A stretch of DNA of 64,000 bases from Clostridiales bacterium (GTDB taxonomy: Bacteria > Bacillota > Clostridia > Christensenellales > UBA1750), in NCBI GenBank assembly GCA_015056005.1, contig SVHB01000001.1:18799-82798 (forward strand), read 5' to 3'. Within the stretch, counting starts at the first letter, position 1; each line of letters starts with the position of its first letter. The notes beneath the pieces were generated by a model. The model was not told the DNA's origin. It did not search any database and saw only the letters and a list, made by a program, of their open reading frames with translations. Below, piece by piece: positions 1-64,000 of this stretch. The position numbers and the translations under genes were made by a program.

Positions 1-272
1 GGCTCTTTAGTATCACATACAATCGCCGCATTGTTCAGCGTGAGAGTAGTTGGCGTTGCTGTAGGATCAAACTTGACATTGTAATTGGCTTCACTGGCGC
101 CATCACTTGTGATAGATCCGTCGTCTTTGCAGAGCAAATAGGTGATATTGTTTCCGTCTACAACATTTGTTCCGGCAACTGTGAGAGTGAAGTTATATGC
201 CCACGCTGTTGCCGGCAGCAGGGTGACCATCATGCAGATGCAGAGCATAATACCGAAAACCCGTTTTATCAT
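1..272 (-). CDS. Secreted protein, N-terminal fragment (gene runs off the window start)
   Basis: Manual reverse-complement translation from the ATG at 272-270 gives MIKRVFGIMLCICMMVTLLPATAWA/YNFTLTVAGTNVVDGNNITY... This is a Sec-type signal peptide (basic n-region, hydrophobic core, AWA cleavage motif). The frame then stays open to position 1. It is absent from the ORF track because there is no stop in the window. Confidence 0.5.
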   Translation of the reverse strand, partial: MIKRVFGIMLCICMMVTLLPATAWAYNFTLTVAGTNVVDGNNITYLLCKDDGSITSDGASEANYNVKFDPTATPTTLTLNNAAIVCDTKE

Positions 273-717
273 ATTGAATTCTTCCGTGTAAAGAAATTTT
301 ATTGCTGATCGTCGCTGTTTCTGTTTTCATAAACTATGGTTTGGATATCGCTGTCGGTATGATCTAAGGTGACAGCCCTGAAACAGCATTAATTTTAGGT
401 GTGATGGGCAGTTCTTTTTCTGTATCACATTTACGCGGTATGTCAGTGTCGATATTTTCTTCGCAAAAGCTTTTCAAAATCATCTTGAAATATCCCTTTT
501 GTTACGCTTTCCTACCAATTATATTACAATTAATTGTAAATCGTCCCCTGAGGGTCGAGTCAAGAGCTTTTGCGAAAAAGCCGGTGAATATATCTTGAAA
601 AAGGCGCGATGAAATCATGCCTTCGCAGGGATAAAAACTGCTTTGCAGATGAAAGAAAATCCACCCATCCGCCTCGAGGCTGATTTCACCCACCCGAAAA
701 GGTGGATTAATTGAAAA

Positions 718-751
718 GAACCCACACTTGTGTAAAAACAAATGTGGGTTC
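718..751 (-). terminator. Putative rho-independent terminator downstream of the four-helix-bundle gene
   Basis: GAACCCACA (718-726) pairs with TGTGGGTTC (743-751), and further pairing extends into the loop. On the minus strand the hairpin is followed by TTTTCAATT. It lies about 240 nt past the stop at 992, so the assignment is tentative. Confidence 0.35.
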
Positions 752-991
752 TCTTCTGCGAAAGACTGACCAAAAGTAGTATAACACGAGGTAAGAAAGC
801 CTAAAAGTAGTGTAAACCTACTGTCGCATCAGAAAATTGTGAGCTTCAGTCAGCAGTCTTTTTGAACTCTCGAACTGAAACACTGATATAGCAGTTTCAT
901 AATCCATTAAATGCACACTGCTTAACTCTGCTTCCTGTGCAGTTGGTACTTGGTTTTGTGAAAACAATGACACCGCAGGATTTTTCAGTTA

Positions 992-1345
992 TCATTTCAC
1001 GTTTTCCTTTGCGGTTCGGCAGGAGGCAATCAACATTGCCCTCAAGGAAGTGCATTTGGAGGAAAGGTCTTTGAACGTTTGCTCATCAATATATTTTGTT
1101 CTATACAAGAGTTCGAGCCAATAACCTGTTTCACTTGCTTCTTTCAAGGCAATTTCAAGTTTAGAAATAAAGTCTTTTTTGCCTTGCGCATATTGGGCTT
1201 CGTGGATATTGGCACCGATGCTCGTTCCGCTTCTGCCGATTTGATTGGAGATGATAGATTCCTTGACAGATTTTAGGTGTTTTACCAATTCAATAATATC
1301 AACGGAAAATTCCATAGAAAGTTCCCTAAGTTTTGATTCCTGCAT
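992..1345 (-). CDS. Four-helix-bundle protein (23S rRNA intervening-sequence protein / Avd-like family)
   Basis: ORF 992-1378. The preferred start is MQESKL at 1345, preceded by AGAGAGGTG. The sequence ...IISNQIGRSGTSIGANIHEAQYAQGKKDFISKLEIALKEASETGYWLELL... carries the typical signature of this ~115-125-aa family. Confidence 0.8.
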   Translation of the reverse strand: MQESKLRELSMEFSVDIIELVKHLKSVKESIISNQIGRSGTSIGANIHEAQYAQGKKDFISKLEIALKEASETGYWLELLYRTKYIDEQTFKDLSSKCTSLRAMLIASCRTAKENVK

Positions 1346-1399
1346 AATATACACCTCTCTTTTTACATTATGCCACAAATCAAGTATGTTTGCAAAAAA

Positions 1400-1528
1400 G
1401 TGATAAGTGATGTTGCTTTGCTGTGATAAGTGATGCGATGCGTTCCATCCACGCGCCGCAGGCGTGCATCACAGGCGAAGCCTGCATCATGCACGAAGTG
1501 CGCATCACGTTCCGCAGGAACGCATCAC
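1400..1528. repeat. Array of short GTGATG/CATCAC-core repeats between the tRNA terminator and the four-helix-bundle gene
   Basis: GTGATAAGTGATG occurs twice (1400-1412 and 1423-1435). GCATCA(C/T) occurs at 1466, 1484, 1502 and 1522, spaced 18, 18 and 20 nt apart. GATGCGTTCC (about 1437-1446) and GGAACGCATC (1517-1526) form a 10-nt inverted repeat. Inner hairpins include CACGC...GCGTG and CGTTCC..GGAACG. Confidence 0.5.
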
Positions 1529-1530
1529 TC

Positions 1531-1564
1531 AAAAAAGCCTAATGCTTTCGCATTAGGCTTTTTT
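1531..1564 (-). terminator. Rho-independent (bidirectional-type) terminator immediately 3' of tRNA-Arg
   Basis: The sequence is AAAAA-AGCCTAATGC-TTTC-GCATTAGGCT-TTTTT. This is a perfect 10-bp stem flanked by an A-tract and a T-tract. Confidence 0.8.
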
Positions 1565-1566
1565 GT

Positions 1567-1643
1567 TGGCGTACCCGGCGGGATTCGAACCCGCGACCGC
1601 CGGAGTCGGAGTCCGGTACTCTATCCAGCTGAGCTACGGGTAC
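1567..1643 (-). tRNA. tRNA-Arg (anticodon CCG), 77 nt, CCA encoded
   Basis: The reverse complement folds by hand into a cloverleaf. Acceptor arm GTACCCG/CGGGTAC, D arm GCTC-AGCTGGATA-GAGT, anticodon arm CCGGA-CTCCGAC-TCCGG (anticodon CCG), variable loop CGGTC, T arm GCGGG-TTCGAAT-CCCGC, discriminator G, then CCA. Confidence 0.93.
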
Positions 1644-1725
1644 ACGCTGTTCATTCATTTTAACATAACAGGATTTTTCGGTCAAGAAAAAAGAGCGAGC
1701 CAAGCTCGCCCTTGCATGCGGTTTA

Positions 1726-2040
1726 TTAAGCTTTAAGGTTGTTGTGGAAGGAAACGCGATTGTCCTTGCAGAAGGCTGAAACTTCCTTCTTATACTGCTC
1801 CCAGTATTCCTTTTCATCAGCTTCAAAAAGAACGAGGGGGTTCGAAGCGCCGCGGACGGTGATGCTGATCTTTTCGGAGGGAACGGTTTTGAGACCGAAA
1901 AGCTTTTTGACAGAGGAATTGTCAAACTGGATGCTTACGATCTTGTCGTAGGTCAGGTTAACAACGCGAGCGCGCTTTCCGCTGGTATCAAAAAAGACGA
2001 TTTCGGTTTTATCGCAAGTAATTTTCGGGCGGGATGCCAT
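1726..2040 (-). CDS. Hypothetical small protein (about 104 aa)
   Basis: ORF 1726-2049. The likely start is MASRPK at 2040, behind AAGGAG. I recognise no motif. It is possibly a small beta-rich (PH-like) domain. Confidence 0.55.
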   Translation of the reverse strand: MASRPKITCDKTEIVFFDTSGKRARVVNLTYDKIVSIQFDNSSVKKLFGLKTVPSEKISITVRGASNPLVLFEADEKEYWEQYKKEVSAFCKDNRVSFHNNLKA

Positions 2041-2171
2041 TTTGAGCAACTCCTTTATCTGGTATTTTTATCAACGAATACATTATAGCATATTTCGGTT
2101 AGTTGTGCCATACTTTTGTTGACTCGGTAACAAAAATAAATAAAAAAAGTATGTTGTAACCGGGAAATATA

Positions 2172-2180
2172 TGGTACAAT
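2172..2180 (+). promoter_or_regulatory. Candidate extended -10 promoter element upstream of the glycoside-hydrolase gene run
   Basis: TGgTACAAT lies at 2172-2180 in the AT-rich intergenic region, about 70 nt upstream of the ATG at 2247. A TTGTAA lies upstream of it. This is pattern evidence only. Confidence 0.25.
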
Positions 2181-2246
2181 GTATGCGGATGATATAAAAA
2201 TCGCAGTTTTTTGTTTGACTTATGAAGTCAAAGAGGGAGCAAGGCT

Positions 2247-4307
2247 ATGATCATCACCAAAAAGTGTTATGAGATCAAAGCGGAAACCGGCGGAAGGCTC
2301 GTCTTTTTGAAGGACGATAAGCCGTTTTTTGCCGTACCCATGGCAGTAACGGTGTCGGGTACGGCTTCAAGGCTGGAGCTTGAGAGCTGCGGCGAAAACG
2401 AGATCGTATACCTTGGATACGGAGAAAAAATGACGGCAAGTCTGCTTGATGACTGTGTCATGATTTCCTATCGGAAAACTGCCAAAGAGGATATGGCAAT
2501 AGGTGTGGTCAAAGCGTTTATCGATGAAGGGCGGGGCATGACCCTTTTCGGGTTTGACCGCGCTTTTAGCCCTCAGCCGAGGAACAACGCGGGCAAGAAT
2601 ATGGACTATTACCACCGTCTGCCCGATATTTCCGTGAACGGCTATTTTTCACCGCCAATGCTCCAGATGAGCATCGGCAGCCCGTCAGGCTGGGTATCGC
2701 TGGGGCTTTTGGATATCCCCGATACCAAGATATGCAAGCTTGATGATGATTTTTCCTTCCTCATCGAAAGCTGCGGCGGCAACAAGGTGATCAAAAAGGG
2801 CGAAGACTACTGCATGCCGAGGGTGCTCATATCCTTCCCGAAGGACGAATGGAGCGCCATCGAAGATTTCCGCAAAAAACTCGAAGCATTTGGGCTTTAC
2901 GAACCAAAACTGCCCGATTTTTCCGACATTCCTTCATGGTGGAAAAATCCTTTCGTCTGCACCTACGGCGATCAGCTGATAGAGCGCAGGGTAGGGCAGA
3001 AGATCGATGAGGAATGGGTAAAAGACTTTGTAGATGTTGCTGAGCGTGATTGGGGTCATGAGCAGGTGAACCTGATCATAGACGATTCATGGCAGCTCAG
3101 CCATTCCATGGAGCCCATTGCCGATAAGGATCGCTTCCCCGACCTCAGGCGCCTGATAGATGCTCTGCACGAAAGAGGTCATCATGTTATCCTTTGGATC
3201 ACTCCTCTTTTTGATAAGACCACCAACGGTTTTGTGACCAGAGCGAAAAAGATGGGCGTTTTATCGGAATATGAGTATAAACCGCCTGTTTTCGGCACGT
3301 ATTTTGATTCCTTTCCCGGCTGCTATGCCATCGATTATACAAGCGATAACGCAAGGGAGTTTGTGAAAGCGTTCGTTTCCGATATGTTTGGAAGCGGCGA
3401 AGGTCAGTTCAACGCAGACGGCGTGAAGCTCGATTTTCTGGGAACGCTGAGAGATCCTGCGCAGACAAAGGCGTATGCGCACCCCGAGCGCGGCATCGGT
3501 TTGACCGAGCTCAAGCTTTTCTACGAAATGTTCTATCAGGAGGCAAGGAAGATAAAGCCCGATGTGCTCATAGATTCGTCCGTAGGCGATCCCAGATTTG
3601 AGCATCTGATCAGTTTCAACCGCCTGCACGACACCCACTGCGGATATATCGAAAAAGAAATGCGCGCAAGGATATCCTCGCTCGGCTGTCCCAAGCTGCC
3701 CATCGATTCCGACGGCGCGCTGATGTTCAACAGCTGGCTTAAAAACCATTATATAAGCGCTGCGATATATTCGGTGCCTTCCAATTATTATCTGAAGGTT
3801 TATCACGACTTTTATGCTTCAAGAGGTCCCGAGAAGGAATTCGGCGATCTTTGGGATGATATAGAGCCTGTCGAACTGACCAAAAAAGAAAAGCTGCAGT
3901 TCGGCAATCTTTTCTCGATGGTAAAGCATCGCCCCAACGGCCGTGCGGTCATGCGTGATTTCGGCTCATGGGAGCTTTGGGATGAAGGCAAGGTAAACGG
4001 TATTTCACAAAAGGGCGAGACTGTTGTATATTACCCGGAGCAAAAGGGCGGAACGGGATATATATTCACCTTCCAGAACGAAGTTATCGTGATCCCCCTT
4101 CACGGAAGAAAACTTTCAAAGCTTTCCCCCGAGCCCAAAGGAGGCTATCTTGAAACCGATTATGCAAGGGATATCGCCATAATGAGGCTGAACCCGGGCG
4201 TTGTGCACACATTTGTGGACGAAGACGACGGCACATCCGTTGACAGGATGCTTTCAATGAACATGACCGAAAAAGCGGAAGAGGATATGAACTATGTGAA
4301 CGGCTGA
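2247..4307 (+). CDS. Putative glycoside hydrolase, TIM-barrel clan GH-D-like (alpha-galactosidase/melibiase superfamily), family uncertain
   Basis: 686-aa ORF with RBS GAGGGAG. The motifs LIIDDSWQ and GVKLDFL resemble the (K/I)DDGW and KxD nucleophile motifs of GH27/GH36-type enzymes. The neighbouring genes are carbohydrate-related. Confidence 0.55.
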   Translation: MIITKKCYEIKAETGGRLVFLKDDKPFFAVPMAVTVSGTASRLELESCGENEIVYLGYGEKMTASLLDDCVMISYRKTAKEDMAIGVVKAFIDEGRGMTLFGFDRAFSPQPRNNAGKNMDYYHRLPDISVNGYFSPPMLQMSIGSPSGWVSLGLLDIPDTKICKLDDDFSFLIESCGGNKVIKKGEDYCMPRVLISFPKDEWSAIEDFRKKLEAFGLYEPKLPDFSDIPSWWKNPFVCTYGDQLIERRVGQKIDEEWVKDFVDVAERDWGHEQVNLIIDDSWQLSHSMEPIADKDRFPDLRRLIDALHERGHHVILWITPLFDKTTNGFVTRAKKMGVLSEYEYKPPVFGTYFDSFPGCYAIDYTSDNAREFVKAFVSDMFGSGEGQFNADGVKLDFLGTLRDPAQTKAYAHPERGIGLTELKLFYEMFYQEARKIKPDVLIDSSVGDPRFEHLISFNRLHDTHCGYIEKEMRARISSLGCPKLPIDSDGALMFNSWLKNHYISAAIYSVPSNYYLKVYHDFYASRGPEKEFGDLWDDIEPVELTKKEKLQFGNLFSMVKHRPNGRAVMRDFGSWELWDEGKVNGISQKGETVVYYPEQKGGTGYIFTFQNEVIVIPLHGRKLSKLSPEPKGGYLETDYARDIAIMRLNPGVVHTFVDEDDGTSVDRMLSMNMTEKAEEDMNYVNG

Positions 4308-4370
4308 GCCGATCCATATTCAGTATAAATGAATTTCCAAGGCGTAAACATAGAAAAAGGAGAGTAAAAC

Positions 4371-7300
4371 ATGCTTTATCCGAAAAACCAAACCCCGCAG
4401 CTCGATGCGGCGCTGTTCAAAAAGCCCACGAGCGAATACCGCGGTACGCCTTTCTGGGCGTGGAACAACAAGCTTGATAAGGATCAGCTTGAACGTGAGA
4501 TCGAATACATGAAGGAGATGGGTCTGGGCGGCTTCCATATGCATTCCCGCACAGGAATGGCTACCCATTATCTTTCCGATGAATTCATGAGCATGGTAAA
4601 AGCCTGCGTTGAAAAGGCACGCAAGGAAGAGATGCTCGCTTGGCTCTACGACGAGGACAGATGGCCCTCAGGCGCAGCCGGCGGTATCGTTACTGCCGAT
4701 GAAAAATACCGCAGCCGTTATATCGTCTTTACTCCTTATTCCGATGAAGACGTAAAAACCGGCAAGGTCACCATCGAGCAGGCCACCAACTCCAGAGCCA
4801 CCAACTCCAGAAGCGGCAACGATACCCTTATCGCTTCCTATGATGTCGAGCTCGACGAAAACGGCTGCCTTAAGTCCTACAAGATTTTGAAGGACGGAGA
4901 AAAGGCCCAGCACAAGGCGTGGTATGCATATCTTACCATAGCAGGCCCCAACCCCTGGTACAACAACCAGTGCTACTTGAACACCCTTGACCCCAAGTCT
5001 GTTGAAAAGTTCGTCGAGGTCACTCACGAGCGCTATAAGGAAGTTGTAGGCGACGATTTCGGCGGCATCATTCCCGCTATCTTCACCGATGAGCCCCAGT
5101 TTGCAAGAAAATCCACCCTCGGCTTTGCAGATGAAGAAAAGGAGATCGGCCTTCCATGGACCGACGATCTGCCCAAGACCTATGCTGAGGCTTATGACGG
5201 CGCAGACGTAATGGCGACCTTCCCCGAGCTTATCTGGAACCTGCCCGACAACAAACCCTCGCTTGCAAGATACCGCTATCATGACCACATTTCCGAAAGG
5301 TTCGCGGGCGCGTTTGCAGATACCATCGGCAGCTGGTGTAAAAAGAACAATATCATGCTCACCGGTCATATGATGGAAGAACCCACCCTCGAAAGCCAGA
5401 CCGCAGCGCTTGGCGAGGCTATGCGTTCCTATCGTTCCTTCGGTCTGCCCGGCATCGATATCCTTTGCGACAGAAGAGAATATACGACCGCAAAGCAGGC
5501 TCAGTCCGCTGCCCATCAGTACGGCTATCCCGGCGTTCTTTCCGAGCTCTACGGCGTTACCAACTGGGATTTCGATTTCAGAGGTCATAAGCTGCAGGGC
5601 GACTGGCAGGCGGCTATGGGCATCACCGTCAGAGTACATCACCTGACCTGGGTATCCATGAACGGCGAAGCAAAGCGCGACTATCCCGCATCCATCGGCT
5701 ATCAGAGCCCCTGGTACAAGGAATATCCCATCGTAGAGGATCATTTTGCCAGAGTAAACACCGCTCTTACCCGCGGCAAGCCCGTGGTAAAGGTCGGCGT
5801 TGTGCATCCCGTTGAGAGCTATTGGCTCCAGTGGGGTCCCAGAGAGCAGACCGCAGAAATGCGCGAAGAAATGGACAGGCATTTTGCCGATGTTACCCAT
5901 TGGTTGCTCTTTGGTCAGATGGACTTCAACTACATCAGTGAATCCCTCCTGCCCACCCAGTGCGAAGTCGGCGGCGCTCCCTTGAAGGTCGGTCAGATGG
6001 CATACGACGCAATTATCGTTCCCGATATGCGCACTATCAGAAAGACCACCTTTGACCGTCTGCAGGCGTTTAAGAAGGCAGGCGGCAAGCTCATCATCAT
6101 GGGCAACGCTCCCACTCTTATGGATGCAGTCGAGTCGGAAGAAGTCAAGCAGCTTGCCCAGGGCGCAAACGTCATTTCCTTTGCAAAGGGCGCGCTCATG
6201 AGCGCTCTGGAAGATGACCGTCTGGTCGATATCCGCAAGGGCGGTGCTTCTGCGGGCGCAGGCTCCAGATGCGATGATTTCATCTACCAGCTGCGTCAGG
6301 ACGGCGACAGCCGCTGGCTGTTCGTCTGCCATAACGACAGACCTTCCCAGCTTGATGTTCTGCCCGATGAGCATATCCAGATCAGGCTGCGCGGTCAGTG
6401 GAAGCCTACCTTATATAATACCATGAACGGCGAGATCACTCCCATGGGTGCAAGGTATGTCGGCGGCTGGACTTATATCGAGTTCGTTGTAAATGCCTGC
6501 GATTCCATCCTGCTCAAGCTCGACGAAGGCAAGGCTGAGGCTCAGGCTCCCGTTGAATATACCGACCGTACCGGCACTCCCCTCAGAAGGATCGTGCCCG
6601 TGACCCTCTCCGAGCCCAACGTGCTGGTGCTTGATATGGCAGAGCACAGGCTGGATGACGCTAAAGAGTGGCAGGCAGAGGAAGAGATCCTCCGTCTGGA
6701 CGATATGTACCGCAAGCAGCTTGGCTTCCCCATCAGGATGGACGCAGTTCCCCAGCCTTGGGTCATTCCCGATGAGCCGATCACTCATACCTTGCATGTG
6801 CGCTACACCTTTGAAAGCGACAGGGATATCGAAGGCGCTCTTATTGCAATCGAAGACGCAGAAAGAGTTACCGTTACCTTAAACGGCGTGAAGGCTGAGG
6901 GCAGCATCAAGGGTTATTTCGTTGACGAATGCATAAAGACCATGGATCTGCCCAAGATCGTTAAGGGCACAAACGTAATGGTCGTCGATATGCCCTTCGG
7001 CAAGCGCACCAACCCCGAAAACTGCTTCATCCTCGGTGATTTCGGCGTAGATATCAAGGGTGTAAAGCGCGTTCTTACTTCACCCGTGACCGAGCTCGGC
7101 TTTGGTGATGCAGCGGTTCAGGGTCTGCCCCATTACGCAGGCAACATCACCTATCATCTGCCCATTGACGGAAACGGCGATATTGAGCTTGGCATCACCC
7201 ATTACAAGGGCGCGCTGATCTCGGTTGATGTATGCGGCAAGCGCGTAGGCGAGATCGTATATCCTCCCTATAGGCTCAAGATCAGGGATATCCCCTCTGA

Positions 7301-7487
7301 TGCAAAGACCATCGACGTGACCGTTTTCGGCAATCGCGTGAATGCCTTCGGCGCTTTGCACAATGTCGATTCCTCCGTCACCTGGTACGGTCCCAACGCA
7401 TGGCGAAGCAAGGGCGACGGCTGGGCATATGAATATAACCTCAGAAAGTTCGGCATCCTTACTTCTCCCACTGTCAGGAAAATTTAA
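4371..7487 (+). CDS. Large glycoside-hydrolase-like protein (jelly-roll / GH106-like type), family tentative
   Basis: 1038-aa ORF with RBS AAAGGAG. The N-terminus ...YRGTPFWAWNNKLDKDQLEREIEYMKEMGLGGFHMHSRTGM is the hallmark opening of this hydrolase group. It is a paralogue of 14887-18306. Confidence 0.6.
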   Translation: MLYPKNQTPQLDAALFKKPTSEYRGTPFWAWNNKLDKDQLEREIEYMKEMGLGGFHMHSRTGMATHYLSDEFMSMVKACVEKARKEEMLAWLYDEDRWPSGAAGGIVTADEKYRSRYIVFTPYSDEDVKTGKVTIEQATNSRATNSRSGNDTLIASYDVELDENGCLKSYKILKDGEKAQHKAWYAYLTIAGPNPWYNNQCYLNTLDPKSVEKFVEVTHERYKEVVGDDFGGIIPAIFTDEPQFARKSTLGFADEEKEIGLPWTDDLPKTYAEAYDGADVMATFPELIWNLPDNKPSLARYRYHDHISERFAGAFADTIGSWCKKNNIMLTGHMMEEPTLESQTAALGEAMRSYRSFGLPGIDILCDRREYTTAKQAQSAAHQYGYPGVLSELYGVTNWDFDFRGHKLQGDWQAAMGITVRVHHLTWVSMNGEAKRDYPASIGYQSPWYKEYPIVEDHFARVNTALTRGKPVVKVGVVHPVESYWLQWGPREQTAEMREEMDRHFADVTHWLLFGQMDFNYISESLLPTQCEVGGAPLKVGQMAYDAIIVPDMRTIRKTTFDRLQAFKKAGGKLIIMGNAPTLMDAVESEEVKQLAQGANVISFAKGALMSALEDDRLVDIRKGGASAGAGSRCDDFIYQLRQDGDSRWLFVCHNDRPSQLDVLPDEHIQIRLRGQWKPTLYNTMNGEITPMGARYVGGWTYIEFVVNACDSILLKLDEGKAEAQAPVEYTDRTGTPLRRIVPVTLSEPNVLVLDMAEHRLDDAKEWQAEEEILRLDDMYRKQLGFPIRMDAVPQPWVIPDEPITHTLHVRYTFESDRDIEGALIAIEDAERVTVTLNGVKAEGSIKGYFVDECIKTMDLPKIVKGTNVMVVDMPFGKRTNPENCFILGDFGVDIKGVKRVLTSPVTELGFGDAAVQGLPHYAGNITYHLPIDGNGDIELGITHYKGALISVDVCGKRVGEIVYPPYRLKIRDIPSDAKTIDVTVFGNRVNAFGALHNVDSSVTWYGPNAWRSKGDGWAYEYNLRKFGILTSPTVRKI

Positions 7488-7507
7488 TATGTAAACACTG
7501 CTATCCG

Positions 7508-7533
7508 GCGGAGAGCTTATGCTCTCCGCTTTT
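7508..7533 (+). terminator. Rho-independent terminator after the 1038-aa hydrolase gene
   Basis: GCGGAGAGC-TTAT-GCTCTCCGC followed by TTTT, about 20 nt after the stop codon. Confidence 0.8.
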
Positions 7534-7633
7534 GGCTTTATAAACGTGAAAATTATATGAAAGGCTTTTATTTGGGGCTTGATTGTGATATGATATATAA
7601 TCGGATATTGATATTCTGGGGTGATATGCCGTT

Positions 7634-8770
7634 ATGGATGAAAGCCTTAAAAGCAGCCTTATATGCTGGCGCAGAACGCTTCATACTTTCCCTGAGGGCG
7701 GGCTTGAGGAAGTGCGCACGCATGATTATATTGTAAGCATACTTGAGCCTCTGAAGCCCGACAAGCTCGAGACTATCGCCGGCACGGGCGTAAAATGCGT
7801 GTTTTACGGAAAAGACAGGGAGCGCGCCATCGCTTTCAGGGCGGATATGGATGCGCTGCAGATAGATGAAAAGACCGGCGTTGAGTTTTGCTCACAAAGA
7901 GAAGGGTATATGCATGCCTGCGGGCACGACGGACATATGTCTATCGCGCTTGCAACTGCTCACTATGCCAAAGAGCTCAGGGATAAAGGGCTATTGAGTA
8001 TTTCCGTGACCGTGATCTTCCAGCCTGCCGAGGAATCCATCGGCGGCGCATGGAGGATGATAGAAGGCGGCGCGCTTGAAGATCCGCATGTTGAGCATAT
8101 TTTCGGTCTGCACCTGATGCCCGATCTTGATATCGGAAAGATCGGGATCAAATCGGGCGCACTTATGGCGGGCACCAGCGAGCTGGATATCGTGCTTTAC
8201 GGCGATACCGCCCATGGCGCGATGCCGCACAAGGGCTCGGACGCAATCGCCGCGATGTGCCATATCTATACCATGATACAAACCGCAATATCAAGGGAAA
8301 ACCCGGGAGACACGATGCTGTTTTCCATAGGCAGAGTGGATGCGGGTACAAGGCGCAATATCCTTGCGGGCGAGGTGACCATGCAGGGCATTGCAAGGAC
8401 TTTTTCAAACCAAAGCAACGAAAGGCTCATGGAGATCATCAAAGCCGCGATAGCTTCTGCGGGTACGATGTTCGGGATAAAGGGAGAGCTCAAGATATTT
8501 TCAAGGTATAACCCTGTCATAAACGACGATGCCGATGCAAAAAAGCTGATCGAGCTTGCGGGCGATATGTATTATGACCAGCCTTCCGTGATGATAGCTG
8601 AGGATTTTTCCTGCTATCTTGAAGAGCGCCCGGGCGTGTTCTATTTCCTGGGCTGCGGCGATGAAAACCACAGGGCGGGTCTGCACAGCGAGTTCTTCGA
8701 TTTTGACGAACAGGCGCTTTTGATCGGCGCAAAGTTCATGAGAAAGATTCTTGACGACTATAACGGATGA
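7634..8770 (+). CDS. M20-family amidohydrolase (N-acyl-L-amino acid amidohydrolase / hippurate hydrolase type)
   Basis: 378 aa. It has the metal-ligand motif MHACGHDGH, FQPAEE, and the overall M20D layout. Confidence 0.85.
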   Translation: MDESLKSSLICWRRTLHTFPEGGLEEVRTHDYIVSILEPLKPDKLETIAGTGVKCVFYGKDRERAIAFRADMDALQIDEKTGVEFCSQREGYMHACGHDGHMSIALATAHYAKELRDKGLLSISVTVIFQPAEESIGGAWRMIEGGALEDPHVEHIFGLHLMPDLDIGKIGIKSGALMAGTSELDIVLYGDTAHGAMPHKGSDAIAAMCHIYTMIQTAISRENPGDTMLFSIGRVDAGTRRNILAGEVTMQGIARTFSNQSNERLMEIIKAAIASAGTMFGIKGELKIFSRYNPVINDDADAKKLIELAGDMYYDQPSVMIAEDFSCYLEERPGVFYFLGCGDENHRAGLHSEFFDFDEQALLIGAKFMRKILDDYNG

Positions 8771-8804
8771 CGTTTATATAAAGCGTAACTAAGGAGTAAA
8801 AGAC

Positions 8805-9710
8805 ATGATAGGAAATTTCTTTAACCGCATGTACAACGGCAACAGCAACAAGAGCGATTATACCAAGGATGATCTTCCGGGAAATCGCTGGCAGCTGTTC
8901 TTTTCGATGGTGAAGCTTAACTTCGGCAAGCTCATCAATGTCAACCTTGTTTTCTTCATCTTTCTGATCCCTACTGTGATCTGGTTAAGCACTAATATTC
9001 AGCTCATTGCCGGTTCCATCGAAGCGGGCGATCAGACCCTCGCATGGAGCTATTTTGCAATGACCGCCTACGGTATGCTGCCCTGCTATCTTGTAATGAC
9101 CTTCGGTCTTATCCCCATGACCTATATTACAAGAAACATGGCGCGCGACGAAAACGTCTGGATCTGGTCCGACTTCAAAAAGTCCATTAAGGAAAACTGG
9201 AAGCAGGGGCTTGTGCTTTCGCTGTTAAACGGTCTTTTCACGATACTGGCGATCATCGGCTCAAGGTTCTATGATATTATGTATCAGGACGGCGGCAATA
9301 TGGTATACTTCATCGGCAGCACCGCTGTCAAGGTTATAGGCGCAGTTTGGGCGCTTATGAACTTCTATATGTGGCCCATGCTGGTGACCTATGAGCTCAA
9401 GATCAAGGATATCGTTAAAAACTCCCTTGTGCTCTGCCTTGGCAGGCTTCCTTATACTCTGTTCATGGCGCTGTTTACTCTGCTCGTACCCGTCATTCTT
9501 GCTTTGGCTACCAACATCTGGGTGTATTTTGTGATCTTTGTTCTGTATGTGTTCCTTGCCTTTGCGCTCAACTCCATGGCGATAAACTCTGTTACCAACG
9601 CTATATTTGATAAGCACATCAACTCCCGTATCAAGGGCGCAAGGATCAACAGAGGTCTGAGGATCGAGTTTGACGACGACGATGATGACGAGGACGAAGC
9701 GGGAGAATAG
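8805..9710 (+). CDS. YesL-family (DUF624) integral membrane protein
   Basis: 301 aa with RBS AAGGAG. It has the N-terminal NRWQLFFSMVKLNFGKLINVNLVFFIFLIPTV signature and multiple TM segments. The C-terminal tail DDDDDDEDEAGE is acidic. Confidence 0.7.
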   Translation: MIGNFFNRMYNGNSNKSDYTKDDLPGNRWQLFFSMVKLNFGKLINVNLVFFIFLIPTVIWLSTNIQLIAGSIEAGDQTLAWSYFAMTAYGMLPCYLVMTFGLIPMTYITRNMARDENVWIWSDFKKSIKENWKQGLVLSLLNGLFTILAIIGSRFYDIMYQDGGNMVYFIGSTAVKVIGAVWALMNFYMWPMLVTYELKIKDIVKNSLVLCLGRLPYTLFMALFTLLVPVILALATNIWVYFVIFVLYVFLAFALNSMAINSVTNAIFDKHINSRIKGARINRGLRIEFDDDDDDEDEAGE

Positions 9711-9712
9711 CG

Positions 9713-10444
9713 ATGGCGGCAAATAGCCAATATAAGGATATGGCGGCGCTTTACGAATTAATGACGGACGATTATGACCACAGCAAATGGTGCGATTTTT
9801 ACATGGATATCGCGTCTCTTAGGCGCGGTATGAATGTGTACGAAGCGGGCTGCGGTACCGGGCTTATGACAAGGCAGCTGCTCAAAAGAGGATTGAAGCT
9901 CATATCCAGCGATATTTCCGATGAAATGCTAAGACAGGCTCAGCAAAAAAGCGCGATGGGGCAAAGGGCGGTATTCGTCAAATGCGATATGCGCGAGATG
10001 GAAAGCCCAAAGCCGGTCGACGCTGTTATATGCGCCTGCGATGGGGTCAACTATCTGACCGAGGGCGCCGAGAGGTTCTTCCTTGCGGCAAAAAAAGCGC
10101 TCAAGAAGGGCGGAAAGCTCTGCTTTGATATTTCCTCGGAGTATAAGCTGAGGAATATGGCGGGTCAGGTGTTTTTTGACGACAGGGATGAATATACTTA
10201 CATGTGGACAAATTCTCTTGACGAGGAAAACTCCCTCATAACGATGGAGCTCGCATTCTTCGTTCCCGACGGAGAGGGAAAATACGAGCGCTTTGATGAA
10301 CGCCATGTGCAAAGGATATATTCTGTAAACGAGATAAACGAAATGCTTTTGTCCTGCGGCTTTGAAAATATCGAGGTCTACGCAGATCAGTCAAAGGAAC
10401 CGCCCAAAGCGGATTCTTTGCGCATACATTTTGCGGCGTGGTAA
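9713..10444 (+). CDS. Class I SAM-dependent methyltransferase
   Basis: 243 aa. Motif I is VYEAGCGTGLMT and post-I is ISSDISDEM. It starts 2 nt after the preceding stop codon. Confidence 0.8.
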   Translation: MAANSQYKDMAALYELMTDDYDHSKWCDFYMDIASLRRGMNVYEAGCGTGLMTRQLLKRGLKLISSDISDEMLRQAQQKSAMGQRAVFVKCDMREMESPKPVDAVICACDGVNYLTEGAERFFLAAKKALKKGGKLCFDISSEYKLRNMAGQVFFDDRDEYTYMWTNSLDEENSLITMELAFFVPDGEGKYERFDERHVQRIYSVNEINEMLLSCGFENIEVYADQSKEPPKADSLRIHFAAW

Positions 10445-10469
10445 AAAGCCGCTTTGATAGGTGATTATT

Positions 10470-11336
10470 ATGATAATGGATAAAATTAACTGCTATCTTC
10501 TTTGCAACGGTCAGGCAAGAGCGTATGTGGCAAGGACCACTCAAATGGCAGATAAGGCAAGGGAGACCCACGGTCTTTCCCATACTGCAGCGGCAGCGCT
10601 TGGAAGGACGCTCACCTGCGCCGCGATAATGGGCGTTCAGATGAAAAACGACGACGATTCTCTTTCCGTGGTCTTCGCAGGCGACGGTCCTTTGGGCAAA
10701 ATAACCGTTGCGGCAAAGAACGACGGCAGCGTAAAGGGCTATGTTGAAAATCCCACCCTTGAGCTCATGAGAAGACCCGACGGCAAGCTGAACGTTGGCG
10801 GCGCTGTCGGCCTTGGCAGAATGACCGTTATAAAGGATTTGGGTCTGAGAGAACCCTATGTTGGTACCACCGAGCTGATCTCTGGCGAGATCGCAGAGGA
10901 TTTTGCTTATTATTTCGCCGTTTCCGAGCAGCAGCCCTGCGCTGTCGCCCTTGGCGTAAAGCTTGAAAACGACAAGGTCATAAGCGCCGGCGGCGTTATC
11001 CTTCAGCCCCTTCCCGGCTGCTCAGAAGAGGTTCTGCAGTTCCTTGAAAGCAGCGTTCCGCTCATCACCGATGTGAGCTCCCTTTTTGAGGGCAATACCG
11101 CAGACGAGGTAGGACAGATACTTTTCTACCCCGTGCAGCATTCGCTCGAGGGTACTTTTGATGTAAAGTATAATTGTGACTGCTCAAGGGAAAGGCTTGA
11201 AAAGCTGCTCATCACCCTTGGAAAAGACGAACTTCAGGATATGATTGACAAGCAGGGCGGCGCTGAGCTCACCTGCCATTTCTGCAACAAAAAATATTGG
11301 TTCTCTGCCGATGATCTCAGGCAGCTCATGCAGTAG
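10470..11336 (+). CDS. hslO: Hsp33-family redox-regulated chaperone
   Basis: The C-terminal zinc centre is CDCSRERLEKLL...CHFCNKKY (CXC...CXXC). The body is Hsp33-like. The ATG at 10470 is preferred over the GTG at 10461 because AGGTGA lies about 6 nt upstream of it. Confidence 0.85.
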   Translation: MIMDKINCYLLCNGQARAYVARTTQMADKARETHGLSHTAAAALGRTLTCAAIMGVQMKNDDDSLSVVFAGDGPLGKITVAAKNDGSVKGYVENPTLELMRRPDGKLNVGGAVGLGRMTVIKDLGLREPYVGTTELISGEIAEDFAYYFAVSEQQPCAVALGVKLENDKVISAGGVILQPLPGCSEEVLQFLESSVPLITDVSSLFEGNTADEVGQILFYPVQHSLEGTFDVKYNCDCSRERLEKLLITLGKDELQDMIDKQGGAELTCHFCNKKYWFSADDLRQLMQ

Positions 11337-11342
11337 GAGTGT

Positions 11343-12833
11343 ATGTTCATGGCTCGTGAAATGATCCTCGTTCTGGATTTCGGAGGAAATCAGGCGCAGC
11401 TTGCCGCACGAATGATCAGAAATGCCAAGGTTTATTGTCAGGTAATGCCTGCCGATACTCCCCTTGGCGTAATAAAGGAAAAAGCCCCCGCGGGCATAGT
11501 CTGCGTGGGCGATTCAAAGATCGATATTCAGGATTCGGGTATTGCGTTTAATTCCGATATATTCGCTCTTTGCGTGCCGATACTCGCCATGGGCTCGGCC
11601 TGCAGGGCGCTCTGCCTTGCAGTGGGCGGAAGGCTTGATGGGGTGGTGCTCAATAACGCGATAAGAACGCTCAACCTTCCCGAAACCACTCTGTTTGAAG
11701 GCGTGGGCGGGGCGATGCGCCGCTTTGCAAGAGCCGACAGGATGATACTGCCAAAGGGCTTCTCAGTGCTCTGCGCCGTTGACGGTGCTGTGCTTGCTAT
11801 GACCAACGATGCTCTTAAATGCACCGGCGTTCAGTTCGCACCCGAGACCAACGACATTGACAGCCAGCACCTGCTCTCCAATTTTGCGCTCCATGTCTGC
11901 AGATGCAGCCCCAAATGGACAATGCGCGTATTTCTTGAGGATACAATCTCTCAGATCAGGGAAAAGGTGGGAAGCAAAAAGGCGTTTATGCTGCTTTCGG
12001 GCGGTATCGATACCTCTGTCTGCGCTATGCTCATGCACAGAGCGATAGGCGACAGGCTGCATTGCGTGTTTATAGATAACGGCGTTTTGCGCATCAACGA
12101 AGCCGACGATGTAGACAGGCTTTTTAATGATATCCTCGGCGTTAAGATACAAAGGGTCGACGCGGGCGAAAGGTTTATGACCGCGCTTTCCGGTATAGCA
12201 AGCCCCGAAAGAAAGCGCGCCGTTTTCAATCAGATGACATTGAATGTGCTCAAGGAAGAGCTTGAAAAGGTGAACGAACCCTGCTTTGCCGTGAAGGGCA
12301 CAATATATACAGATGTGCTTGAGCGCACTCCCAGCACTACGGTTGATAAGCTCACCGGGTTTGAAGGCGTAATTGAGCCGCTCGCCGAGCTTTTCAAGGA
12401 CGAGGTGAGGGCGCTTGGCGAAATGCTGGGCATCCCGTCCAACGTCGTTTACCGTCAGCCCTTCCCGCAGATGGGACTGATCAAAAGATGCGTTGGCGAG
12501 GTTAATCAGGAAAAGATCGATATCCTCGGCAAAGCCGACAGCATAGTCAGGCAGGAGATCGAGTCCGCAGGCGTGCTTCGCGGCACCTATCAGTGCTTCG
12601 CGGTCATCAGCGATACCAAGACCACCTGCATTGTGGACGATATGGTCGCAAGCGGTTATATGATCGCCGTAAGAGCGGTAAACATCGTTGAGCAGAACCA
12701 CGCCGTTGCCGCAAGACTTCCGTATGAGCTCATCGAAAGGATAGTAGAGCGCATAACCAAAGAGATCCCGGGCGTTTCAAGGGTCGTATACGATATGACA
12801 GGTAAACCTTCGGCTACGGTGGAATGGGAATAA
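11343..12833 (+). CDS. guaA: GMP synthase (GuaA) family protein with an apparently degenerate glutaminase domain
   Basis: 496 aa. The ATP-pyrophosphatase P-loop is LLSGGIDTSVCA. The GuaA-type C-terminus is ...VYDMTGKPSATVEWE. The N-terminal GATase-like fold is present, but the catalytic residues are not conserved (see findings). Confidence 0.75.
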   Translation: MFMAREMILVLDFGGNQAQLAARMIRNAKVYCQVMPADTPLGVIKEKAPAGIVCVGDSKIDIQDSGIAFNSDIFALCVPILAMGSACRALCLAVGGRLDGVVLNNAIRTLNLPETTLFEGVGGAMRRFARADRMILPKGFSVLCAVDGAVLAMTNDALKCTGVQFAPETNDIDSQHLLSNFALHVCRCSPKWTMRVFLEDTISQIREKVGSKKAFMLLSGGIDTSVCAMLMHRAIGDRLHCVFIDNGVLRINEADDVDRLFNDILGVKIQRVDAGERFMTALSGIASPERKRAVFNQMTLNVLKEELEKVNEPCFAVKGTIYTDVLERTPSTTVDKLTGFEGVIEPLAELFKDEVRALGEMLGIPSNVVYRQPFPQMGLIKRCVGEVNQEKIDILGKADSIVRQEIESAGVLRGTYQCFAVISDTKTTCIVDDMVASGYMIAVRAVNIVEQNHAVAARLPYELIERIVERITKEIPGVSRVVYDMTGKPSATVEWE

Positions 12834-13194
12834 TTTCAAGGAGGCGCTTTCAAGGCTAAAGAGCTGTAAGAGCGCCTGTTTTGCGCAGATGTAACAGAAG
12901 TGTTTTACTGTTCATGATCAATGAGCCGCAGAAAGAATAGATAAGGAAATGAGCGACTCAAGCAATTTTGTTATTTAATTACACTCTCATTCACGCTTTT
13001 TATTGAGAAAAGATGCGGTTTGTGTGTCAACGGCAAAGGAATTGTTTGATAAAGCATATGAATACGGTTCTTTTGGTATAGGATATGATTTTGTAAAATC
13101 TGGATAATGAGGACCTGTCAGCTGTGATAAGCAGCGCTGACGGGACAGAGTTTTTGACCTGCGCATACATACGCTTTGCTATGGGAGTTCTGAA

Positions 13195-13935
13195 ATGAAG
13201 AATCGGAAGATGATGTACCGCTCGCACAGAGGCGGAGTTTATTACACGCCCGAAAATACCATGCCGGCTTTTGAAGACGCGCTGAAAAAAGGATTTGAGT
13301 ATATAGAGACCGATCCTCAGTATACAAAGGACGGAAGTATTATCCTTATGCACGACGATACCATAAACCGAACCTGCCGAAATTCCGATGGTTCAAAGAT
13401 CGAAGAGCGCATTGCGGTGAACAGTATTACCTATGAAGAGCTGCTTGGGTATGATGCCGGAATTGCTTGGGGAGAGCAGTTTAAGGGAGTGAAAGTTCCT
13501 TTGCTTGACGAGCTTCTTTCGGCTGCAGAAGAAAGCGGTACTATCATTGCGCTGGATAAGAAGATAAGCACGGACAGGATAGGGCCTTTGCTTGACCTGA
13601 TCGCAAAGTATGATACCAAAGTCTGTTTCAGCACTTCCGACTGCGAAAGGATACGCAGGATACAGGCGCGTTTCCCCGATGCTATGTTTGATTATGATGT
13701 TAATATATCAGAGGCTGATTTGCGGGAAGTGACATCGCTGGTGAAGCCTGAGAATCTGATAGTATGGCTCTATATGGACAAGCCGAATTTTTCATGGCTG
13801 GCTGATAAGGCGAAGGTATCAAAGGAAAGATGTGAGCTTGTAAAGAGATATGCAAGGCTTGGGATCGGAAATATCAATAACCCGTATGATGTGATGGAAG
13901 CGCTTGAGTTTGATCCGGATGTGCTGGAAGTTTAG
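13195..13935 (+). CDS. Glycerophosphodiester phosphodiesterase (GDPD) family protein
   Basis: 246 aa. It has HRGG...PENTMPAFEDALKKGFEYIETDPQYTKDGSIILMHDDTINRT, the canonical GDPD N-terminal catalytic motif set. Confidence 0.8.
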   Translation: MKNRKMMYRSHRGGVYYTPENTMPAFEDALKKGFEYIETDPQYTKDGSIILMHDDTINRTCRNSDGSKIEERIAVNSITYEELLGYDAGIAWGEQFKGVKVPLLDELLSAAEESGTIIALDKKISTDRIGPLLDLIAKYDTKVCFSTSDCERIRRIQARFPDAMFDYDVNISEADLREVTSLVKPENLIVWLYMDKPNFSWLADKAKVSKERCELVKRYARLGIGNINNPYDVMEALEFDPDVLEV

Positions 13936-13953
13936 CTATACTTTTGAATACCT

Positions 13954-14193
13954 TTACGGTTCCAGATTATCCTCGTAAAACAGGGGAGAAGCAAAAAATT
14001 CGGTGATACTGATACCAAATCCTTGGCACAGTTCATGGATGATGCGGAGTTTTACGGAATCATAAGAGCAGTTTACTACATTGCCGATGGTGGATTTCGG
14101 TACACCGCTTTTTATGTAGAGCTGATACTGTGTCATACCATGCTCTTGAAGCAATTCGGTCAGCCTTTTGCTGATCGCTTCGTTCAGTTTCAT
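13954..14193 (-). CDS. XRE-family helix-turn-helix transcriptional regulator
   Basis: About 79 aa from the ATG at 14193. LTELLQEHGMTQYQLYIKSGVPKSTIGNVVN is a typical Cro/C1-type HTH. It is divergent from the next gene. Confidence 0.8.
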   Translation of the reverse strand: MKLNEAISKRLTELLQEHGMTQYQLYIKSGVPKSTIGNVVNCSYDSVKLRIIHELCQGFGISITEFFASPLFYEDNLEP

Positions 14194-14317
14194 TTCCACC
14201 ACCGTCCCTGCTGCTTTACTAAAATTATTATAGGAACGATAGCTGTACTAATAGTCCCTGCACCTGTACTATTGCGCTTTTTTGTGCTAAACTATACGTC
14301 GTACAGGGGGTGTGGAA

Positions 14318-14764
14318 ATGATAATTACATTCTGCGGACACAGCAGTGTTGCAAACCCTGAAAACGTCAGGGCGTGGCTGGATGATGTATTGGAACAATT
14401 TATATATGAGGAGGACGTGTCTTTCTATCTTGGTGGTTACGGTGGTTTTGACCATCTTGCAGCCTATGTTGTAAAAAACAAACTTAATCTGAATCCAAGT
14501 GCTAAAGCTGTTCTTGTCATTCCGTATCTGAATAAAAAGTATGATGAAGATGGATTTGATCATACTTTGTTTCCTCCGTTGGAATCTGTTCCGCCGCGTT
14601 ATGCCATTTCAAGGCGAAATGAGTGGATGGTAGCACAGGCTGATGTTGTTATTGCATATGTAACACATGATTGGGGCGGTGCAGCGAAAACGCTGGGATA
14701 TGCGCGAGCAAAAAAGAAACCGATAATAATATACCCGGAGATCTGTTACGACAGTTTAGAATGA
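14318..14764 (+). CDS. SLOG-fold protein (DUF1273/YpsA-like)
   Basis: About 148 aa. It has IITFCGH..., LGGYGGFDHLAA (Rossmann-like Gly-rich loop) and ...RRNEWMVAQADVVIAYVTHDWGGAAKTLGYARAKKKPII. This matches the SLOG/DUF1273 pattern. The ATG at 14318 has AGGGGG about 7 nt upstream. Confidence 0.6.
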   Translation: MIITFCGHSSVANPENVRAWLDDVLEQFIYEEDVSFYLGGYGGFDHLAAYVVKNKLNLNPSAKAVLVIPYLNKKYDEDGFDHTLFPPLESVPPRYAISRRNEWMVAQADVVIAYVTHDWGGAAKTLGYARAKKKPIIIYPEICYDSLE

Positions 14765-14886
14765 CCTTTGATTATATCTAAATGGGGCATATATGATATG
14801 CCCCTTGATTCTTTTGGAAAAAATCAGTTATAATACTTACATACAACCCATTATACAGACAGCAGCTGTAAAAAGGAGCGTATTCA

Positions 14887-17800
14887 ATGAGCTTTTTAGA
14901 TGTTATTAAGCAGCCGCCCAAACAGTTCAGCCCTGCCGCGTTCTGGTTTTGGTACGACGAATTGAAGCCGGATGAGATGCGCAGACAGATAAATATGATG
15001 GCTGAACAGGGTGTGCACAACGCTTTTATGCATGCCAGAGCGTATTTGAAAACGCAGTATCTTGAGGAAGACTGGTGGAAAGCCGTTGCAGCCTGCATCG
15101 ACGAGGGAAAAAAGATAGGCTTTTATCCTTGGCTGTATGATGAATACGCATGGCCCAGCGGAACTGCGGGCAGCACCTTCCAGTATGGGTATCAAAAGTG
15201 GTCGCGTACCCTTTCAAAGGGTGAATGCAATATGGCAAAATATCTTTCTGCCAAAAGATATACTTCATTTGATGAGTTCTGTTTGGACAGGAAGGATAAA
15301 AGCCTGGTGGCTGCGTTTTTTGTAAAAGACGGAAAATGGCAGCTTATTTACGATGAAGCTTCTGTACAGGGCGGTATAACCGCCTTTTATTACGAATATT
15401 CTCAAAGGTTTGTCGATTATCTCAATCCGGATACGATAAAGGAGTTTATTTCATATACCCATGAGGAATACAAAAAGCGCTTTGGCGAATTTTTCGGAAA
15501 CGTAGTCCCCGGTATCTTTTTCGATGAGATATTCATGATAGCGAAAATGCCATGGACTTGGCGTTTTGCCGACGAGTTCAAAAACCGCATGGGGTATGAT
15601 ATTATTCCGCATCTCTATGCTCTCACAGAAGACGGCGAGGAAGAGCGAAGGATCAGGAATGATTACTTTACCGTGGTATCTCAGCTTTATGAGGAAGCGT
15701 TCTTCGTTCAGATATCCAAATGGTGCAGGGAGAATTCTCTTGAGCTGACGGGGCATATAGAGGAGCATTTCAGCCAGCACCCGGGTCGTCAGGGACAGTT
15801 TTTCAACAATATGCGCCATCTTGATATTCCCGGCGCGGATTGCCACGATTACAGGTATCGTTTCCCGAGAAAGATCACCTATAGGGAACCCAAATTTGCC
15901 GTATCTGTCGGGCGTGCTTATGGGAAAAAGCGCATGATGTCGGAAGCCTTCGGCGGCGCGGGCTGGGGCTGCTCGCTTCAGCAGTATAAGCGCGGGGTGA
16001 ACACTCTGGGCGCAATGGGCATCAATATGATAACCCTGCACGGGTTTTATTCTCAGTGTGTAAGTCAGGGCGAACAGGCCGACTGGCCCGCAAGCTTCTT
16101 TTTCCAGAATCCCTACTGGAGATATTTTAAGCATATGGCAGATTATATGGGAAGGATCTGCTATATGAATTCATTGGGCGAGCCCATAGTCGATGTGGGG
16201 CTTTATTATCCCATTGACGAGATGCAGAAGGAGACCGTCTTTGCCGCACCCACTAAAAACGGTATGAGGCTGGATGAGGCATGGAACGGAGCCATGAATG
16301 CTCTTATCGAAAATCAGATCGATGTGGATATGATAGACGAAGAAAGCATTCTTTTATCAAGGATCGAGGACGGAAGGCTGCTTGCGGGCGTGCAGAAATT
16401 CAGGGTGATACTTTGCCCCGATGTAATGGAGCCCTCCTATGCTTTAAGAACAAAGCTTGAAGAGTTTGAACGATCGGGCGGCAGGGTAGTTTACTATGCC
16501 TGCGGCGATGAAAGCGATAAAGCTGCGGTGAAGACCGAGGATCTGCCCTCTGTAATTGAAAAGATGTTTATGCCCGATGTAAAGGTCATATCGGGTGCGC
16601 GCGATAACCTTTATGTAAACCACAGGAAGATCGAGGATAAGGAAGTATATTTCATCGCAAGCTCAGCCAAAAGAGCGCGCAGCATAAAGCTTATGCTGAG
16701 GGAAAAAGGCGCGGTAAGACGGATTAGCCCCGAGGATGGATGCCTAAGCAGCGTTTCATATAAGATCACCGGAAACGGGACCGAGGCAGAGCTTTCTCTT
16801 GAACCCGACGAAGCCTGCTGGCTGATAGTTTATCCAAGTGAAGAGCATCTGCCCTTTAATGAAGAAATTATCCGCGAAGAGCTTTCCGTTATGGGCAAAT
16901 GGGAATTTTTGCCCATAGGAAAAGAAATTTCGGGAAGCAAGCAGCCTGAAATCGATGAATGCGAGCTTGAGATACCCATCGCAGCGTTTTCTTCAAAGCT
17001 GCATCCGGATTCAAGGCGGATAAGGATAAAGAATACAGCATCCGAAAAGGGAAATGTCGGGCGGCACCTTAGCCTTTGGGATGCAAACTGGATCACCCGC
17101 AGGTTTGACTGGACGGACAGCTCCATGAAAAAAGAGCTGTATCTGCGCCGCAGGTTCGAGCTTGAGGCTTCTCCGGATAAGGCTGTGATGTGCATTGCAT
17201 CTGTAAACGAATGGACGCTTTGGATAAACGGGAAAAGAATTGCGGAGTCGAAAGAGGCAAGGAAGCCTTTGGATATTGATATAAGGGATCATTTGCGCGC
17301 GGGTGAAAACCTTATCGCCGTGAAGGTCACAAACAATACCCCGATGGAGCATTTCAACCTTCTGTCGGTTGATGCTCTGCGCCCTGAGGAGATGATATCC
17401 CTTCTGGCGCAGGCAAAGATCACCATGGGCGATAAAATTTTTACGCTCATAACGGATGAAACATGGGAAGCAAACGATAATTATATCGAAGGCTGGGAAA
17501 AAATCGATTACAGACCTGAGATATACCTTGCACATTCCACTGATTCCCAATCCTTTGGTGATAACGATATAAGATGGACCCAAAGCTGGAATCGCGGCTG
17601 CCCGCCGATGCTGCCCTGGGGCGATTTGCCGCTGTTCGGAGAAAATATAACATATCCTCAGCTTGTCTCATACAGCATTATTTTGCCTGCCGGAACTAAA
17701 AGTATATATTATCCAAAAGTTTCGGGCAGCGATATCAGGATCACTGTGGACGGCATTGAGCCGGTTTGGGAAAACGGCGCTTGCAGGATAAAGAATAACG

Positions 17801-18306
17801 GGCTTACCCATCAGCTGCAGATAGTACTTAATGCAGAAAGCGCAGCGGACGGTCTAAGCGAAAATGTGCGCGTATGCGTATCTGCTTTCAGAGACAGCCT
17901 TTGCGATTGGCGGCTTTACGGGCTTGAGTGGTATTCGGGCTTTGCAAGATATCGCAACAGGCTGAATGTGAACAAAAAGCAGGGGAGATACCTGCTCGAT
18001 CTGGGCAGGGTTTCCTTCCAGGCGGAGGTTTGGGTGAACGGGAAGCACGCGGGAGACCGTGTCTGGGAGCCTTACAGGCTTGATGTCACCGACCTTATAA
18101 AAGAAGGCGAAAATGATTTTGTGATCATAGTTTCAAATTCCGCTGCGGTCGAAAGGCAGTTCATGCTGGTCGACGAGGGCGCTGCGCTTGGCTGGAACAG
18201 GTACTGGAACGAGGATAACATACGCAGAGAGGGCGAAAACCTTGTATCGGGTCTTGAAGGTCCCGTAATGCTTATAAGAAAGGAAACGCCCGATAATACA
18301 TACTGA
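14887..18306 (+). CDS. Large glycoside-hydrolase-like protein (jelly-roll / GH106-like type), paralogue of 4371-7487
   Basis: 1139 aa with RBS AAAGGAG. The N-terminus is ...FSPAAFWFWYDELKPDEMRRQINMMAEQGVHNAFMHARAYL. The C-terminus has a GH2-N-like sugar-binding jelly roll (FQAEVWVNGKHAGDRVWEPYRLDVTDLIKEGENDFVIIVSN). Confidence 0.6.
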   Translation: MSFLDVIKQPPKQFSPAAFWFWYDELKPDEMRRQINMMAEQGVHNAFMHARAYLKTQYLEEDWWKAVAACIDEGKKIGFYPWLYDEYAWPSGTAGSTFQYGYQKWSRTLSKGECNMAKYLSAKRYTSFDEFCLDRKDKSLVAAFFVKDGKWQLIYDEASVQGGITAFYYEYSQRFVDYLNPDTIKEFISYTHEEYKKRFGEFFGNVVPGIFFDEIFMIAKMPWTWRFADEFKNRMGYDIIPHLYALTEDGEEERRIRNDYFTVVSQLYEEAFFVQISKWCRENSLELTGHIEEHFSQHPGRQGQFFNNMRHLDIPGADCHDYRYRFPRKITYREPKFAVSVGRAYGKKRMMSEAFGGAGWGCSLQQYKRGVNTLGAMGINMITLHGFYSQCVSQGEQADWPASFFFQNPYWRYFKHMADYMGRICYMNSLGEPIVDVGLYYPIDEMQKETVFAAPTKNGMRLDEAWNGAMNALIENQIDVDMIDEESILLSRIEDGRLLAGVQKFRVILCPDVMEPSYALRTKLEEFERSGGRVVYYACGDESDKAAVKTEDLPSVIEKMFMPDVKVISGARDNLYVNHRKIEDKEVYFIASSAKRARSIKLMLREKGAVRRISPEDGCLSSVSYKITGNGTEAELSLEPDEACWLIVYPSEEHLPFNEEIIREELSVMGKWEFLPIGKEISGSKQPEIDECELEIPIAAFSSKLHPDSRRIRIKNTASEKGNVGRHLSLWDANWITRRFDWTDSSMKKELYLRRRFELEASPDKAVMCIASVNEWTLWINGKRIAESKEARKPLDIDIRDHLRAGENLIAVKVTNNTPMEHFNLLSVDALRPEEMISLLAQAKITMGDKIFTLITDETWEANDNYIEGWEKIDYRPEIYLAHSTDSQSFGDNDIRWTQSWNRGCPPMLPWGDLPLFGENITYPQLVSYSIILPAGTKSIYYPKVSGSDIRITVDGIEPVWENGACRIKNNGLTHQLQIVLNAESAADGLSENVRVCVSAFRDSLCDWRLYGLEWYSGFARYRNRLNVNKKQGRYLLDLGRVSFQAEVWVNGKHAGDRVWEPYRLDVTDLIKEGENDFVIIVSNSAAVERQFMLVDEGAALGWNRYWNEDNIRREGENLVSGLEGPVMLIRKETPDNTY

Positions 18307-18312
18307 AATGCG

Positions 18313-19149
18313 GTGAGGGAAATGTATTCGCGGGTTTATGTTGAGATCACGAATATCTGCAATATGAGCTGTTCGTTCTGCCATGGGCACAAAAGAGAGC
18401 CTAAACGGATGAGCGAATATGAGTTTGAGCGCGTGCTTTTGTCGCTTGAGGGAAAAACAAGGTATATTTATTATCACGTAATGGGCGAGCCGCTGACTCA
18501 TCCGCTTCTTCCGTCATTTATTAAGCTGGCGGGAGAAAGAGGCTTCAAGTCGGTAGTTACCACAAACGGAACGCTCCTTGGAAAACGCGGGGATGAGCTG
18601 ATATCTTCAGGCGTTTACAAGGTGAACATCTCGCTGCACAGCTTTGAAGAGGGCAGCGATGAAATGTATGATAAGTATATCGGTTCCGTTATCGAATTTG
18701 CTCAAAAGGCTTCAAACGCGGGTATAATCGTTGTATTGAGGCTTTGGAACCGAGGTTTTGACGGCGGAAGGAACGATTCTGCCTATGATATGCTCAAAAA
18801 ACTTATCGCAGGCGAGTGGATAAAAAACACAAGGGGCATAAGGATACATGATAAGCTTCATCTGGAATGGGGTGAGCGCTTTGAATGGCCCGATATGGCA
18901 GCGGATGTTCAGGGCGACGATGTTTTCTGCTACGGTCTGAGAGACCATTTCGGCATCCTTTGCGACGGGAGCGTCATTCCCTGCTGCATGGACAGCGAAG
19001 GCGTGATATCGCTGGGCAATGTTTTTGAAGAAGATTTATCGGATATCCTTTCATCCAAGAGAGCCCGTGCCATAGCGGACGGGTTTGATAAGCGATGCGC
19101 ATACGAGCAGCTCTGCCAAAGATGCGGCTATGCGCAAAGGTTCAAGTAA
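18313..19149 (+). CDS. Radical SAM protein with C-terminal SPASM/twitch-type Cys cluster
   Basis: 278 aa. The CX3CX2C motif is ITNICNMSCSFCHG. The C-terminus is Cys-rich: CYGL...CDGSVIPCCMDSEG...CAYEQLCQRCGY. It starts 7 nt after the hydrolase stop codon. The start codon (GTG 18313 or ATG 18322) is uncertain. Confidence 0.8.
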   Translation: MREMYSRVYVEITNICNMSCSFCHGHKREPKRMSEYEFERVLLSLEGKTRYIYYHVMGEPLTHPLLPSFIKLAGERGFKSVVTTNGTLLGKRGDELISSGVYKVNISLHSFEEGSDEMYDKYIGSVIEFAQKASNAGIIVVLRLWNRGFDGGRNDSAYDMLKKLIAGEWIKNTRGIRIHDKLHLEWGERFEWPDMAADVQGDDVFCYGLRDHFGILCDGSVIPCCMDSEGVISLGNVFEEDLSDILSSKRARAIADGFDKRCAYEQLCQRCGYAQRFK

Positions 19150-19158
19150 ATGATCATG

Positions 19159-19192
19159 ATAAAGCTTTCGTTTTCGAGAGCTTTATTTTTTT
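19159..19192 (+). terminator. Rho-independent terminator after the radical SAM gene
   Basis: ATAAAGCTTTCG-TTTT-CGAGAGCTTTAT followed by TTTTTT. Confidence 0.75.
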
Positions 19193-19268
19193 CCTTGCGA
19201 GGGTTTGGAATTATGTTATAATAAAGCCATAATGATTAAATCAATCAAAGATCGGAAGTGTGAGTTTC

Positions 19269-20645
19269 ATGCGCTATATAAAGGATATGGAAGTCAAAAA
19301 AGCCGATGTTCTCATAATAGGCGGAGGTCCCTCCGGGCTTTGCGCAGCGATAGCATCGGCAAGAGCGGGAGCAAATACCCTGCTTATCGAGCAAAACGGA
19401 TACTGCGGCGGCATGGCGACTGCCGGTCTTGTTGCTCCGTTTATGACCTGCTACGACAGCGGCGGAGATATTATGCTCATCAGGGGCATTTTTGAGGAAA
19501 TAGTAAACAGGCTGGTTAAAAGCGGCGACGCGATTCATCCTTCAAAGGTCGAGACTGCCACAGCTTTTACATCGTATATCACGATAGGGCATAAGCATGT
19601 GACCCCGTTTAAGGCTGAAGGGCTAAAGCTTCTGGCTGACAGGATGCTCAAAGAAGCGGGCGTTGAAGTGCTATATCATACATCTTTTGTGGACGCAGTA
19701 ACTGACGGCGGCAGGGTGGATAAGGTCATCGTAAACAAAAAGGAAGGCCTTCTTGCAATAGAAGCAAAGTATATCGTGGATTGTTCGGGCGACGGCGATT
19801 GCGCTGCCAGTGCGGGCGTACCTTTTACCCTCGGAAACGGCAGCGGCAGGATTCAGCCCGCAACTATGTTCTTCAGGATCGGCAATGTTGACAGCAAGAA
19901 GATAGACGAGGATATAGAAGCGAACCTTGATAATTTTTACCGAAAAGACGGCGTGAACTACAGGTCGCTCCATTGGTGGGTGTCCAAGGCGAGAGAAAAC
20001 GGCGATTGGGACCTTGACAGGGTATCTATTGGTATTTTCAGGGGCGTTGATGAGGACGAATGGAGCATCAACACTTCAAGGATAATGGGCGTTGACGGCA
20101 CAAAGTCGCAAAGCCTTACCTTTGGCGAGATGGAAGGCCGCGAGCAGGTGAAGATCATATTCGATTTTCTTAAAAAATACGTTCCCGGATGTGAAAATGC
20201 AAAGCTTTTGCAGAGCGGAAGCACCCTGGGCATTAGGGAAACAAGGCATATCCACGGCATAAAGACGCTTACCATAGACGATATCCTTGAATGCCGCGTG
20301 CCCGATGATTCCGTTTTGCTTGCCGCAAATTCAGTGGATGTCCACGGAAAATTCGGACCAAAGAGCAATGAATATATAGCCATTCCCGAAGGCAAGTATT
20401 ATGGCGTGCCCTACGGATGCCTTGTGCCCGAGAATCTGTCCAATCTTCTTGTTGCGGGCAGATGCGTTTCGGCAACAAGTGAAGCTGCGGGTGCGATAAG
20501 AGTTATGCCGCCCTGCATGGGCCTTGGACAGGCAGCGGGAGCCGCCGCGGCGCTTGCTGTAAAGGATGGCGCGGATGTGCGCAGGCTGGATACCGAAAAG
20601 CTCAGAAAGCTGCTATGCGAACAAGGGGTGCTTTTGAGTGTATAA
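19269..20645 (+). CDS. FAD-dependent oxidoreductase
   Basis: The dinucleotide-binding motif is DVLIIGGGPSGLCAAIASARAG near the N-terminus. The protein is about 458 aa from the ATG at 19269. The ORF is open from the GTG at 19260. Confidence 0.8.
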   Translation: MRYIKDMEVKKADVLIIGGGPSGLCAAIASARAGANTLLIEQNGYCGGMATAGLVAPFMTCYDSGGDIMLIRGIFEEIVNRLVKSGDAIHPSKVETATAFTSYITIGHKHVTPFKAEGLKLLADRMLKEAGVEVLYHTSFVDAVTDGGRVDKVIVNKKEGLLAIEAKYIVDCSGDGDCAASAGVPFTLGNGSGRIQPATMFFRIGNVDSKKIDEDIEANLDNFYRKDGVNYRSLHWWVSKARENGDWDLDRVSIGIFRGVDEDEWSINTSRIMGVDGTKSQSLTFGEMEGREQVKIIFDFLKKYVPGCENAKLLQSGSTLGIRETRHIHGIKTLTIDDILECRVPDDSVLLAANSVDVHGKFGPKSNEYIAIPEGKYYGVPYGCLVPENLSNLLVAGRCVSATSEAAGAIRVMPPCMGLGQAAGAAAALAVKDGADVRRLDTEKLRKLLCEQGVLLSV

Positions 20646-21516
20646 GCTTTTTATGGAGTTTGAAAACCCCACCGAGAGCATTTGCGGAAAAAGACAAAGC
20701 GTACAGGGGTTTTCCGTTTATGAGAAATACGGAGTAGTGCTTTTCCATACTGGAATAGCAGCCGTTTATGACCTTGAAACGAAAAAGAGCGCTCCGCTCG
20801 GTGCGTTCAGGCTTGGCTCGTATGACGCAGGCTGCGATAAAAGATATGTAAATCATGCAAACGATTGCGTGTTTGGGCAAAAAATAGAAGGTGAGCGCTT
20901 CCCCTTGCTCTATGTGACCGCAGGCAACAGCGGGGAAACGGACGAGAAAGGCTTTATCTCCTATTGTGCGGTGGAGCAGATTTATGAGAAAAACGGAGAG
21001 TTTTCCGCAAAGACTGTTCAGAGGATATATTATAAGAACGACGGAATAGAAAGTACTTAATTTGAAACTCCCGGATGGGGCTGGCCTGCGTATCTTCCCG
21101 ACGGCGAAAATGGGTTCCTTTATCTGTTTTCGGCAAGACAGCGCACGAGGAAAGGCTTTTCAGGCGCGGATAATCGATATATTGTGACAAAATTCCGGCT
21201 TCCCGATCCCGGGCGCGGGGATGTTACCCTTTGCTCGAAAGACATTATAGATCAGTTTTTGCTGCCTTTTGACGTGTATTTCACCCAAGGCGGCACGATA
21301 TATAAAAACATACTTTGGTACACATTTGGCTGCGGGAATGCTGAACACCCAAATGCGCTTAGAGCTGTCGATCTTGAGCGCAAAGAGTTTGTGTTATCGG
21401 AGGACTTGAGTGATACGCAGTTTTTAGATGACGAGGTAGAGTGCTGCGGGTTCTTTTCCGGCAGGCTGCTGATCAACACTCAGAGCGGAAAAATATATGA
21501 AAGAATACAGGAATAA
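20638..21516 (+). pseudogene. Hypothetical protein frame interrupted by a single in-frame TAA (21058-21060)
   Basis: ORFs 20638-21060 and 21184-21516 are in the same frame. Translating 21061-21183 gives FETPGWGWPAYLPDGENGFLYLFSARQRTRKGFSGADNRYIV with no further stop. The result is one ~292-codon frame with one nonsense codon. Confidence 0.6.
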
Positions 21517-23176
21517 TGAGTTTTTTTCGATAGGCATAGATTTCGGCTCGCTGTCTGCAAGGGGCGTTCTTGCCGATATCAGCGACGGTCGGATAATAGC
21601 TGAGGCTATGATGGAATATCCCCATGGTGTGATGGCGGATACTTTGCCCGACGGGACAAAAGTATATGAAAACGCATGTCTTCAGCATCCCAAGGATTAC
21701 CTTGACGCGCTGGAGTATATCGTAAAAGATATGATGGCGGGATCAGGCATAGAGGCAGAAAAGGTGGTTTCCATCGGCATCGATTTTACCTCGAGCACGG
21801 TTTTGCCGATCGATAAAGACTTTGTCCCGCTTTGCTTTAACGAAAAATTTTCGGACAACCCGCATGCATGGGTGAAGATGTGGAAGGATCACTCCGACTT
21901 TTATCAAGCAGGCGAGATAGACCGTGTATGCCGAAAAATGGGGCGGGAGTATCTTTCCATGTACGGCGGAAAGGTTTCGCCCGAAAATCTTTTGGTAAAG
22001 ACCTACGCTGCGTTTATACAGGACAGGGAAGTATTCGATGCATCCGACAGGTTCATGGAGGCGGGCGATTATATCGTATCGGTTCTTTGCGGGAAGCCTA
22101 CTCTGAGCTCTTCCTGCCTTGCGGCCAAATCGTTCTGGAAAAGTGATGGAGGATATCCTGCGCCTGAGTTTCTTGAGGCGATCAACCCTGAATTTGCAGA
22201 TGAAATAAAGGGTAAGCTTCCTGCGAATATGGAAGGTGCCGGCATTTATATGCCCGGAGAAAAGGCGGGAACGCTCTCTTGCGATATGGCAAAAAAGCTT
22301 GGGCTAAAAAGTGGTATCGCGGTTTCTTCCTTTCAGATGGATGCATACGCTGCGATGCCGGGGCTTGGGATCACAAAAAGCGGAACGCTTATGATGATAA
22401 TAGGGACTTCTTCCGGGTTTATACTTGTAAGCGATGAGAAAAGAGAAGTCGAAGGTGTTACCGCCTGCATTAAGGATACTATGTATAAGGGGCTTTGGAC
22501 ATACGCCTCGGGTCAGGCAAGTGTCGGAGATGTTTTTGCATGGTACTCAAACAACTCTGTTCCGGAAAAGTATGAAAAGGAAGCTCAAAAAAGAGGGATA
22601 TCCGTTCAGCAGTATTTAACAGAGCTTGCTTCAAAGCTTAATGCAGGTGAAAGCGGGCTGATAGCGCTTGAATGGTTCAACGGCAACCGTTCAAGGCTGG
22701 CAAACAGCGCCCTTTCGGGTATGATACTTGGGCTTACCATCAACACAAAGCCCGAGCATATATACCGCGCTCTCATTGAAGCGACGGCATTTGGAGCAAA
22801 GGAGATCGTGAACGCCTTTGAAGAGACGGGAGTGGAAATAAAAGAAATCTTCGCCTCAGGCGGAGTTGCTGAAAAGAATCCGCTTTTGATGCAGATATAT
22901 GCAGATGTGCTCAAAAAGCCGATAAAGGTATCTGTCTTAACACAGATACCCGCGCTGGGTTCGGCAATTTTGGGCGCTGCGGCGTATGACGGATGTCTGA
23001 ATGAAGCTGTATCCCGTATGGGCAGCAAAGAGTATATTGAGTATATTCCAAACGAAAGAAATTGCTCCATATATAACGAATTGTTTGCAAAGTATCATTC
23101 GCTCCATGAATATTTCGGCAGGGGAGAAAACGCGGTCATGGAAGAGCTGAGAGCTTTGGCAAAGCTTGAGAGGTAA
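21497..23176 (+). CDS. araB: Ribulokinase (FGGY carbohydrate kinase family)
   Basis: 559 aa. The N-terminus is SIGIDFGSLSARGVL, and FASGGVAEKNPLLMQIYADVLKKPIKV is present. Length and motifs are typical of AraB. Confidence 0.85.
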   Translation: MKEYRNNEFFSIGIDFGSLSARGVLADISDGRIIAEAMMEYPHGVMADTLPDGTKVYENACLQHPKDYLDALEYIVKDMMAGSGIEAEKVVSIGIDFTSSTVLPIDKDFVPLCFNEKFSDNPHAWVKMWKDHSDFYQAGEIDRVCRKMGREYLSMYGGKVSPENLLVKTYAAFIQDREVFDASDRFMEAGDYIVSVLCGKPTLSSSCLAAKSFWKSDGGYPAPEFLEAINPEFADEIKGKLPANMEGAGIYMPGEKAGTLSCDMAKKLGLKSGIAVSSFQMDAYAAMPGLGITKSGTLMMIIGTSSGFILVSDEKREVEGVTACIKDTMYKGLWTYASGQASVGDVFAWYSNNSVPEKYEKEAQKRGISVQQYLTELASKLNAGESGLIALEWFNGNRSRLANSALSGMILGLTINTKPEHIYRALIEATAFGAKEIVNAFEETGVEIKEIFASGGVAEKNPLLMQIYADVLKKPIKVSVLTQIPALGSAILGAAAYDGCLNEAVSRMGSKEYIEYIPNERNCSIYNELFAKYHSLHEYFGRGENAVMEELRALAKLER

Positions 23177-23229
23177 ATTTGTCCAAAAGCAAGAATTATA
23201 ATGTATGCTAAAGAATAAAAAAGCCGATA

Positions 23230-23265
23230 AAGCCTGATTTTCATGAGAAGATCAGGCTTGCTTTG
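23230..23265 (+). terminator. Probable terminator after araB
   Basis: AAGCCTGAT(TTTC)-ATGA-(GAAG)ATCAGGCTT forms a hairpin of about 13 bp. It is followed by a weak T-rich tract (GCTTTG). Confidence 0.5.
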
Positions 23266-23314
23266 TAAATTCTTGTTATGTTTTTGTAAAGTGCTTTTCT
23301 GCAATTTGGGTTTG

Positions 23315-23323
23315 TGGTATAAT
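23315..23323 (+). promoter_or_regulatory. Candidate extended -10 promoter (TGgTATAAT) for the TPR / giant-protein operon
   Basis: TGGTATAAT lies at 23315-23323, inside the 216-nt AT-rich intergenic region and about 75 nt upstream of the ATG at 23399. I see no good -35 element, which is tolerated by extended -10 promoters. Confidence 0.35.
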
Positions 23324-23398
23324 TCTATATATCATAGGGGTAATGTTATTTAAGACGAGTATATAGCATAAATGTGAATATAAAAGAGGTGAGTGCTC

Positions 23399-24523
23399 AT
23401 GAGTGAGGTCATAAAAGCAGGGCCCACAAAGCGCTTGTGGGTACGGATCACAGCTTGCGTATTATCGCTTGCTTTGATAGTTTCGCTGGGTGTAAACGCT
23501 TTGGTTGCGGTAAAAATTCAGACCGCTCAGGCGCATGAAGCGGCAACCAACTATCTGGTGGAAAATACCGAGTATGTAAGCGCCGAGCTGCTTGAGCGAT
23601 TGGGCGAAAAGCTGCGGACCTTGCCTGAGCCGATGAATATCGAGGATTATTACAGGCTTGCGGGAACTCAGATAGCCGAGGAGAAATACGAAGAAGCGCT
23701 GTTCAGCATTGAAAAATGCATCGAATTGTTTGACGATAACCAGACCGATGAATTGTGGATAGATATTCTGATGAAAAAGGGCTGCCTTGAAGTTTTGACC
23801 CAGAGGTTTGACAAGGCGGAAGGCACGCTGAACGCCGTGCTTCAAGCCGACCCTGAACAGAAGGAAGTTTATCTGATACTTGCCCAGATCCACGCGGGAT
23901 ATGACGACCTTGATCTTCTTGAAGAGGATCTGAACAATTATCTAGCAAAGGCGAAGGACGATCTTCAGATACGTGCTCTGCTGGCGCAGACCCTGTTTGC
24001 CAAGGAAGAATATGAAGCGGCGGGCGAGCAATACCTTCTGATCCTTGATTCTCAAGGCGAGGGCGTTGATATGGCAGAGATGAATTATCTATATGCACTG
24101 ACCGGGATACAGCTCGAGAATTATCAAATCGCCAAAGAGCATATGGAAACGGCGATTCAGTTGGATGAAAGCAAATTAGATGCATATTATTATCTTGGTA
24201 TCTGCAATATGGCCCAAGAAGAATATGAAAAGGCTGTTGAAAGCTTCACCAAGGCCATCGACGGAAACAGCATGATGCAGCTGAGTTATTACAGCAGAGG
24301 CGTTTGCGGGCTGATGATAGAGGAGTACGATTATCAAAAAGCTCTGGACGACCTAAAACAAACCGAAGTTTACAATGGCGCCGATCTTGATCCCGAGATA
24401 TCGGCTCAGGCGGCAGATTTACTGGCAGAACTTGAGGCTGCGGGACTGGAAAACAGACCTCGGTCTGAAATAGTGATAAGCACTAAGAACGACGAAAATA
24501 CGGAAAATTCCGATAACGAATGA
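23399..24523 (+). CDS. Membrane-anchored tetratricopeptide-repeat (TPR) protein
   Basis: The ATG at 23399 lies behind AGAGGTGA. The N-terminus KAGPTKRLWVRITACVLSLALIVSLGVNALVAV has a basic segment followed by one TM helix (N-in signal anchor). It is followed by about 7 TPR-like helical pairs, for example AYYYLGICNMAQEEYEKAVESFTKAI. The stop TGA overlaps the next gene's ATG. Confidence 0.8.
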   Translation: MSEVIKAGPTKRLWVRITACVLSLALIVSLGVNALVAVKIQTAQAHEAATNYLVENTEYVSAELLERLGEKLRTLPEPMNIEDYYRLAGTQIAEEKYEEALFSIEKCIELFDDNQTDELWIDILMKKGCLEVLTQRFDKAEGTLNAVLQADPEQKEVYLILAQIHAGYDDLDLLEEDLNNYLAKAKDDLQIRALLAQTLFAKEEYEAAGEQYLLILDSQGEGVDMAEMNYLYALTGIQLENYQIAKEHMETAIQLDESKLDAYYYLGICNMAQEEYEKAVESFTKAIDGNSMMQLSYYSRGVCGLMIEEYDYQKALDDLKQTEVYNGADLDPEISAQAADLLAELEAAGLENRPRSEIVISTKNDENTENSDNE

Positions 24524-24657
24524 GCATGAAACAAAATACCTACCAAGCGAGAAGAGGTGATCACTTGATAGCCAAGAGCAAAGGGCTGAGCAAAAGGCTT
24601 GCATTAACGCTTATAGCGCTGATGCTTGTTTTGCTGCTGCCTGTCTGCGCCTTTGCC
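24520..24657 (+). other. Sec-type signal peptide of the giant protein (predicted cleavage AFA/QG)
   Basis: MSMKQNTYQARRGDHLIAKSKGLSKR (long basic n-region), then LALTLIALMLVLLLPV (h-region), then CAFA/QG. Confidence 0.7.
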
Positions 24658-27600
24658 CAGGGAACTGAAGGAGATGTTCCTCAGAGTGGATCTTACGGAC
24701 AAAATACAGGCGATGGGAACCAAACCCCACAGCCTGATGAAAGCCAGGAAGGATCCGAGGCAGAAGAAGGCCAGGACGATCAAAATCAGTCCAACAATCA
24801 GGATAATTCCGATAATCAGGATAACTCCGATAATCAGAATAAATCCGATGATTTGAGCGATGACGGTGATCAGAGCTCGAATGAACTTAATAACAGCAAT
24901 TCAAGAAGCATTGGTCCGGAAGAGGGTTCTGACACCGGGTCGGTGCTTGGCGCTGTTTCTCCGGGTGCGAGAACTGTTCAAGCGGGCGCTGCCTCAGCCC
25001 CTGCGGCTTCTTCCGCTCCCTCCGCTCAGGAATATGAGATTCCCGAAGGTTCGGCATATGTTGCCGGATATGAGACCACCGTTTACCGCAACAACGCATC
25101 ATCCAACGCCATTCAGCAGGCGATAGATGCAGCACTCACTGCGGGCAAGAAGGTCGGCGCCGGCGGAAGCGACGGTATCACCATCGTTGTAAACAACGGC
25201 GTTTATACCGGCGGCATCACCATCACCGCTTCAAAGGCCAACGCAGCAGCGGATATCAACAACAGCGGTACCCAAAGCGGCACGAACGGTTCCAACGAGA
25301 CTGTAGGCGACGAGGAACAGACCGAGCAGCTGATAGTGAACATCATTGCTTCGGATGCATTTGTTCCCAATGATGCCGGCGAAGTTGATTTTGATGAAGA
25401 TGATAAGCCTATCGTCCATTCCAACTCGGCAGGCGGCGTTCAGGTAGAGGGCGGCATAACCGTTGAGGATGTAAACCTTCTCCTTGCCGGCATTTACCTC
25501 ACCATGAAGGAACGCGAAAAGACCGAGGCTCAGGAAGCGAGCTCAAGCACTGCAACAACCAATGAAACCAAAAACCTCACCCGTGAGCTCGACAGCAACG
25601 AGATAAGGGTTAAGGATGCAGACAGCTTCGCATACTACGGCACGGCGCTTGACGATGATGTTGAGATAAACCTCACAGACGTTGCCGAAAGCATCGTGGT
25701 CGATTCCGGTGCGGGCAGCGATAAGATAGACCTTGATTTCACTCAGACTCCCAGCTATACCATCGATACGGGTAAACCGGGACTCGAAAACCTGAACGAC
25801 AATCAGGGCAATCTTATAGGCGATGTGCAGACTCTTGTGCAGAATGGAATAACCACCGCGATAAATGAAACAGCACATGCTGTCACCAATGATAATAAAG
25901 TTATCGTAGATTATACCGACACAAGGACCGAAGTTGAGATCAGCCTTGGCGAAGGCGACGATGAGCTGGAGTTCAAGATCACCAACTCCACTCAGATAAT
26001 CCTTCCCGGCGATACCAATTCCGGCGGCAATACTACCGGCGGCACCGGTTCTTCCACTGCTACCTCCGTTATCGTGAAGGTCGACCTTTCCGCAAGCAAG
26101 GTCACCATCGATGCAGGTGAGGGCGCAGATACCGTGACCCTTGAAGGCGGCATGGAGCTTGACAGCATTTCCACCACTGTTCTCCAGCCTCTGCTCAACT
26201 GCATCTACACCGCAGCGACCGAGCTTTCCCAGGCGACCACGACCTCTTCCGGTGACAGAGTGCTTCCTCAGACCGAGGTGACCGTCATCGGCGGCGGCGA
26301 CGACGACCTTGTGAACGTCGATACGACTCTGGCGTTCTCCACCTTCAGGGGCGTTGACGTAACTTATGTCGGCGGCTATATGGACGATGACGGAAATTAT
26401 GTCAAGAGCGACAGCGAGTTCGACAGGCTGCACCTGACCGGCAAGGTCGGCAACAGCTACATGGAAAGCGGCGACAACCGTCTGACCACAGGTACTGACG
26501 AAAAGGGCAATGTAGAAATCTACATGAATGCAAACGCCGAAGTCTCCGTCCTGAACGATGCGCTGAACCTCTCCGAGCTCTACGCTCAGCTCAAGGCCAA
26601 GCTGATAAACATCGATACCGTGACCGATATCCTCAAGGGCAAGGTCACTGTTGAGAAGACCGCAGCTCAGATGGCAGGCGAGCAGTTTAAGTCCTTCACC
26701 GACTATGTTATCAAGGATTATGCAAACGGCTCATCCTTTGAAAACCTCAGCGGCGAGGATACCTTCCTCACCAATGTTTACATCAAGGGCAATGATCTCA
26801 CCGTCGGCGATGTCAACGTGGCGAACGTGAACCTCGTTCTTTCCGCTTCCGACAGCGGCATGAACGAAGCCGGCAGCATCAAGATTGACGGCGATGTTTA
26901 CGGCAGAAACGTTCTCCTTATTCTTGAAAACACCGACAGCCACAAACTGACCCTTATGGAAAATGACCTCCAGGACGATGACGAGTCCATCGCCATCGAA
27001 GCAAGCCTGTTTGATATAGTAAGCGATGCAGCAGTGACCATTACTCAGAACGGTTCCATCAAATCGACCGACGCTGTGGACATTTCGGTCTCCAGCAAGC
27101 AGACCCAGGGTCTCATCCCTTCCCTTGAAGACATCATCCCCGGCTACGCACAGATGAGCGAGCAGGAGAAGTCCAACGCTATGGAGCAGATGAACTCTGC
27201 TTCCAACCTCAACTTCGTAGCAGTCAAGACCGGCAGCGCGCTGATAAATATAATAGGTAGAATTACCGCAGCAGCTGTCAGAGCAGCATCCGTTTCCTTC
27301 GTCGATACCGACGCGACCAACTCCGCGCTGGCAAGCTTCGGCCTGCCTCTTGCGGTCGGCGTTGTAGTATCCGAAGCGGGCGTAAACATTGAAGGCAATA
27401 TAGAAACGACCAAGGGCGGCGTAACCTTAAAGGCCGATTCCCAGGTCGAACTTACCACCGAAGCCAGATCCGGCAGACTTCCCTTCACCCTTTCGGTCTC
27501 CGTGGTCGATAACAAGGCTTATGTGGATATAAACGAAAACGCAAAAATTACCGCGGCGGGCGGCCTTTATGCGAACGCATACGGCACCGTTCAGACCCGC

Positions 27601-30600
27601 ACCATCTCCACCGGTACCACCACCATGCCCCAGCTCAGCTACGGCACCACTCAGGCTGATCCCGGTACCGATACTTCCAATACTCCCCATCAGAAATCCA
27701 ATACTCTTGATGTTGGCAAGTCCGGCGGCTTCTTCGCAGTGTCCGTTGTGGATCAGGATGTATTTGCAGCTATTAGGGATAAAGCTTCCGTAAGCACCGG
27801 AGCAGACCTTTCTGTCAGATCCTTAGCTCATACTCATGTTGTAAACGAAGCCACCTCCAATCCCAACGAGGGCGGTCAGTCCATGACCCTTGATCAGCTC
27901 ATGATCAAGATCGAATCCCTGTTCAATCAGGTGACCGCAAACATGAACAGGGGCGCAGGTACTACCCCCGGCGCAGGTGCTGCCGCTCAGAAGCCCAGAC
28001 AGACCAACGCTCTTAGCAATATTGCTAACAAGCTCACCGGCAAGAACAACCCCAATACTTCTGTAAACAATGTAGTAAATCAGGGCACCGCGGGCGCAAG
28101 CAACGGACAGAACACCACCAACTCCATGCAGATGGTCGGCGCTCTTGCAGTGACCTATTCCGGTACCAAGAACGAAGCTTATATCAACACCACCGGCACT
28201 GTGAGTGCACTCGGAGATCTTTCCGTTTACGCAAGCGGTTCCATGATCACCGAGACCCTTGCGGACGGTTCCCCCGTAAAGCGCACCAGCGCGGGTACCA
28301 CAGGCAACGCCAGCGGTCTTAATACCACAGGTCCCAAGGATACTACCGTCGGCGGCGGCAGCTACGGCGTGGTCACCGTGCCCACCATGAACAACGGCAC
28401 CGTGATGATCACCGGCAATCCCCAGCCTCTTGCAAATGTTAATTTTGAAGTCTGGGCGCTTCCCGGCTATGTCCTTCAGAGCGAGACCACCGGCACAGGT
28501 GCAACCGCAACCACCAAGTACTTCATTACCGTAAGCGGTCCTACCGGAACTCCCCAGAAGATTTATGTTACCATAGATAACGCTAAGACCGAAATGCGTA
28601 CTGACGGTTATACAGTTTATACGCTGGCTGTCGGCCAGACCTGGACCGCAGGAAATGCCGATACCGTGAACGCGGTATTCGTACCTAAGGAACTCACCGT
28701 AACCATCAACAACTCCAACCCCTCTATGGGCTCCGCTATCGTGACCGAAAGCGCAGCTTCCACGGGCTCCGCCTACTATGTAGACAAGAATGGAGACCTG
28801 TATGTGAAGGTCAAGCCCAACGCGGGTTACACTCCTTCCGTAAGCTTCACCGTTGGCAGTGCGGCAGCAGGTGCTCCCGCACCCGAAAGTGTTGTAGCTC
28901 AGCAGGTCGGTACCGATGCTCAGGGCAACAAGATATTCCTCATTCCCGCTGCAAGAGTTACAGGCAATATCACCGTGAACGTGGATTACGCAGGTCAGTC
29001 CACCCGTCTTGCCATAAGCCCCACGGGCGCGGTATCGGGCAAGGCTCAGATCATCCGCACGGATGCAGCCGGCACTCAGACCGTGCTGTATGACAACGAT
29101 ACTGCTACCACAAATATTCTTGACCATACTCCCAGCAATTCCGCTAATCCTGTAAACGTTGGCGAGACCCTTACTCTCACCATCAATATGAGCGGGCTTA
29201 AGACCGGCACCGCCCAGAAGTATATGCAGAAGAACACTCTGCGCTTCAACGGTTCCACCCCCATCTACATCAAGAACATTACCTTCAACGAGCAGACAAT
29301 GACCTACACCTGCCAGATCGTGGTTCCTGCGGGCGCCAACATCACCGATCAGGCGGTCATCACCTGGAGCACCACCACCAATAAGAATCTTGCTCAGGGT
29401 ACCATCAAGAATACCTCCACCGCTTTGGGCGTAGGCGTTGCGGTTTCCGTGACCGATTACGAAAACAATGCGTATATCGCGTCCGTTGGCGGCGAGGGTA
29501 TCGAGGCGGGCGGCATTGAGGTTATTGCAAAGACCGCAAACGCTTCTTCCTCCGCCATATCCAAGGCGGGCTTCACCAAAGCCGATCTCGGTCTTGCAGG
29601 CGCTCTGACGGTAAATGTAGCAACCGCAAAGAATAACGCCGAGATAGGCGAGGGCGTAAAGAAGATCGTCCTCCTGGAAGGCGCGAACATCAAGATGGAT
29701 TCTACCGTCGCGATGAGCAATTTCGTGACCGCAGCAGATGCAGGCGGCATCGCTTCCGCGACCACCGCTGTGACTGCATCGACCACCACTCCCACTCCCT
29801 CTGTGGGTAATGCAGGTTCCGGCTCAAACGGCACTTTGAACAAAATGGGCGACAAGGACGATTCCGTTGGCGTTGGCGCGGGTATCGCGGTAGGCGTTAT
29901 CGGCGTTGACGTAAACGCAAGCATAGCTGATTCGGTCTCTATAATAATGAAGGATTCCGATAAGCAGCTTGGCGGAATGGATGTTAAGGCTTCCTACACC
30001 GGCTATGAAAAGAGCTTTGCAAAGGCCGGCGCTTCGGGCGGCACTTCGATCGTTCCCGTTCTGGCTCTGGATGTTTCCGGCGTGTATGTAAACGCAAGCA
30101 CCGGCACCAAGGCAGATGATCCCATACTTAACTTTGCAAACAATGTAAATATCAATGCTTCCAATTCCATCATCCGCAATATCAAGGCGGATGCGGCTGC
30201 AGCAGGCACCGGCGTTGGCGTCGGCGGCGCATTCATCGTCGACGTCCTCAGCGACAGCGCTTATGCAAACCTTGGAAGAAACGTAAGGGCCAAGAAGGTC
30301 AATGCAAAAGCTTCTTCGATCTCAAGGCTCACCGCAAACGGCAAGGCAAGCGCAGCGGGCGCGCAGAACAGCGCAGCCGCTCCTTCCAATCCCTCAAACA
30401 GCAACGGCAATACCAACACAAACAACAACAGCAATACAAATACCGGCAATAACAATACCGGAAATAATTCCAATGGGTCTAACGGTTCAAATACCGGCTC
30501 CGGATCAAACTCCGGTTCCAATCAGAACGGAGAAGCGGATGACGACGACCTAGGTCAAGCGATGCAGAATCTCTTCAACGAAGGAGAGGCTGACAAGATC

Positions 30601-33600
30601 GCCGATCAGAACACTCAGGCTGCCGCTAACATGGCAGGTCTTGCAAATACCAACAATGTAAATTCAACTAATGTTCAGAACCTCAGCGCCAACCGTCAGA
30701 AGGCTCAGACCAGCGAAGGCAGCGTTCAGGTTGCTGCAAGCATGGTCGTGAACATTCAGGAGAACAACTCCAAGGCTTCCATCGCAGACGGCATAACCGT
30801 TATCGCGACCGAGGACATTGTTGTAAATTCCAAGAACGATACCGACGGTATCATTTCCGCAAATTCCGCCGCCACCAATTCCACCACCGGCGTTGGCGTT
30901 GGCGTTGCGATCAACACCGTAAATTACGAGAACATCGCATATGTAGGCGCGAAGTATATCGAAGGCAAGTCCCTTACCGTAAAGGCCGAGCTTTACGAGA
31001 CCGACGGTAAATATAATGTAGAAAAGCTTCTTGAAAAGCTCATCAAGCAGATCCTTGAAGTCGTTCAGATGAAGACTTTTGTCAATAGGATAGTCTCTGC
31101 TGCGACAGGCGAAAATGTAGGTGAGGATATCACCAAATTCGTTCTCGATCTTGCTCAGGATGCATACGGCATGACCATCACCAACGATGATGTTAAGACC
31201 GTGGTCGACATTATCTATGCGCGCATTGAAGCAGCGCTGACCGGTGAGGATGTTGAAGCACCTTCATCAGAAGAATATGAAGAACTCATCGGCGCGGTCA
31301 TCTCCTTTGTTTCCGATTATATTACTCAGGGCATGACCCTGCAGGATGTCTTCGGAAATAAAGGCTGGCAGAATCTGATCAGTGAGATCACCAACAACAT
31401 TAAGGATAAAAAGCAGCGTCAGGCTATCATCGATACCGCGACCCTCGCTCTTGCAGCCGCACTTGGCAGCAACGATGAGCTGGACGGCATCGGCAGCCGC
31501 ATTTCCGCTACTGCGGTCTCCGGCGTCGGCGCTTCCAATGTCGGCGTTGCGGGTTCACTTGCTCTGTCGGTTGTAAACGGCGTTACCAAGGCGATCGTTT
31601 CCGATTTCTCCGGCGGTACTGTTAATGTACCTGAAGGCGATATCATCATCACCGCCGACGGCGCGCAGACCGTTTATACCACCGCTACTTCTTCCCTTGA
31701 CTACAAGGGCAGCGGTGACAAGAACAAGGCGGCTCTGCTCGGAAGCACTGCAAGCCAGAACGGCGCTCAGACTCCCGCAGGCGGCAGCGGCAATAACAAT
31801 TCCGGCAGCACCACTACCAGTACTTCCACCTCTGCTGCTCCTGCAACCAGAACTCCCACAGGCAACGCGGCAACCAACACCACTCAGACCGGCAAGACCG
31901 TCGGCGTTGGCGCTGCGATCGCAATGGCGTTTGCCGATATGACCGTGCATGCGGGTATCGGCGCGGGACGCAGCATTGCAGCAAGGTCTATCGACATTCA
32001 GGCAATAGAGCAGAACAACCTTGAGACCATCAGCGTTGCGGGTACCGATCCTATCGCAAGAAGCAACGCGAACAATTCCACCAATGTAGGCAGCGTGGTC
32101 ATCCCCAACACCACCGCCAAGGATATCTCGGTCGACGCATCTGTTTCCGTCGGTCTTATTGACAACGATGTAAAGGCATATATCGGCAGCGAAAACAACA
32201 ACAGCAGCATCAACCTTACCGGCGGCGATACTGTTGCAACCGATAAGGAAAACGAGACGGTAAACCTGTTCGTATTTGCCAAGCAGCAGGGCGAGACCAA
32301 GACTGGCGCCAGCGGCTTTGCCGTGGGCGAAGCGACCGCTGTAGGCGCAGCCGTTGCCCTCAACCTTGCGATGAGCGAAGTTGAAGCATCCGTGAACGCA
32401 GACGGCAGCGTTTTGGGTAAGGTCAGAGTACTTGCTCAGACCGAAAACTATGACGACGCCAACGCTCTGGCTCTTGCCATGGGCGCAGACATGGAGCGCT
32501 ACACCAATAAGATCAAGGGCGCTCAGAACATGGCGAGCGTCAACACCAATACCACCAATAAGAAGGTAAACAACCGACTCCAGCAGCAGGGACAGGGCAA
32601 TGTTCAGAACCAGAACAACGCAAATCCCCTGTCTACCAATGCTCTTACTCAGAACGGCGCTCAGACTCCCGCTCTCAACCAGCAAAACAACAATACAAGC
32701 ACCGGAGCTAACCTTACAAATAATATAAACGGTGCAGCGGGCAGCGCCAACGGTTCAAATGTTGGCGGCGCAGTAGGCGGCGCAGTGAACGGTACCAATC
32801 TTGACGCAACCGCTCAGGAACCTCAGTCCGTTCAGGTAGCGGCAGCTGTCGGCGTGAATGTCACCGATCACAACGCACTGTCCAGAATCAGCGGCATTCT
32901 CTCAGCAGCAAGCTTTGATGCACTGGTCAAGAACAACGGCAATTTCGCTACCATAGCAACAGGCGCGGCGGTAACCACTTCCGATAATTCCAGCACCGTG
33001 GGCGCCGGCGTTGCCATATCCGTAAACCAGAACTCCTCCGTATCCGAGCTTGGCGGCAGCCTCACCGCAACCGGCGGCGATATCAACGCTGATGCCGATC
33101 TTACCCAGAACATGGATGGCGTATACAGGGGCAAGTACGGCGCACTGGCTGTCGCTGGCGCGGCTTCGGGCGGCGGCGCGGCAGCTGCTGCAGGCGCGCT
33201 GGCGATCATGGTCGCACAGGGCGAAAGCAGGGTAGAGGTAAAGGATAATACCACCCTCAGCGCTCAAAACGGCAATGTAACCTTAAAGAGCTACGATAAA
33301 TCCAAATTGAATGCTGCGGCGATGGCAGCTACCATTTCCGGCGGTTCGACCGTGGGCGTTGGCGCATCGTTTGCTTTGCTGTACGCTGAAAACGAAGTGA
33401 TGACTATAGTCGGCGACGACGTGACAGTAAAAGCCAAGGCATTCACCGCAGATGCAAAGAAGGAAGCCGTTAATATTTCCGACTTTGGCTCTCCTGTTGC
33501 AATGAAGGATATCATCACAATCATTCCCAAGGATCAAAAGGACTATTTACGTCCCACCGATGATCAGCTGGGCATGATCGTACTCGAACAGCAAAAAGAT

Positions 33601-36600
33601 AATAGTTATACAATACAAACTAACCTTAAGACTGAAAACCTTACCGATCTCCTTCAGATGACCAGCATCATCGGCACCGTGAACTACTACGCTATGGCAG
33701 TTGCGGGCACTGTGACGGGCAATGACATGAACACTCAGGAGAAGGCGGCGGTTGCCGGTTCTGTCTCCATGCTGTTCAATGAAAGCAAGACCAAATCCGT
33801 GCTTGGCGACAGGCTCAATGTTGTTTTGATCGACGGTGACATGAATGTTACCGCTTCCAGCCACAACAATGCACGCCTTATCGGCGGCTCTCTCTCCGCT
33901 TCTTCCGCGACCGCGGGCGTTGGCGTAAATGTAGCTACCATTGTTGCAAAGGACGAAGTTGTCGCTTCCATCGGCAACGGCTCCGATAAAGATACCTATA
34001 AGGGTATTGAGGTAAAAAATGGTGAAGTTAATGTGACTGCTGAGGCTGAAAACGATACCTTTGCGATCACTGCTGCGGCGGTTCTGTCCGGCAATGAGGC
34101 AAAGGCGACCATCGGCGGCAGCATGAACGTTATCGTTTCCGAAAATAAGGTCGAAGCCGAGATCGGCGAAAACGTAAAGCTTAAAGCATCTGATGATGTA
34201 AACGTTCATGCAAGCAATAATTCCGACCTTATCTTAGGTTCTATGAGTGTTGCCTTGCAGAACAGCGGCAGCGGCACTGTTGCTGCCGGCGGCACTGTTT
34301 CCGTGACCGTTTCCGACAACGCTGCAAAGGCGTCTGTAGGCAGCGGTACTTCAATTGAGAGCGTAAACGGTGCGGTCACCATTGGCGCGACCAATGACGA
34401 ACTGCTCCTGAGCCTCCTCGGTTCCGTTTCCGCAGCGGCAGCCGGTGCGGCAGGTGCGGGTACGGTAAACGTACTTGTTACCAATGCAAAGGCGCTTACC
34501 ACTGTCGGCGATAATATGACCATCAAGGCAAACAACGCGCTTAAGATATTCGCTGACGGCGATTCCAAGCTTGTAAGCGTCCTGCTGGCAGCGGCGGGTG
34601 CGGGAAGTGCGGATCCTGCGGTCGGCGCGACCATACTTGTAAACGTATTTAATAGAAACAACAGCGTAAATATCGGAAACTACGCAGCTCTTTCATCCAA
34701 AACCGATTCCGTGACAATCGAAGCTTACGGCGATGAAAAGACCATCATGGTCAGTGTCGCGGGCGGTGCTTCCGCAAGCAGCGCAGCGGTTTCCGGCAAT
34801 ATTCAGGTAAATGTCGGTTCCAGCAGGACCGAAGCCACTGTCGGCGATAATGCGGATATCGATGCTTACGATTCCATTGGCGTAACTGCTGATATGGATA
34901 ATGTTGTTGCGCTCATAGCTGCAAACGCATCCCTCAGTGGCGGCAGTGCAGCGGTAGGAGCAACCACCATCACCACCGTACTCAATAACGTAGTGACCGC
35001 AAGCGTTGGCGCAAACGGCAGCCTTAATGCAAGAGCGCTCAAGGAAGACGGCGGCATCAAGACCCGCAACAGGGAAGACAAGCGCAGGGGCGTTATCGTT
35101 CACGCGTTTGCAAACGAGACCAATGTGATGCTTGGCATTTCGGGAGGCGTAAGCGCTGGCGGTGCAGCAGTCTCCGGCGTTATTGATACCCTGGTCATAA
35201 CCAATAAGGTGACCGCATCCGTTGGCGAAAACACCGATGTCATTTCCGGCACCGAAAGCACCGTCGACAAAGACGGCGACGAAAAGGCGGACGGAGAGTC
35301 TTCCGATGGCGAAGGCGACATAGCGGTTGAAGCATATGATAAGACCGTTGCCATCAATTTCGGCGGCGCAGCTTCCGTTTCGGGCGGCAGCGCAGCTGTT
35401 GGTGCGACCGTTGTAAGCCTTATCTTTGATAAGGATGTCAATGCTTCCCTTATCGGCGGAAATATCCGCGCAGCCGGTGATGTCGATGTCAGCGCAAAGA
35501 GCGTCGATGATCTGGTCCTGCTCGCAGTTACTGCGGGCATTTCGGGCGGCAGCGCTGCGGTCAGTATCGGCGGCAATGCGCTCGTGTTCCAGGATGAAGT
35601 ATATGCTACCCTCGGCGGCAATGTTGTCGCAGGCAGAAACGTAAGCGTAAAAGCCGAAAGCGATTCCGATCTTGTTAATGTTGCAGCGTCTGTTGCCGTA
35701 TCCGGAAATACCGGCGTCGGCGGCGTAGCTGTTATCACTTACTTCACCGGCGAGACCATCGCAAAGGTCAAAGCCGGAACTTCCATCGATGCTAAAGGCG
35801 TACTTACCGTTGAAGCCATCTCCGACGAATTCGTGACCGCAGACGGTGCGGGTATCTCGGGCGGCGGCACCGCTGGTGTATCCGGCACCGTGGATATTAT
35901 CATTACCAAGCTTACCACTCAGGCAATAATCGAAGATTCCGATGCGCTTGATCGCGGCGAGATCAAAGCGGCAAGCATCAAGGTTAATGCAAAGGATAAT
36001 TATAAGCTTGTGGCTGTGGCAGTCTCCGCATCTGTCGGCGCCACCGCAGGCGTTGGCGTGACCGCAATGGTCACCGTTGCCAAGAACACCGTAACCGCAG
36101 GCATCGGCGATAACTATGATGTAAGCGCAAACGGCGATGTTGATGTTACCGCAACTTCCGACAGAGAAGTGCGCACCTACGCGGGCAGCGTTGGCGCAGG
36201 CGGCACCGCAGGCGTTGGCGTGACCCTTATGGTCACCATAGTCGGCGGCAAGATGGATGCTGATTCTCATGCAGCTCTTTATGAACACTTCAATCCCAAT
36301 GCACTGTTTAAAGGTACTACGGATGAAAACGGCGATACAGATCAGCGCGGCATGAAGCAGAACGCTCCTTCCATTGCCGGTGCTTACTACAGCAGCGATA
36401 CTCTGAATAGCGATCTTGAAACCGACGGCAATAAGATATCCGATACTCAGGTCGGTCATCAGGTCCAGCGCAAGGATAAGGACGGCAATCTTCTGTATCT
36501 GGATGCAAACGGTAACGAAACTACAACTGTTACCGGCACGCCCTCCATGGAAATGGTCTATGACGGCGCCAACGATTACAGGAGCGATGAATTTGACGAG

Positions 36601-39600
36601 CAGTTCGAGGAACAGCGCAAGGACGAAAACGGCAATCTCCTGTATCTGGATGAAAATGGCAACGAGACCACTGTCAACACCGGAAAGCCTTCTATGGAAA
36701 CTGTCGGTAAAGAGCCCGGCGCAGATCTTACTATAGGTAGCAATTCCGACCGTGATGCTGCGGCGAACATCGGCTCCTATCGTCCTTCCTATGATCCTGC
36801 CGATTCCACCACAGCTTTCATAGGAAACTACACCAATGTTACTACCTCTTTGGGCGATATCAATGTTGCAGCTTATGACAATGTGGTTGCAGAGCATGTT
36901 ACCGCATCCGTTGGCGTTGGTGCTTCCGCAGCCGGCGTTGGCGTTGGCATGGCTGTTGCCGTGATCTTCGGCAATGTTGTAGCCTATGTTGATGATGGCG
37001 CAGTCCTTTCCGCTCAGGGCGATGTAAACGTAATAGCCAGATCCGGTTCTACCGCAGTAGAAGCCGGCAAAGGCATGAATGATCTGCTCGAAAGCAGTGT
37101 AAAGGAAGAAGCTGGCAAGAATGATATCAGCTTTGGCGATCTGACCATCCGCACTGTTTCAATGTCCGCCGGCGTTGGCCTCTATGCAGGCGTTGGCGTT
37201 GCGATCGGCACCACCAGCCTGATCTCCAATACTCAGGCTTATATCGCGGGCAATGTCGTAAAAGCAAACGAAGTAAACGTAAAAGCTATCAGCAATTATC
37301 CTTCTGTGATATCCGGCGTTCTGAGCGTGGGCGGCGGTCTTGTTGGTGTGGCTGCGACTGTATCGGTCGTGACCGTCAGCGGCGAGACTTTCGCAGGTAT
37401 CACCGGAAATGCTCAGATTGGTCAGGATGCAGGCAAAGGCACTGTAGGCAATGTGAACGTGCTTGCCGATGCCGATGCGGGCGCGCTTTCCATCGGCGGT
37501 GCGGCTTCAGCGGGCGGTGTTGCGGTCAACGGCGTTATCTCCGTTGTCGTGAACCGTGCAAAGGTCGAAAGCATCATCGGTCAGGGCGTTCGCTTAAAGA
37601 GCACAGGCAATGTATCCGTTAAGTCCGATGTCTATACCACCGCGGATGCTATACTGGTCAGCATGGCAGCGGGCGGCGTAGCCGTTGGCGTAAGCGCAGC
37701 GGTCGTCGTGCTCGATACCGATGTTATGACCTACGCGGGTACCACTCCTTCCGATACCGTATCTCCCGGCGCAGTCGGAGCACAGCTCGGCATCATCGAA
37801 GCAGGTTCCCTTGAAGTACGTAGCGATGTTACCACCGATGCTAACGCATATGTTGCTTCCATAGCAGGAGGCGGCGTTGCGGTAAACGGCAACATCCTCC
37901 TGGTCTTCAACTTTACCGATGCCAAGACCGGTATCAATAAGATCAACGTGCAAATCACAGGCGATATAGATGTGGACGCAAACATGGACACCGATGCGGA
38001 TTCCGTGCTGGCAAGCGCGACTGCGGGCGGTGTAGCTGTTGGCGTTACCATAAGCTATGTCGGACTCAACTCCAAGAACGAGGCCTTCATCGATACCACC
38101 GGCGTTACCGTAAAGGGTAATAACATCGATGTATTTGCAGGCCGTGAATATGATAAGAATAAGGCAAGCGCCGATACCACCGCAGTTGCGGGCGCAGTCG
38201 GCGGTGTAGCAGTGAACCTCAACGCAGCGGTTTCCGATAACAACGCAGCGAACAACGCTGTGGTAAAGGGCAGCGGCAACCTCAATGCAGAAGGTGCTGT
38301 GAACATCGGCGCAAACGGTGACGCTACCGCAAACGCTCAGATCGTTGGTGTAAGCGCGGGCAGCATTTCCGTAGCCGGTTCCTTCGCAGTGGCTCTGCTC
38401 AGGAGCGAGCAGCTGGCACAGCTTAAAGATGCAAATGTTACCGCGTCTTCCCTGAATGTGATTTCCAATCTTAATAAGGATAAAACAACGGCAAGCTCCA
38501 CCGCCGAGCTGATCACCGGCAGCGGCGGCATGCTCACCGTGACCGCAAACGTGGCAGTGGCTTACGGCAGGAACAAGTCTTATGCGGAAGCTTCTCCCAT
38601 GACTCTGACCATAAACGGCAGCGGCAATGTTAATGTGGGCAGCTACGGAAATGCGGATGTTCTGTCAAAGACCGCTAACGCATCCGTCGGTGCAACCACC
38701 GCGGGCGTGATGGTAAATACTGCTTACAGCCAGAGCGAGTTTAAGGCGATCATGAACCTGCCCGAGGGCAGCGAAATTTCGGCCAACAATGTAAACGTAG
38801 AAACCGTATACAATGCAGATGCGACCGCCGATCTTACTCCCAGCGCGGGCGGCGTATCCGTCGACATTGCAAGCATCGGCGCTAACGTTGCGGTCAGCAA
38901 TGCTGACAGCGTGGGCGAAGCTGCAATAAGAGGCATGGGCACCATAAATGCCAACAATGTTACCGCAAAGGCCGACGGCACTGCGATCTCCCTTGCAGCC
39001 CAGAACGCTCCTGCATTGGCAGCAGGTGTGGCAAACGTTGCCGCAAACATCCTCGTTTCCCTGCTCGATGCATCCAACAAGGCGAGGATCGACGGCGTTA
39101 CCATCAATAACGCAAATGTAAACGTTGAAGCTCTGCTCAACGACAATGCAAATGTTAAGGAAGGCTCAAAGGCCGAGCTTGGCAGCATGGCGAATGCAAG
39201 TGCAAGTGCAAGTGCAAGCATCAGCCTTGTTGGTGCTGCAGTGAATACCGCAGTTGCCAATAACGATTCCAAGAACGAAGCTTCCATGACCGGAACGGCT
39301 GTCAATGCTGCAGGCAAGAATATGACTGTCAATGCAAATGCCAACAGCTATGCTGACGCTCTGGTAAAAGAAGCCACTGTAAGCGCGGGCTATATCTCAG
39401 TCGGCGTTACCGTGACCACGGCAAACGCAAACGGTGAGTTCAAGGCGTTCATCGATAACGCGGGCAAGAACATTACCGCATCCGATATTGATGTGACCAA
39501 CACCTTTATCGCTAAGGCGAATGCAGCCACCTCTCAGGGTATCCTCGGCATCTCCGCTGCGGATGTTTCCGTGAACGCGGCAAGCGCAGACGCAGGCGCA

Positions 39601-42600
39601 AAGGGTGAAGCAGGTATCAAGGGCAAGGGTGTTGTTACCGCAGACACTGTGGATGTACTCTCCGACGGTACCGCGACCTCCAATGCGACCATCGCGACCT
39701 CCAACGTGGATGTAAGCGGTGTAGAGATAGCGACCACCTCGGTCATTGCCGATCTTACCGCACAGAATAAGGCGTATATAAATGACGCTTCCATTAAAAA
39801 CGCTCAGGTCAGGGTTGAAGCCAATCTCAACGACGGCACCAATGAAGGCGCAAACGCTGTTATCGGCAATGCGTTTGATAAACTGAGCAAAGTAAAGTTT
39901 AGCTTTATCTCCGCAAATGTGAACACCGCCGAGGCTAAGAACAATACCAAGAACGAAGCCTCGATGACCGGCGCAAGCGTTGAAGCTAAGAATAAGGATC
40001 TTGATGTGATCTCCAATGCGGCTTCTATCGCGATTGCCAAGGTCAGGGAAGCCGATCTTAGTGTCGGTTACGCTTCTCTGGGCGTTACCGTGATCAAGGC
40101 GCACGCAAACGGCGAGTTCCAGGCATTTATCGATACCACCGGCGCTGTGATCGATGTAAAGAGCATTGATGTTACCAATACCTATACCTCCAAGGCAGAT
40201 GCAAGGACCGCCCAGGCAAGCGGCGGCTTCGGTGCAAAGGCCTATGGGTTCACAACCAATGTGGCAGAAGCCAAGGTCGGTACCAAGTCCGAAGCCTCCA
40301 TCAAGGGCGGCGGCAGTGCTAGCGCATCGGGTGCTGTGAACGTTCAGAACATCGGCACTGCGACCGCCGATTCCGGCGTAGCTCAAAACGCAGTTTCCTT
40401 CAGCGGTGTAAGTATTGCAGCCAACACTCTTACCTCTGAGCTCAATGCAGTCCATAAGGCGTTCATAGAAAATGCAAGCGTAACTGCAGGCAGCGTAAGC
40501 GTAATAAGCGAGTTCAATAAGGATAGAAATGACGGCGCTTTGGCACAGCTTGGCAGCGCGGCAGATTACATAGCTACTAATGTTACTCTTGCAGAGGTTG
40601 CTGCAAATACCGCAACCGCAACTGCAAACGCTACGGTTCATGCCTATACCGAAAACGCGGACATCACTGTAAACGGCGGCGATGTAAACGTGAAGGTGGA
40701 TGCGACCTCCAATGCTATAGCTGAGGTAAATACTCCCGATGTAAGTCTTGCTCTTGTAAGCATAGGCGTAAACGTCGTAAATGCAAACGCGAACGGCGAT
40801 TATCAAGCTTATATTGACGGCACCAGGGGCAATATAAATGCAAACAATGTAAATATTCATAACAATTACTCCGCAAACGCAAGAGCGAAGACCGGTTCTT
40901 CCAAGGGCGGCTTAAGTGTAAACGGCGGTTCAAGTCAGACCAATGTTGCAAATGCTCAAGTAGGTATCAAGGCGGGCGCGGGCGTCAACACCGAGCGCAA
41001 GAGCGGGGAGGACGAAACCCAGACCGCAGAAAGCGACGATGAAAGCGACTCAGACCTAACCATTACCGCCGCTGCAGTTTCCGTTATTGCAGACGGCACC
41101 GCAAAGGCACTTGCAAACGTTCTGACCCAGAGCAATATCTCTATTGCTGAGGCTGCTGTAAATAGACTTACCGCAAAGGTAAACGCTGTGCAGTTTGCTC
41201 AGCTCAACGATGCTTCCGTAACTGCAGGCAGCGTAAACGTTGAAAGCAAATTCAACGATGGCGCATACGAAGGCGCGGAAGCGGTGCTCGGCAGCGCAAC
41301 TAACGGTAATATCTCCGCTTCTGCTTACAGCTTGGATGTGAACAAGCTCACCGTCGAAATGAACGGCGAGAGCGAAGCTTCCATCGGCGGCGCAAATATC
41401 ACGACCACCGACAGCGGCAATGTAAACGTTAAAAATGACGCCAAGTCCTACGCAAAGGCATATACCGAAGCGGCAAGCGCTGAGCTGGGCCTTGTAAACA
41501 TCGGCGCTGTGAGCGCAAGCGCCAAGGCTAACGGCAAATTCAACGCAGCTATCAAGGATAACAGCGTTATTACCGCAAATCTCGTAAATGTTGATAATGT
41601 TTACACCGCATCTTCCGATGTGACCGTCGAGCAGCCCAAGGTAGGTCTTAGCTTTGCTGATGGCAGAGTAAACCTTGCCGATGCAATAACCGGCGTGGAA
41701 AGCAAGGCGTATATCGACAGCAGCAATGTGAAGGCAAATGGTACCTCTTTTGGCAAGAGCATCAGGGTAGTGAACGACGGCACCGCGACCTCTTATGCGA
41801 CGGTTATTTCTCCCACCGTTTCCGTAAGCGTCGGCAAGCTCCTTGTAAGCGATGTCAACTCTACAGTCAGCGCAAAACAGTATGCATATATCTCGGGCGG
41901 TCATATCAATGCAGCCGGTGAGACATATGTAGCTTCGCTGTTCAATGAAAGCAATGATACTACCGGCGCTGTTGCCGAGCTCGGCGCAGCATCGTTCGAG
42001 ATCAGCGGCGCATCCATTAATACCAACACTGCTGATGCCGTCATCAGTGCGACCAACGAGGCGTATGTAAAGAATGCAAGCTTTGGAAGTGCAGCAGATA
42101 AGAGTGGGAAGCTCAACATTCTGTCGAACGCCAAGTCCTACGCAAGCGCGACTTATAGTCAGGGTTCGTTCGGACTGAGCGGCGCAAACCTCGGCATCAT
42201 GCTGATGAATGCAAACGCAGGCGGCGTATTTGAAGCATACCTTGATTTGACCGATGCAGATGTCAATGTTTCCTCCATAGATATCAATAACACCTATAAG
42301 TCTATATCCAATGCTTTATCCACTCAGCCGGGCGGCGGCTTCAGTACGGAGGTTACCATCGTATCCGGCAATGTGAACAAAGCAGAAGCGTATTCTTCCA
42401 CCAATGCTTCCGGCTATATCACCGGCAGCGGCACTGTATCGACAGGCGCTATCAACGTAAGCGTCAACGGCGGCGGAAGCAAAGCTGAAGCAGATGTTGA
42501 CGGAACCAATGTTGTAAGCGGCTTCAGCGCAGGCGGCAACTACGCCAAGTCCGAGCTGAAGATGGTTCAGAAAGCCTATATAGCAGGCAGCGGCAGTGTA

Positions 42601-45600
42601 AACGCAGCAGGCGCGGTAAATGTACAGTCTCTGCTCAACAATTCTCAGGTCACATCCGAGCTTGGTTCCAACGGCGGCGCGGATGTAAGTCTGGTAAGCT
42701 CTGATGCTCAGTGGTCCGATGCAAATGCGAAGATGCAGAACAGCGCGTACATCGGCGGCAGCGTAAAGATTGATACCGCAAACAATGTAAACGTGAACGC
42801 ACAGACCAACAATACCACGGTGACAGCAAAGTCTGAATCCAACGTAGCTGTAGGCCTGGCTGCTCTGGATGTTGTGCACACTAATGCTAAGATCGACGGC
42901 ATGCAGACCAAGGCATATATCACCGACAGCGCAGAAGTCAACTCGAATGATCTTATCGTGAAGGCTGAAAGCATGAATACCTCTCTGGTATCGCATGCAG
43001 GCGTTGCAGGAACCAATGTATCCGCAGTATCAGGCAAGAAGGTAAGCGCGAATTCGACCGTGGAATCCAACACCACCGAGGCGTATACCGGTTCAGGTAC
43101 AAAAGTTAATACCAAGAATGACGTGACTGTGCTTGCCGATTCCAGTACTCAGCTGCGTGCGGGCACCAACAAGAGCACCAGTGTATCTCTGGCAGAGGTC
43201 GGCAGATATGAATTTGTGATCAACGTTAAGAGCCATACCAGCAAAGCCTATATCAACGGCAAGGTATTTGCGGGCAATAATCTGAGCGTGAACGCAAAGA
43301 ACTTTGTCGACGCCGATTCTTCCATCGACAACACTTCCGTCGGCGCTGTGACCTCGGGCGAAAACAAGGTCAACATGAACGTGACCCAGACTGCTCAAGC
43401 CAATATCGGCAGCGGCGCTGATGTTGAAGCAAGGAACAATGTAAATATCAATACCGATGCAAGGGCAGACCTGAACGGCAGGATCAATACCACCGGTGTC
43501 GGTCTTGGCGAAAAGAGCAAGGGTTCTGTACGCATCGTATGGAACAGAAATCAGAAGATCGATATCGGCAGCGGCGCGCGCATCAGTGCACGCTATGGCA
43601 ATATGAACATTATAAGCGGCACTCAGACCATGCCCAATCTGAATGCGGATATCGATATGGACGGCGGCGGCGTTATAGTTGCAGGTTCCGGTCCCAAGAC
43701 CTCTGTTACTGAGTTAAGCAATACCACCGTAAATGTTGGCGCGGGTGCGAATATCACCGCGCTGTTCGGCGACCTCAATATCAAGACCATTGACGCAACC
43801 AAGGCTGTTGCCGATTCCTATCGCGATATGAAGGGCTTCGCGGGCAGCAACCAGAGCGAGGCGGATGTGACCGTAAGGGCTAACTCCTCCATCTACCTTG
43901 GCACCAACGGCGCTGAACAGGCATATATCAACGGTAAGAACACCACCGTTCTTTCGGATATCCTGCAGGATCTTTACGCGCATGCAAAATCCGTGACCGG
44001 TTCCGCGGGTTCCAACACCAAGGCCTATGCAGACATCAACGCCATGGAAAACAATCAGGTCATTGACCTGAACAACGTATTCCTTGGCGGTATCGATAAT
44101 CTGCTGGTCAAGGCTATGACCTCCAAGATGGACAACACCGCAAGCTCCGATGCAAGGATCGCAGGCGCAGCCGGTAAGGCTACCGCAAAGTCCAATGTAA
44201 GCATAAACAACAGCAAGAACGGCGCTGCGGTCGTGGCAAAGATCAACATGACCGACAAAGCACACCTTGCAGGTCAGGATATCACGATCGAAGCAGGCGC
44301 ACCCAATGTTCACAGTACTTCTCTGGTCGAAAGCTCCGCATACGCAAAGGCTAAGACCGCAACCAATATCCTGGTCAGAATATTCACCTTCGGCCGTAAG
44401 AAGAACAGCGGCGAAAGCGTAAGCGAGACTTATGATCTGGATGTAACAAGCAATGTCATTCTGGATGGCACCTTCCATCTGGGCGGCGGCGCTGCCGGCA
44501 CCTTCGTTGATATCGACGAAAACGGCGGCATCCATTTCTCCGGTCTTGACGACGATGCGTTCGAGACTGCATCCGATGTCGGCACTGTATCCGGTAATAC
44601 CGTAAATCTCAAAAAGCTTTATAACAACGACCGCGGTAATCTGAACGTATTCGCTTATATCGGCGAAAGAGTAAATTCTACAGGCGATGACCTCACTGTC
44701 AAGATGATAAACGGAGCTGCGGGTTCCAATAACGGCGGCAATATCATCAGGCACGAAAGAGAAAGCGGTAAGATGGTCATTTTCGACAGCAGCTTCCTGC
44801 CCAACGTGGTCATCCGCAACAGGTCGAATAAGGATCTGGTGCTGGATAACATCACCGTAAGCAACGGCAAGCAGCCCAGACCTTCTCTGAACATTGACAA
44901 TCTGACCACTATTTACGATCACGAAATACCCAAGCTCACCGTTATCGCAGATGAAGATACCGATGTTACCATCAATGTAACTTCCGATGGCAGTCAGAAC
45001 CCCATTCACGATCTCGATGTGGGCGAGGGCATTGTAAACATCGAAATGAACGGCGGCGCTCTCAATACCGCAGCTGGCTCTTCTCTGTGGGCCAACAAGC
45101 TGAATGTCTTAGGCGCAGGTACTATCGGCGTTGATGCAAACAACCGCTTCACCGTAAAGATGGTAGAGCTTTCTGAGATCAACGCTTATGAAGGTTTCAA
45201 GGCGCAGCCCGCTCGTACCACCGAGATATCGATGAACTCTATCGGCGATATCTGGGCGGATGTAAGACATGTAATTCTCAATACCTATCCCAATACCGTA
45301 TCGAATCCCGTTCTGGTGCTTGGAGGTATTGTCTCTGAGAAGGGTAATGTAGATGTTTATATCTCTGCTCCCGGCTTGATCAGCGCTCAGATCGGTCTCA
45401 ATACCGATAAGGATGTATACTATCCCGGCCGCTACGATAACCTCGTGCTCATCCCCGGCAGCGGTGATACTCCTGTACTGGATAAGGACGGTAAGGCGAC
45501 CGATTACATCCTTACCGCAGACGGATATCTCAAGCATAAGGATGCGGATACCTACCTCAATATGGCAGATCTCCTGCTGTACACTGAGGGTAATGACAGC

Positions 45601-48600
45601 TACTTCCTCCTGCCCAACAACATCATGCTCAAGACCTCCGTGGTAGACGGCAAGCTGATGTTTGAAAGCGCAGAAGGCGGCAGCGAAGGTATTTCCTACG
45701 ATTTCTCCAATGTTTCCTTTGAACTGAACGGTGATAATACCATAAGCAAGATCACCTTCAAGGATGAGGCAAACGGCTACAAGACCATAGACTTCGCAAC
45801 CGGCAAAGTGACCATGAACATCGGTCAGAGCGGCGGTCTTGTTTACCTTACCCGTGACGACAAGGCAGTTGCGTGGACTTTGCCCGACGGAACGCACATC
45901 TATTTAAAGAACGCTTTTGTTGAAAGAGACGAAAACGGCAGCCTTGTTGAAATTAAGCCCGTGCAGATCGGCACCTCTAACGGCAACGGCTTGTATCTGC
46001 TCGAAACGGTTACCGCAGGACGTACTCAGTACCATGTAGTAGAGCTCAAGGAAAACAAAGACGGAACGTTTGAATTCGTTGAAGGTTATATCTATGAGCT
46101 GCAAATGATCAATATTGGTACGACGACTGAGAATCCCGATGAGCAGACTCTGGATGAGGCATATGCGGCGGCTAAGGATGTTGTAGATACTTTTACTCAC
46201 GATGAAAGCAGCTCTACTGCTCAGCAGAAAGCGGAAGCATTGGCTGACGCTGTTAAGGAAAAGATTTCTTCTGACTGGCAGGCTACTGTAACAGCAACTC
46301 CCTCGACCGTGACCAACGCAGATGGAACCAGTGCTATTCGGATCACTCTCTCCGTGACCATCAAGGGTGTTGATTCCGAAGATGTTCAGGCGAATGCAAT
46401 CACCAAGGTGCTGAACCATGCTGTTGAAAATGACAATGTTGGCAGCAAGACTGAAACCGGTAGCTATGTAAATACCAATAATGTTCACAGTGTTGAATTT
46501 AACAAAGAAACATTTAAGGATACTTGGCTTGGCGGACGTAAAGGACGTATAACCGTATTGGCATCCGATGGCAATGTTACCGGAATGACCATCAAGAACG
46601 GTGATTTCACTTTCGAAACCGAATACAATAAAGAAATTGGCGCATATGTGGTCAAAAAGCCCGCGCAGTTCGGTACCAACTGGCTTAACGCCGCTTCACA
46701 TAAAGCAAGGTATGAAGAGATAGCCGATAAGTATTTCGCTGCCGAATCTGCAACCGATGAGAACGGTCAAGCAACCGGTTCGTTCAATGTTTATGCATAT
46801 TCTCTTGAACTTGTTAACAGCGGCGCTTCCGGCAAGATCGATGGCGATAATTATAACGGCGGTTATAAGGCTGTTGACGGTGGATATCTCTTCCTTGACG
46901 AGGATAAGAAGGACAGTACATCTGTAAACGACGGCATCTTCTACATGATGGGCAACGTTATCGCGTTCACTCCCGACGGTGAATCCTACGCGGTCGAAGT
47001 CGACTATGCAAGGGATGAAAATGGCAATATCATCAACGATCTTACTAAGGCAACTCTCCTCTACGGCCCCGAAATGGAGCAGGCGAGGGATGCTCACGGT
47101 AACCTGATGTATACCGATCTTACGTTCCAGTATAAGGATCCCGGTAATAATGATGAGATCGAGGAATTTGTAAGCGATGGCGGTGACAGCGAATATCAGA
47201 GAATCTTCAATATGCTTGTTGAAGCTGACAAAGCTTATAATCTGGATAATGGTTATGACATTAACGGCAATGGTGTCGAGGATGAATTCATCGACGAGCA
47301 AACCGGCGAAGTTATAACCGAGCATTGGGAGCATCCGTACGAAAAGTCGCTCAGACCTAAAGAAATAAGCGAAGGTGTTTATGAATACGACACCTCAAGT
47401 CTCCCCGTTTACACCGTAACCGACTTTACTCAGAGCAGGAAGGACGGTAAGTGGCTCTACACCGATTCCGAAGGCAATGAGTTCACTCTTGATTATTCCT
47501 ATGCTAAGCTTGCTGAAAACAGCGATCTGCTCACCGAAGCGCTGAATGCACACGGCGAGTTCGCTCCCGTTTACACCTATCCCAAGGGCACCGTTACCAT
47601 CTCTCCCGCAGGCAGCGGCGGTATGTATGTAAATTACATGCCTTATACCGAAGAGGGTACCATCAGCTTTGATATCCCGCAGGTTAACGGATGGGGCATT
47701 ATCGATGTGGATACCCGCATGGTTGTCTTGGATAACGATGTGAGCGGTCTGCCCAAGGGTACCATAATCTATCTTGAGACCGATGAGAACAACGCAGTTA
47801 TCAATCCCAACAGGATCATCGCGGCGCATCTGCCCGGCGGCTTCGTAAGGTTCTACGAGCAGGGTACTTACCTTGGTATGACCGACGAAAACGGCAAGGA
47901 TGCATCCGTTTACAGCGAAGCAAGCGTAAATTACGCTCACTTCACCAAGGGCGCCAAGCTGATGGCACATCAGGCGGCGACCGGCGTATACATGATACCC
48001 AGAAGCATCGGTCAGGTAAGCCTGCTTGCAGCAAATGCAGCAAACCCCGTATCCGGCTACTTCCACAGCGATTATTTCGCGGTGAACAGCGAAGGTAAAC
48101 TGGTTAAGCTGAATGTAAGCGAAACCAAGACCATCGCAAATGGCAGCGACACCGATATAAGCAGCTTCGGATTTGCTTATCCCGATCCTGAGAGCGAAGT
48201 ACTGTTCGAAGGCGCATATATCAGCACCGTATATGAGACTGACGGAACTAAGGTCATGATGTATGTCCTCGAGCGCAAGGACGGCACAGAAAATACCGAT
48301 CCCACCACCATCGTCCTCCTGCCCGACGGCATCTGGTATGCTTCCAACGGCAAGGCGGGCGCGCTCAGGAGCACCGAAGCACGCAATACCGTTGAATATA
48401 AAGAGGAAACTCTGATCGAGATGACCGAAACCATTTCCGGCGAAGCCATCCAGATCGTATTCGGCGGCGAGAAAACCACTCTTAACGATGACGAAAGCTA
48501 TACCGGCATGAACGGTACAAATGTTACCGACAGCGAATATGCAAACGTCATCACCAACAACCTCAGGATCATCGCCACCGACAGCGGCAATATCTTCGGA

Positions 48601-51600
48601 GAAGGCGATCCTCTCGTAGTTAAGCCTTACAGCGGCGATAAGGTAAACATCCAGATCAACTCCAATATGCAGGACGGCGCATATGCCGGCGATGCATATA
48701 TCAGGACCATCCTTGAAGCCAAGGTTAAACTGTTCGATACCACAGTGGCTGAAGGCGGTCTTATCGATCTGGACGTAAGAAACGGCGAGACCACTCTTAG
48801 CAATGTTACCGTAAACGACACCGGCCTCTTGGATGTTGATGTAGTCGAAGGCGGCAATGTTGTGATGAACAACGTGAAGGTTATCGGCAACGGCGAGGAC
48901 ACCGAAGGTACTTTGAATGTTGATGTCCAAGGCAAAGGCGGCGATATTGATATCAATACCGCAGATATCAGCGGCGATCTGAATATTAATACCGCTGAAG
49001 GCGATATGAGCATTAAGGACGGCAAAATCTCCGGCACTGCAGACCTTGTAAGCTCAGGTGACGGCGATATCGTTCTGAACAAGGTAGATGTAGCTGACGG
49101 CGGCCTGCTCAACATGACCACCACCGGCAATGGAATTACCGATATGGACGATGTGACTGTAGGCGGCGGCTCTCATATCAATACCAAAGTCGAAGGCAGC
49201 GGCACCGGCAATACCACTACTATGGACGATGTGACCATAGACGGCACCAATGATCCTGAAAATGTTACCAGCTCCATCGTTCATACCGTATCTGGCAGCG
49301 GCGACGCAGTCATCAGCAATGCCATAATAAACAACGGCAAGCTTGAGCTTGGTATCGGTGTGGACGGCAATGTGACCTTCAATAATGCAAATGTTGATTA
49401 CGGCGATGTCGATGTCAATATCGGCGAAGACGGCAATGTGACCTTCAACAGTTCCGATATCGATAACACTGAAGCCGATGTGATCGTAGGCGAGAATGGC
49501 GACATCACATTCAGCAAATCAAACATTGATGACACCAACTTGACTGTCAATGTTGGCGCAGATAAGGATAACGCCGGCAACGGCAATGTTACATTTGATA
49601 CCACCAATATCGGCGGCAGCATCGTAAAGGTTGATGTTGACGGAAACGGCAATGTAAGCCTTAACAATGTCGATATGATCAACAGTGATGTTGATGTTGC
49701 CATCGGCGGCAGCGGCGCAACGAAGCTTACCGATGTGACCATGGATAAGGGAAGCTACACTCAGAGCACCGCAGGCAATGGTACCGGCGATGATGAGATC
49801 CGCGACTTTATCGTAAAGTCCGGAGCTGAAGCTGTCATTACCATCGGCGGCAGCAGCGATATCGATCTGAACGATGTAGAAGTATACGATGACGGTCTTA
49901 TGACCCTCACCATCGGCAGCGGCTCGGTCGATATGGGCAAGGTCGATGAAACCCCCGACGACGAAAACGACGACGGCACCAAGGTTTATATCGAAGGTGT
50001 TGTGAACGTGAAAGTCGACAGCGGCAAGGTGAATGTAAACGATGTCGTTATGGCGAATGCTGATGATGATACTGCCTCCGCATGGTTAAATATCGTAACC
50101 GGCAATAGCGGCGGCACTGATAATGATGTGATCATCGATAACCTGATCGCAGATGAAAGACTCAATATCAAGACCACCGGCGGCGACCTCCTGATGAAGG
50201 ACAATGATTCAAGGGTAGTGCTGAATGCAAGCTTTGACGAAACAAACAGCACCTTTGATATCGGCGGAAACATCGGAGCGCACGATAACTACTTCAAGAT
50301 CGGCTATCCCGGCGAGCTTGAAAAGGATTCTCTCACTCTCAATATCATCAATGTGATCGACATGTTCCTTACTCAGACCTCCGATCTTATCACCGACCTT
50401 GAAGATCTGCCCCACAGCGGCAGGCTCGAAGGCGAGGATGAAAAGACAGAGCATGACGAAGCGATAAGCGATCTTGAGGATAAGGATAAGAAGATATATA
50501 ACGAGATACCCCAGCAGACCGAAGAAGAACTGGCTCAGCAGCTAACCTCAACCGGCAAGCTCACCGAAGAAGAGCTACTGACTCTGATCGGCGGCAAGCT
50601 CAAGGGAGAGGAATTCAAGAATCTGCTCAATATCACCGATGAGTCAATCGAGGGCGTAATAGCTGCTCTTGATGAACTCACTCAGGAAGAGCTTGCGCAG
50701 ATGGTCAATGACCTGATGCTCAAGGGCAGTGAAAACGAAGATATACTGCTTGAAGCCAAGGAAACCAATGTTGACCCGATGAAGCTCAAGCTCATCGAAT
50801 CCAAGAAGTATACTCAATCTCAGCTTGGCAGAATGACCTCTGCTCAGATCAAGCAGGCATACGAAGCCTACTATAACGATAAGGTTGAAGAATACCGCGA
50901 TGCTGTAAAGGCATCCTATAAGGCTGATATCGAGGCAAGGCTTTCCAGTGAAGATTATCTCACCGATGTTCAGGTGGATTACCTCCTTGACAGAGGACTT
51001 ACCGAAGATGAAGCTGCGGTGGCTACTTTGCTTGCAGCAGCTATCAAGGCTCAGAAGGTCAAGACTGATGCAAACGGCGATCCCATCAGGGCAATCGATG
51101 GTGAAGGCAATATGCTCTACATCGACGCTGAGGGCAACCTTACCACCGAAGAAAAAGCAGCCGACGGCAGCGAAAACGCTCCCGCTTATGTGATGGAAGT
51201 CATCATGAGCGACGAGGATGAACTGTTCCCCGCATACTGGAAGTCTTTGACCGACGAACAGAAGAAGGCACTGCTTGAAAGCGCCTACGATGTGCTTGAT
51301 GAAGAAACCTATCCCGATCCTGAGGATGAAACCGCAAGGCGCGATCTGGTTATCAAGATAGGTACATCAAACGGTGAAAGCTATATCCTCAACATCGGCG
51401 ATATCACCGTTGATCAGAAAAACGGCACCTTCACCGCGGGCGAGGTTGTATCCAGCCACGGCGATGTGACCATCACTTCCGATGCTATCGAAGGCGTTGC
51501 CGATTCCGACAAGGAAGATGTCAGTGATCCTTATATCCTGAACCTCTACAGCGATAAGCTGATCGGCGGCGACGGAAAGGGCACCGACTCCAATATCTAC

Positions 51601-54600
51601 GGCGAGAACATCACTCTTACCGCAGAAAATGGCGGCATCGGCAAGAACACCGAAGTGGTCACCGAACAGGCCTCCTGGATCGAAGATACCATCAGCAACA
51701 TCCTTGGTGAGGATAACCCGCCCGATGCTTACAGCCCCGATAATAAGGGTACATGGGCTATTACCAGAAACGAAACCACCGGCAAGATCGAGATGACCTT
51801 CGAGATCGACTTTACCGCGATCAGGGATATCGACATCGAAACCGGAACAAACCTTAATGCAAATGCGGTTGAAGATATCGCAATATCCGAACTCACCGGC
51901 GATATGAACGCAGAAAATGTTGTTTCCACAAACGGCAGCGTTACCCTCAAGGCAAACGACGGCAGCCAGATGATTGAAAAGGTAGAAGCTAAGACCGATG
52001 CCACCGTGATCGCAAAGGAAGATCAGGATATCGCAAGCATTGAAGCCGAAACCGGAAATGCAGTCGTAAATGCAGGCGGTGACCAGAATATCGGTTCCGT
52101 AAATGCAGGCAATGACGCAGATGTAAAGGCAGCAGGACAGCAGGATATCGAAACCGTAACCGCAGGCAATGACGCGACTGTGAATGCGGGCGGTGATCAG
52201 AATGTTGGCTCCGTAACCGCAGGCAACGACATCAGCATGACCGCAGGCGGCGATCAGGATGTTGACAGTGCAGCTGCCGGAAGTGATGTTGATATGACCA
52301 CCGAGGGCACAATGTATATCGGCACGGTTACCGCAGGTGAAACCGTGGACCTCACCGCAAACGGCGATATCGTCGATGACCGTGATGAAGGCGAAACCAA
52401 GCCCAATGTCACCACAGAAAATGCGACGATGAACAGCAAGGAAGGTTCCATCGGCGAAGACCACGATAATCGTATCGATGTGGATATCGAAGGTACTCTT
52501 ACCACCGATTCCAAGGGCGATACCAACCTGAACGCAATCGGCGATCTGAATCTTACCGCAGATACCGATGAAGGTCAGATCAATGTTGACTCAAGCGGCG
52601 ATCTTACGATCACCAATACCGATAAGTATAACGACGGCGACATGAACCTCGGCGCCATCAAGGCAGAAGGCGATGTTGACATTACCGCAAAGGGCGGCTT
52701 CGAGCTTTTAGATAAGCTTGGCAGAGACGCTCAGGTAGAAGGCGATAACATCGACCTTACCGCTATGGATGGCAGCATCGGTACCAAGGAAGAACCCATG
52801 ACTGTGGATACCGCGGATGGCGGCGTTCTCAATGCCGATGCAACCGGCGGCGAGATCGTGATAACCGAGGTTGACGGCGATCTGATTCTTGATAAGATAT
52901 CATCCACCGATAACGGTGAGATCGATATCGTAAGCCCGGGCGGCATCGAAGTTGGCACTGTGACTTCTGAAGGCGGCGGCAACGTCACTCTTGAAGCACA
53001 AAACGGCGATATCACAGAATCCGATAAGACCAATAACGATTCCATCAAGGATGCAGCCGATGCCGCTGTTGAAGCTGGCAAGGCTCAGGCCAAGGTCGAC
53101 GGCCTTACCGATCAGGTAGAAGATCTTACCGATTATGTCGATGAGCTTACCGAAAACAAGGATGCTCTTACCGGCGTAAAGGATGATCTCGATAAGGCTA
53201 AGGACGATCAGAATAATGCACAAACTGCTCTGGACGATGCTAAGCAAGCTCAGGAAGATGCGAAGAAGACTTTGAGCGAAGAAGAAGAAAAACTTGAAGA
53301 GCTCAAGAACGCTGAAAATCCCGATGAGAACGCTATCAAAGAACAGCAGCAGAAGGTAGACGAAGCCAAGGATGCATACGATGACGCAGTTTCCAATACC
53401 AAGGATAAGGAAGAAGCGCTCAAGGATGCCAACGAGGCTGTAAAGGAAGCAGAAAGCGCTGCAAAGGATACCCTCAATAAGGTCAACGGCAATATCGGCG
53501 ACAGAGTAGAGGGTGTCGATGACGCAAAGAATATCGACGAGGCTATCAAGGCTCTTGAAGATGAAATAAGCGAAAAGACAGATGAACTGAACGACAAGTC
53601 CGATGAGCTCAACGAGGCCAAGAAGGCAGCTGAGGAAGCAAATCAGAAAGCCGAAGACCTTGCCGATAAGGCTGAGCCCTCCGGCATCGATACTGAGGGT
53701 GATCTCAATCTCATCCTTGGCAGCGAAGACGGCCGGGCAAGCGTAGGCACCGAGGATAATGCACTTGGCGCAACGGCCGATGGAGTGATAAGCATCACGA
53801 CTGATGAAGGTACCGAGCTTGAAGAGGTACACCTCGAAAGCGGAGACGATGTACAGCTTGCTCCCATTGAGACCAACGGCAAGACCGATATCACCGCAAA
53901 CGGAGATATCACTGGCGCATCCGATAAGGACGAACCCATAATCACCGCACCCGAACTCGAGCTCAACAGCTTGGGCGGCGATATCGGTGAGGAAGATGAT
54001 CCTCTGAAGATAAGCGTTGATGAAATCAAAGCCGGCGGCGAAAACATCTGGATCGAAAACGACAAGGATCTCAAGATCGACGAGATCGTAGCGGATGAAG
54101 ACGTGACTGTTATTGTTGACGGCGATATCACCGGCGGCGACAACGAGGACGATATCATCGGCGGCGATGTTGAACTTGAGGCTGAAGGCGATATCGGTAC
54201 TCAGGATGATCCCTTGAACGTTGAATCCGACGAGATTTCTGCAAAGGGCGATGACATCAACCTTGAAAGCGACAGCGATATCGTGGTCGACGAGATCATA
54301 GCTTCCGGCGATGTGACCATCGATACCGAAGGCTCCGTGACCGATAAGGACGATGATTCGATCATCTACGCAGACGATCTTACCATCAACGCTGAAGGCG
54401 GCGTGGGTACTCAGGACAATCCTCTTGATGTAAATGTATCCGGCACTATCACCATAAACGGCGGAATGGGCAAGGTATATATCGTAAATCACTATGTACC
54501 CGAAGAAGACGAATTCCCCGATGTTCTTGTCCATAAGCCCACCGGCATAATCGTAGCCGGCAAGTTCTCTGAAGGCGCTTACCTCTATGTGGATCACGAA

Positions 54601-55395
54601 TGTGCTCATATAGACTGCCCCGTCTGCAGATACTTAAAGGCGATCGAACCCGATAAGGCTCTGGCTTACTACCGTATCAAGCTGATCGGTGAAAGCTACG
54701 GCAGGATCAAGGTATCCATCCCCGTGGATGAGATATATAACGGAAAGATACTTACCATTGCTTACTGCGACGACGGTAAGCTCAAGACCGTGGACGCTGT
54801 TGTAAAGGACGGCTATGTGACCTTCATAGCTGATAACTTTGGAGCATTCCTTGTCCTGAACGGCAAATACACCGTCCACACAAGCGGCGAAGGCTATTAT
54901 GAGATGATCTCAGATATCCCGCATCCTCTGAGAGCTGATGTTTACAGGGATGTTGATATCGACGATTGGTACTATCCTTCGATTGCATATTCGGTATTCC
55001 TGGAACTGATCGAAGGGACCTCTCCCGGTTCCTTCGATCCCAATGCGAGCGCGACCGATACCCAGCTTATCAGAATGCTTGAAGGCATCGAAGAACAGAT
55101 CCGCAGGGTAGACAAAGACTATGAAAAACTCGATGTCCGCAATCTGTTTGGTCACGGCTCTAAAGAGGCGCTTGCACAATCCAAAGCGCTTGAAATGCTG
55201 CTTGCTTATGCAAACCTCTCCGGTCATAATGTGAACGAAACCGACGCTGTAAAATGGGCAAAAGAGAAAAATATTATCTCGTCCGACCCGCCGGGCCCCA
55301 TCTCCCGCGCAAACCTCGTTTCCACAGTCCAAAACTATACAAACATCTACGGCCCAAGATTCCTCATAGTCCCTGCTATTTGGACCGATATGTAA
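24520..55395 (+). CDS. Giant (10,291 aa) secreted, SLH-anchored repetitive surface fibre / adhesin-like protein
   Basis: A single uninterrupted 30,876-nt ORF. It has a signal peptide, beta-solenoid-type repeats, a coiled coil and a C-terminal SLH motif. It is followed by a strong terminator. The findings give the detail. Confidence 0.85.
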   Translation: MSMKQNTYQARRGDHLIAKSKGLSKRLALTLIALMLVLLLPVCAFAQGTEGDVPQSGSYGQNTGDGNQTPQPDESQEGSEAEEGQDDQNQSNNQDNSDNQDNSDNQNKSDDLSDDGDQSSNELNNSNSRSIGPEEGSDTGSVLGAVSPGARTVQAGAASAPAASSAPSAQEYEIPEGSAYVAGYETTVYRNNASSNAIQQAIDAALTAGKKVGAGGSDGITIVVNNGVYTGGITITASKANAAADINNSGTQSGTNGSNETVGDEEQTEQLIVNIIASDAFVPNDAGEVDFDEDDKPIVHSNSAGGVQVEGGITVEDVNLLLAGIYLTMKEREKTEAQEASSSTATTNETKNLTRELDSNEIRVKDADSFAYYGTALDDDVEINLTDVAESIVVDSGAGSDKIDLDFTQTPSYTIDTGKPGLENLNDNQGNLIGDVQTLVQNGITTAINETAHAVTNDNKVIVDYTDTRTEVEISLGEGDDELEFKITNSTQIILPGDTNSGGNTTGGTGSSTATSVIVKVDLSASKVTIDAGEGADTVTLEGGMELDSISTTVLQPLLNCIYTAATELSQATTTSSGDRVLPQTEVTVIGGGDDDLVNVDTTLAFSTFRGVDVTYVGGYMDDDGNYVKSDSEFDRLHLTGKVGNSYMESGDNRLTTGTDEKGNVEIYMNANAEVSVLNDALNLSELYAQLKAKLINIDTVTDILKGKVTVEKTAAQMAGEQFKSFTDYVIKDYANGSSFENLSGEDTFLTNVYIKGNDLTVGDVNVANVNLVLSASDSGMNEAGSIKIDGDVYGRNVLLILENTDSHKLTLMENDLQDDDESIAIEASLFDIVSDAAVTITQNGSIKSTDAVDISVSSKQTQGLIPSLEDIIPGYAQMSEQEKSNAMEQMNSASNLNFVAVKTGSALINIIGRITAAAVRAASVSFVDTDATNSALASFGLPLAVGVVVSEAGVNIEGNIETTKGGVTLKADSQVELTTEARSGRLPFTLSVSVVDNKAYVDINENAKITAAGGLYANAYGTVQTRTISTGTTTMPQLSYGTTQADPGTDTSNTPHQKSNTLDVGKSGGFFAVSVVDQDVFAAIRDKASVSTGADLSVRSLAHTHVVNEATSNPNEGGQSMTLDQLMIKIESLFNQVTANMNRGAGTTPGAGAAAQKPRQTNALSNIANKLTGKNNPNTSVNNVVNQGTAGASNGQNTTNSMQMVGALAVTYSGTKNEAYINTTGTVSALGDLSVYASGSMITETLADGSPVKRTSAGTTGNASGLNTTGPKDTTVGGGSYGVVTVPTMNNGTVMITGNPQPLANVNFEVWALPGYVLQSETTGTGATATTKYFITVSGPTGTPQKIYVTIDNAKTEMRTDGYTVYTLAVGQTWTAGNADTVNAVFVPKELTVTINNSNPSMGSAIVTESAASTGSAYYVDKNGDLYVKVKPNAGYTPSVSFTVGSAAAGAPAPESVVAQQVGTDAQGNKIFLIPAARVTGNITVNVDYAGQSTRLAISPTGAVSGKAQIIRTDAAGTQTVLYDNDTATTNILDHTPSNSANPVNVGETLTLTINMSGLKTGTAQKYMQKNTLRFNGSTPIYIKNITFNEQTMTYTCQIVVPAGANITDQAVITWSTTTNKNLAQGTIKNTSTALGVGVAVSVTDYENNAYIASVGGEGIEAGGIEVIAKTANASSSAISKAGFTKADLGLAGALTVNVATAKNNAEIGEGVKKIVLLEGANIKMDSTVAMSNFVTAADAGGIASATTAVTASTTTPTPSVGNAGSGSNGTLNKMGDKDDSVGVGAGIAVGVIGVDVNASIADSVSIIMKDSDKQLGGMDVKASYTGYEKSFAKAGASGGTSIVPVLALDVSGVYVNASTGTKADDPILNFANNVNINASNSIIRNIKADAAAAGTGVGVGGAFIVDVLSDSAYANLGRNVRAKKVNAKASSISRLTANGKASAAGAQNSAAAPSNPSNSNGNTNTNNNSNTNTGNNNTGNNSNGSNGSNTGSGSNSGSNQNGEADDDDLGQAMQNLFNEGEADKIADQNTQAAANMAGLANTNNVNSTNVQNLSANRQKAQTSEGSVQVAASMVVNIQENNSKASIADGITVIATEDIVVNSKNDTDGIISANSAATNSTTGVGVGVAINTVNYENIAYVGAKYIEGKSLTVKAELYETDGKYNVEKLLEKLIKQILEVVQMKTFVNRIVSAATGENVGEDITKFVLDLAQDAYGMTITNDDVKTVVDIIYARIEAALTGEDVEAPSSEEYEELIGAVISFVSDYITQGMTLQDVFGNKGWQNLISEITNNIKDKKQRQAIIDTATLALAAALGSNDELDGIGSRISATAVSGVGASNVGVAGSLALSVVNGVTKAIVSDFSGGTVNVPEGDIIITADGAQTVYTTATSSLDYKGSGDKNKAALLGSTASQNGAQTPAGGSGNNNSGSTTTSTSTSAAPATRTPTGNAATNTTQTGKTVGVGAAIAMAFADMTVHAGIGAGRSIAARSIDIQAIEQNNLETISVAGTDPIARSNANNSTNVGSVVIPNTTAKDISVDASVSVGLIDNDVKAYIGSENNNSSINLTGGDTVATDKENETVNLFVFAKQQGETKTGASGFAVGEATAVGAAVALNLAMSEVEASVNADGSVLGKVRVLAQTENYDDANALALAMGADMERYTNKIKGAQNMASVNTNTTNKKVNNRLQQQGQGNVQNQNNANPLSTNALTQNGAQTPALNQQNNNTSTGANLTNNINGAAGSANGSNVGGAVGGAVNGTNLDATAQEPQSVQVAAAVGVNVTDHNALSRISGILSAASFDALVKNNGNFATIATGAAVTTSDNSSTVGAGVAISVNQNSSVSELGGSLTATGGDINADADLTQNMDGVYRGKYGALAVAGAASGGGAAAAAGALAIMVAQGESRVEVKDNTTLSAQNGNVTLKSYDKSKLNAAAMAATISGGSTVGVGASFALLYAENEVMTIVGDDVTVKAKAFTADAKKEAVNISDFGSPVAMKDIITIIPKDQKDYLRPTDDQLGMIVLEQQKDNSYTIQTNLKTENLTDLLQMTSIIGTVNYYAMAVAGTVTGNDMNTQEKAAVAGSVSMLFNESKTKSVLGDRLNVVLIDGDMNVTASSHNNARLIGGSLSASSATAGVGVNVATIVAKDEVVASIGNGSDKDTYKGIEVKNGEVNVTAEAENDTFAITAAAVLSGNEAKATIGGSMNVIVSENKVEAEIGENVKLKASDDVNVHASNNSDLILGSMSVALQNSGSGTVAAGGTVSVTVSDNAAKASVGSGTSIESVNGAVTIGATNDELLLSLLGSVSAAAAGAAGAGTVNVLVTNAKALTTVGDNMTIKANNALKIFADGDSKLVSVLLAAAGAGSADPAVGATILVNVFNRNNSVNIGNYAALSSKTDSVTIEAYGDEKTIMVSVAGGASASSAAVSGNIQVNVGSSRTEATVGDNADIDAYDSIGVTADMDNVVALIAANASLSGGSAAVGATTITTVLNNVVTASVGANGSLNARALKEDGGIKTRNREDKRRGVIVHAFANETNVMLGISGGVSAGGAAVSGVIDTLVITNKVTASVGENTDVISGTESTVDKDGDEKADGESSDGEGDIAVEAYDKTVAINFGGAASVSGGSAAVGATVVSLIFDKDVNASLIGGNIRAAGDVDVSAKSVDDLVLLAVTAGISGGSAAVSIGGNALVFQDEVYATLGGNVVAGRNVSVKAESDSDLVNVAASVAVSGNTGVGGVAVITYFTGETIAKVKAGTSIDAKGVLTVEAISDEFVTADGAGISGGGTAGVSGTVDIIITKLTTQAIIEDSDALDRGEIKAASIKVNAKDNYKLVAVAVSASVGATAGVGVTAMVTVAKNTVTAGIGDNYDVSANGDVDVTATSDREVRTYAGSVGAGGTAGVGVTLMVTIVGGKMDADSHAALYEHFNPNALFKGTTDENGDTDQRGMKQNAPSIAGAYYSSDTLNSDLETDGNKISDTQVGHQVQRKDKDGNLLYLDANGNETTTVTGTPSMEMVYDGANDYRSDEFDEQFEEQRKDENGNLLYLDENGNETTVNTGKPSMETVGKEPGADLTIGSNSDRDAAANIGSYRPSYDPADSTTAFIGNYTNVTTSLGDINVAAYDNVVAEHVTASVGVGASAAGVGVGMAVAVIFGNVVAYVDDGAVLSAQGDVNVIARSGSTAVEAGKGMNDLLESSVKEEAGKNDISFGDLTIRTVSMSAGVGLYAGVGVAIGTTSLISNTQAYIAGNVVKANEVNVKAISNYPSVISGVLSVGGGLVGVAATVSVVTVSGETFAGITGNAQIGQDAGKGTVGNVNVLADADAGALSIGGAASAGGVAVNGVISVVVNRAKVESIIGQGVRLKSTGNVSVKSDVYTTADAILVSMAAGGVAVGVSAAVVVLDTDVMTYAGTTPSDTVSPGAVGAQLGIIEAGSLEVRSDVTTDANAYVASIAGGGVAVNGNILLVFNFTDAKTGINKINVQITGDIDVDANMDTDADSVLASATAGGVAVGVTISYVGLNSKNEAFIDTTGVTVKGNNIDVFAGREYDKNKASADTTAVAGAVGGVAVNLNAAVSDNNAANNAVVKGSGNLNAEGAVNIGANGDATANAQIVGVSAGSISVAGSFAVALLRSEQLAQLKDANVTASSLNVISNLNKDKTTASSTAELITGSGGMLTVTANVAVAYGRNKSYAEASPMTLTINGSGNVNVGSYGNADVLSKTANASVGATTAGVMVNTAYSQSEFKAIMNLPEGSEISANNVNVETVYNADATADLTPSAGGVSVDIASIGANVAVSNADSVGEAAIRGMGTINANNVTAKADGTAISLAAQNAPALAAGVANVAANILVSLLDASNKARIDGVTINNANVNVEALLNDNANVKEGSKAELGSMANASASASASISLVGAAVNTAVANNDSKNEASMTGTAVNAAGKNMTVNANANSYADALVKEATVSAGYISVGVTVTTANANGEFKAFIDNAGKNITASDIDVTNTFIAKANAATSQGILGISAADVSVNAASADAGAKGEAGIKGKGVVTADTVDVLSDGTATSNATIATSNVDVSGVEIATTSVIADLTAQNKAYINDASIKNAQVRVEANLNDGTNEGANAVIGNAFDKLSKVKFSFISANVNTAEAKNNTKNEASMTGASVEAKNKDLDVISNAASIAIAKVREADLSVGYASLGVTVIKAHANGEFQAFIDTTGAVIDVKSIDVTNTYTSKADARTAQASGGFGAKAYGFTTNVAEAKVGTKSEASIKGGGSASASGAVNVQNIGTATADSGVAQNAVSFSGVSIAANTLTSELNAVHKAFIENASVTAGSVSVISEFNKDRNDGALAQLGSAADYIATNVTLAEVAANTATATANATVHAYTENADITVNGGDVNVKVDATSNAIAEVNTPDVSLALVSIGVNVVNANANGDYQAYIDGTRGNINANNVNIHNNYSANARAKTGSSKGGLSVNGGSSQTNVANAQVGIKAGAGVNTERKSGEDETQTAESDDESDSDLTITAAAVSVIADGTAKALANVLTQSNISIAEAAVNRLTAKVNAVQFAQLNDASVTAGSVNVESKFNDGAYEGAEAVLGSATNGNISASAYSLDVNKLTVEMNGESEASIGGANITTTDSGNVNVKNDAKSYAKAYTEAASAELGLVNIGAVSASAKANGKFNAAIKDNSVITANLVNVDNVYTASSDVTVEQPKVGLSFADGRVNLADAITGVESKAYIDSSNVKANGTSFGKSIRVVNDGTATSYATVISPTVSVSVGKLLVSDVNSTVSAKQYAYISGGHINAAGETYVASLFNESNDTTGAVAELGAASFEISGASINTNTADAVISATNEAYVKNASFGSAADKSGKLNILSNAKSYASATYSQGSFGLSGANLGIMLMNANAGGVFEAYLDLTDADVNVSSIDINNTYKSISNALSTQPGGGFSTEVTIVSGNVNKAEAYSSTNASGYITGSGTVSTGAINVSVNGGGSKAEADVDGTNVVSGFSAGGNYAKSELKMVQKAYIAGSGSVNAAGAVNVQSLLNNSQVTSELGSNGGADVSLVSSDAQWSDANAKMQNSAYIGGSVKIDTANNVNVNAQTNNTTVTAKSESNVAVGLAALDVVHTNAKIDGMQTKAYITDSAEVNSNDLIVKAESMNTSLVSHAGVAGTNVSAVSGKKVSANSTVESNTTEAYTGSGTKVNTKNDVTVLADSSTQLRAGTNKSTSVSLAEVGRYEFVINVKSHTSKAYINGKVFAGNNLSVNAKNFVDADSSIDNTSVGAVTSGENKVNMNVTQTAQANIGSGADVEARNNVNINTDARADLNGRINTTGVGLGEKSKGSVRIVWNRNQKIDIGSGARISARYGNMNIISGTQTMPNLNADIDMDGGGVIVAGSGPKTSVTELSNTTVNVGAGANITALFGDLNIKTIDATKAVADSYRDMKGFAGSNQSEADVTVRANSSIYLGTNGAEQAYINGKNTTVLSDILQDLYAHAKSVTGSAGSNTKAYADINAMENNQVIDLNNVFLGGIDNLLVKAMTSKMDNTASSDARIAGAAGKATAKSNVSINNSKNGAAVVAKINMTDKAHLAGQDITIEAGAPNVHSTSLVESSAYAKAKTATNILVRIFTFGRKKNSGESVSETYDLDVTSNVILDGTFHLGGGAAGTFVDIDENGGIHFSGLDDDAFETASDVGTVSGNTVNLKKLYNNDRGNLNVFAYIGERVNSTGDDLTVKMINGAAGSNNGGNIIRHERESGKMVIFDSSFLPNVVIRNRSNKDLVLDNITVSNGKQPRPSLNIDNLTTIYDHEIPKLTVIADEDTDVTINVTSDGSQNPIHDLDVGEGIVNIEMNGGALNTAAGSSLWANKLNVLGAGTIGVDANNRFTVKMVELSEINAYEGFKAQPARTTEISMNSIGDIWADVRHVILNTYPNTVSNPVLVLGGIVSEKGNVDVYISAPGLISAQIGLNTDKDVYYPGRYDNLVLIPGSGDTPVLDKDGKATDYILTADGYLKHKDADTYLNMADLLLYTEGNDSYFLLPNNIMLKTSVVDGKLMFESAEGGSEGISYDFSNVSFELNGDNTISKITFKDEANGYKTIDFATGKVTMNIGQSGGLVYLTRDDKAVAWTLPDGTHIYLKNAFVERDENGSLVEIKPVQIGTSNGNGLYLLETVTAGRTQYHVVELKENKDGTFEFVEGYIYELQMINIGTTTENPDEQTLDEAYAAAKDVVDTFTHDESSSTAQQKAEALADAVKEKISSDWQATVTATPSTVTNADGTSAIRITLSVTIKGVDSEDVQANAITKVLNHAVENDNVGSKTETGSYVNTNNVHSVEFNKETFKDTWLGGRKGRITVLASDGNVTGMTIKNGDFTFETEYNKEIGAYVVKKPAQFGTNWLNAASHKARYEEIADKYFAAESATDENGQATGSFNVYAYSLELVNSGASGKIDGDNYNGGYKAVDGGYLFLDEDKKDSTSVNDGIFYMMGNVIAFTPDGESYAVEVDYARDENGNIINDLTKATLLYGPEMEQARDAHGNLMYTDLTFQYKDPGNNDEIEEFVSDGGDSEYQRIFNMLVEADKAYNLDNGYDINGNGVEDEFIDEQTGEVITEHWEHPYEKSLRPKEISEGVYEYDTSSLPVYTVTDFTQSRKDGKWLYTDSEGNEFTLDYSYAKLAENSDLLTEALNAHGEFAPVYTYPKGTVTISPAGSGGMYVNYMPYTEEGTISFDIPQVNGWGIIDVDTRMVVLDNDVSGLPKGTIIYLETDENNAVINPNRIIAAHLPGGFVRFYEQGTYLGMTDENGKDASVYSEASVNYAHFTKGAKLMAHQAATGVYMIPRSIGQVSLLAANAANPVSGYFHSDYFAVNSEGKLVKLNVSETKTIANGSDTDISSFGFAYPDPESEVLFEGAYISTVYETDGTKVMMYVLERKDGTENTDPTTIVLLPDGIWYASNGKAGALRSTEARNTVEYKEETLIEMTETISGEAIQIVFGGEKTTLNDDESYTGMNGTNVTDSEYANVITNNLRIIATDSGNIFGEGDPLVVKPYSGDKVNIQINSNMQDGAYAGDAYIRTILEAKVKLFDTTVAEGGLIDLDVRNGETTLSNVTVNDTGLLDVDVVEGGNVVMNNVKVIGNGEDTEGTLNVDVQGKGGDIDINTADISGDLNINTAEGDMSIKDGKISGTADLVSSGDGDIVLNKVDVADGGLLNMTTTGNGITDMDDVTVGGGSHINTKVEGSGTGNTTTMDDVTIDGTNDPENVTSSIVHTVSGSGDAVISNAIINNGKLELGIGVDGNVTFNNANVDYGDVDVNIGEDGNVTFNSSDIDNTEADVIVGENGDITFSKSNIDDTNLTVNVGADKDNAGNGNVTFDTTNIGGSIVKVDVDGNGNVSLNNVDMINSDVDVAIGGSGATKLTDVTMDKGSYTQSTAGNGTGDDEIRDFIVKSGAEAVITIGGSSDIDLNDVEVYDDGLMTLTIGSGSVDMGKVDETPDDENDDGTKVYIEGVVNVKVDSGKVNVNDVVMANADDDTASAWLNIVTGNSGGTDNDVIIDNLIADERLNIKTTGGDLLMKDNDSRVVLNASFDETNSTFDIGGNIGAHDNYFKIGYPGELEKDSLTLNIINVIDMFLTQTSDLITDLEDLPHSGRLEGEDEKTEHDEAISDLEDKDKKIYNEIPQQTEEELAQQLTSTGKLTEEELLTLIGGKLKGEEFKNLLNITDESIEGVIAALDELTQEELAQMVNDLMLKGSENEDILLEAKETNVDPMKLKLIESKKYTQSQLGRMTSAQIKQAYEAYYNDKVEEYRDAVKASYKADIEARLSSEDYLTDVQVDYLLDRGLTEDEAAVATLLAAAIKAQKVKTDANGDPIRAIDGEGNMLYIDAEGNLTTEEKAADGSENAPAYVMEVIMSDEDELFPAYWKSLTDEQKKALLESAYDVLDEETYPDPEDETARRDLVIKIGTSNGESYILNIGDITVDQKNGTFTAGEVVSSHGDVTITSDAIEGVADSDKEDVSDPYILNLYSDKLIGGDGKGTDSNIYGENITLTAENGGIGKNTEVVTEQASWIEDTISNILGEDNPPDAYSPDNKGTWAITRNETTGKIEMTFEIDFTAIRDIDIETGTNLNANAVEDIAISELTGDMNAENVVSTNGSVTLKANDGSQMIEKVEAKTDATVIAKEDQDIASIEAETGNAVVNAGGDQNIGSVNAGNDADVKAAGQQDIETVTAGNDATVNAGGDQNVGSVTAGNDISMTAGGDQDVDSAAAGSDVDMTTEGTMYIGTVTAGETVDLTANGDIVDDRDEGETKPNVTTENATMNSKEGSIGEDHDNRIDVDIEGTLTTDSKGDTNLNAIGDLNLTADTDEGQINVDSSGDLTITNTDKYNDGDMNLGAIKAEGDVDITAKGGFELLDKLGRDAQVEGDNIDLTAMDGSIGTKEEPMTVDTADGGVLNADATGGEIVITEVDGDLILDKISSTDNGEIDIVSPGGIEVGTVTSEGGGNVTLEAQNGDITESDKTNNDSIKDAADAAVEAGKAQAKVDGLTDQVEDLTDYVDELTENKDALTGVKDDLDKAKDDQNNAQTALDDAKQAQEDAKKTLSEEEEKLEELKNAENPDENAIKEQQQKVDEAKDAYDDAVSNTKDKEEALKDANEAVKEAESAAKDTLNKVNGNIGDRVEGVDDAKNIDEAIKALEDEISEKTDELNDKSDELNEAKKAAEEANQKAEDLADKAEPSGIDTEGDLNLILGSEDGRASVGTEDNALGATADGVISITTDEGTELEEVHLESGDDVQLAPIETNGKTDITANGDITGASDKDEPIITAPELELNSLGGDIGEEDDPLKISVDEIKAGGENIWIENDKDLKIDEIVADEDVTVIVDGDITGGDNEDDIIGGDVELEAEGDIGTQDDPLNVESDEISAKGDDINLESDSDIVVDEIIASGDVTIDTEGSVTDKDDDSIIYADDLTINAEGGVGTQDNPLDVNVSGTITINGGMGKVYIVNHYVPEEDEFPDVLVHKPTGIIVAGKFSEGAYLYVDHECAHIDCPVCRYLKAIEPDKALAYYRIKLIGESYGRIKVSIPVDEIYNGKILTIAYCDDGKLKTVDAVVKDGYVTFIADNFGAFLVLNGKYTVHTSGEGYYEMISDIPHPLRADVYRDVDIDDWYYPSIAYSVFLELIEGTSPGSFDPNASATDTQLIRMLEGIEEQIRRVDKDYEKLDVRNLFGHGSKEALAQSKALEMLLAYANLSGHNVNETDAVKWAKEKNIISSDPPGPISRANLVSTVQNYTNIYGPRFLIVPAIWTDM
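24796..24849 (+). repeat. Three tandem 18-nt units encoding NQDNSD/NQDNSD/NQNKSD
   Basis: The units are aatcaggataattccgat, aatcaggataactccgat and aatcagaataaatccgat. They are in-frame (6 codons each). Confidence 0.9.
36466..36705 (+). repeat. Internal duplication (147-nt period) encoding QRKD(K/E)(D/N)GNLLYLD(A/E)NGNETT..(T/K)PSME(M/T)V
   Basis: Copy 1 is 36466-36558 and copy 2 is 36613-36705. About 22 of 31 residues are identical, and the nucleotide similarity is clear. Confidence 0.85.
38300..42900 (+). repeat. Higher-order tandem repeat of ~222-246 aa (four base units each), at least 6 copies
   Basis: The marker (K/F)A(Y/F/Q)I(N/E/D)(D/N)AS(V/I)..A..V.V(E/I)..(L/F)N(D/K) recurs at 38413, 39078, 39779, 40455, 41194, 41881 and 42571. 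A second marker, AN(A)NG(E/D)(F/Y)(K/Q)A(F/Y)ID, recurs at about 38724, 39421, 40100, 40783, 41521 and 42210. Confidence 0.8.
48745..50300 (+). repeat. Asp/Asn/Gly-rich short-period (~19-21 aa) repeats
   Basis: An example stretch is GDVDVNIGEDGNVTFNSSDIDNTEADVIVGENGDITFSKSNIDDTNLTVNVGADKDNAGNGNVTFDTTNIGGSIVKVDVDGNGNVSLNNVDMINSDVDVAIGG. Confidence 0.7.
53050..53675 (+). other. Predicted ~208-aa alpha-helical coiled-coil segment
   Basis: AAVEAGKAQAKVDGLTDQVEDLTDYVDELTENKDALTGVKDDLDKAKDDQNNAQTALDDAKQAQEDAKKTLSEEEEKLEELKN...ELNEAKKAAEEANQKAEDLADKAE. Gly and Pro are rare, E/K/D/A/L are abundant, and the spacing is heptad-like. Confidence 0.7.
54943..55083 (+). other. S-layer-homology (SLH) motif, with a further degenerate SLH-like segment to about 55370
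   Basis: YRDVDIDDWYYPSIAYSVFLELIEGTSPGSFDPNASATDTQLIRMLEG fits the SLH consensus ((F/Y)xDV..W....I......G...G.F.P....T..Q...ML). Downstream, AVKWAKEKNIISSDPPGPISRANLVSTVQNY resembles a second, weaker SLH. Confidence 0.65.
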
Positions 55396-55404
55396 CAAAC
55401 CGCA

Positions 55405-55435
55405 AAGCGCACCCCGTATATGGGTGCGCTTTTTG
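55405..55435 (+). terminator. Rho-independent terminator of the giant gene
   Basis: AAGCGCACCC-CGTATAT-GGGTGCGCTT followed by TTTT, beginning 10 nt after the TAA. Confidence 0.85.
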
Positions 55436-55526
55436 CAGAAAGTAAATATTAGCTTGCTTAGTAAAACGTGAAATAGTATACTGATATATGTATATTACAG
55501 AGTTGTTTATAAGAGGTGTGGCTTAA

Positions 55527-55889
55527 ATGGATATTGAACGTGCAAAAGAGATATTGTCTGTTCTTGCTAATGGTGTGAATCCGATAACAGGGGAAATACT
55601 ACCTGAGGATGACAGCTGCAATCAGATCGATGTAGTGAGGGCGATAAATATTGTTTTAAGAGAGCTTAATGGGTATAATAAACGACCCTCAAGAGTATCC
55701 GGAGAGTACGAGAATGCGGGTAAGCCATGGTCTTCTAAAGATGATAAAGAGCTTTGCCGCATGTTTGATGAGGGATATTCAAAAGAAGAATTGTGCAGCC
55801 ATTTTAAGCGTTCACAAGGGGCGCTCGCAGCCAGACTGGTGAGGCTTGGCTGGATCGAAGATAGAAAAGAGTTCAGAAGAAGGCAATAG
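55527..55889 (+). CDS. Small hypothetical protein with a Myb/SANT-like helix-turn-helix C-terminal half
   Basis: 120 aa with RBS AAGAGGTG. GKPWSSKDDKELCRMFDEGYSKEELCSHFKRSQGALAARLVRLGW looks like a three-helix DNA-binding module. I cannot assign a family. Confidence 0.55.
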   Translation: MDIERAKEILSVLANGVNPITGEILPEDDSCNQIDVVRAINIVLRELNGYNKRPSRVSGEYENAGKPWSSKDDKELCRMFDEGYSKEELCSHFKRSQGALAARLVRLGWIEDRKEFRRRQ

Positions 55890-55922
55890 GTTCATACTGT
55901 GTGATATAGATATGTATAAAAG

Positions 55923-55948
55923 AAAAGCTGCCGTATGGCAGCTTTTTT
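55923..55948. terminator. Bidirectional terminator between convergent genes
   Basis: AAAAGCTGCC-GTAT-GGCAGCTTTT, flanked by A and T tracts. It overlaps the stop codon of the minus-strand gene (55947-55949). Confidence 0.8.
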
Positions 55949-58055
55949 AGTCTGTAAAAGGGAAATCCGATTTATTGGCGGGGATAAAGATGTCGTTGGT
56001 ATCAAAAAGCCTGAGGGTTTTGTCGGCTTCATAGAAGAATCCGCCCACGGGGTCTTCGCCTTCTATCAGATCAAAAAAGAAGATCGCATTACCTTCGTTA
56101 TAGATATCTGCTTCATAGGTGGATGTGACCGAAATGCCCGCAGATGAATCAACGTAGGTGTATTGATCGCCGCTAAAGAAGATGGCTTTACTTCCGTCTT
56201 CTGTGCTCCAGTCGCCGCTTACTATGATCACGGAATCCGTTTCTTCCGATACGGCTTCTCTTTCAAAAATGAAGAAACCTGAGGGGGATTCCATATACAG
56301 CTCATCGGTCCCGGATCTCTCATCATACCTCATATAGCCGGTGTACTGCTCGCCGTCGATAAAGGCTGAGACTGTATGCCCGTCGTAGGTATATGTGCCT
56401 GTATGGGAATGATGGTTATTGTCGTTGCTGTAATAAAAAGTACCGTCTTCATAGAGGAAAAAACGTATCCTGCCGTCGCGCATTATCCAATCGTGCACTA
56501 TTGAGCCTTGAACCTTTGGCGTATCGGGCGTTGGCGCGGGGGCGGGTGAATTGCTCTGCTGTTTTTTGGCAGCGCCTGCAATTCTGTCTGCGGAAGCAGA
56601 GTTTTTTTGTGCCGTCTCAAAATCTGAAATATTGAATTTATTAAGATCGGAAAGCAATAAATCAAGATCGCTTATAGACTGCGCAAATGCGCCCTTCATT
56701 TCGCTGTCCGCGCCCAAGGCTTTATATGCCTCTATTCCGGCAACGACATACAAGGATGTCAGGCTGTGCATCTGCTTCAGATAATTGCTTTTGGCGGCGG
56801 GATCGGATGCTTTATTATAATAACGCCTGATAGCTTCGTATTCCGAGCGGCAAAGCTTCTGTATTTCGAGCTGCCGCATTGCTTGAATTACGGAAGATAT
56901 TTCGTCTGTTTTGCCCATGATCATATCATATCCATCCGTAATAAATTCAAGAGCTTTTAAGAGATAATCTTCCTGCTCGAGTACATCGCCGCTTGCAAGA
57001 TCGTCTGCAAAGCCGCTCAGGAAGGTACCGGCAATTTTGGTGGTCTCAGATACTGCGTCATCGTAATTTCCAAGGGTCAGCCCAAGCGCAAGCTTTATCG
57101 GTGAATTATTGTCATCAAGCCCGGAGTTGATGAGGCTCATAGCCTGTATCAGGCTGTCATTCATCTCGCTGCGGGCGTTCAGAAAGGCGATGAGCTCCCT
57201 GAATTCCGTTACCTGAAGCAGATCCACTGCTTTTGAGGTCTCGTTTATTACGGTTTCTCCAAGATCAAGCGTGGGGATAAGATCGGTGAAATCGGGATGA
57301 AGCTTGGGATCAAGTAGCGCTTTGGCGGCGTCATAAGTAAGCCCCGCTTCTGCGATCAAATAGTTAAGCAGATCAAGTTCAGCCTGATCTTTTTCAAGAT
57401 CATATGATGTGACCGACGTGGTCGAGGTGAGGATCGAATAAAGTGCATCCTGATACTGGCTCATCTGCGCCTGACCTGTGGCATAACCCGCAAGGCTGAA
57501 CACGCTGTTTTTCAAGGCGTCCAGAACGAACATGCTGGTTCTGTCGGTCAAAAAATACTTGCTGTTCTGCCAGTTGGAAAGATTGACCGCGGGGTCTTTG
57601 TATATGCCGTTCATAAGATCCGGCAGAGAAGATAAATTATCCGCTAAAGTGACCGTAAGAACCTTGGTATCTTCGTGCTCATAATACGACGAGCTCAACG
57701 AAAAAGCATTTAAGGTATTTTCCATCGGCAGATAAACCTTGCCGTCAACGCTCAAATAATCATTTTGGTCAAGAAGTATGGAACCTCTATCGCTTTTATA
57801 TTTCCTTTGACCGTTTGCGTCTCTGTGAAAGGAAGTATCAAATTTATCCAGAATAAAGCTTTCCGAAACATAGGTCTTACCGTCTTTGGTCACAAGAAAG
57901 CTCTGGTCGCTTGCCTTGGATGAACCCGAGAAGAGAACGGGAACGGTGATGATATACGGATCGTCTGCGCCTGCCGATGCGGTCAAGGGAAAAATCGATA
58001 TTATGATAGACAAAAACAGCGAAATCAATGCCTTTGCAGATAAATGCTTTTTCAT
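55947..58055 (-). CDS. Secreted hypothetical protein (702 aa)
   Basis: The signal peptide is MKKHLSAKALISLFLSIIISIFPLTASA/GADD. An N-terminal segment (...SVDGKVYLPMENTLNAFSL) is reminiscent of copper-amine-oxidase-N-like stalk domains. The remainder is unassigned. Confidence 0.65.
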   Translation of the reverse strand: MKKHLSAKALISLFLSIIISIFPLTASAGADDPYIITVPVLFSGSSKASDQSFLVTKDGKTYVSESFILDKFDTSFHRDANGQRKYKSDRGSILLDQNDYLSVDGKVYLPMENTLNAFSLSSSYYEHEDTKVLTVTLADNLSSLPDLMNGIYKDPAVNLSNWQNSKYFLTDRTSMFVLDALKNSVFSLAGYATGQAQMSQYQDALYSILTSTTSVTSYDLEKDQAELDLLNYLIAEAGLTYDAAKALLDPKLHPDFTDLIPTLDLGETVINETSKAVDLLQVTEFRELIAFLNARSEMNDSLIQAMSLINSGLDDNNSPIKLALGLTLGNYDDAVSETTKIAGTFLSGFADDLASGDVLEQEDYLLKALEFITDGYDMIMGKTDEISSVIQAMRQLEIQKLCRSEYEAIRRYYNKASDPAAKSNYLKQMHSLTSLYVVAGIEAYKALGADSEMKGAFAQSISDLDLLLSDLNKFNISDFETAQKNSASADRIAGAAKKQQSNSPAPAPTPDTPKVQGSIVHDWIMRDGRIRFFLYEDGTFYYSNDNNHHSHTGTYTYDGHTVSAFIDGEQYTGYMRYDERSGTDELYMESPSGFFIFEREAVSEETDSVIIVSGDWSTEDGSKAIFFSGDQYTYVDSSAGISVTSTYEADIYNEGNAIFFFDLIEGEDPVGGFFYEADKTLRLFDTNDIFIPANKSDFPFTD

Positions 58056-58064
58056 TTCATCCTC

Positions 58065-58544
58065 CTATTGCGAAAGAGAAGGCAATCCGCCTGTTAGCGC
58101 GTTTATTATGTCTGCGGAAAGAGACAGCCGGGCTTTAGAGTTTTCATCGGTCATAATGCCCGCGGTACAGACTCCTTCTGCCATCTTCAGGCTTTTTTGC
58201 TCAATGCCTGCTATGATGGAACGGTACATTTCGTCCACATGCTCCTGCGTGAAATCGTGCGGAAGCTCATTGGCTTTAGAGGAAAGCGCGGAACCGGCAT
58301 CGGGATAAGTGATCTTTACTTTGCAGCTGCCGTTTGATACCTCGATCACTTTGACAATAGTGCTCTTGTATATCGCGTTCATCAGCTCATCGGAAACATA
58401 TGCCTCGTCTTCAAGTATCGCAGAAGAAAGCAGCTCGTCCCAAAGCTTCTGCACCGAAAGTATTTCTTCGTCAGGCTGCTTTGAACAGCCGAAAGTAAAT
58501 AATATAGCAGCTGAAATTATCAGTACCGCAATTTTTTTGCACAT
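58065..58544 (-). CDS. Putative lipoprotein (159 aa)
   Basis: MCKKIAVLIISAAILFTFG/CSKQPDEE carries a lipobox (FTFGC). It lies 10 nt upstream of, and is co-oriented with, the 702-aa secreted protein gene. Confidence 0.7.
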   Translation of the reverse strand: MCKKIAVLIISAAILFTFGCSKQPDEEILSVQKLWDELLSSAILEDEAYVSDELMNAIYKSTIVKVIEVSNGSCKVKITYPDAGSALSSKANELPHDFTQEHVDEMYRSIIAGIEQKSLKMAEGVCTAGIMTDENSKARLSLSADIINALTGGLPSLSQ

Positions 58545-58699
58545 GGCATTATCCTTCGTAAATGATATGATTATTCTGTATTGTAAAAATCATAATGTCA
58601 ATCGAACCCGATAAAGTGTTTGACGCGGTATTTATATTGATGTAAACTGTTTATACGGAAAAATAAAATGTAATTTTTGAAAAGCTGCGGAGGGATGAC

Positions 58700-59734
58700 A
58701 TGAGCAAGATTTGGACTCCGGCGGAAAGGGCAAAAACTGCGTTGCTCTTGGGAATACCTGACGAGGTACCGACTTTTGAGCTCGAATTTCAGCTGGCGGA
58801 GAAGCTTTTTGGATATCCGCTTTGGGATGAAAGGCTGACAAAAGAGAATTATATGAGAATGTCCGATGTCGAGATCGACAGGGCGGCTTTCGAGCTTGCT
58901 GAAAAGTATTTCAGGGTATACGGGGATAAAACCGCATACGATGTGGGCGGCTCTGCCATATCCGGCGATCCCGAGAAGGACGCTCGCCCGGGGCTTGATT
59001 ATGCCATAATTCCCGCATATAATCCCGATTGGACTGATACGGATTCGCCTGCGACAAAGGCTTTCAGAAAGCATCTTAGGTCGTTTGTGGGCGATACGCG
59101 GCTTTTTGGCGGGCATGGTGACGGAACCTTTGCTATACCTTCGGGCAGTGAGATGTATGAATTCGCCTATTCGATCGCCGATGACCCCGATTCGGTCAAG
59201 GAAAAGGCTCACAAGATGGCTTTGGAGGCAATAGAGCGTAACAAGCGCCAGAGGGATGCGGGGATGGACGTTGCCCTGCTTTGCTCGGATTACTGTTATA
59301 ACTCGGGGCCGTTTTTATCTCCGCAGATGTTTGATGAATTCATAACCCCGTACCTTCATATGATCTGCAAGGCGGGCAGGGAAGACGGGCTTTTCGTCAT
59401 CAAGCATACTGACGGCAATATTATGCCGATAATCGATTCTCTGATCGATGCGGGCCCTCATGCGCTGCATTCTCTTGACCCCATGGCGGGGGTTGATATC
59501 CGTGAGGTCAAGGAAAAGTACGGCAAAAGGGTCGCTCTTTGCGGAAACGTGCACTGCGCCGCGCTCCAGACGGGAACGGATGAAGAGGTAAGGCAAAGCG
59601 CCGAGTATTGCCTGACTTACGGAAAAGAAGGCGGCGGCTATATTTTTGCCACCAGCAATATCCCCTTCAAGGGCATGCCGCCCAAGCGGTATGATTTTAT
59701 ACTGGATATCTGGAAAAAAATGAGAAAATATTAA
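58700..59734 (+). CDS. Uroporphyrinogen decarboxylase (URO-D) family protein (MtaA/CmuA-like methyltransferase type)
   Basis: 344 aa with RBS GGAGGG. The URO-D-family core is ...FVIKHTDGNIMPIIDSLIDAGPHALHSLDP...ALCGNVHCA... Confidence 0.7.
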   Translation: MSKIWTPAERAKTALLLGIPDEVPTFELEFQLAEKLFGYPLWDERLTKENYMRMSDVEIDRAAFELAEKYFRVYGDKTAYDVGGSAISGDPEKDARPGLDYAIIPAYNPDWTDTDSPATKAFRKHLRSFVGDTRLFGGHGDGTFAIPSGSEMYEFAYSIADDPDSVKEKAHKMALEAIERNKRQRDAGMDVALLCSDYCYNSGPFLSPQMFDEFITPYLHMICKAGREDGLFVIKHTDGNIMPIIDSLIDAGPHALHSLDPMAGVDIREVKEKYGKRVALCGNVHCAALQTGTDEEVRQSAEYCLTYGKEGGGYIFATSNIPFKGMPPKRYDFILDIWKKMRKY

Positions 59735-59737
59735 CGC

Positions 59738-59771
59738 AAAAAAGCGATCCGAACAGCTCGGATCGCTTTTT
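59738..59771. terminator. Bidirectional terminator between the URO-D family gene and ligA
   Basis: AAAAAGCGATCCGA-ACAGC-TCGGATCGCTTTTT. Confidence 0.85.
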
Positions 59772-59772
59772 G

Positions 59773-61764
<1,992 letters not shown>

Positions 61765-61801
61765 TCATATTATCCCTCTTGGCCTGTTTTGAAAGCAAAA
61801 A

Positions 61802-64000
61802 TCATAATCTGGTCAACGGTGCGATGGCTGCGGCAAGGTCCTTAAAACCTCTGTTTTCAAATGCAACCTTGACCATCTGCTTTGAACCCTCGCCTCTGAC
61901 CGCGATCACGGTGCCGTTTCCGAACGTGGGATGGCTTACCTTATCGCCGATCTTATAATCCTGAGACTTGGTGCCGTCTATCTTTGCCGAGCCCGAATTA
62001 AAGGACGAATTGAAAGAAGCGTTCTTGGGCGCCGCTTTGGGCATCTGAGGTCTTCTGATCTGGGCCTGAGCGCCTGAACTCATGCTGTTTCTTTGGGGAG
62101 CGTCGCCTTCCAGACCGCTTGCAAGGTCGCGCACCTTCTTGTGGGAAGGATCGATCTCCTTCAAGAATCTTGAAGGCGGGTTCATCTGCGACATGCCGTA
62201 AAGGCTGCGCTGCTTTGCGTGAACTATTGAGACCCTCTTTTTGCCCCTTGTTATGGCAACATAGCAGAGCCTTCGCTCCTCTTCCAGCCTGTCGGGGTCT
62301 GTCAGCGAGCGGTTGGACGGGAATATGTTTTCCTCTGCGCCCAGAATGTATACATGCTCAAATTCAAGACCCTTTGCGCTGTGCATGGTCATAAGGGTTA
62401 TTGCGCCGTGTTCGCCTATCTCGTCGCTGTCGGAAACAAGGGCGACGTTTTCAAGGAAGGCTTCAAGGCTGGTATCCTCGCTTTCGGATACGAAGCGCTC
62501 AACTGCGCCGATAAGCTCGTTTATATTTTCGAGCCTTGCGATGCTCTCATCATCGGTCTTGAACTCAAACTGCGCCTTGTAGCCGCTGTCGATGACGATC
62601 TTTCTTACCAGTTCATCGACCGACAGCATTTCCTTTGCGGCAAAAAGATCGGTCAAAAGCTCACCGAACTGATCTATCGACGCTTTGACCTTGGGCTTTA
62701 AGCCGGGAACAAGCTCTGTATCGAGGATAACGCCGCAGAGCGATTCGCCGTTGTCGATCGCCGCGTCCATGAGCATATCGATCGTTACATCGCCGATGCC
62801 GCGCCTTGGCATGTTGATTATCCTAAGCAGGCTCACCTCGTCGCTTGGGTTTGCGATCAGCTGCATATATGCGATGATATCCTTGATCTCCTTGCGGTCG
62901 TAGAATTTATGACCCGAATATACCCTGTAGGGCAGACCGGCTCTTACCAGATGCTCTTCGATCACTCGCGACTGAGCGTTGGTGCGGTAAAGCACGGCGA
63001 TCTCGTTTGGCGGGACCTTGTAATCCTTTATGAGCTTGCCCATTTCGGTAACGCACAGCCTTGCTTCGTGCCGCTCGTCCCTGACCGTTACATCCTGCAC
63101 AAGCTCGCCCATGGGCTTGTCACTCCACAGGCGCTTTTGCTTTCTGCCGAAATTATTGCGGATAACTGAGTTTGCGGCTTCGAGTATATGCCCGGTCGAG
63201 CGGTAATTCTGCTCCAGCTTGATGGTCGTGCAGCCGCCGAAATCCTTTTCGAACTCAAGAATGTTCCTGATATCCGCGCCGCGCCAGCTGTAAATGGACT
63301 GGTCGTCGTCGCCCACCACGCAGACATTTCCGTATTCACCGCTCAAAAGCTTTACAAGCATATACTGGGGCACGTTGGTGTCTTGATATTCGTCCACCGA
63401 AATATACATGAATTTCCTGCGGTAATAATCAAGCACGGGCGGGTTTGCGGCAAAGAGCTCGAGCGTTTTTATGAGCAGATCGTCAAAGTCAAGCGCGTTG
63501 TTCGCTTTGAGCGCATTTTCATAGGAAATGAAAATATCGTGTATCCTGCTTGCCTTAAAATCCTTGTCGGACTGACTGAACCACTCGTTTGCCGATAGCA
63601 TACGGTTTTTGGCGTCGGATATAATATACTTGATATCCTTGGGAACATAGACCTTGTCCGAAAGGTCCATCTTCTTTATCGTTTCTTTTATGAGGGACAT
63701 GGTTGCTTCTTCATCGTAAATGGTGAAGGAGCGGGTGTAGCCGAGCTTTTCTATGTCCCTGCGAAGGATGCGGGCGCACATGGAGTGGAAGGTCGCGACC
63801 CAAATATCCTTCGATTCCTCGCCAAGCATGCCCTCGAGCCTTTCACGCATCTCCTTTGCGGCCTTGTTGGTGAAGGTTATGGCAAGGATGTTGTAAGGGC
63901 GCACGCCTTTGTCGCGGATAATATGCGCAATGCGCATGGTCAGCACTCTTGTCTTTCCGCTGCCTGCGCCTGCCAAAATCAAAAGCGGGCCTTCGGTAGT
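61802..64000 (-). CDS. pcrA: ATP-dependent DNA helicase PcrA (UvrD/Rep superfamily 1), N-terminus beyond the window end
   Basis: The Walker A motif is AGAGSGKTRVLT, and the frame is still open upstream to position 64000. It has DEYQDTN and helicase motifs III-VI. It lies immediately upstream of ligA, as in many Firmicutes. Confidence 0.9.
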   Translation of the reverse strand, partial: TTEGPLLILAGAGSGKTRVLTMRIAHIIRDKGVRPYNILAITFTNKAAKEMRERLEGMLGEESKDIWVATFHSMCARILRRDIEKLGYTRSFTIYDEEATMSLIKETIKKMDLSDKVYVPKDIKYIISDAKNRMLSANEWFSQSDKDFKASRIHDIFISYENALKANNALDFDDLLIKTLELFAANPPVLDYYRRKFMYISVDEYQDTNVPQYMLVKLLSGEYGNVCVVGDDDQSIYSWRGADIRNILEFEKDFGGCTTIKLEQNYRSTGHILEAANSVIRNNFGRKQKRLWSDKPMGELVQDVTVRDERHEARLCVTEMGKLIKDYKVPPNEIAVLYRTNAQSRVIEEHLVRAGLPYRVYSGHKFYDRKEIKDIIAYMQLIANPSDEVSLLRIINMPRRGIGDVTIDMLMDAAIDNGESLCGVILDTELVPGLKPKVKASIDQFGELLTDLFAAKEMLSVDELVRKIVIDSGYKAQFEFKTDDESIARLENINELIGAVERFVSESEDTSLEAFLENVALVSDSDEIGEHGAITLMTMHSAKGLEFEHVYILGAEENIFPSNRSLTDPDRLEEERRLCYVAITRGKKRVSIVHAKQRSLYGMSQMNPPSRFLKEIDPSHKKVRDLASGLEGDAPQRNSMSSGAQAQIRRPQMPKAAPKNASFNSSFNSGSAKIDGTKSQDYKIGDKVSHPTFGNGTVIAVRGEGSKQMVKVAFENRGFKDLAAAIAPLTRL

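What the first reader, a model, noticed from the sequence alone, without database searches (positions are those of the whole stretch)
24520..55395. Uninterrupted 30.9-kb ORF encoding a 10,291-aa secreted, wall-anchored mosaic fibre protein
One frame runs from the ATG at 24520 to the TAA at 55393-55395 with no stop or frame break. It has its own upstream AT-rich promoter region (through the coupled TPR gene) and a strong terminator at 55405-55435. Reading the translation gives this order of parts:
- a Sec signal peptide;
- an acidic N/Q/D/S-rich disordered stretch;
- a pectin-lyase-fold-like cap;
- three InlB-B-repeat-like modules;
- about 15 kb of 53-54-aa Gly/Ala/Val repeats with inserts;
- a ~1,070-aa non-repetitive aromatic-rich core;
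- Asp/Asn/Gly short repeats;
- an acidic helical region;
- a ~208-aa coiled coil;
- a Cys/His knuckle;
- an SLH-type anchor.
I see no LPXTG sorting signal and no recognisable toxin or enzyme signature. Proteins above 10,000 aa are very rare in bacteria, and I cannot assign this domain order to a described adhesin family. With the anchor at the C-terminus, the N-terminal beta-helix would be the distal tip. If the ~54-aa repeats form a solenoid at about 4.8 A per rung, the stalk alone would be on the order of 10^2 nm (inference).
Basis: partly seen in the sequence, partly recalled or inferred. Interest (0 to 1): 0.9.

Follow-up and report, generated by a model that had tools for sequence, protein, structure and literature searches.

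The report
Giant clostridial surface-fibre protein with TPR partner
The 30.9-kb gene is real and encodes a 1-megadalton secreted beta-sheet fibre protein; it belongs to a widespread but undescribed family of giant proteins in anaerobic Clostridia that always sits behind a small membrane-anchored TPR gene, and its function, probably adhesion, is untested.

Summary
The ORF at 24520..55395 (10,291 aa, 1.06 MDa, pI 4.3) is confirmed. It is not an assembly artefact. The DNA has almost no tandem repeats. Eighteen contigs from other metagenome assemblies match the window at 99.6-100% identity, and one 52.5-kb contig carries a called gene of the same 10,291 aa.

Known libraries see almost none of it. 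Pfam finds one SLH domain, and NCBIfam finds the LktA-type 53-aa repeat at threshold.

It is not an orphan:
- 37 genome loci, all from Clostridia MAGs, carry a relative, and every one is a giant reading frame.
- The C-terminal 1,200 aa has 452 homologues, including a colinear full-length 7,941-aa protein.
- A TPR protein with an N-terminal membrane anchor is encoded directly upstream in most loci that have upstream sequence.

AlphaFold2 models the stalk confidently (pLDDT 87) as an all-beta array with no PDB match.

The "SLH anchor" is an eroded triple-SLH module, and many relatives lack SLH altogether.

Best reading: a Sec-exported cell-surface fibre, probably an adhesin, made together with an extracytoplasmic TPR partner. 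It is a new variant of a known kind, of moderate interest.

The parts
23230..23259 (+). Hairpin after the FGGY kinase gene; upstream boundary of the tpr-giant unit
   Evidence: Inverted repeat AAGCCTGAT/ATCAGGCTT read in the sequence
23315..23323 (+). Extended -10 promoter-like box TGGTATAAT in the AT-rich intergenic region
   Evidence: Sequence reading. The consensus scan, which requires a -35 box, did not call it, so it is an inference.
23399..24523 (+). TPR partner gene, 374 aa: basic N-terminus, one transmembrane segment, then a TPR domain predicted to lie outside the membrane
   Evidence: RBS AAAGAGGTG at 23383-23391 with ATG at 23399. The exact 374-aa product is found on 14 other contigs. 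TPR Pfam hits. A homologue lies directly upstream of the giant gene in about 27 related loci.
24520..55395 (+). Giant ORF: 10,291 aa, 1.06 MDa, pI 4.26, 7 Cys
   Evidence: independent assemblies
24520..24657 (+). Signal peptide (aa 1-46), likely cleaved at AFA|QG
   Evidence: Sequence reading. The same design is seen in relatives. No signal-peptide predictor was available.
24658..25026 (+). Acidic N/Q/D/S-rich low-complexity stretch (aa 47-169), including an 18-nt tandem repeat at 24796-24849
   Evidence: 20% D+E and 44% N/S/T/Q; TRF
25027..28389 (+). Conserved N-terminal cap (aa 170-1290): beta-rich, with four family-invariant GxGxDxU (RTX-like) motifs at aa 397, 477, 533 and 591, and a strain-variable loop at aa 238-262
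   Evidence: Homologues at 25-56% identity; invariant columns; AF2 pLDDT 69, pTM 0.72; motif scan; variable loop
28390..29394 (+). Three putative Ig-like modules (aa 1291-1625)
   Evidence: No Pfam hit here. The region aligns with homologue P0003 next to its Flg_new_2 domain.
29395..44319 (+). Stalk (aa 1626-6600): roughly 70-90 Gly/Ala/Val-rich units of 53-58 aa, with inserts
   Evidence: Own HMM finds 48 units between aa 990 and 6430; self-BLAST; 37-38% G+A+V
33745..36261 (+). Most regular part of the stalk (aa 3076-3914): LktA-type units, modelled as an all-beta array
   Evidence: NF012206 at 50.2 bits, 8 stretches; AF2 pLDDT 87.2, pTM 0.88; no PDB or BFVD fold match
38020..42669 (+). Higher-order repeat (aa 4501-6050): about seven copies of a roughly 228-aa unit (4 x 57 aa), up to 48% identical
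   Evidence: Self-BLAST offsets of about 228 aa
44320..48369 (+). Non-repetitive aromatic-rich core (aa 6601-7950), function unknown
   Evidence: No internal repeats; no Pfam, NCBIfam, PDB or PHROG hit; conserved in relatives P0011, P0014, P0019 and P0021
48370..50319 (+). Asp/Asn/Gly-rich short-repeat beta region (aa 7951-8600)
   Evidence: Self-similarity; 18% D+E
50320..51369 (+). Acidic region, presumed helical (aa 8601-8950)
   Evidence: Composition only: 24% D+E
51370..53019 (+). Second acidic beta-repeat region (aa 8951-9500), including 19-aa units encoded by a 57-nt DNA repeat
   Evidence: TRF period 57 at 52066-52264; self-BLAST
53020..53679 (+). Coiled-coil-like segment (aa 9501-9720)
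   Evidence: Weak matches to SMC and MukB coils and to a phage tape-measure coil
53680..54489 (+). Third acidic beta-repeat region (aa 9721-9990), about 72-aa units
   Evidence: Self-BLAST, 38% identity, E 1e-30; conserved in relatives
54490..54924 (+). Conserved C-terminal domain (aa 9991-10135): H-x-C...CxxC plus AYC, then a DGYVTF strand motif. It holds 4 of the protein's 7 Cys.
   Evidence: Alignment A4; about 50 homologues; Cys positions
54925..55392 (+). Eroded triple-SLH tail (aa 10136-10291); SLH1 at aa 10142-10179 (nt 54943-55056)
   Evidence: Pfam SLH 25.8 bits against a cut-off of 20.8; alignment A6 to relatives with three SLH domains
55404..55432 (+). Intrinsic terminator: 11-bp G+C-rich stem followed by a T-run
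   Evidence: AAAGCGCACCC/GGGTGCGCTTT followed by TTTGC

Best explanation
The window carries a two-gene chromosomal unit, tpr plus giant, from an uncultured member of the Clostridia. Its closest relatives are Oscillospiraceae MAGs.

The giant gene encodes a 1.06-MDa acidic, Cys-poor protein. It is exported by the Sec pathway through an N-terminal signal peptide and folds outside the cell into a long, mostly beta-sheet fibre. In order, the fibre has:
- a conserved N-terminal cap with four RTX-like GxGxD turns;
- a stalk of about 70-90 LktA-type units of 53-58 aa;
- a conserved non-repetitive core;
- acidic beta-repeat blocks interrupted by a coiled coil;
- a small Cys-containing C-terminal domain;
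- a degenerate SLH module.

The C-terminus stays near the wall and the cap is the distal, ligand-facing end. The protein therefore acts as a fibrillar adhesin or spacer towards plant particles or other cells.

The co-transcribed, translationally coupled TPR protein is tethered to the membrane with its TPR domain outside. It serves as a dedicated assembly, chaperone or retention factor for the fibre.

**Shown:** the ORF and its continuity, the family, the conserved gene pair, the repeat anatomy, the all-beta stalk model, and the eroded SLH module.

**Inferred:** export and signal-peptide cleavage, Ca2+ binding, orientation, the adhesive function, and the role of the TPR protein.
For: **Real gene.** ORF and translation. 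Divergent repeats at the DNA level. Eighteen independent contigs at 99.6-100% identity, one with a called gene of identical 10,291-aa length.

**Extracellular protein.**
- Signal peptide conserved across relatives.
- pI 4.26, 7 Cys in 10,291 aa, and no hydrophobic segment after the signal peptide.
- SLH domain above the Pfam cut-off.
- Triple SLH at the C-terminus recurs in relatives in two different arrangements.

**Fibre.**
- NF012206, named 'tandem repeat-containing filamentous protein', at threshold.
- 48 HMM-detected units plus a 228-aa super-repeat.
- The AF2 stalk model (pLDDT 87.2, pTM 0.88) is all beta, with one roughly 12-residue, one short and one roughly 20-residue strand per unit.
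- The only fold hits, all weak, are beta-helix adhesins such as EtpA, HxuA, Ag43 and SepA.

**Family.**
- 37 of 37 genome loci from Clostridia MAGs carry giant frames, with 20-32 stalk units in the first 4,300 aa or so.
- P0016, 7,941 aa with its own signal peptide, is colinear with the window protein from cap to C-terminal domain.

**TPR partner.**
- Its stop overlaps the giant's ATG.
- A homologue lies directly upstream in about 27 loci, while no other neighbour is conserved.
- All these homologues have a basic N-terminus followed by a transmembrane segment.

**Possible Ca2+ binding.** Four GxGxDxU motifs are invariant in the family.
Against: - There is no expression or localisation data.
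- No ligand-binding domain is recognised. The cap, the core and the C-terminal domain match nothing in Pfam, NCBIfam, PDB sequences or PHROGs.
- The SLH module is eroded, with Asp for Arg at the TRAE-motif position in SLH1 and deletions in SLH2 and SLH3. Many relatives have no SLH. Wall anchoring through the C-terminus is therefore not assured, and the protein could be released.
It could be a flattened solenoid or a hairpin meander.
- One population carries a frameshift in the gene. Two relatives have interrupted frames.
- The TPR topology rests on the positive-inside rule applied by eye.
Confidence: 0.6

Rival explanations
1. It is a released exoprotein or toxin. Like Fusobacterium leukotoxin LktA, which shares the 53-aa repeat, the protein would be secreted and shed to act on other cells, for example by membrane damage or contact-dependent antagonism. 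It would not be a wall-anchored fibre.
For: - The only recognised repeat family is the LktA type.
- The SLH module is eroded here and absent in many relatives, including the full-length 7,941-aa P0016.
- In a single-membrane cell, a Sec substrate without an anchor is released.
Against: - No toxin, pore-forming or enzymatic domain is found anywhere.
- There is no TPS domain and no TpsB partner.
- Intact triple SLH recurs at the C-terminus in several branches of the family.
- The organisms are gut and digester anaerobes and syntrophs, not pathogens.
- What the 53-aa repeat contributes to LktA's toxicity is, to my knowledge, unknown.
Confidence: 0.12
2. It is a structural coat or matrix protein. 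The giant beta-sheet protein would lie along the cell surface or between cells, as an S-layer-like sheath, a biofilm or aggregate scaffold, or a link between syntrophic partners. It would not project as a tipped adhesin.
For: - SLH domains are typical of S-layer and envelope proteins.
- The stalk model has very wide strands of about 20 residues, compatible with a ribbon or sheet.
- The family is frequent in aggregate-forming digester taxa such as Syntrophomonas and in anaerobic membrane bioreactor (AnMBR) MAGs.
- RsaA, an S-layer protein, is among the weak fold hits.
Against: - There is a single gene copy and no evidence of self-assembly.
- The strongly conserved, distinct N-terminal cap and C-terminal domain suggest a polar molecule with specialised ends.
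- The RsaA hit is insignificant (E 5.5, TM 0.07).
Confidence: 0.15
3. It is an artefact or a dead gene: a chimeric or mis-collapsed metagenomic assembly, or a decaying pseudogene that is no longer expressed.
For: - One assembly has a 1-nt deletion that splits the ORF.
- Two relatives have a frameshift or an in-frame stop.
- The SLH module is eroded.
Against: - Eighteen independent contigs are colinear with the window, and one has a called gene of identical length.
- The DNA is not repetitive.
- A 30.9-kb frame cannot stay open without selection.
- Architecture and gene order are conserved across orders of Clostridia.
Confidence: 0.03

Closest known systems
Fusobacterium necrophorum leukotoxin LktA and NCBIfam NF012206 (LktA_tand_53, 'tandem repeat-containing filamentous protein')
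   Same: It has the same roughly 53-aa Gly/Ala/Val-rich tandem unit, matched at 50.2 bits against a cut-off of 50 with 8 stretches in aa 2501-5100. Both are very large, secreted, beta-rich proteins.
   Different: From my own knowledge, LktA is about 3,200 aa, comes from a double-membrane bacterium, is exported with a TpsB-type partner (LktB) and is a leukotoxin. The protein here has a Sec signal peptide, no TPS domain and no TpsB. It has a TPR partner instead, is three times longer, and adds a cap, a core, a coiled coil, a C-terminal domain and SLH. Only the most regular part of the stalk reaches the model's threshold.
Beta-helix adhesins of Gram-negative bacteria (TpsA proteins such as FHA, EtpA and HxuA; autotransporter passengers such as Ag43, Hap and SepA)
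   Same: Both are elongated all-beta repeat fibres exposed on the cell surface. These proteins are the top, though insignificant, Foldseek hits for both models.
   Different: There is no significant sequence or fold match (best E 0.05, TM 0.11 or less). The unit here is 53-58 aa with strands of about 20 residues, not a rung of about 19-22 aa. The secretion route and cell envelope also differ.
SLH-anchored surface proteins of Firmicutes (S-layer proteins such as Sap and EA1; cellulosomal anchoring scaffoldins)
   Same: An SLH module lies at the C-terminus of a Sec-exported protein. Relatives carry three canonical SLH domains.
   Different: Here only one SLH passes Pfam, and the module is eroded. 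Many family members lack it. Nothing else in the protein resembles S-layer or scaffoldin domains.
Giant fibrillar adhesins of Gram-positive bacteria (for example Ebh of Staphylococcus aureus, about 10,000 aa; SasG and Aap)
   Same: They share the scale and the logic: signal peptide, long repetitive stalk, and a wall-proximal C-terminus.
   Different: From my own knowledge, those proteins use helical FIVAR-GA or G5-E repeats and LPXTG or transmembrane anchors. This protein has no LPXTG and no transmembrane segment, and its repeats are unrelated.
Giant proteins of gut Clostridia reported by West-Roberts et al. 2023 (bioRxiv 10.1101/2023.11.21.568195)
   Same: That study reports predicted proteins of 10,000-30,000 aa from Clostridia, including Oscillospiraceae, in mammalian gut metagenomes, and interprets them as surface-binding proteins.
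   Different: Those proteins are built from RCC1, Listeria-Bacteroides repeat, YG repeat, dockerin and LRR domains. None of these is found here. The text I read does not mention a TPR partner gene for them.
RTX adhesins (LapA and MpIBP type)
   Same: Both are acidic giant proteins. The cap has four invariant GxGxDxU turns resembling single RTX nonapeptides. RTX blocks appear among the weak fold hits.
   Different: There are no tandem nonapeptide arrays, no HemolysinCabind Pfam hit, and no type 1 secretion signal or genes.

Membership tests
NF012206 LktA_tand_53 (tandem repeat-containing filamentous protein) | Score at or above the curated cut-off (50 bits), with multiple tandem 53-aa units | tested here: met
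   50.2 bits, 8 stretches, tile aa 2501-5100. This is marginal. The tiles aa 1-2600 and aa 5001-7400 give no hit even at E 0.1.
Two-partner-secretion exoproteins (TpsA; LktA operon type) | N-terminal TPS secretion domain and an adjacent TpsB outer-membrane transporter | tested here: not met
   No Pfam or NCBIfam hit in the N-terminal 2,600 aa. The upstream gene is a TPR protein and the downstream genes are unrelated.
SLH-anchored cell-wall proteins | Three tandem SLH domains (PF00395) | tested here: inconclusive
   One SLH at 25.8 bits against a cut-off of 20.8. Alignment to relatives with three SLH domains shows that SLH2 and SLH3 are partly deleted.
SLH-anchored cell-wall proteins | Conserved TRAE-type motif (Arg) in each SLH, needed to bind pyruvylated wall polymer (established knowledge from the Sap and SpaA structures) | tested here: not met
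   SLH1 reads ATDTQ, with Asp in place of Arg. SLH2 reads SKEAL. Only SLH3 (ISRAN) keeps the Arg.
SLH-anchored cell-wall proteins | Host makes pyruvylated secondary cell-wall polymer (CsaB) | not testable with these tools
   Only 64 kb of the genome is available, and no csaB-like gene was seen among the window genes scanned.
LPXTG sortase substrates | C-terminal LPXTG motif, hydrophobic segment and basic tail | tested here: not met
   The only LPx[TSA]G-like match is LPHSG at aa 8630, and there is no C-terminal hydrophobic segment.
InlB B-repeat / Flg_new_2 (PF18998) | Pfam match at or above the gathering score | tested here: not met
   No hit for aa 1281-1627 even at E 10. Homologue P0003 has Flg_new_2 at residues 1204-1277, next to the region that aligns with aa 1385-1594. 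Remote relatedness therefore remains possible.
Pectin-lyase-like right-handed beta-helix | Pfam Beta_helix-type match or a significant fold match | tested here: inconclusive
   No Pfam hit. The AF2 cap model has pLDDT 69. The best Foldseek hits are beta-helix proteins but are insignificant (E at least 0.05, TM at most 0.11).
RTX proteins | Tandem GGxGxDxUx nonapeptides, a HemolysinCabind match and type 1 secretion | tested here: not met
   There are four isolated motifs, not tandem arrays, and no Pfam hit.
Omnitrophota-type giant proteins (West-Roberts et al. 2023) | Numerous transmembrane regions and divergent SecA DEAD helicase domains | tested here: not met
   There is no hydrophobic segment beyond the signal peptide and no such Pfam domains. 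The definition is taken from the paper's abstract.
The undescribed tpr-giant family defined here | Homologous cap, stalk units and C-terminal region in the same order, a giant reading frame, and a TPR signal-anchor gene directly upstream | tested here: met

The most novel reading that the evidence does not exclude
The tpr-giant pair is a previously undescribed, Clostridia-wide two-component system for building a megadalton surface fibre. The Sec-exported stalk would adopt a wide-strand beta architecture with no solved counterpart. The membrane-tethered extracytoplasmic TPR protein would be its dedicated assembly or retention factor, making the pair a functional analogue of two-partner secretion in single-membrane bacteria. 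Such fibres might mediate attachment between syntrophic or gut partners.
Probability: 0.3. Interest if true: 0.7.

Novelty: new variant of a known kind. Interest (0 to 1): 0.55.

Why it matters
- **Annotation gap.** Giant surface proteins shape how anaerobes attach to particles, hosts and partner cells. They are usually broken up in metagenome assemblies and are invisible to domain libraries. This gene is 99% unannotatable with Pfam, yet it belongs to a family found in Oscillospiraceae, Christensenellales, Syntrophomonadaceae, Anaerovoracaceae and other Clostridia from guts and digesters.
- **Testable partnership.** The invariant upstream TPR signal-anchor gene gives a concrete handle on how a single-membrane cell exports, folds and retains a 1-MDa protein.
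- **Structural target.** The confidently predicted stalk has no match among solved structures, which makes it a candidate for structural work.
- **A general repeat.** The LktA-type repeat, known from a Fusobacterium toxin, appears here as a general fibre-building unit in a quite different secretion context.

Tried and rejected
- **Homology searches that failed on size or time.** The whole protein and a 5,000-aa half exceeded limits or timed out.
- **A false negative.** Searching the core (aa 6600-8000) with the search for homologous proteins returned nothing. BLAST against the proteins returned by the exhaustive search shows clear core homologues: P0011, P0014, P0019 and P0021.
- **Wrong start codon.** An exact look-up of the TPR protein from the GTG at 23393 failed. 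The ATG at 23399 is the start that other assemblies call.
- **Domain libraries.** Pfam and NCBIfam on all tiles gave only SLH, LktA_tand_53 and coiled-coil noise.
- **Solved structures by sequence.** The cap, the core and the C-terminal third gave nothing meaningful.
- **Phage origin.** PHROGs gave only a coiled-coil match to a tape-measure protein. Phage origin is rejected, also because the flanks are housekeeping genes: Hsp33, GuaA, LigA and PcrA.
- **Fold searches.** Foldseek on both AF2 models against PDB, and on the stalk against BFVD, gave no usable match.
- **Metagenome scan.** The first alignment was too divergent to use. A narrower alignment gave only three loci.
- **Literature.** Searches for the family name, the LktA repeat, and giant proteins of Syntrophomonas or with SLH found no description of this family.
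- **Stalk geometry.** I could not obtain model coordinates, so the rise per unit remains unresolved.
Full report
**1.

The ORF listing reports one ORF at 24520..55395 on the + strand, 10,291 aa, starting at ATG. Its translation has a single stop, at the end.

The ATG overlaps the stop codon of the upstream gene (ATGA). A hairpin with an 11-bp G+C-rich stem and a T-run lies at 55404-55432. Upstream, a hairpin at 23230-23259 ends the preceding kinase gene. An extended -10 box (TGGTATAAT, 23315-23323) sits in the AT-rich spacer before the TPR gene. The transcription unit is therefore most simply tpr plus giant.

The many antisense ORFs inside the gene, up to 734 aa, are by-products of its GCN/GTN/GGN-rich codon usage.

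**2. It is not an assembly artefact**

The protein repeats are divergent at the DNA level. Tandem Repeats Finder sees only six short arrays in 32 kb.

Exact-protein look-ups with the flanking TPR gene and with the small downstream gene recovered 18 contigs from other JGI and ENA metagenome assemblies. All align to the window at 99.6-100% identity, and the giant gene carries an indel in only one of them.

One 52.5-kb contig carries a called gene of exactly 10,291 aa. Another holds at least 9,712 aa, still open at the contig end.

There is one exception. In sample 3300029705 a 1-nt deletion near window 47002, not in a homopolymer, splits the gene.

I could read only 10 kb at each end of those contigs. 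For the middle 11 kb, continuity rests on the identical called gene length.

**3. Anatomy**

The protein is 1.06 MDa with pI 4.26. It has only 7 Cys, one in the signal peptide and four in the C-terminal domain.

| aa | Part | Evidence |
|---|---|---|
| 1-46 | Signal peptide, AFA\|QG | |
| 47-169 | Acidic low-complexity stretch | |
| 170-1290 | Conserved cap | |
| 1291-1625 | Three putative Ig-like modules | |
| 1626-6600 | Stalk | |
| 6601-7950 | Non-repetitive aromatic-rich core | |
| 7951-8600 | Acidic Asp/Asn/Gly beta-repeat block | |
| 8601-8950 | Acidic, presumably helical region | |
| 8951-9500 | Second acidic beta-repeat block | |
| 9501-9720 | Coiled coil; matches SMC and MukB coils | |
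| 9721-9990 | Third beta-repeat block, about 72-aa units | |
| 9991-10135 | C-terminal domain with H-x-C...CxxC | |
| 10136-10291 | SLH tail | |

An HMM grown from one stalk unit finds 48 units between aa 990 and 6430. In the regular part they are spaced 53-58 aa apart. Self-BLAST shows that aa 4501-6050 is a higher-order repeat of about 228 aa (4 x 57), with about seven copies up to 48% identical. I estimate 70-90 units in all.

**4. What the libraries see**

- Pfam finds nothing in the first 7,400 aa and only one SLH in the rest: 23.8 bits on the long tile and 25.8 on the 302-aa tail, against a cut-off of 20.8.
- NCBIfam finds NF012206 (LktA_tand_53, "tandem repeat-containing filamentous protein") at 50.2 bits against a cut-off of 50, with 8 stretches. 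This applies only to the tile aa 2501-5100.
- PDB sequences, PHROGs and NCBIfam give nothing for the cap, the core or the C-terminal domain.
The second gains some support because homologue P0003 has a Flg_new_2 domain at the equivalent position.

**5. It belongs to a large, undescribed family of giants**

- **Cap homologues.** The cap has homologues at 25-56% identity in MAG proteins. NCBI names these "beta strand repeat-containing protein, partial" or "hypothetical", from Lawsonibacter and Anaerovorax.
- **Genome loci.** A scan of one genome per species found 37 loci, all in Clostridia MAGs: Oscillospiraceae, Lawsonibacter, Oscillibacter, Ca. Scatomorpha, Christensenellales, Syntrophomonas and Syntrophomonadaceae, Anaerovoracaceae, Gudongella and others.
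- **All are giants.** In 35 loci the reading frame runs off the fetched DNA, at 4,200-4,700 aa or more wherever 10 kb of flank was available. The two apparent exceptions are interrupted giants: a frameshift followed by 2,295 open codons, and an in-frame stop followed by 2,793. The relatives carry 20-32 stalk units in their first 4,300 aa or so.
- **C-terminal homologues.** An exhaustive HMMER search with the C-terminal 1,200 aa gave 452 hits at E of 1e-3 or better, 51 of them at 1e-30 or better.
- **A full-length relative.** P0016 is 7,941 aa, has its own signal peptide, and is colinear with the window protein from cap to C-terminal domain.
- **The core is conserved.** P0011, P0014, P0019 and P0021 cover it. 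My earlier empty search of the core was therefore a limitation of the word index.
- **The window's own species.** No locus exceeds 56% identity to the cap, so this species appears to be absent from that genome set.

**6. The TPR gene is a conserved partner**

A tblastn of the window's neighbours against the related loci shows the TPR protein encoded directly upstream of the giant gene in about 27 loci, at 25-47% identity. No other neighbour is conserved.

All these TPR proteins begin with a basic stretch and one hydrophobic segment, followed by an EAAxNYLVE-like motif. By the positive-inside rule the TPR domain faces outward. This is my reading; no topology predictor was available.

In the window the two genes overlap by 4 nt, which suggests translational coupling. 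NCBIfam gives only generic TPR similarities, to PilW, PrsT and SycD-type chaperones, all far below their cut-offs.

**7. The anchor is eroded**

Relatives show three C-terminal designs:

- The Cys-containing domain followed by 8-20 residues and the stop, with no SLH. P0016 is of this type.
- The same domain followed by three clear SLH domains. P0018 scores 92 bits with 3 stretches.
- Three SLH domains directly after the beta repeats (L056, L057).

The window protein is of the second type but decayed. When it is aligned to five relatives, SLH1 is complete but has Asp where the others have the Arg of the TRAE-type motif. SLH2 lacks its first half. SLH3 is truncated but keeps the Arg. The tail motif YGPxxLI is retained.

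Recurrent C-terminal SLH in the family supports a wall-proximal C-terminus. Whether this particular module still binds wall polymer is open.

**8. Structure**

- **Stalk.** AlphaFold2 on aa 3076-3914, with 14 homologues and four paralogous segments as the alignment, gave pLDDT 87.2 and pTM 0.88. The model is all beta. Each unit has a roughly 12-residue strand, a short strand and a roughly 20-residue strand. Later units show alternating strands of 20-26 residues.
- **Two-layer sheet.** The alternating hydrophobic and polar pattern in the strands suggests a two-layer sheet, so I favour a flattened solenoid. I had no coordinates, and a hairpin meander is not excluded. At 0.48-0.96 nm per unit, 70-90 units give about 35-85 nm for the stalk.
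- **No solved counterpart.** Foldseek found no significant match in PDB (best: HxuA, E 0.2, TM 0.08) and none of use in BFVD.
- **Cap.** The cap model (pLDDT 69, pTM 0.72) is mostly beta. Its best hits are all beta-helix adhesins or RTX blocks, and all are insignificant.
- **Possible Ca2+ sites.** Four GxGxDxU motifs in the cap are invariant across the family. I read these as possible Ca2+-binding turns, which is an inference.

**9. Interpretation**

The best-supported reading is a Sec-exported, extracellular, polar fibre made together with an extracytoplasmic TPR partner. Its C-terminus lies near the wall and the conserved cap is the distal end. By analogy with other giant repeat proteins it would be an adhesin or spacer.

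The rivals are:

- a shed LktA-like exoprotein, favoured by the weak or absent SLH but with no toxin module;
- a coat or matrix scaffold;
- an artefact or pseudogene, which is largely refuted.

Function, orientation and the role of the TPR protein are inferred, not shown.

**10. Novelty**

Giant surface proteins are a known kind. Predicted proteins of 10,000-30,000 aa in gut Clostridia have already been reported, but with RCC1, Listeria-Bacteroides, YG, dockerin and LRR domains (bioRxiv 10.1101/2023.11.21.568195).

I found no description of this architecture or of the tpr-giant pairing. I therefore rate it a new variant of a known kind. It is real and family-defining, and of moderate rather than exceptional interest.

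Noticed in passing
window 47002 (L050, locus position 1477): In JGI sample 3300029705, contig Ga0224414_10024905 lacks one G (GAAGTC[G]ACTATG; not a homopolymer). This splits the giant gene into two called products, one of at least 2,260 aa (cut by the contig start) and one of 2,773 aa. It may be a real pseudogenised subpopulation or an assembly error.
   Followed up: partly
window 25230-25304 (aa 238-262): Fifteen SNPs cluster in 75 nt in contigs L003 and L004, changing DINNSGTQSGTNGSNETV to GLNSNGTQNGTTGSDETT. The stretch is a low-confidence loop in the cap model, which makes it a strain-variable surface loop at the putative tip.
   Followed up: partly
L033 4985 onward; L041 13970 onward: Two relatives have interrupted giant genes. 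An Aristaeellaceae MAG has a frameshift followed by 2,295 open codons. An Oscillospiraceae MAG has an in-frame stop followed by 2,793 open codons. Sequencing error, pseudogenisation or read-through were not distinguished.
   Followed up: no
L056 2101-3351; L057 10001-11101: Metagenome relatives end with the beta repeats followed directly by three SLH-like domains that carry TRAE/TRGE motifs. They have no Cys-containing C-terminal domain, so this is a third C-terminal design in the family.
   Followed up: partly
window 55947-58055 (-) and 58065-58544 (-): Two genes lie downstream on the opposite strand, neither with any Pfam or NCBIfam match. One encodes a 702-aa protein with a signal peptide and an aromatic-rich C-terminal part. 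The other encodes a 159-aa putative lipoprotein (signal peptide plus Cys). Their synteny is seen only in same-species contigs.
   Followed up: no
window 55527-55889 (+): A small 120-aa ORF right after the giant gene's terminator has no family match. Its exact product is present on 23 other contigs.
   Followed up: no
window 14887-20645 (+): A cluster upstream of the FGGY kinase gene encodes a GH106 rhamnosidase-like protein (1,139 aa), a radical-SAM/SPASM protein and an FAD-dependent oxidoreductase. GH31-like and second GH106-like genes lie at 2247-7487. This points to a plant-glycan-degrading lifestyle.
   Followed up: no
window 24520-55395, minus strand: About 23 antisense ORFs of 150-734 aa lie inside the giant gene (for example 34693-36897, 734 aa). 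They are most simply a side effect of stop-poor reverse frames in Gly/Ala/Val-rich coding sequence, not genes.
   Followed up: no
window 44317-48519: the search for homologous proteins returned no hit for the core. Yet BLAST against the proteins returned by the exhaustive search of the C-terminal 1,200 aa shows clear core homologues at 28-49% identity. This is a caution about null results from the word-indexed search on this kind of protein.
   Followed up: yes
window 36460-36800 and about 51100 (aa 3985-4050, 7525, 8860): Short motifs of the form D-x-N/D-G-N-x-L-Y-x-D-x-N-G-N-E-T recur as inserts, twice in a stalk insert and again in the core and in the helical region. They have no family match. 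They might be small hairpin or ligand-binding inserts.
   Followed up: no
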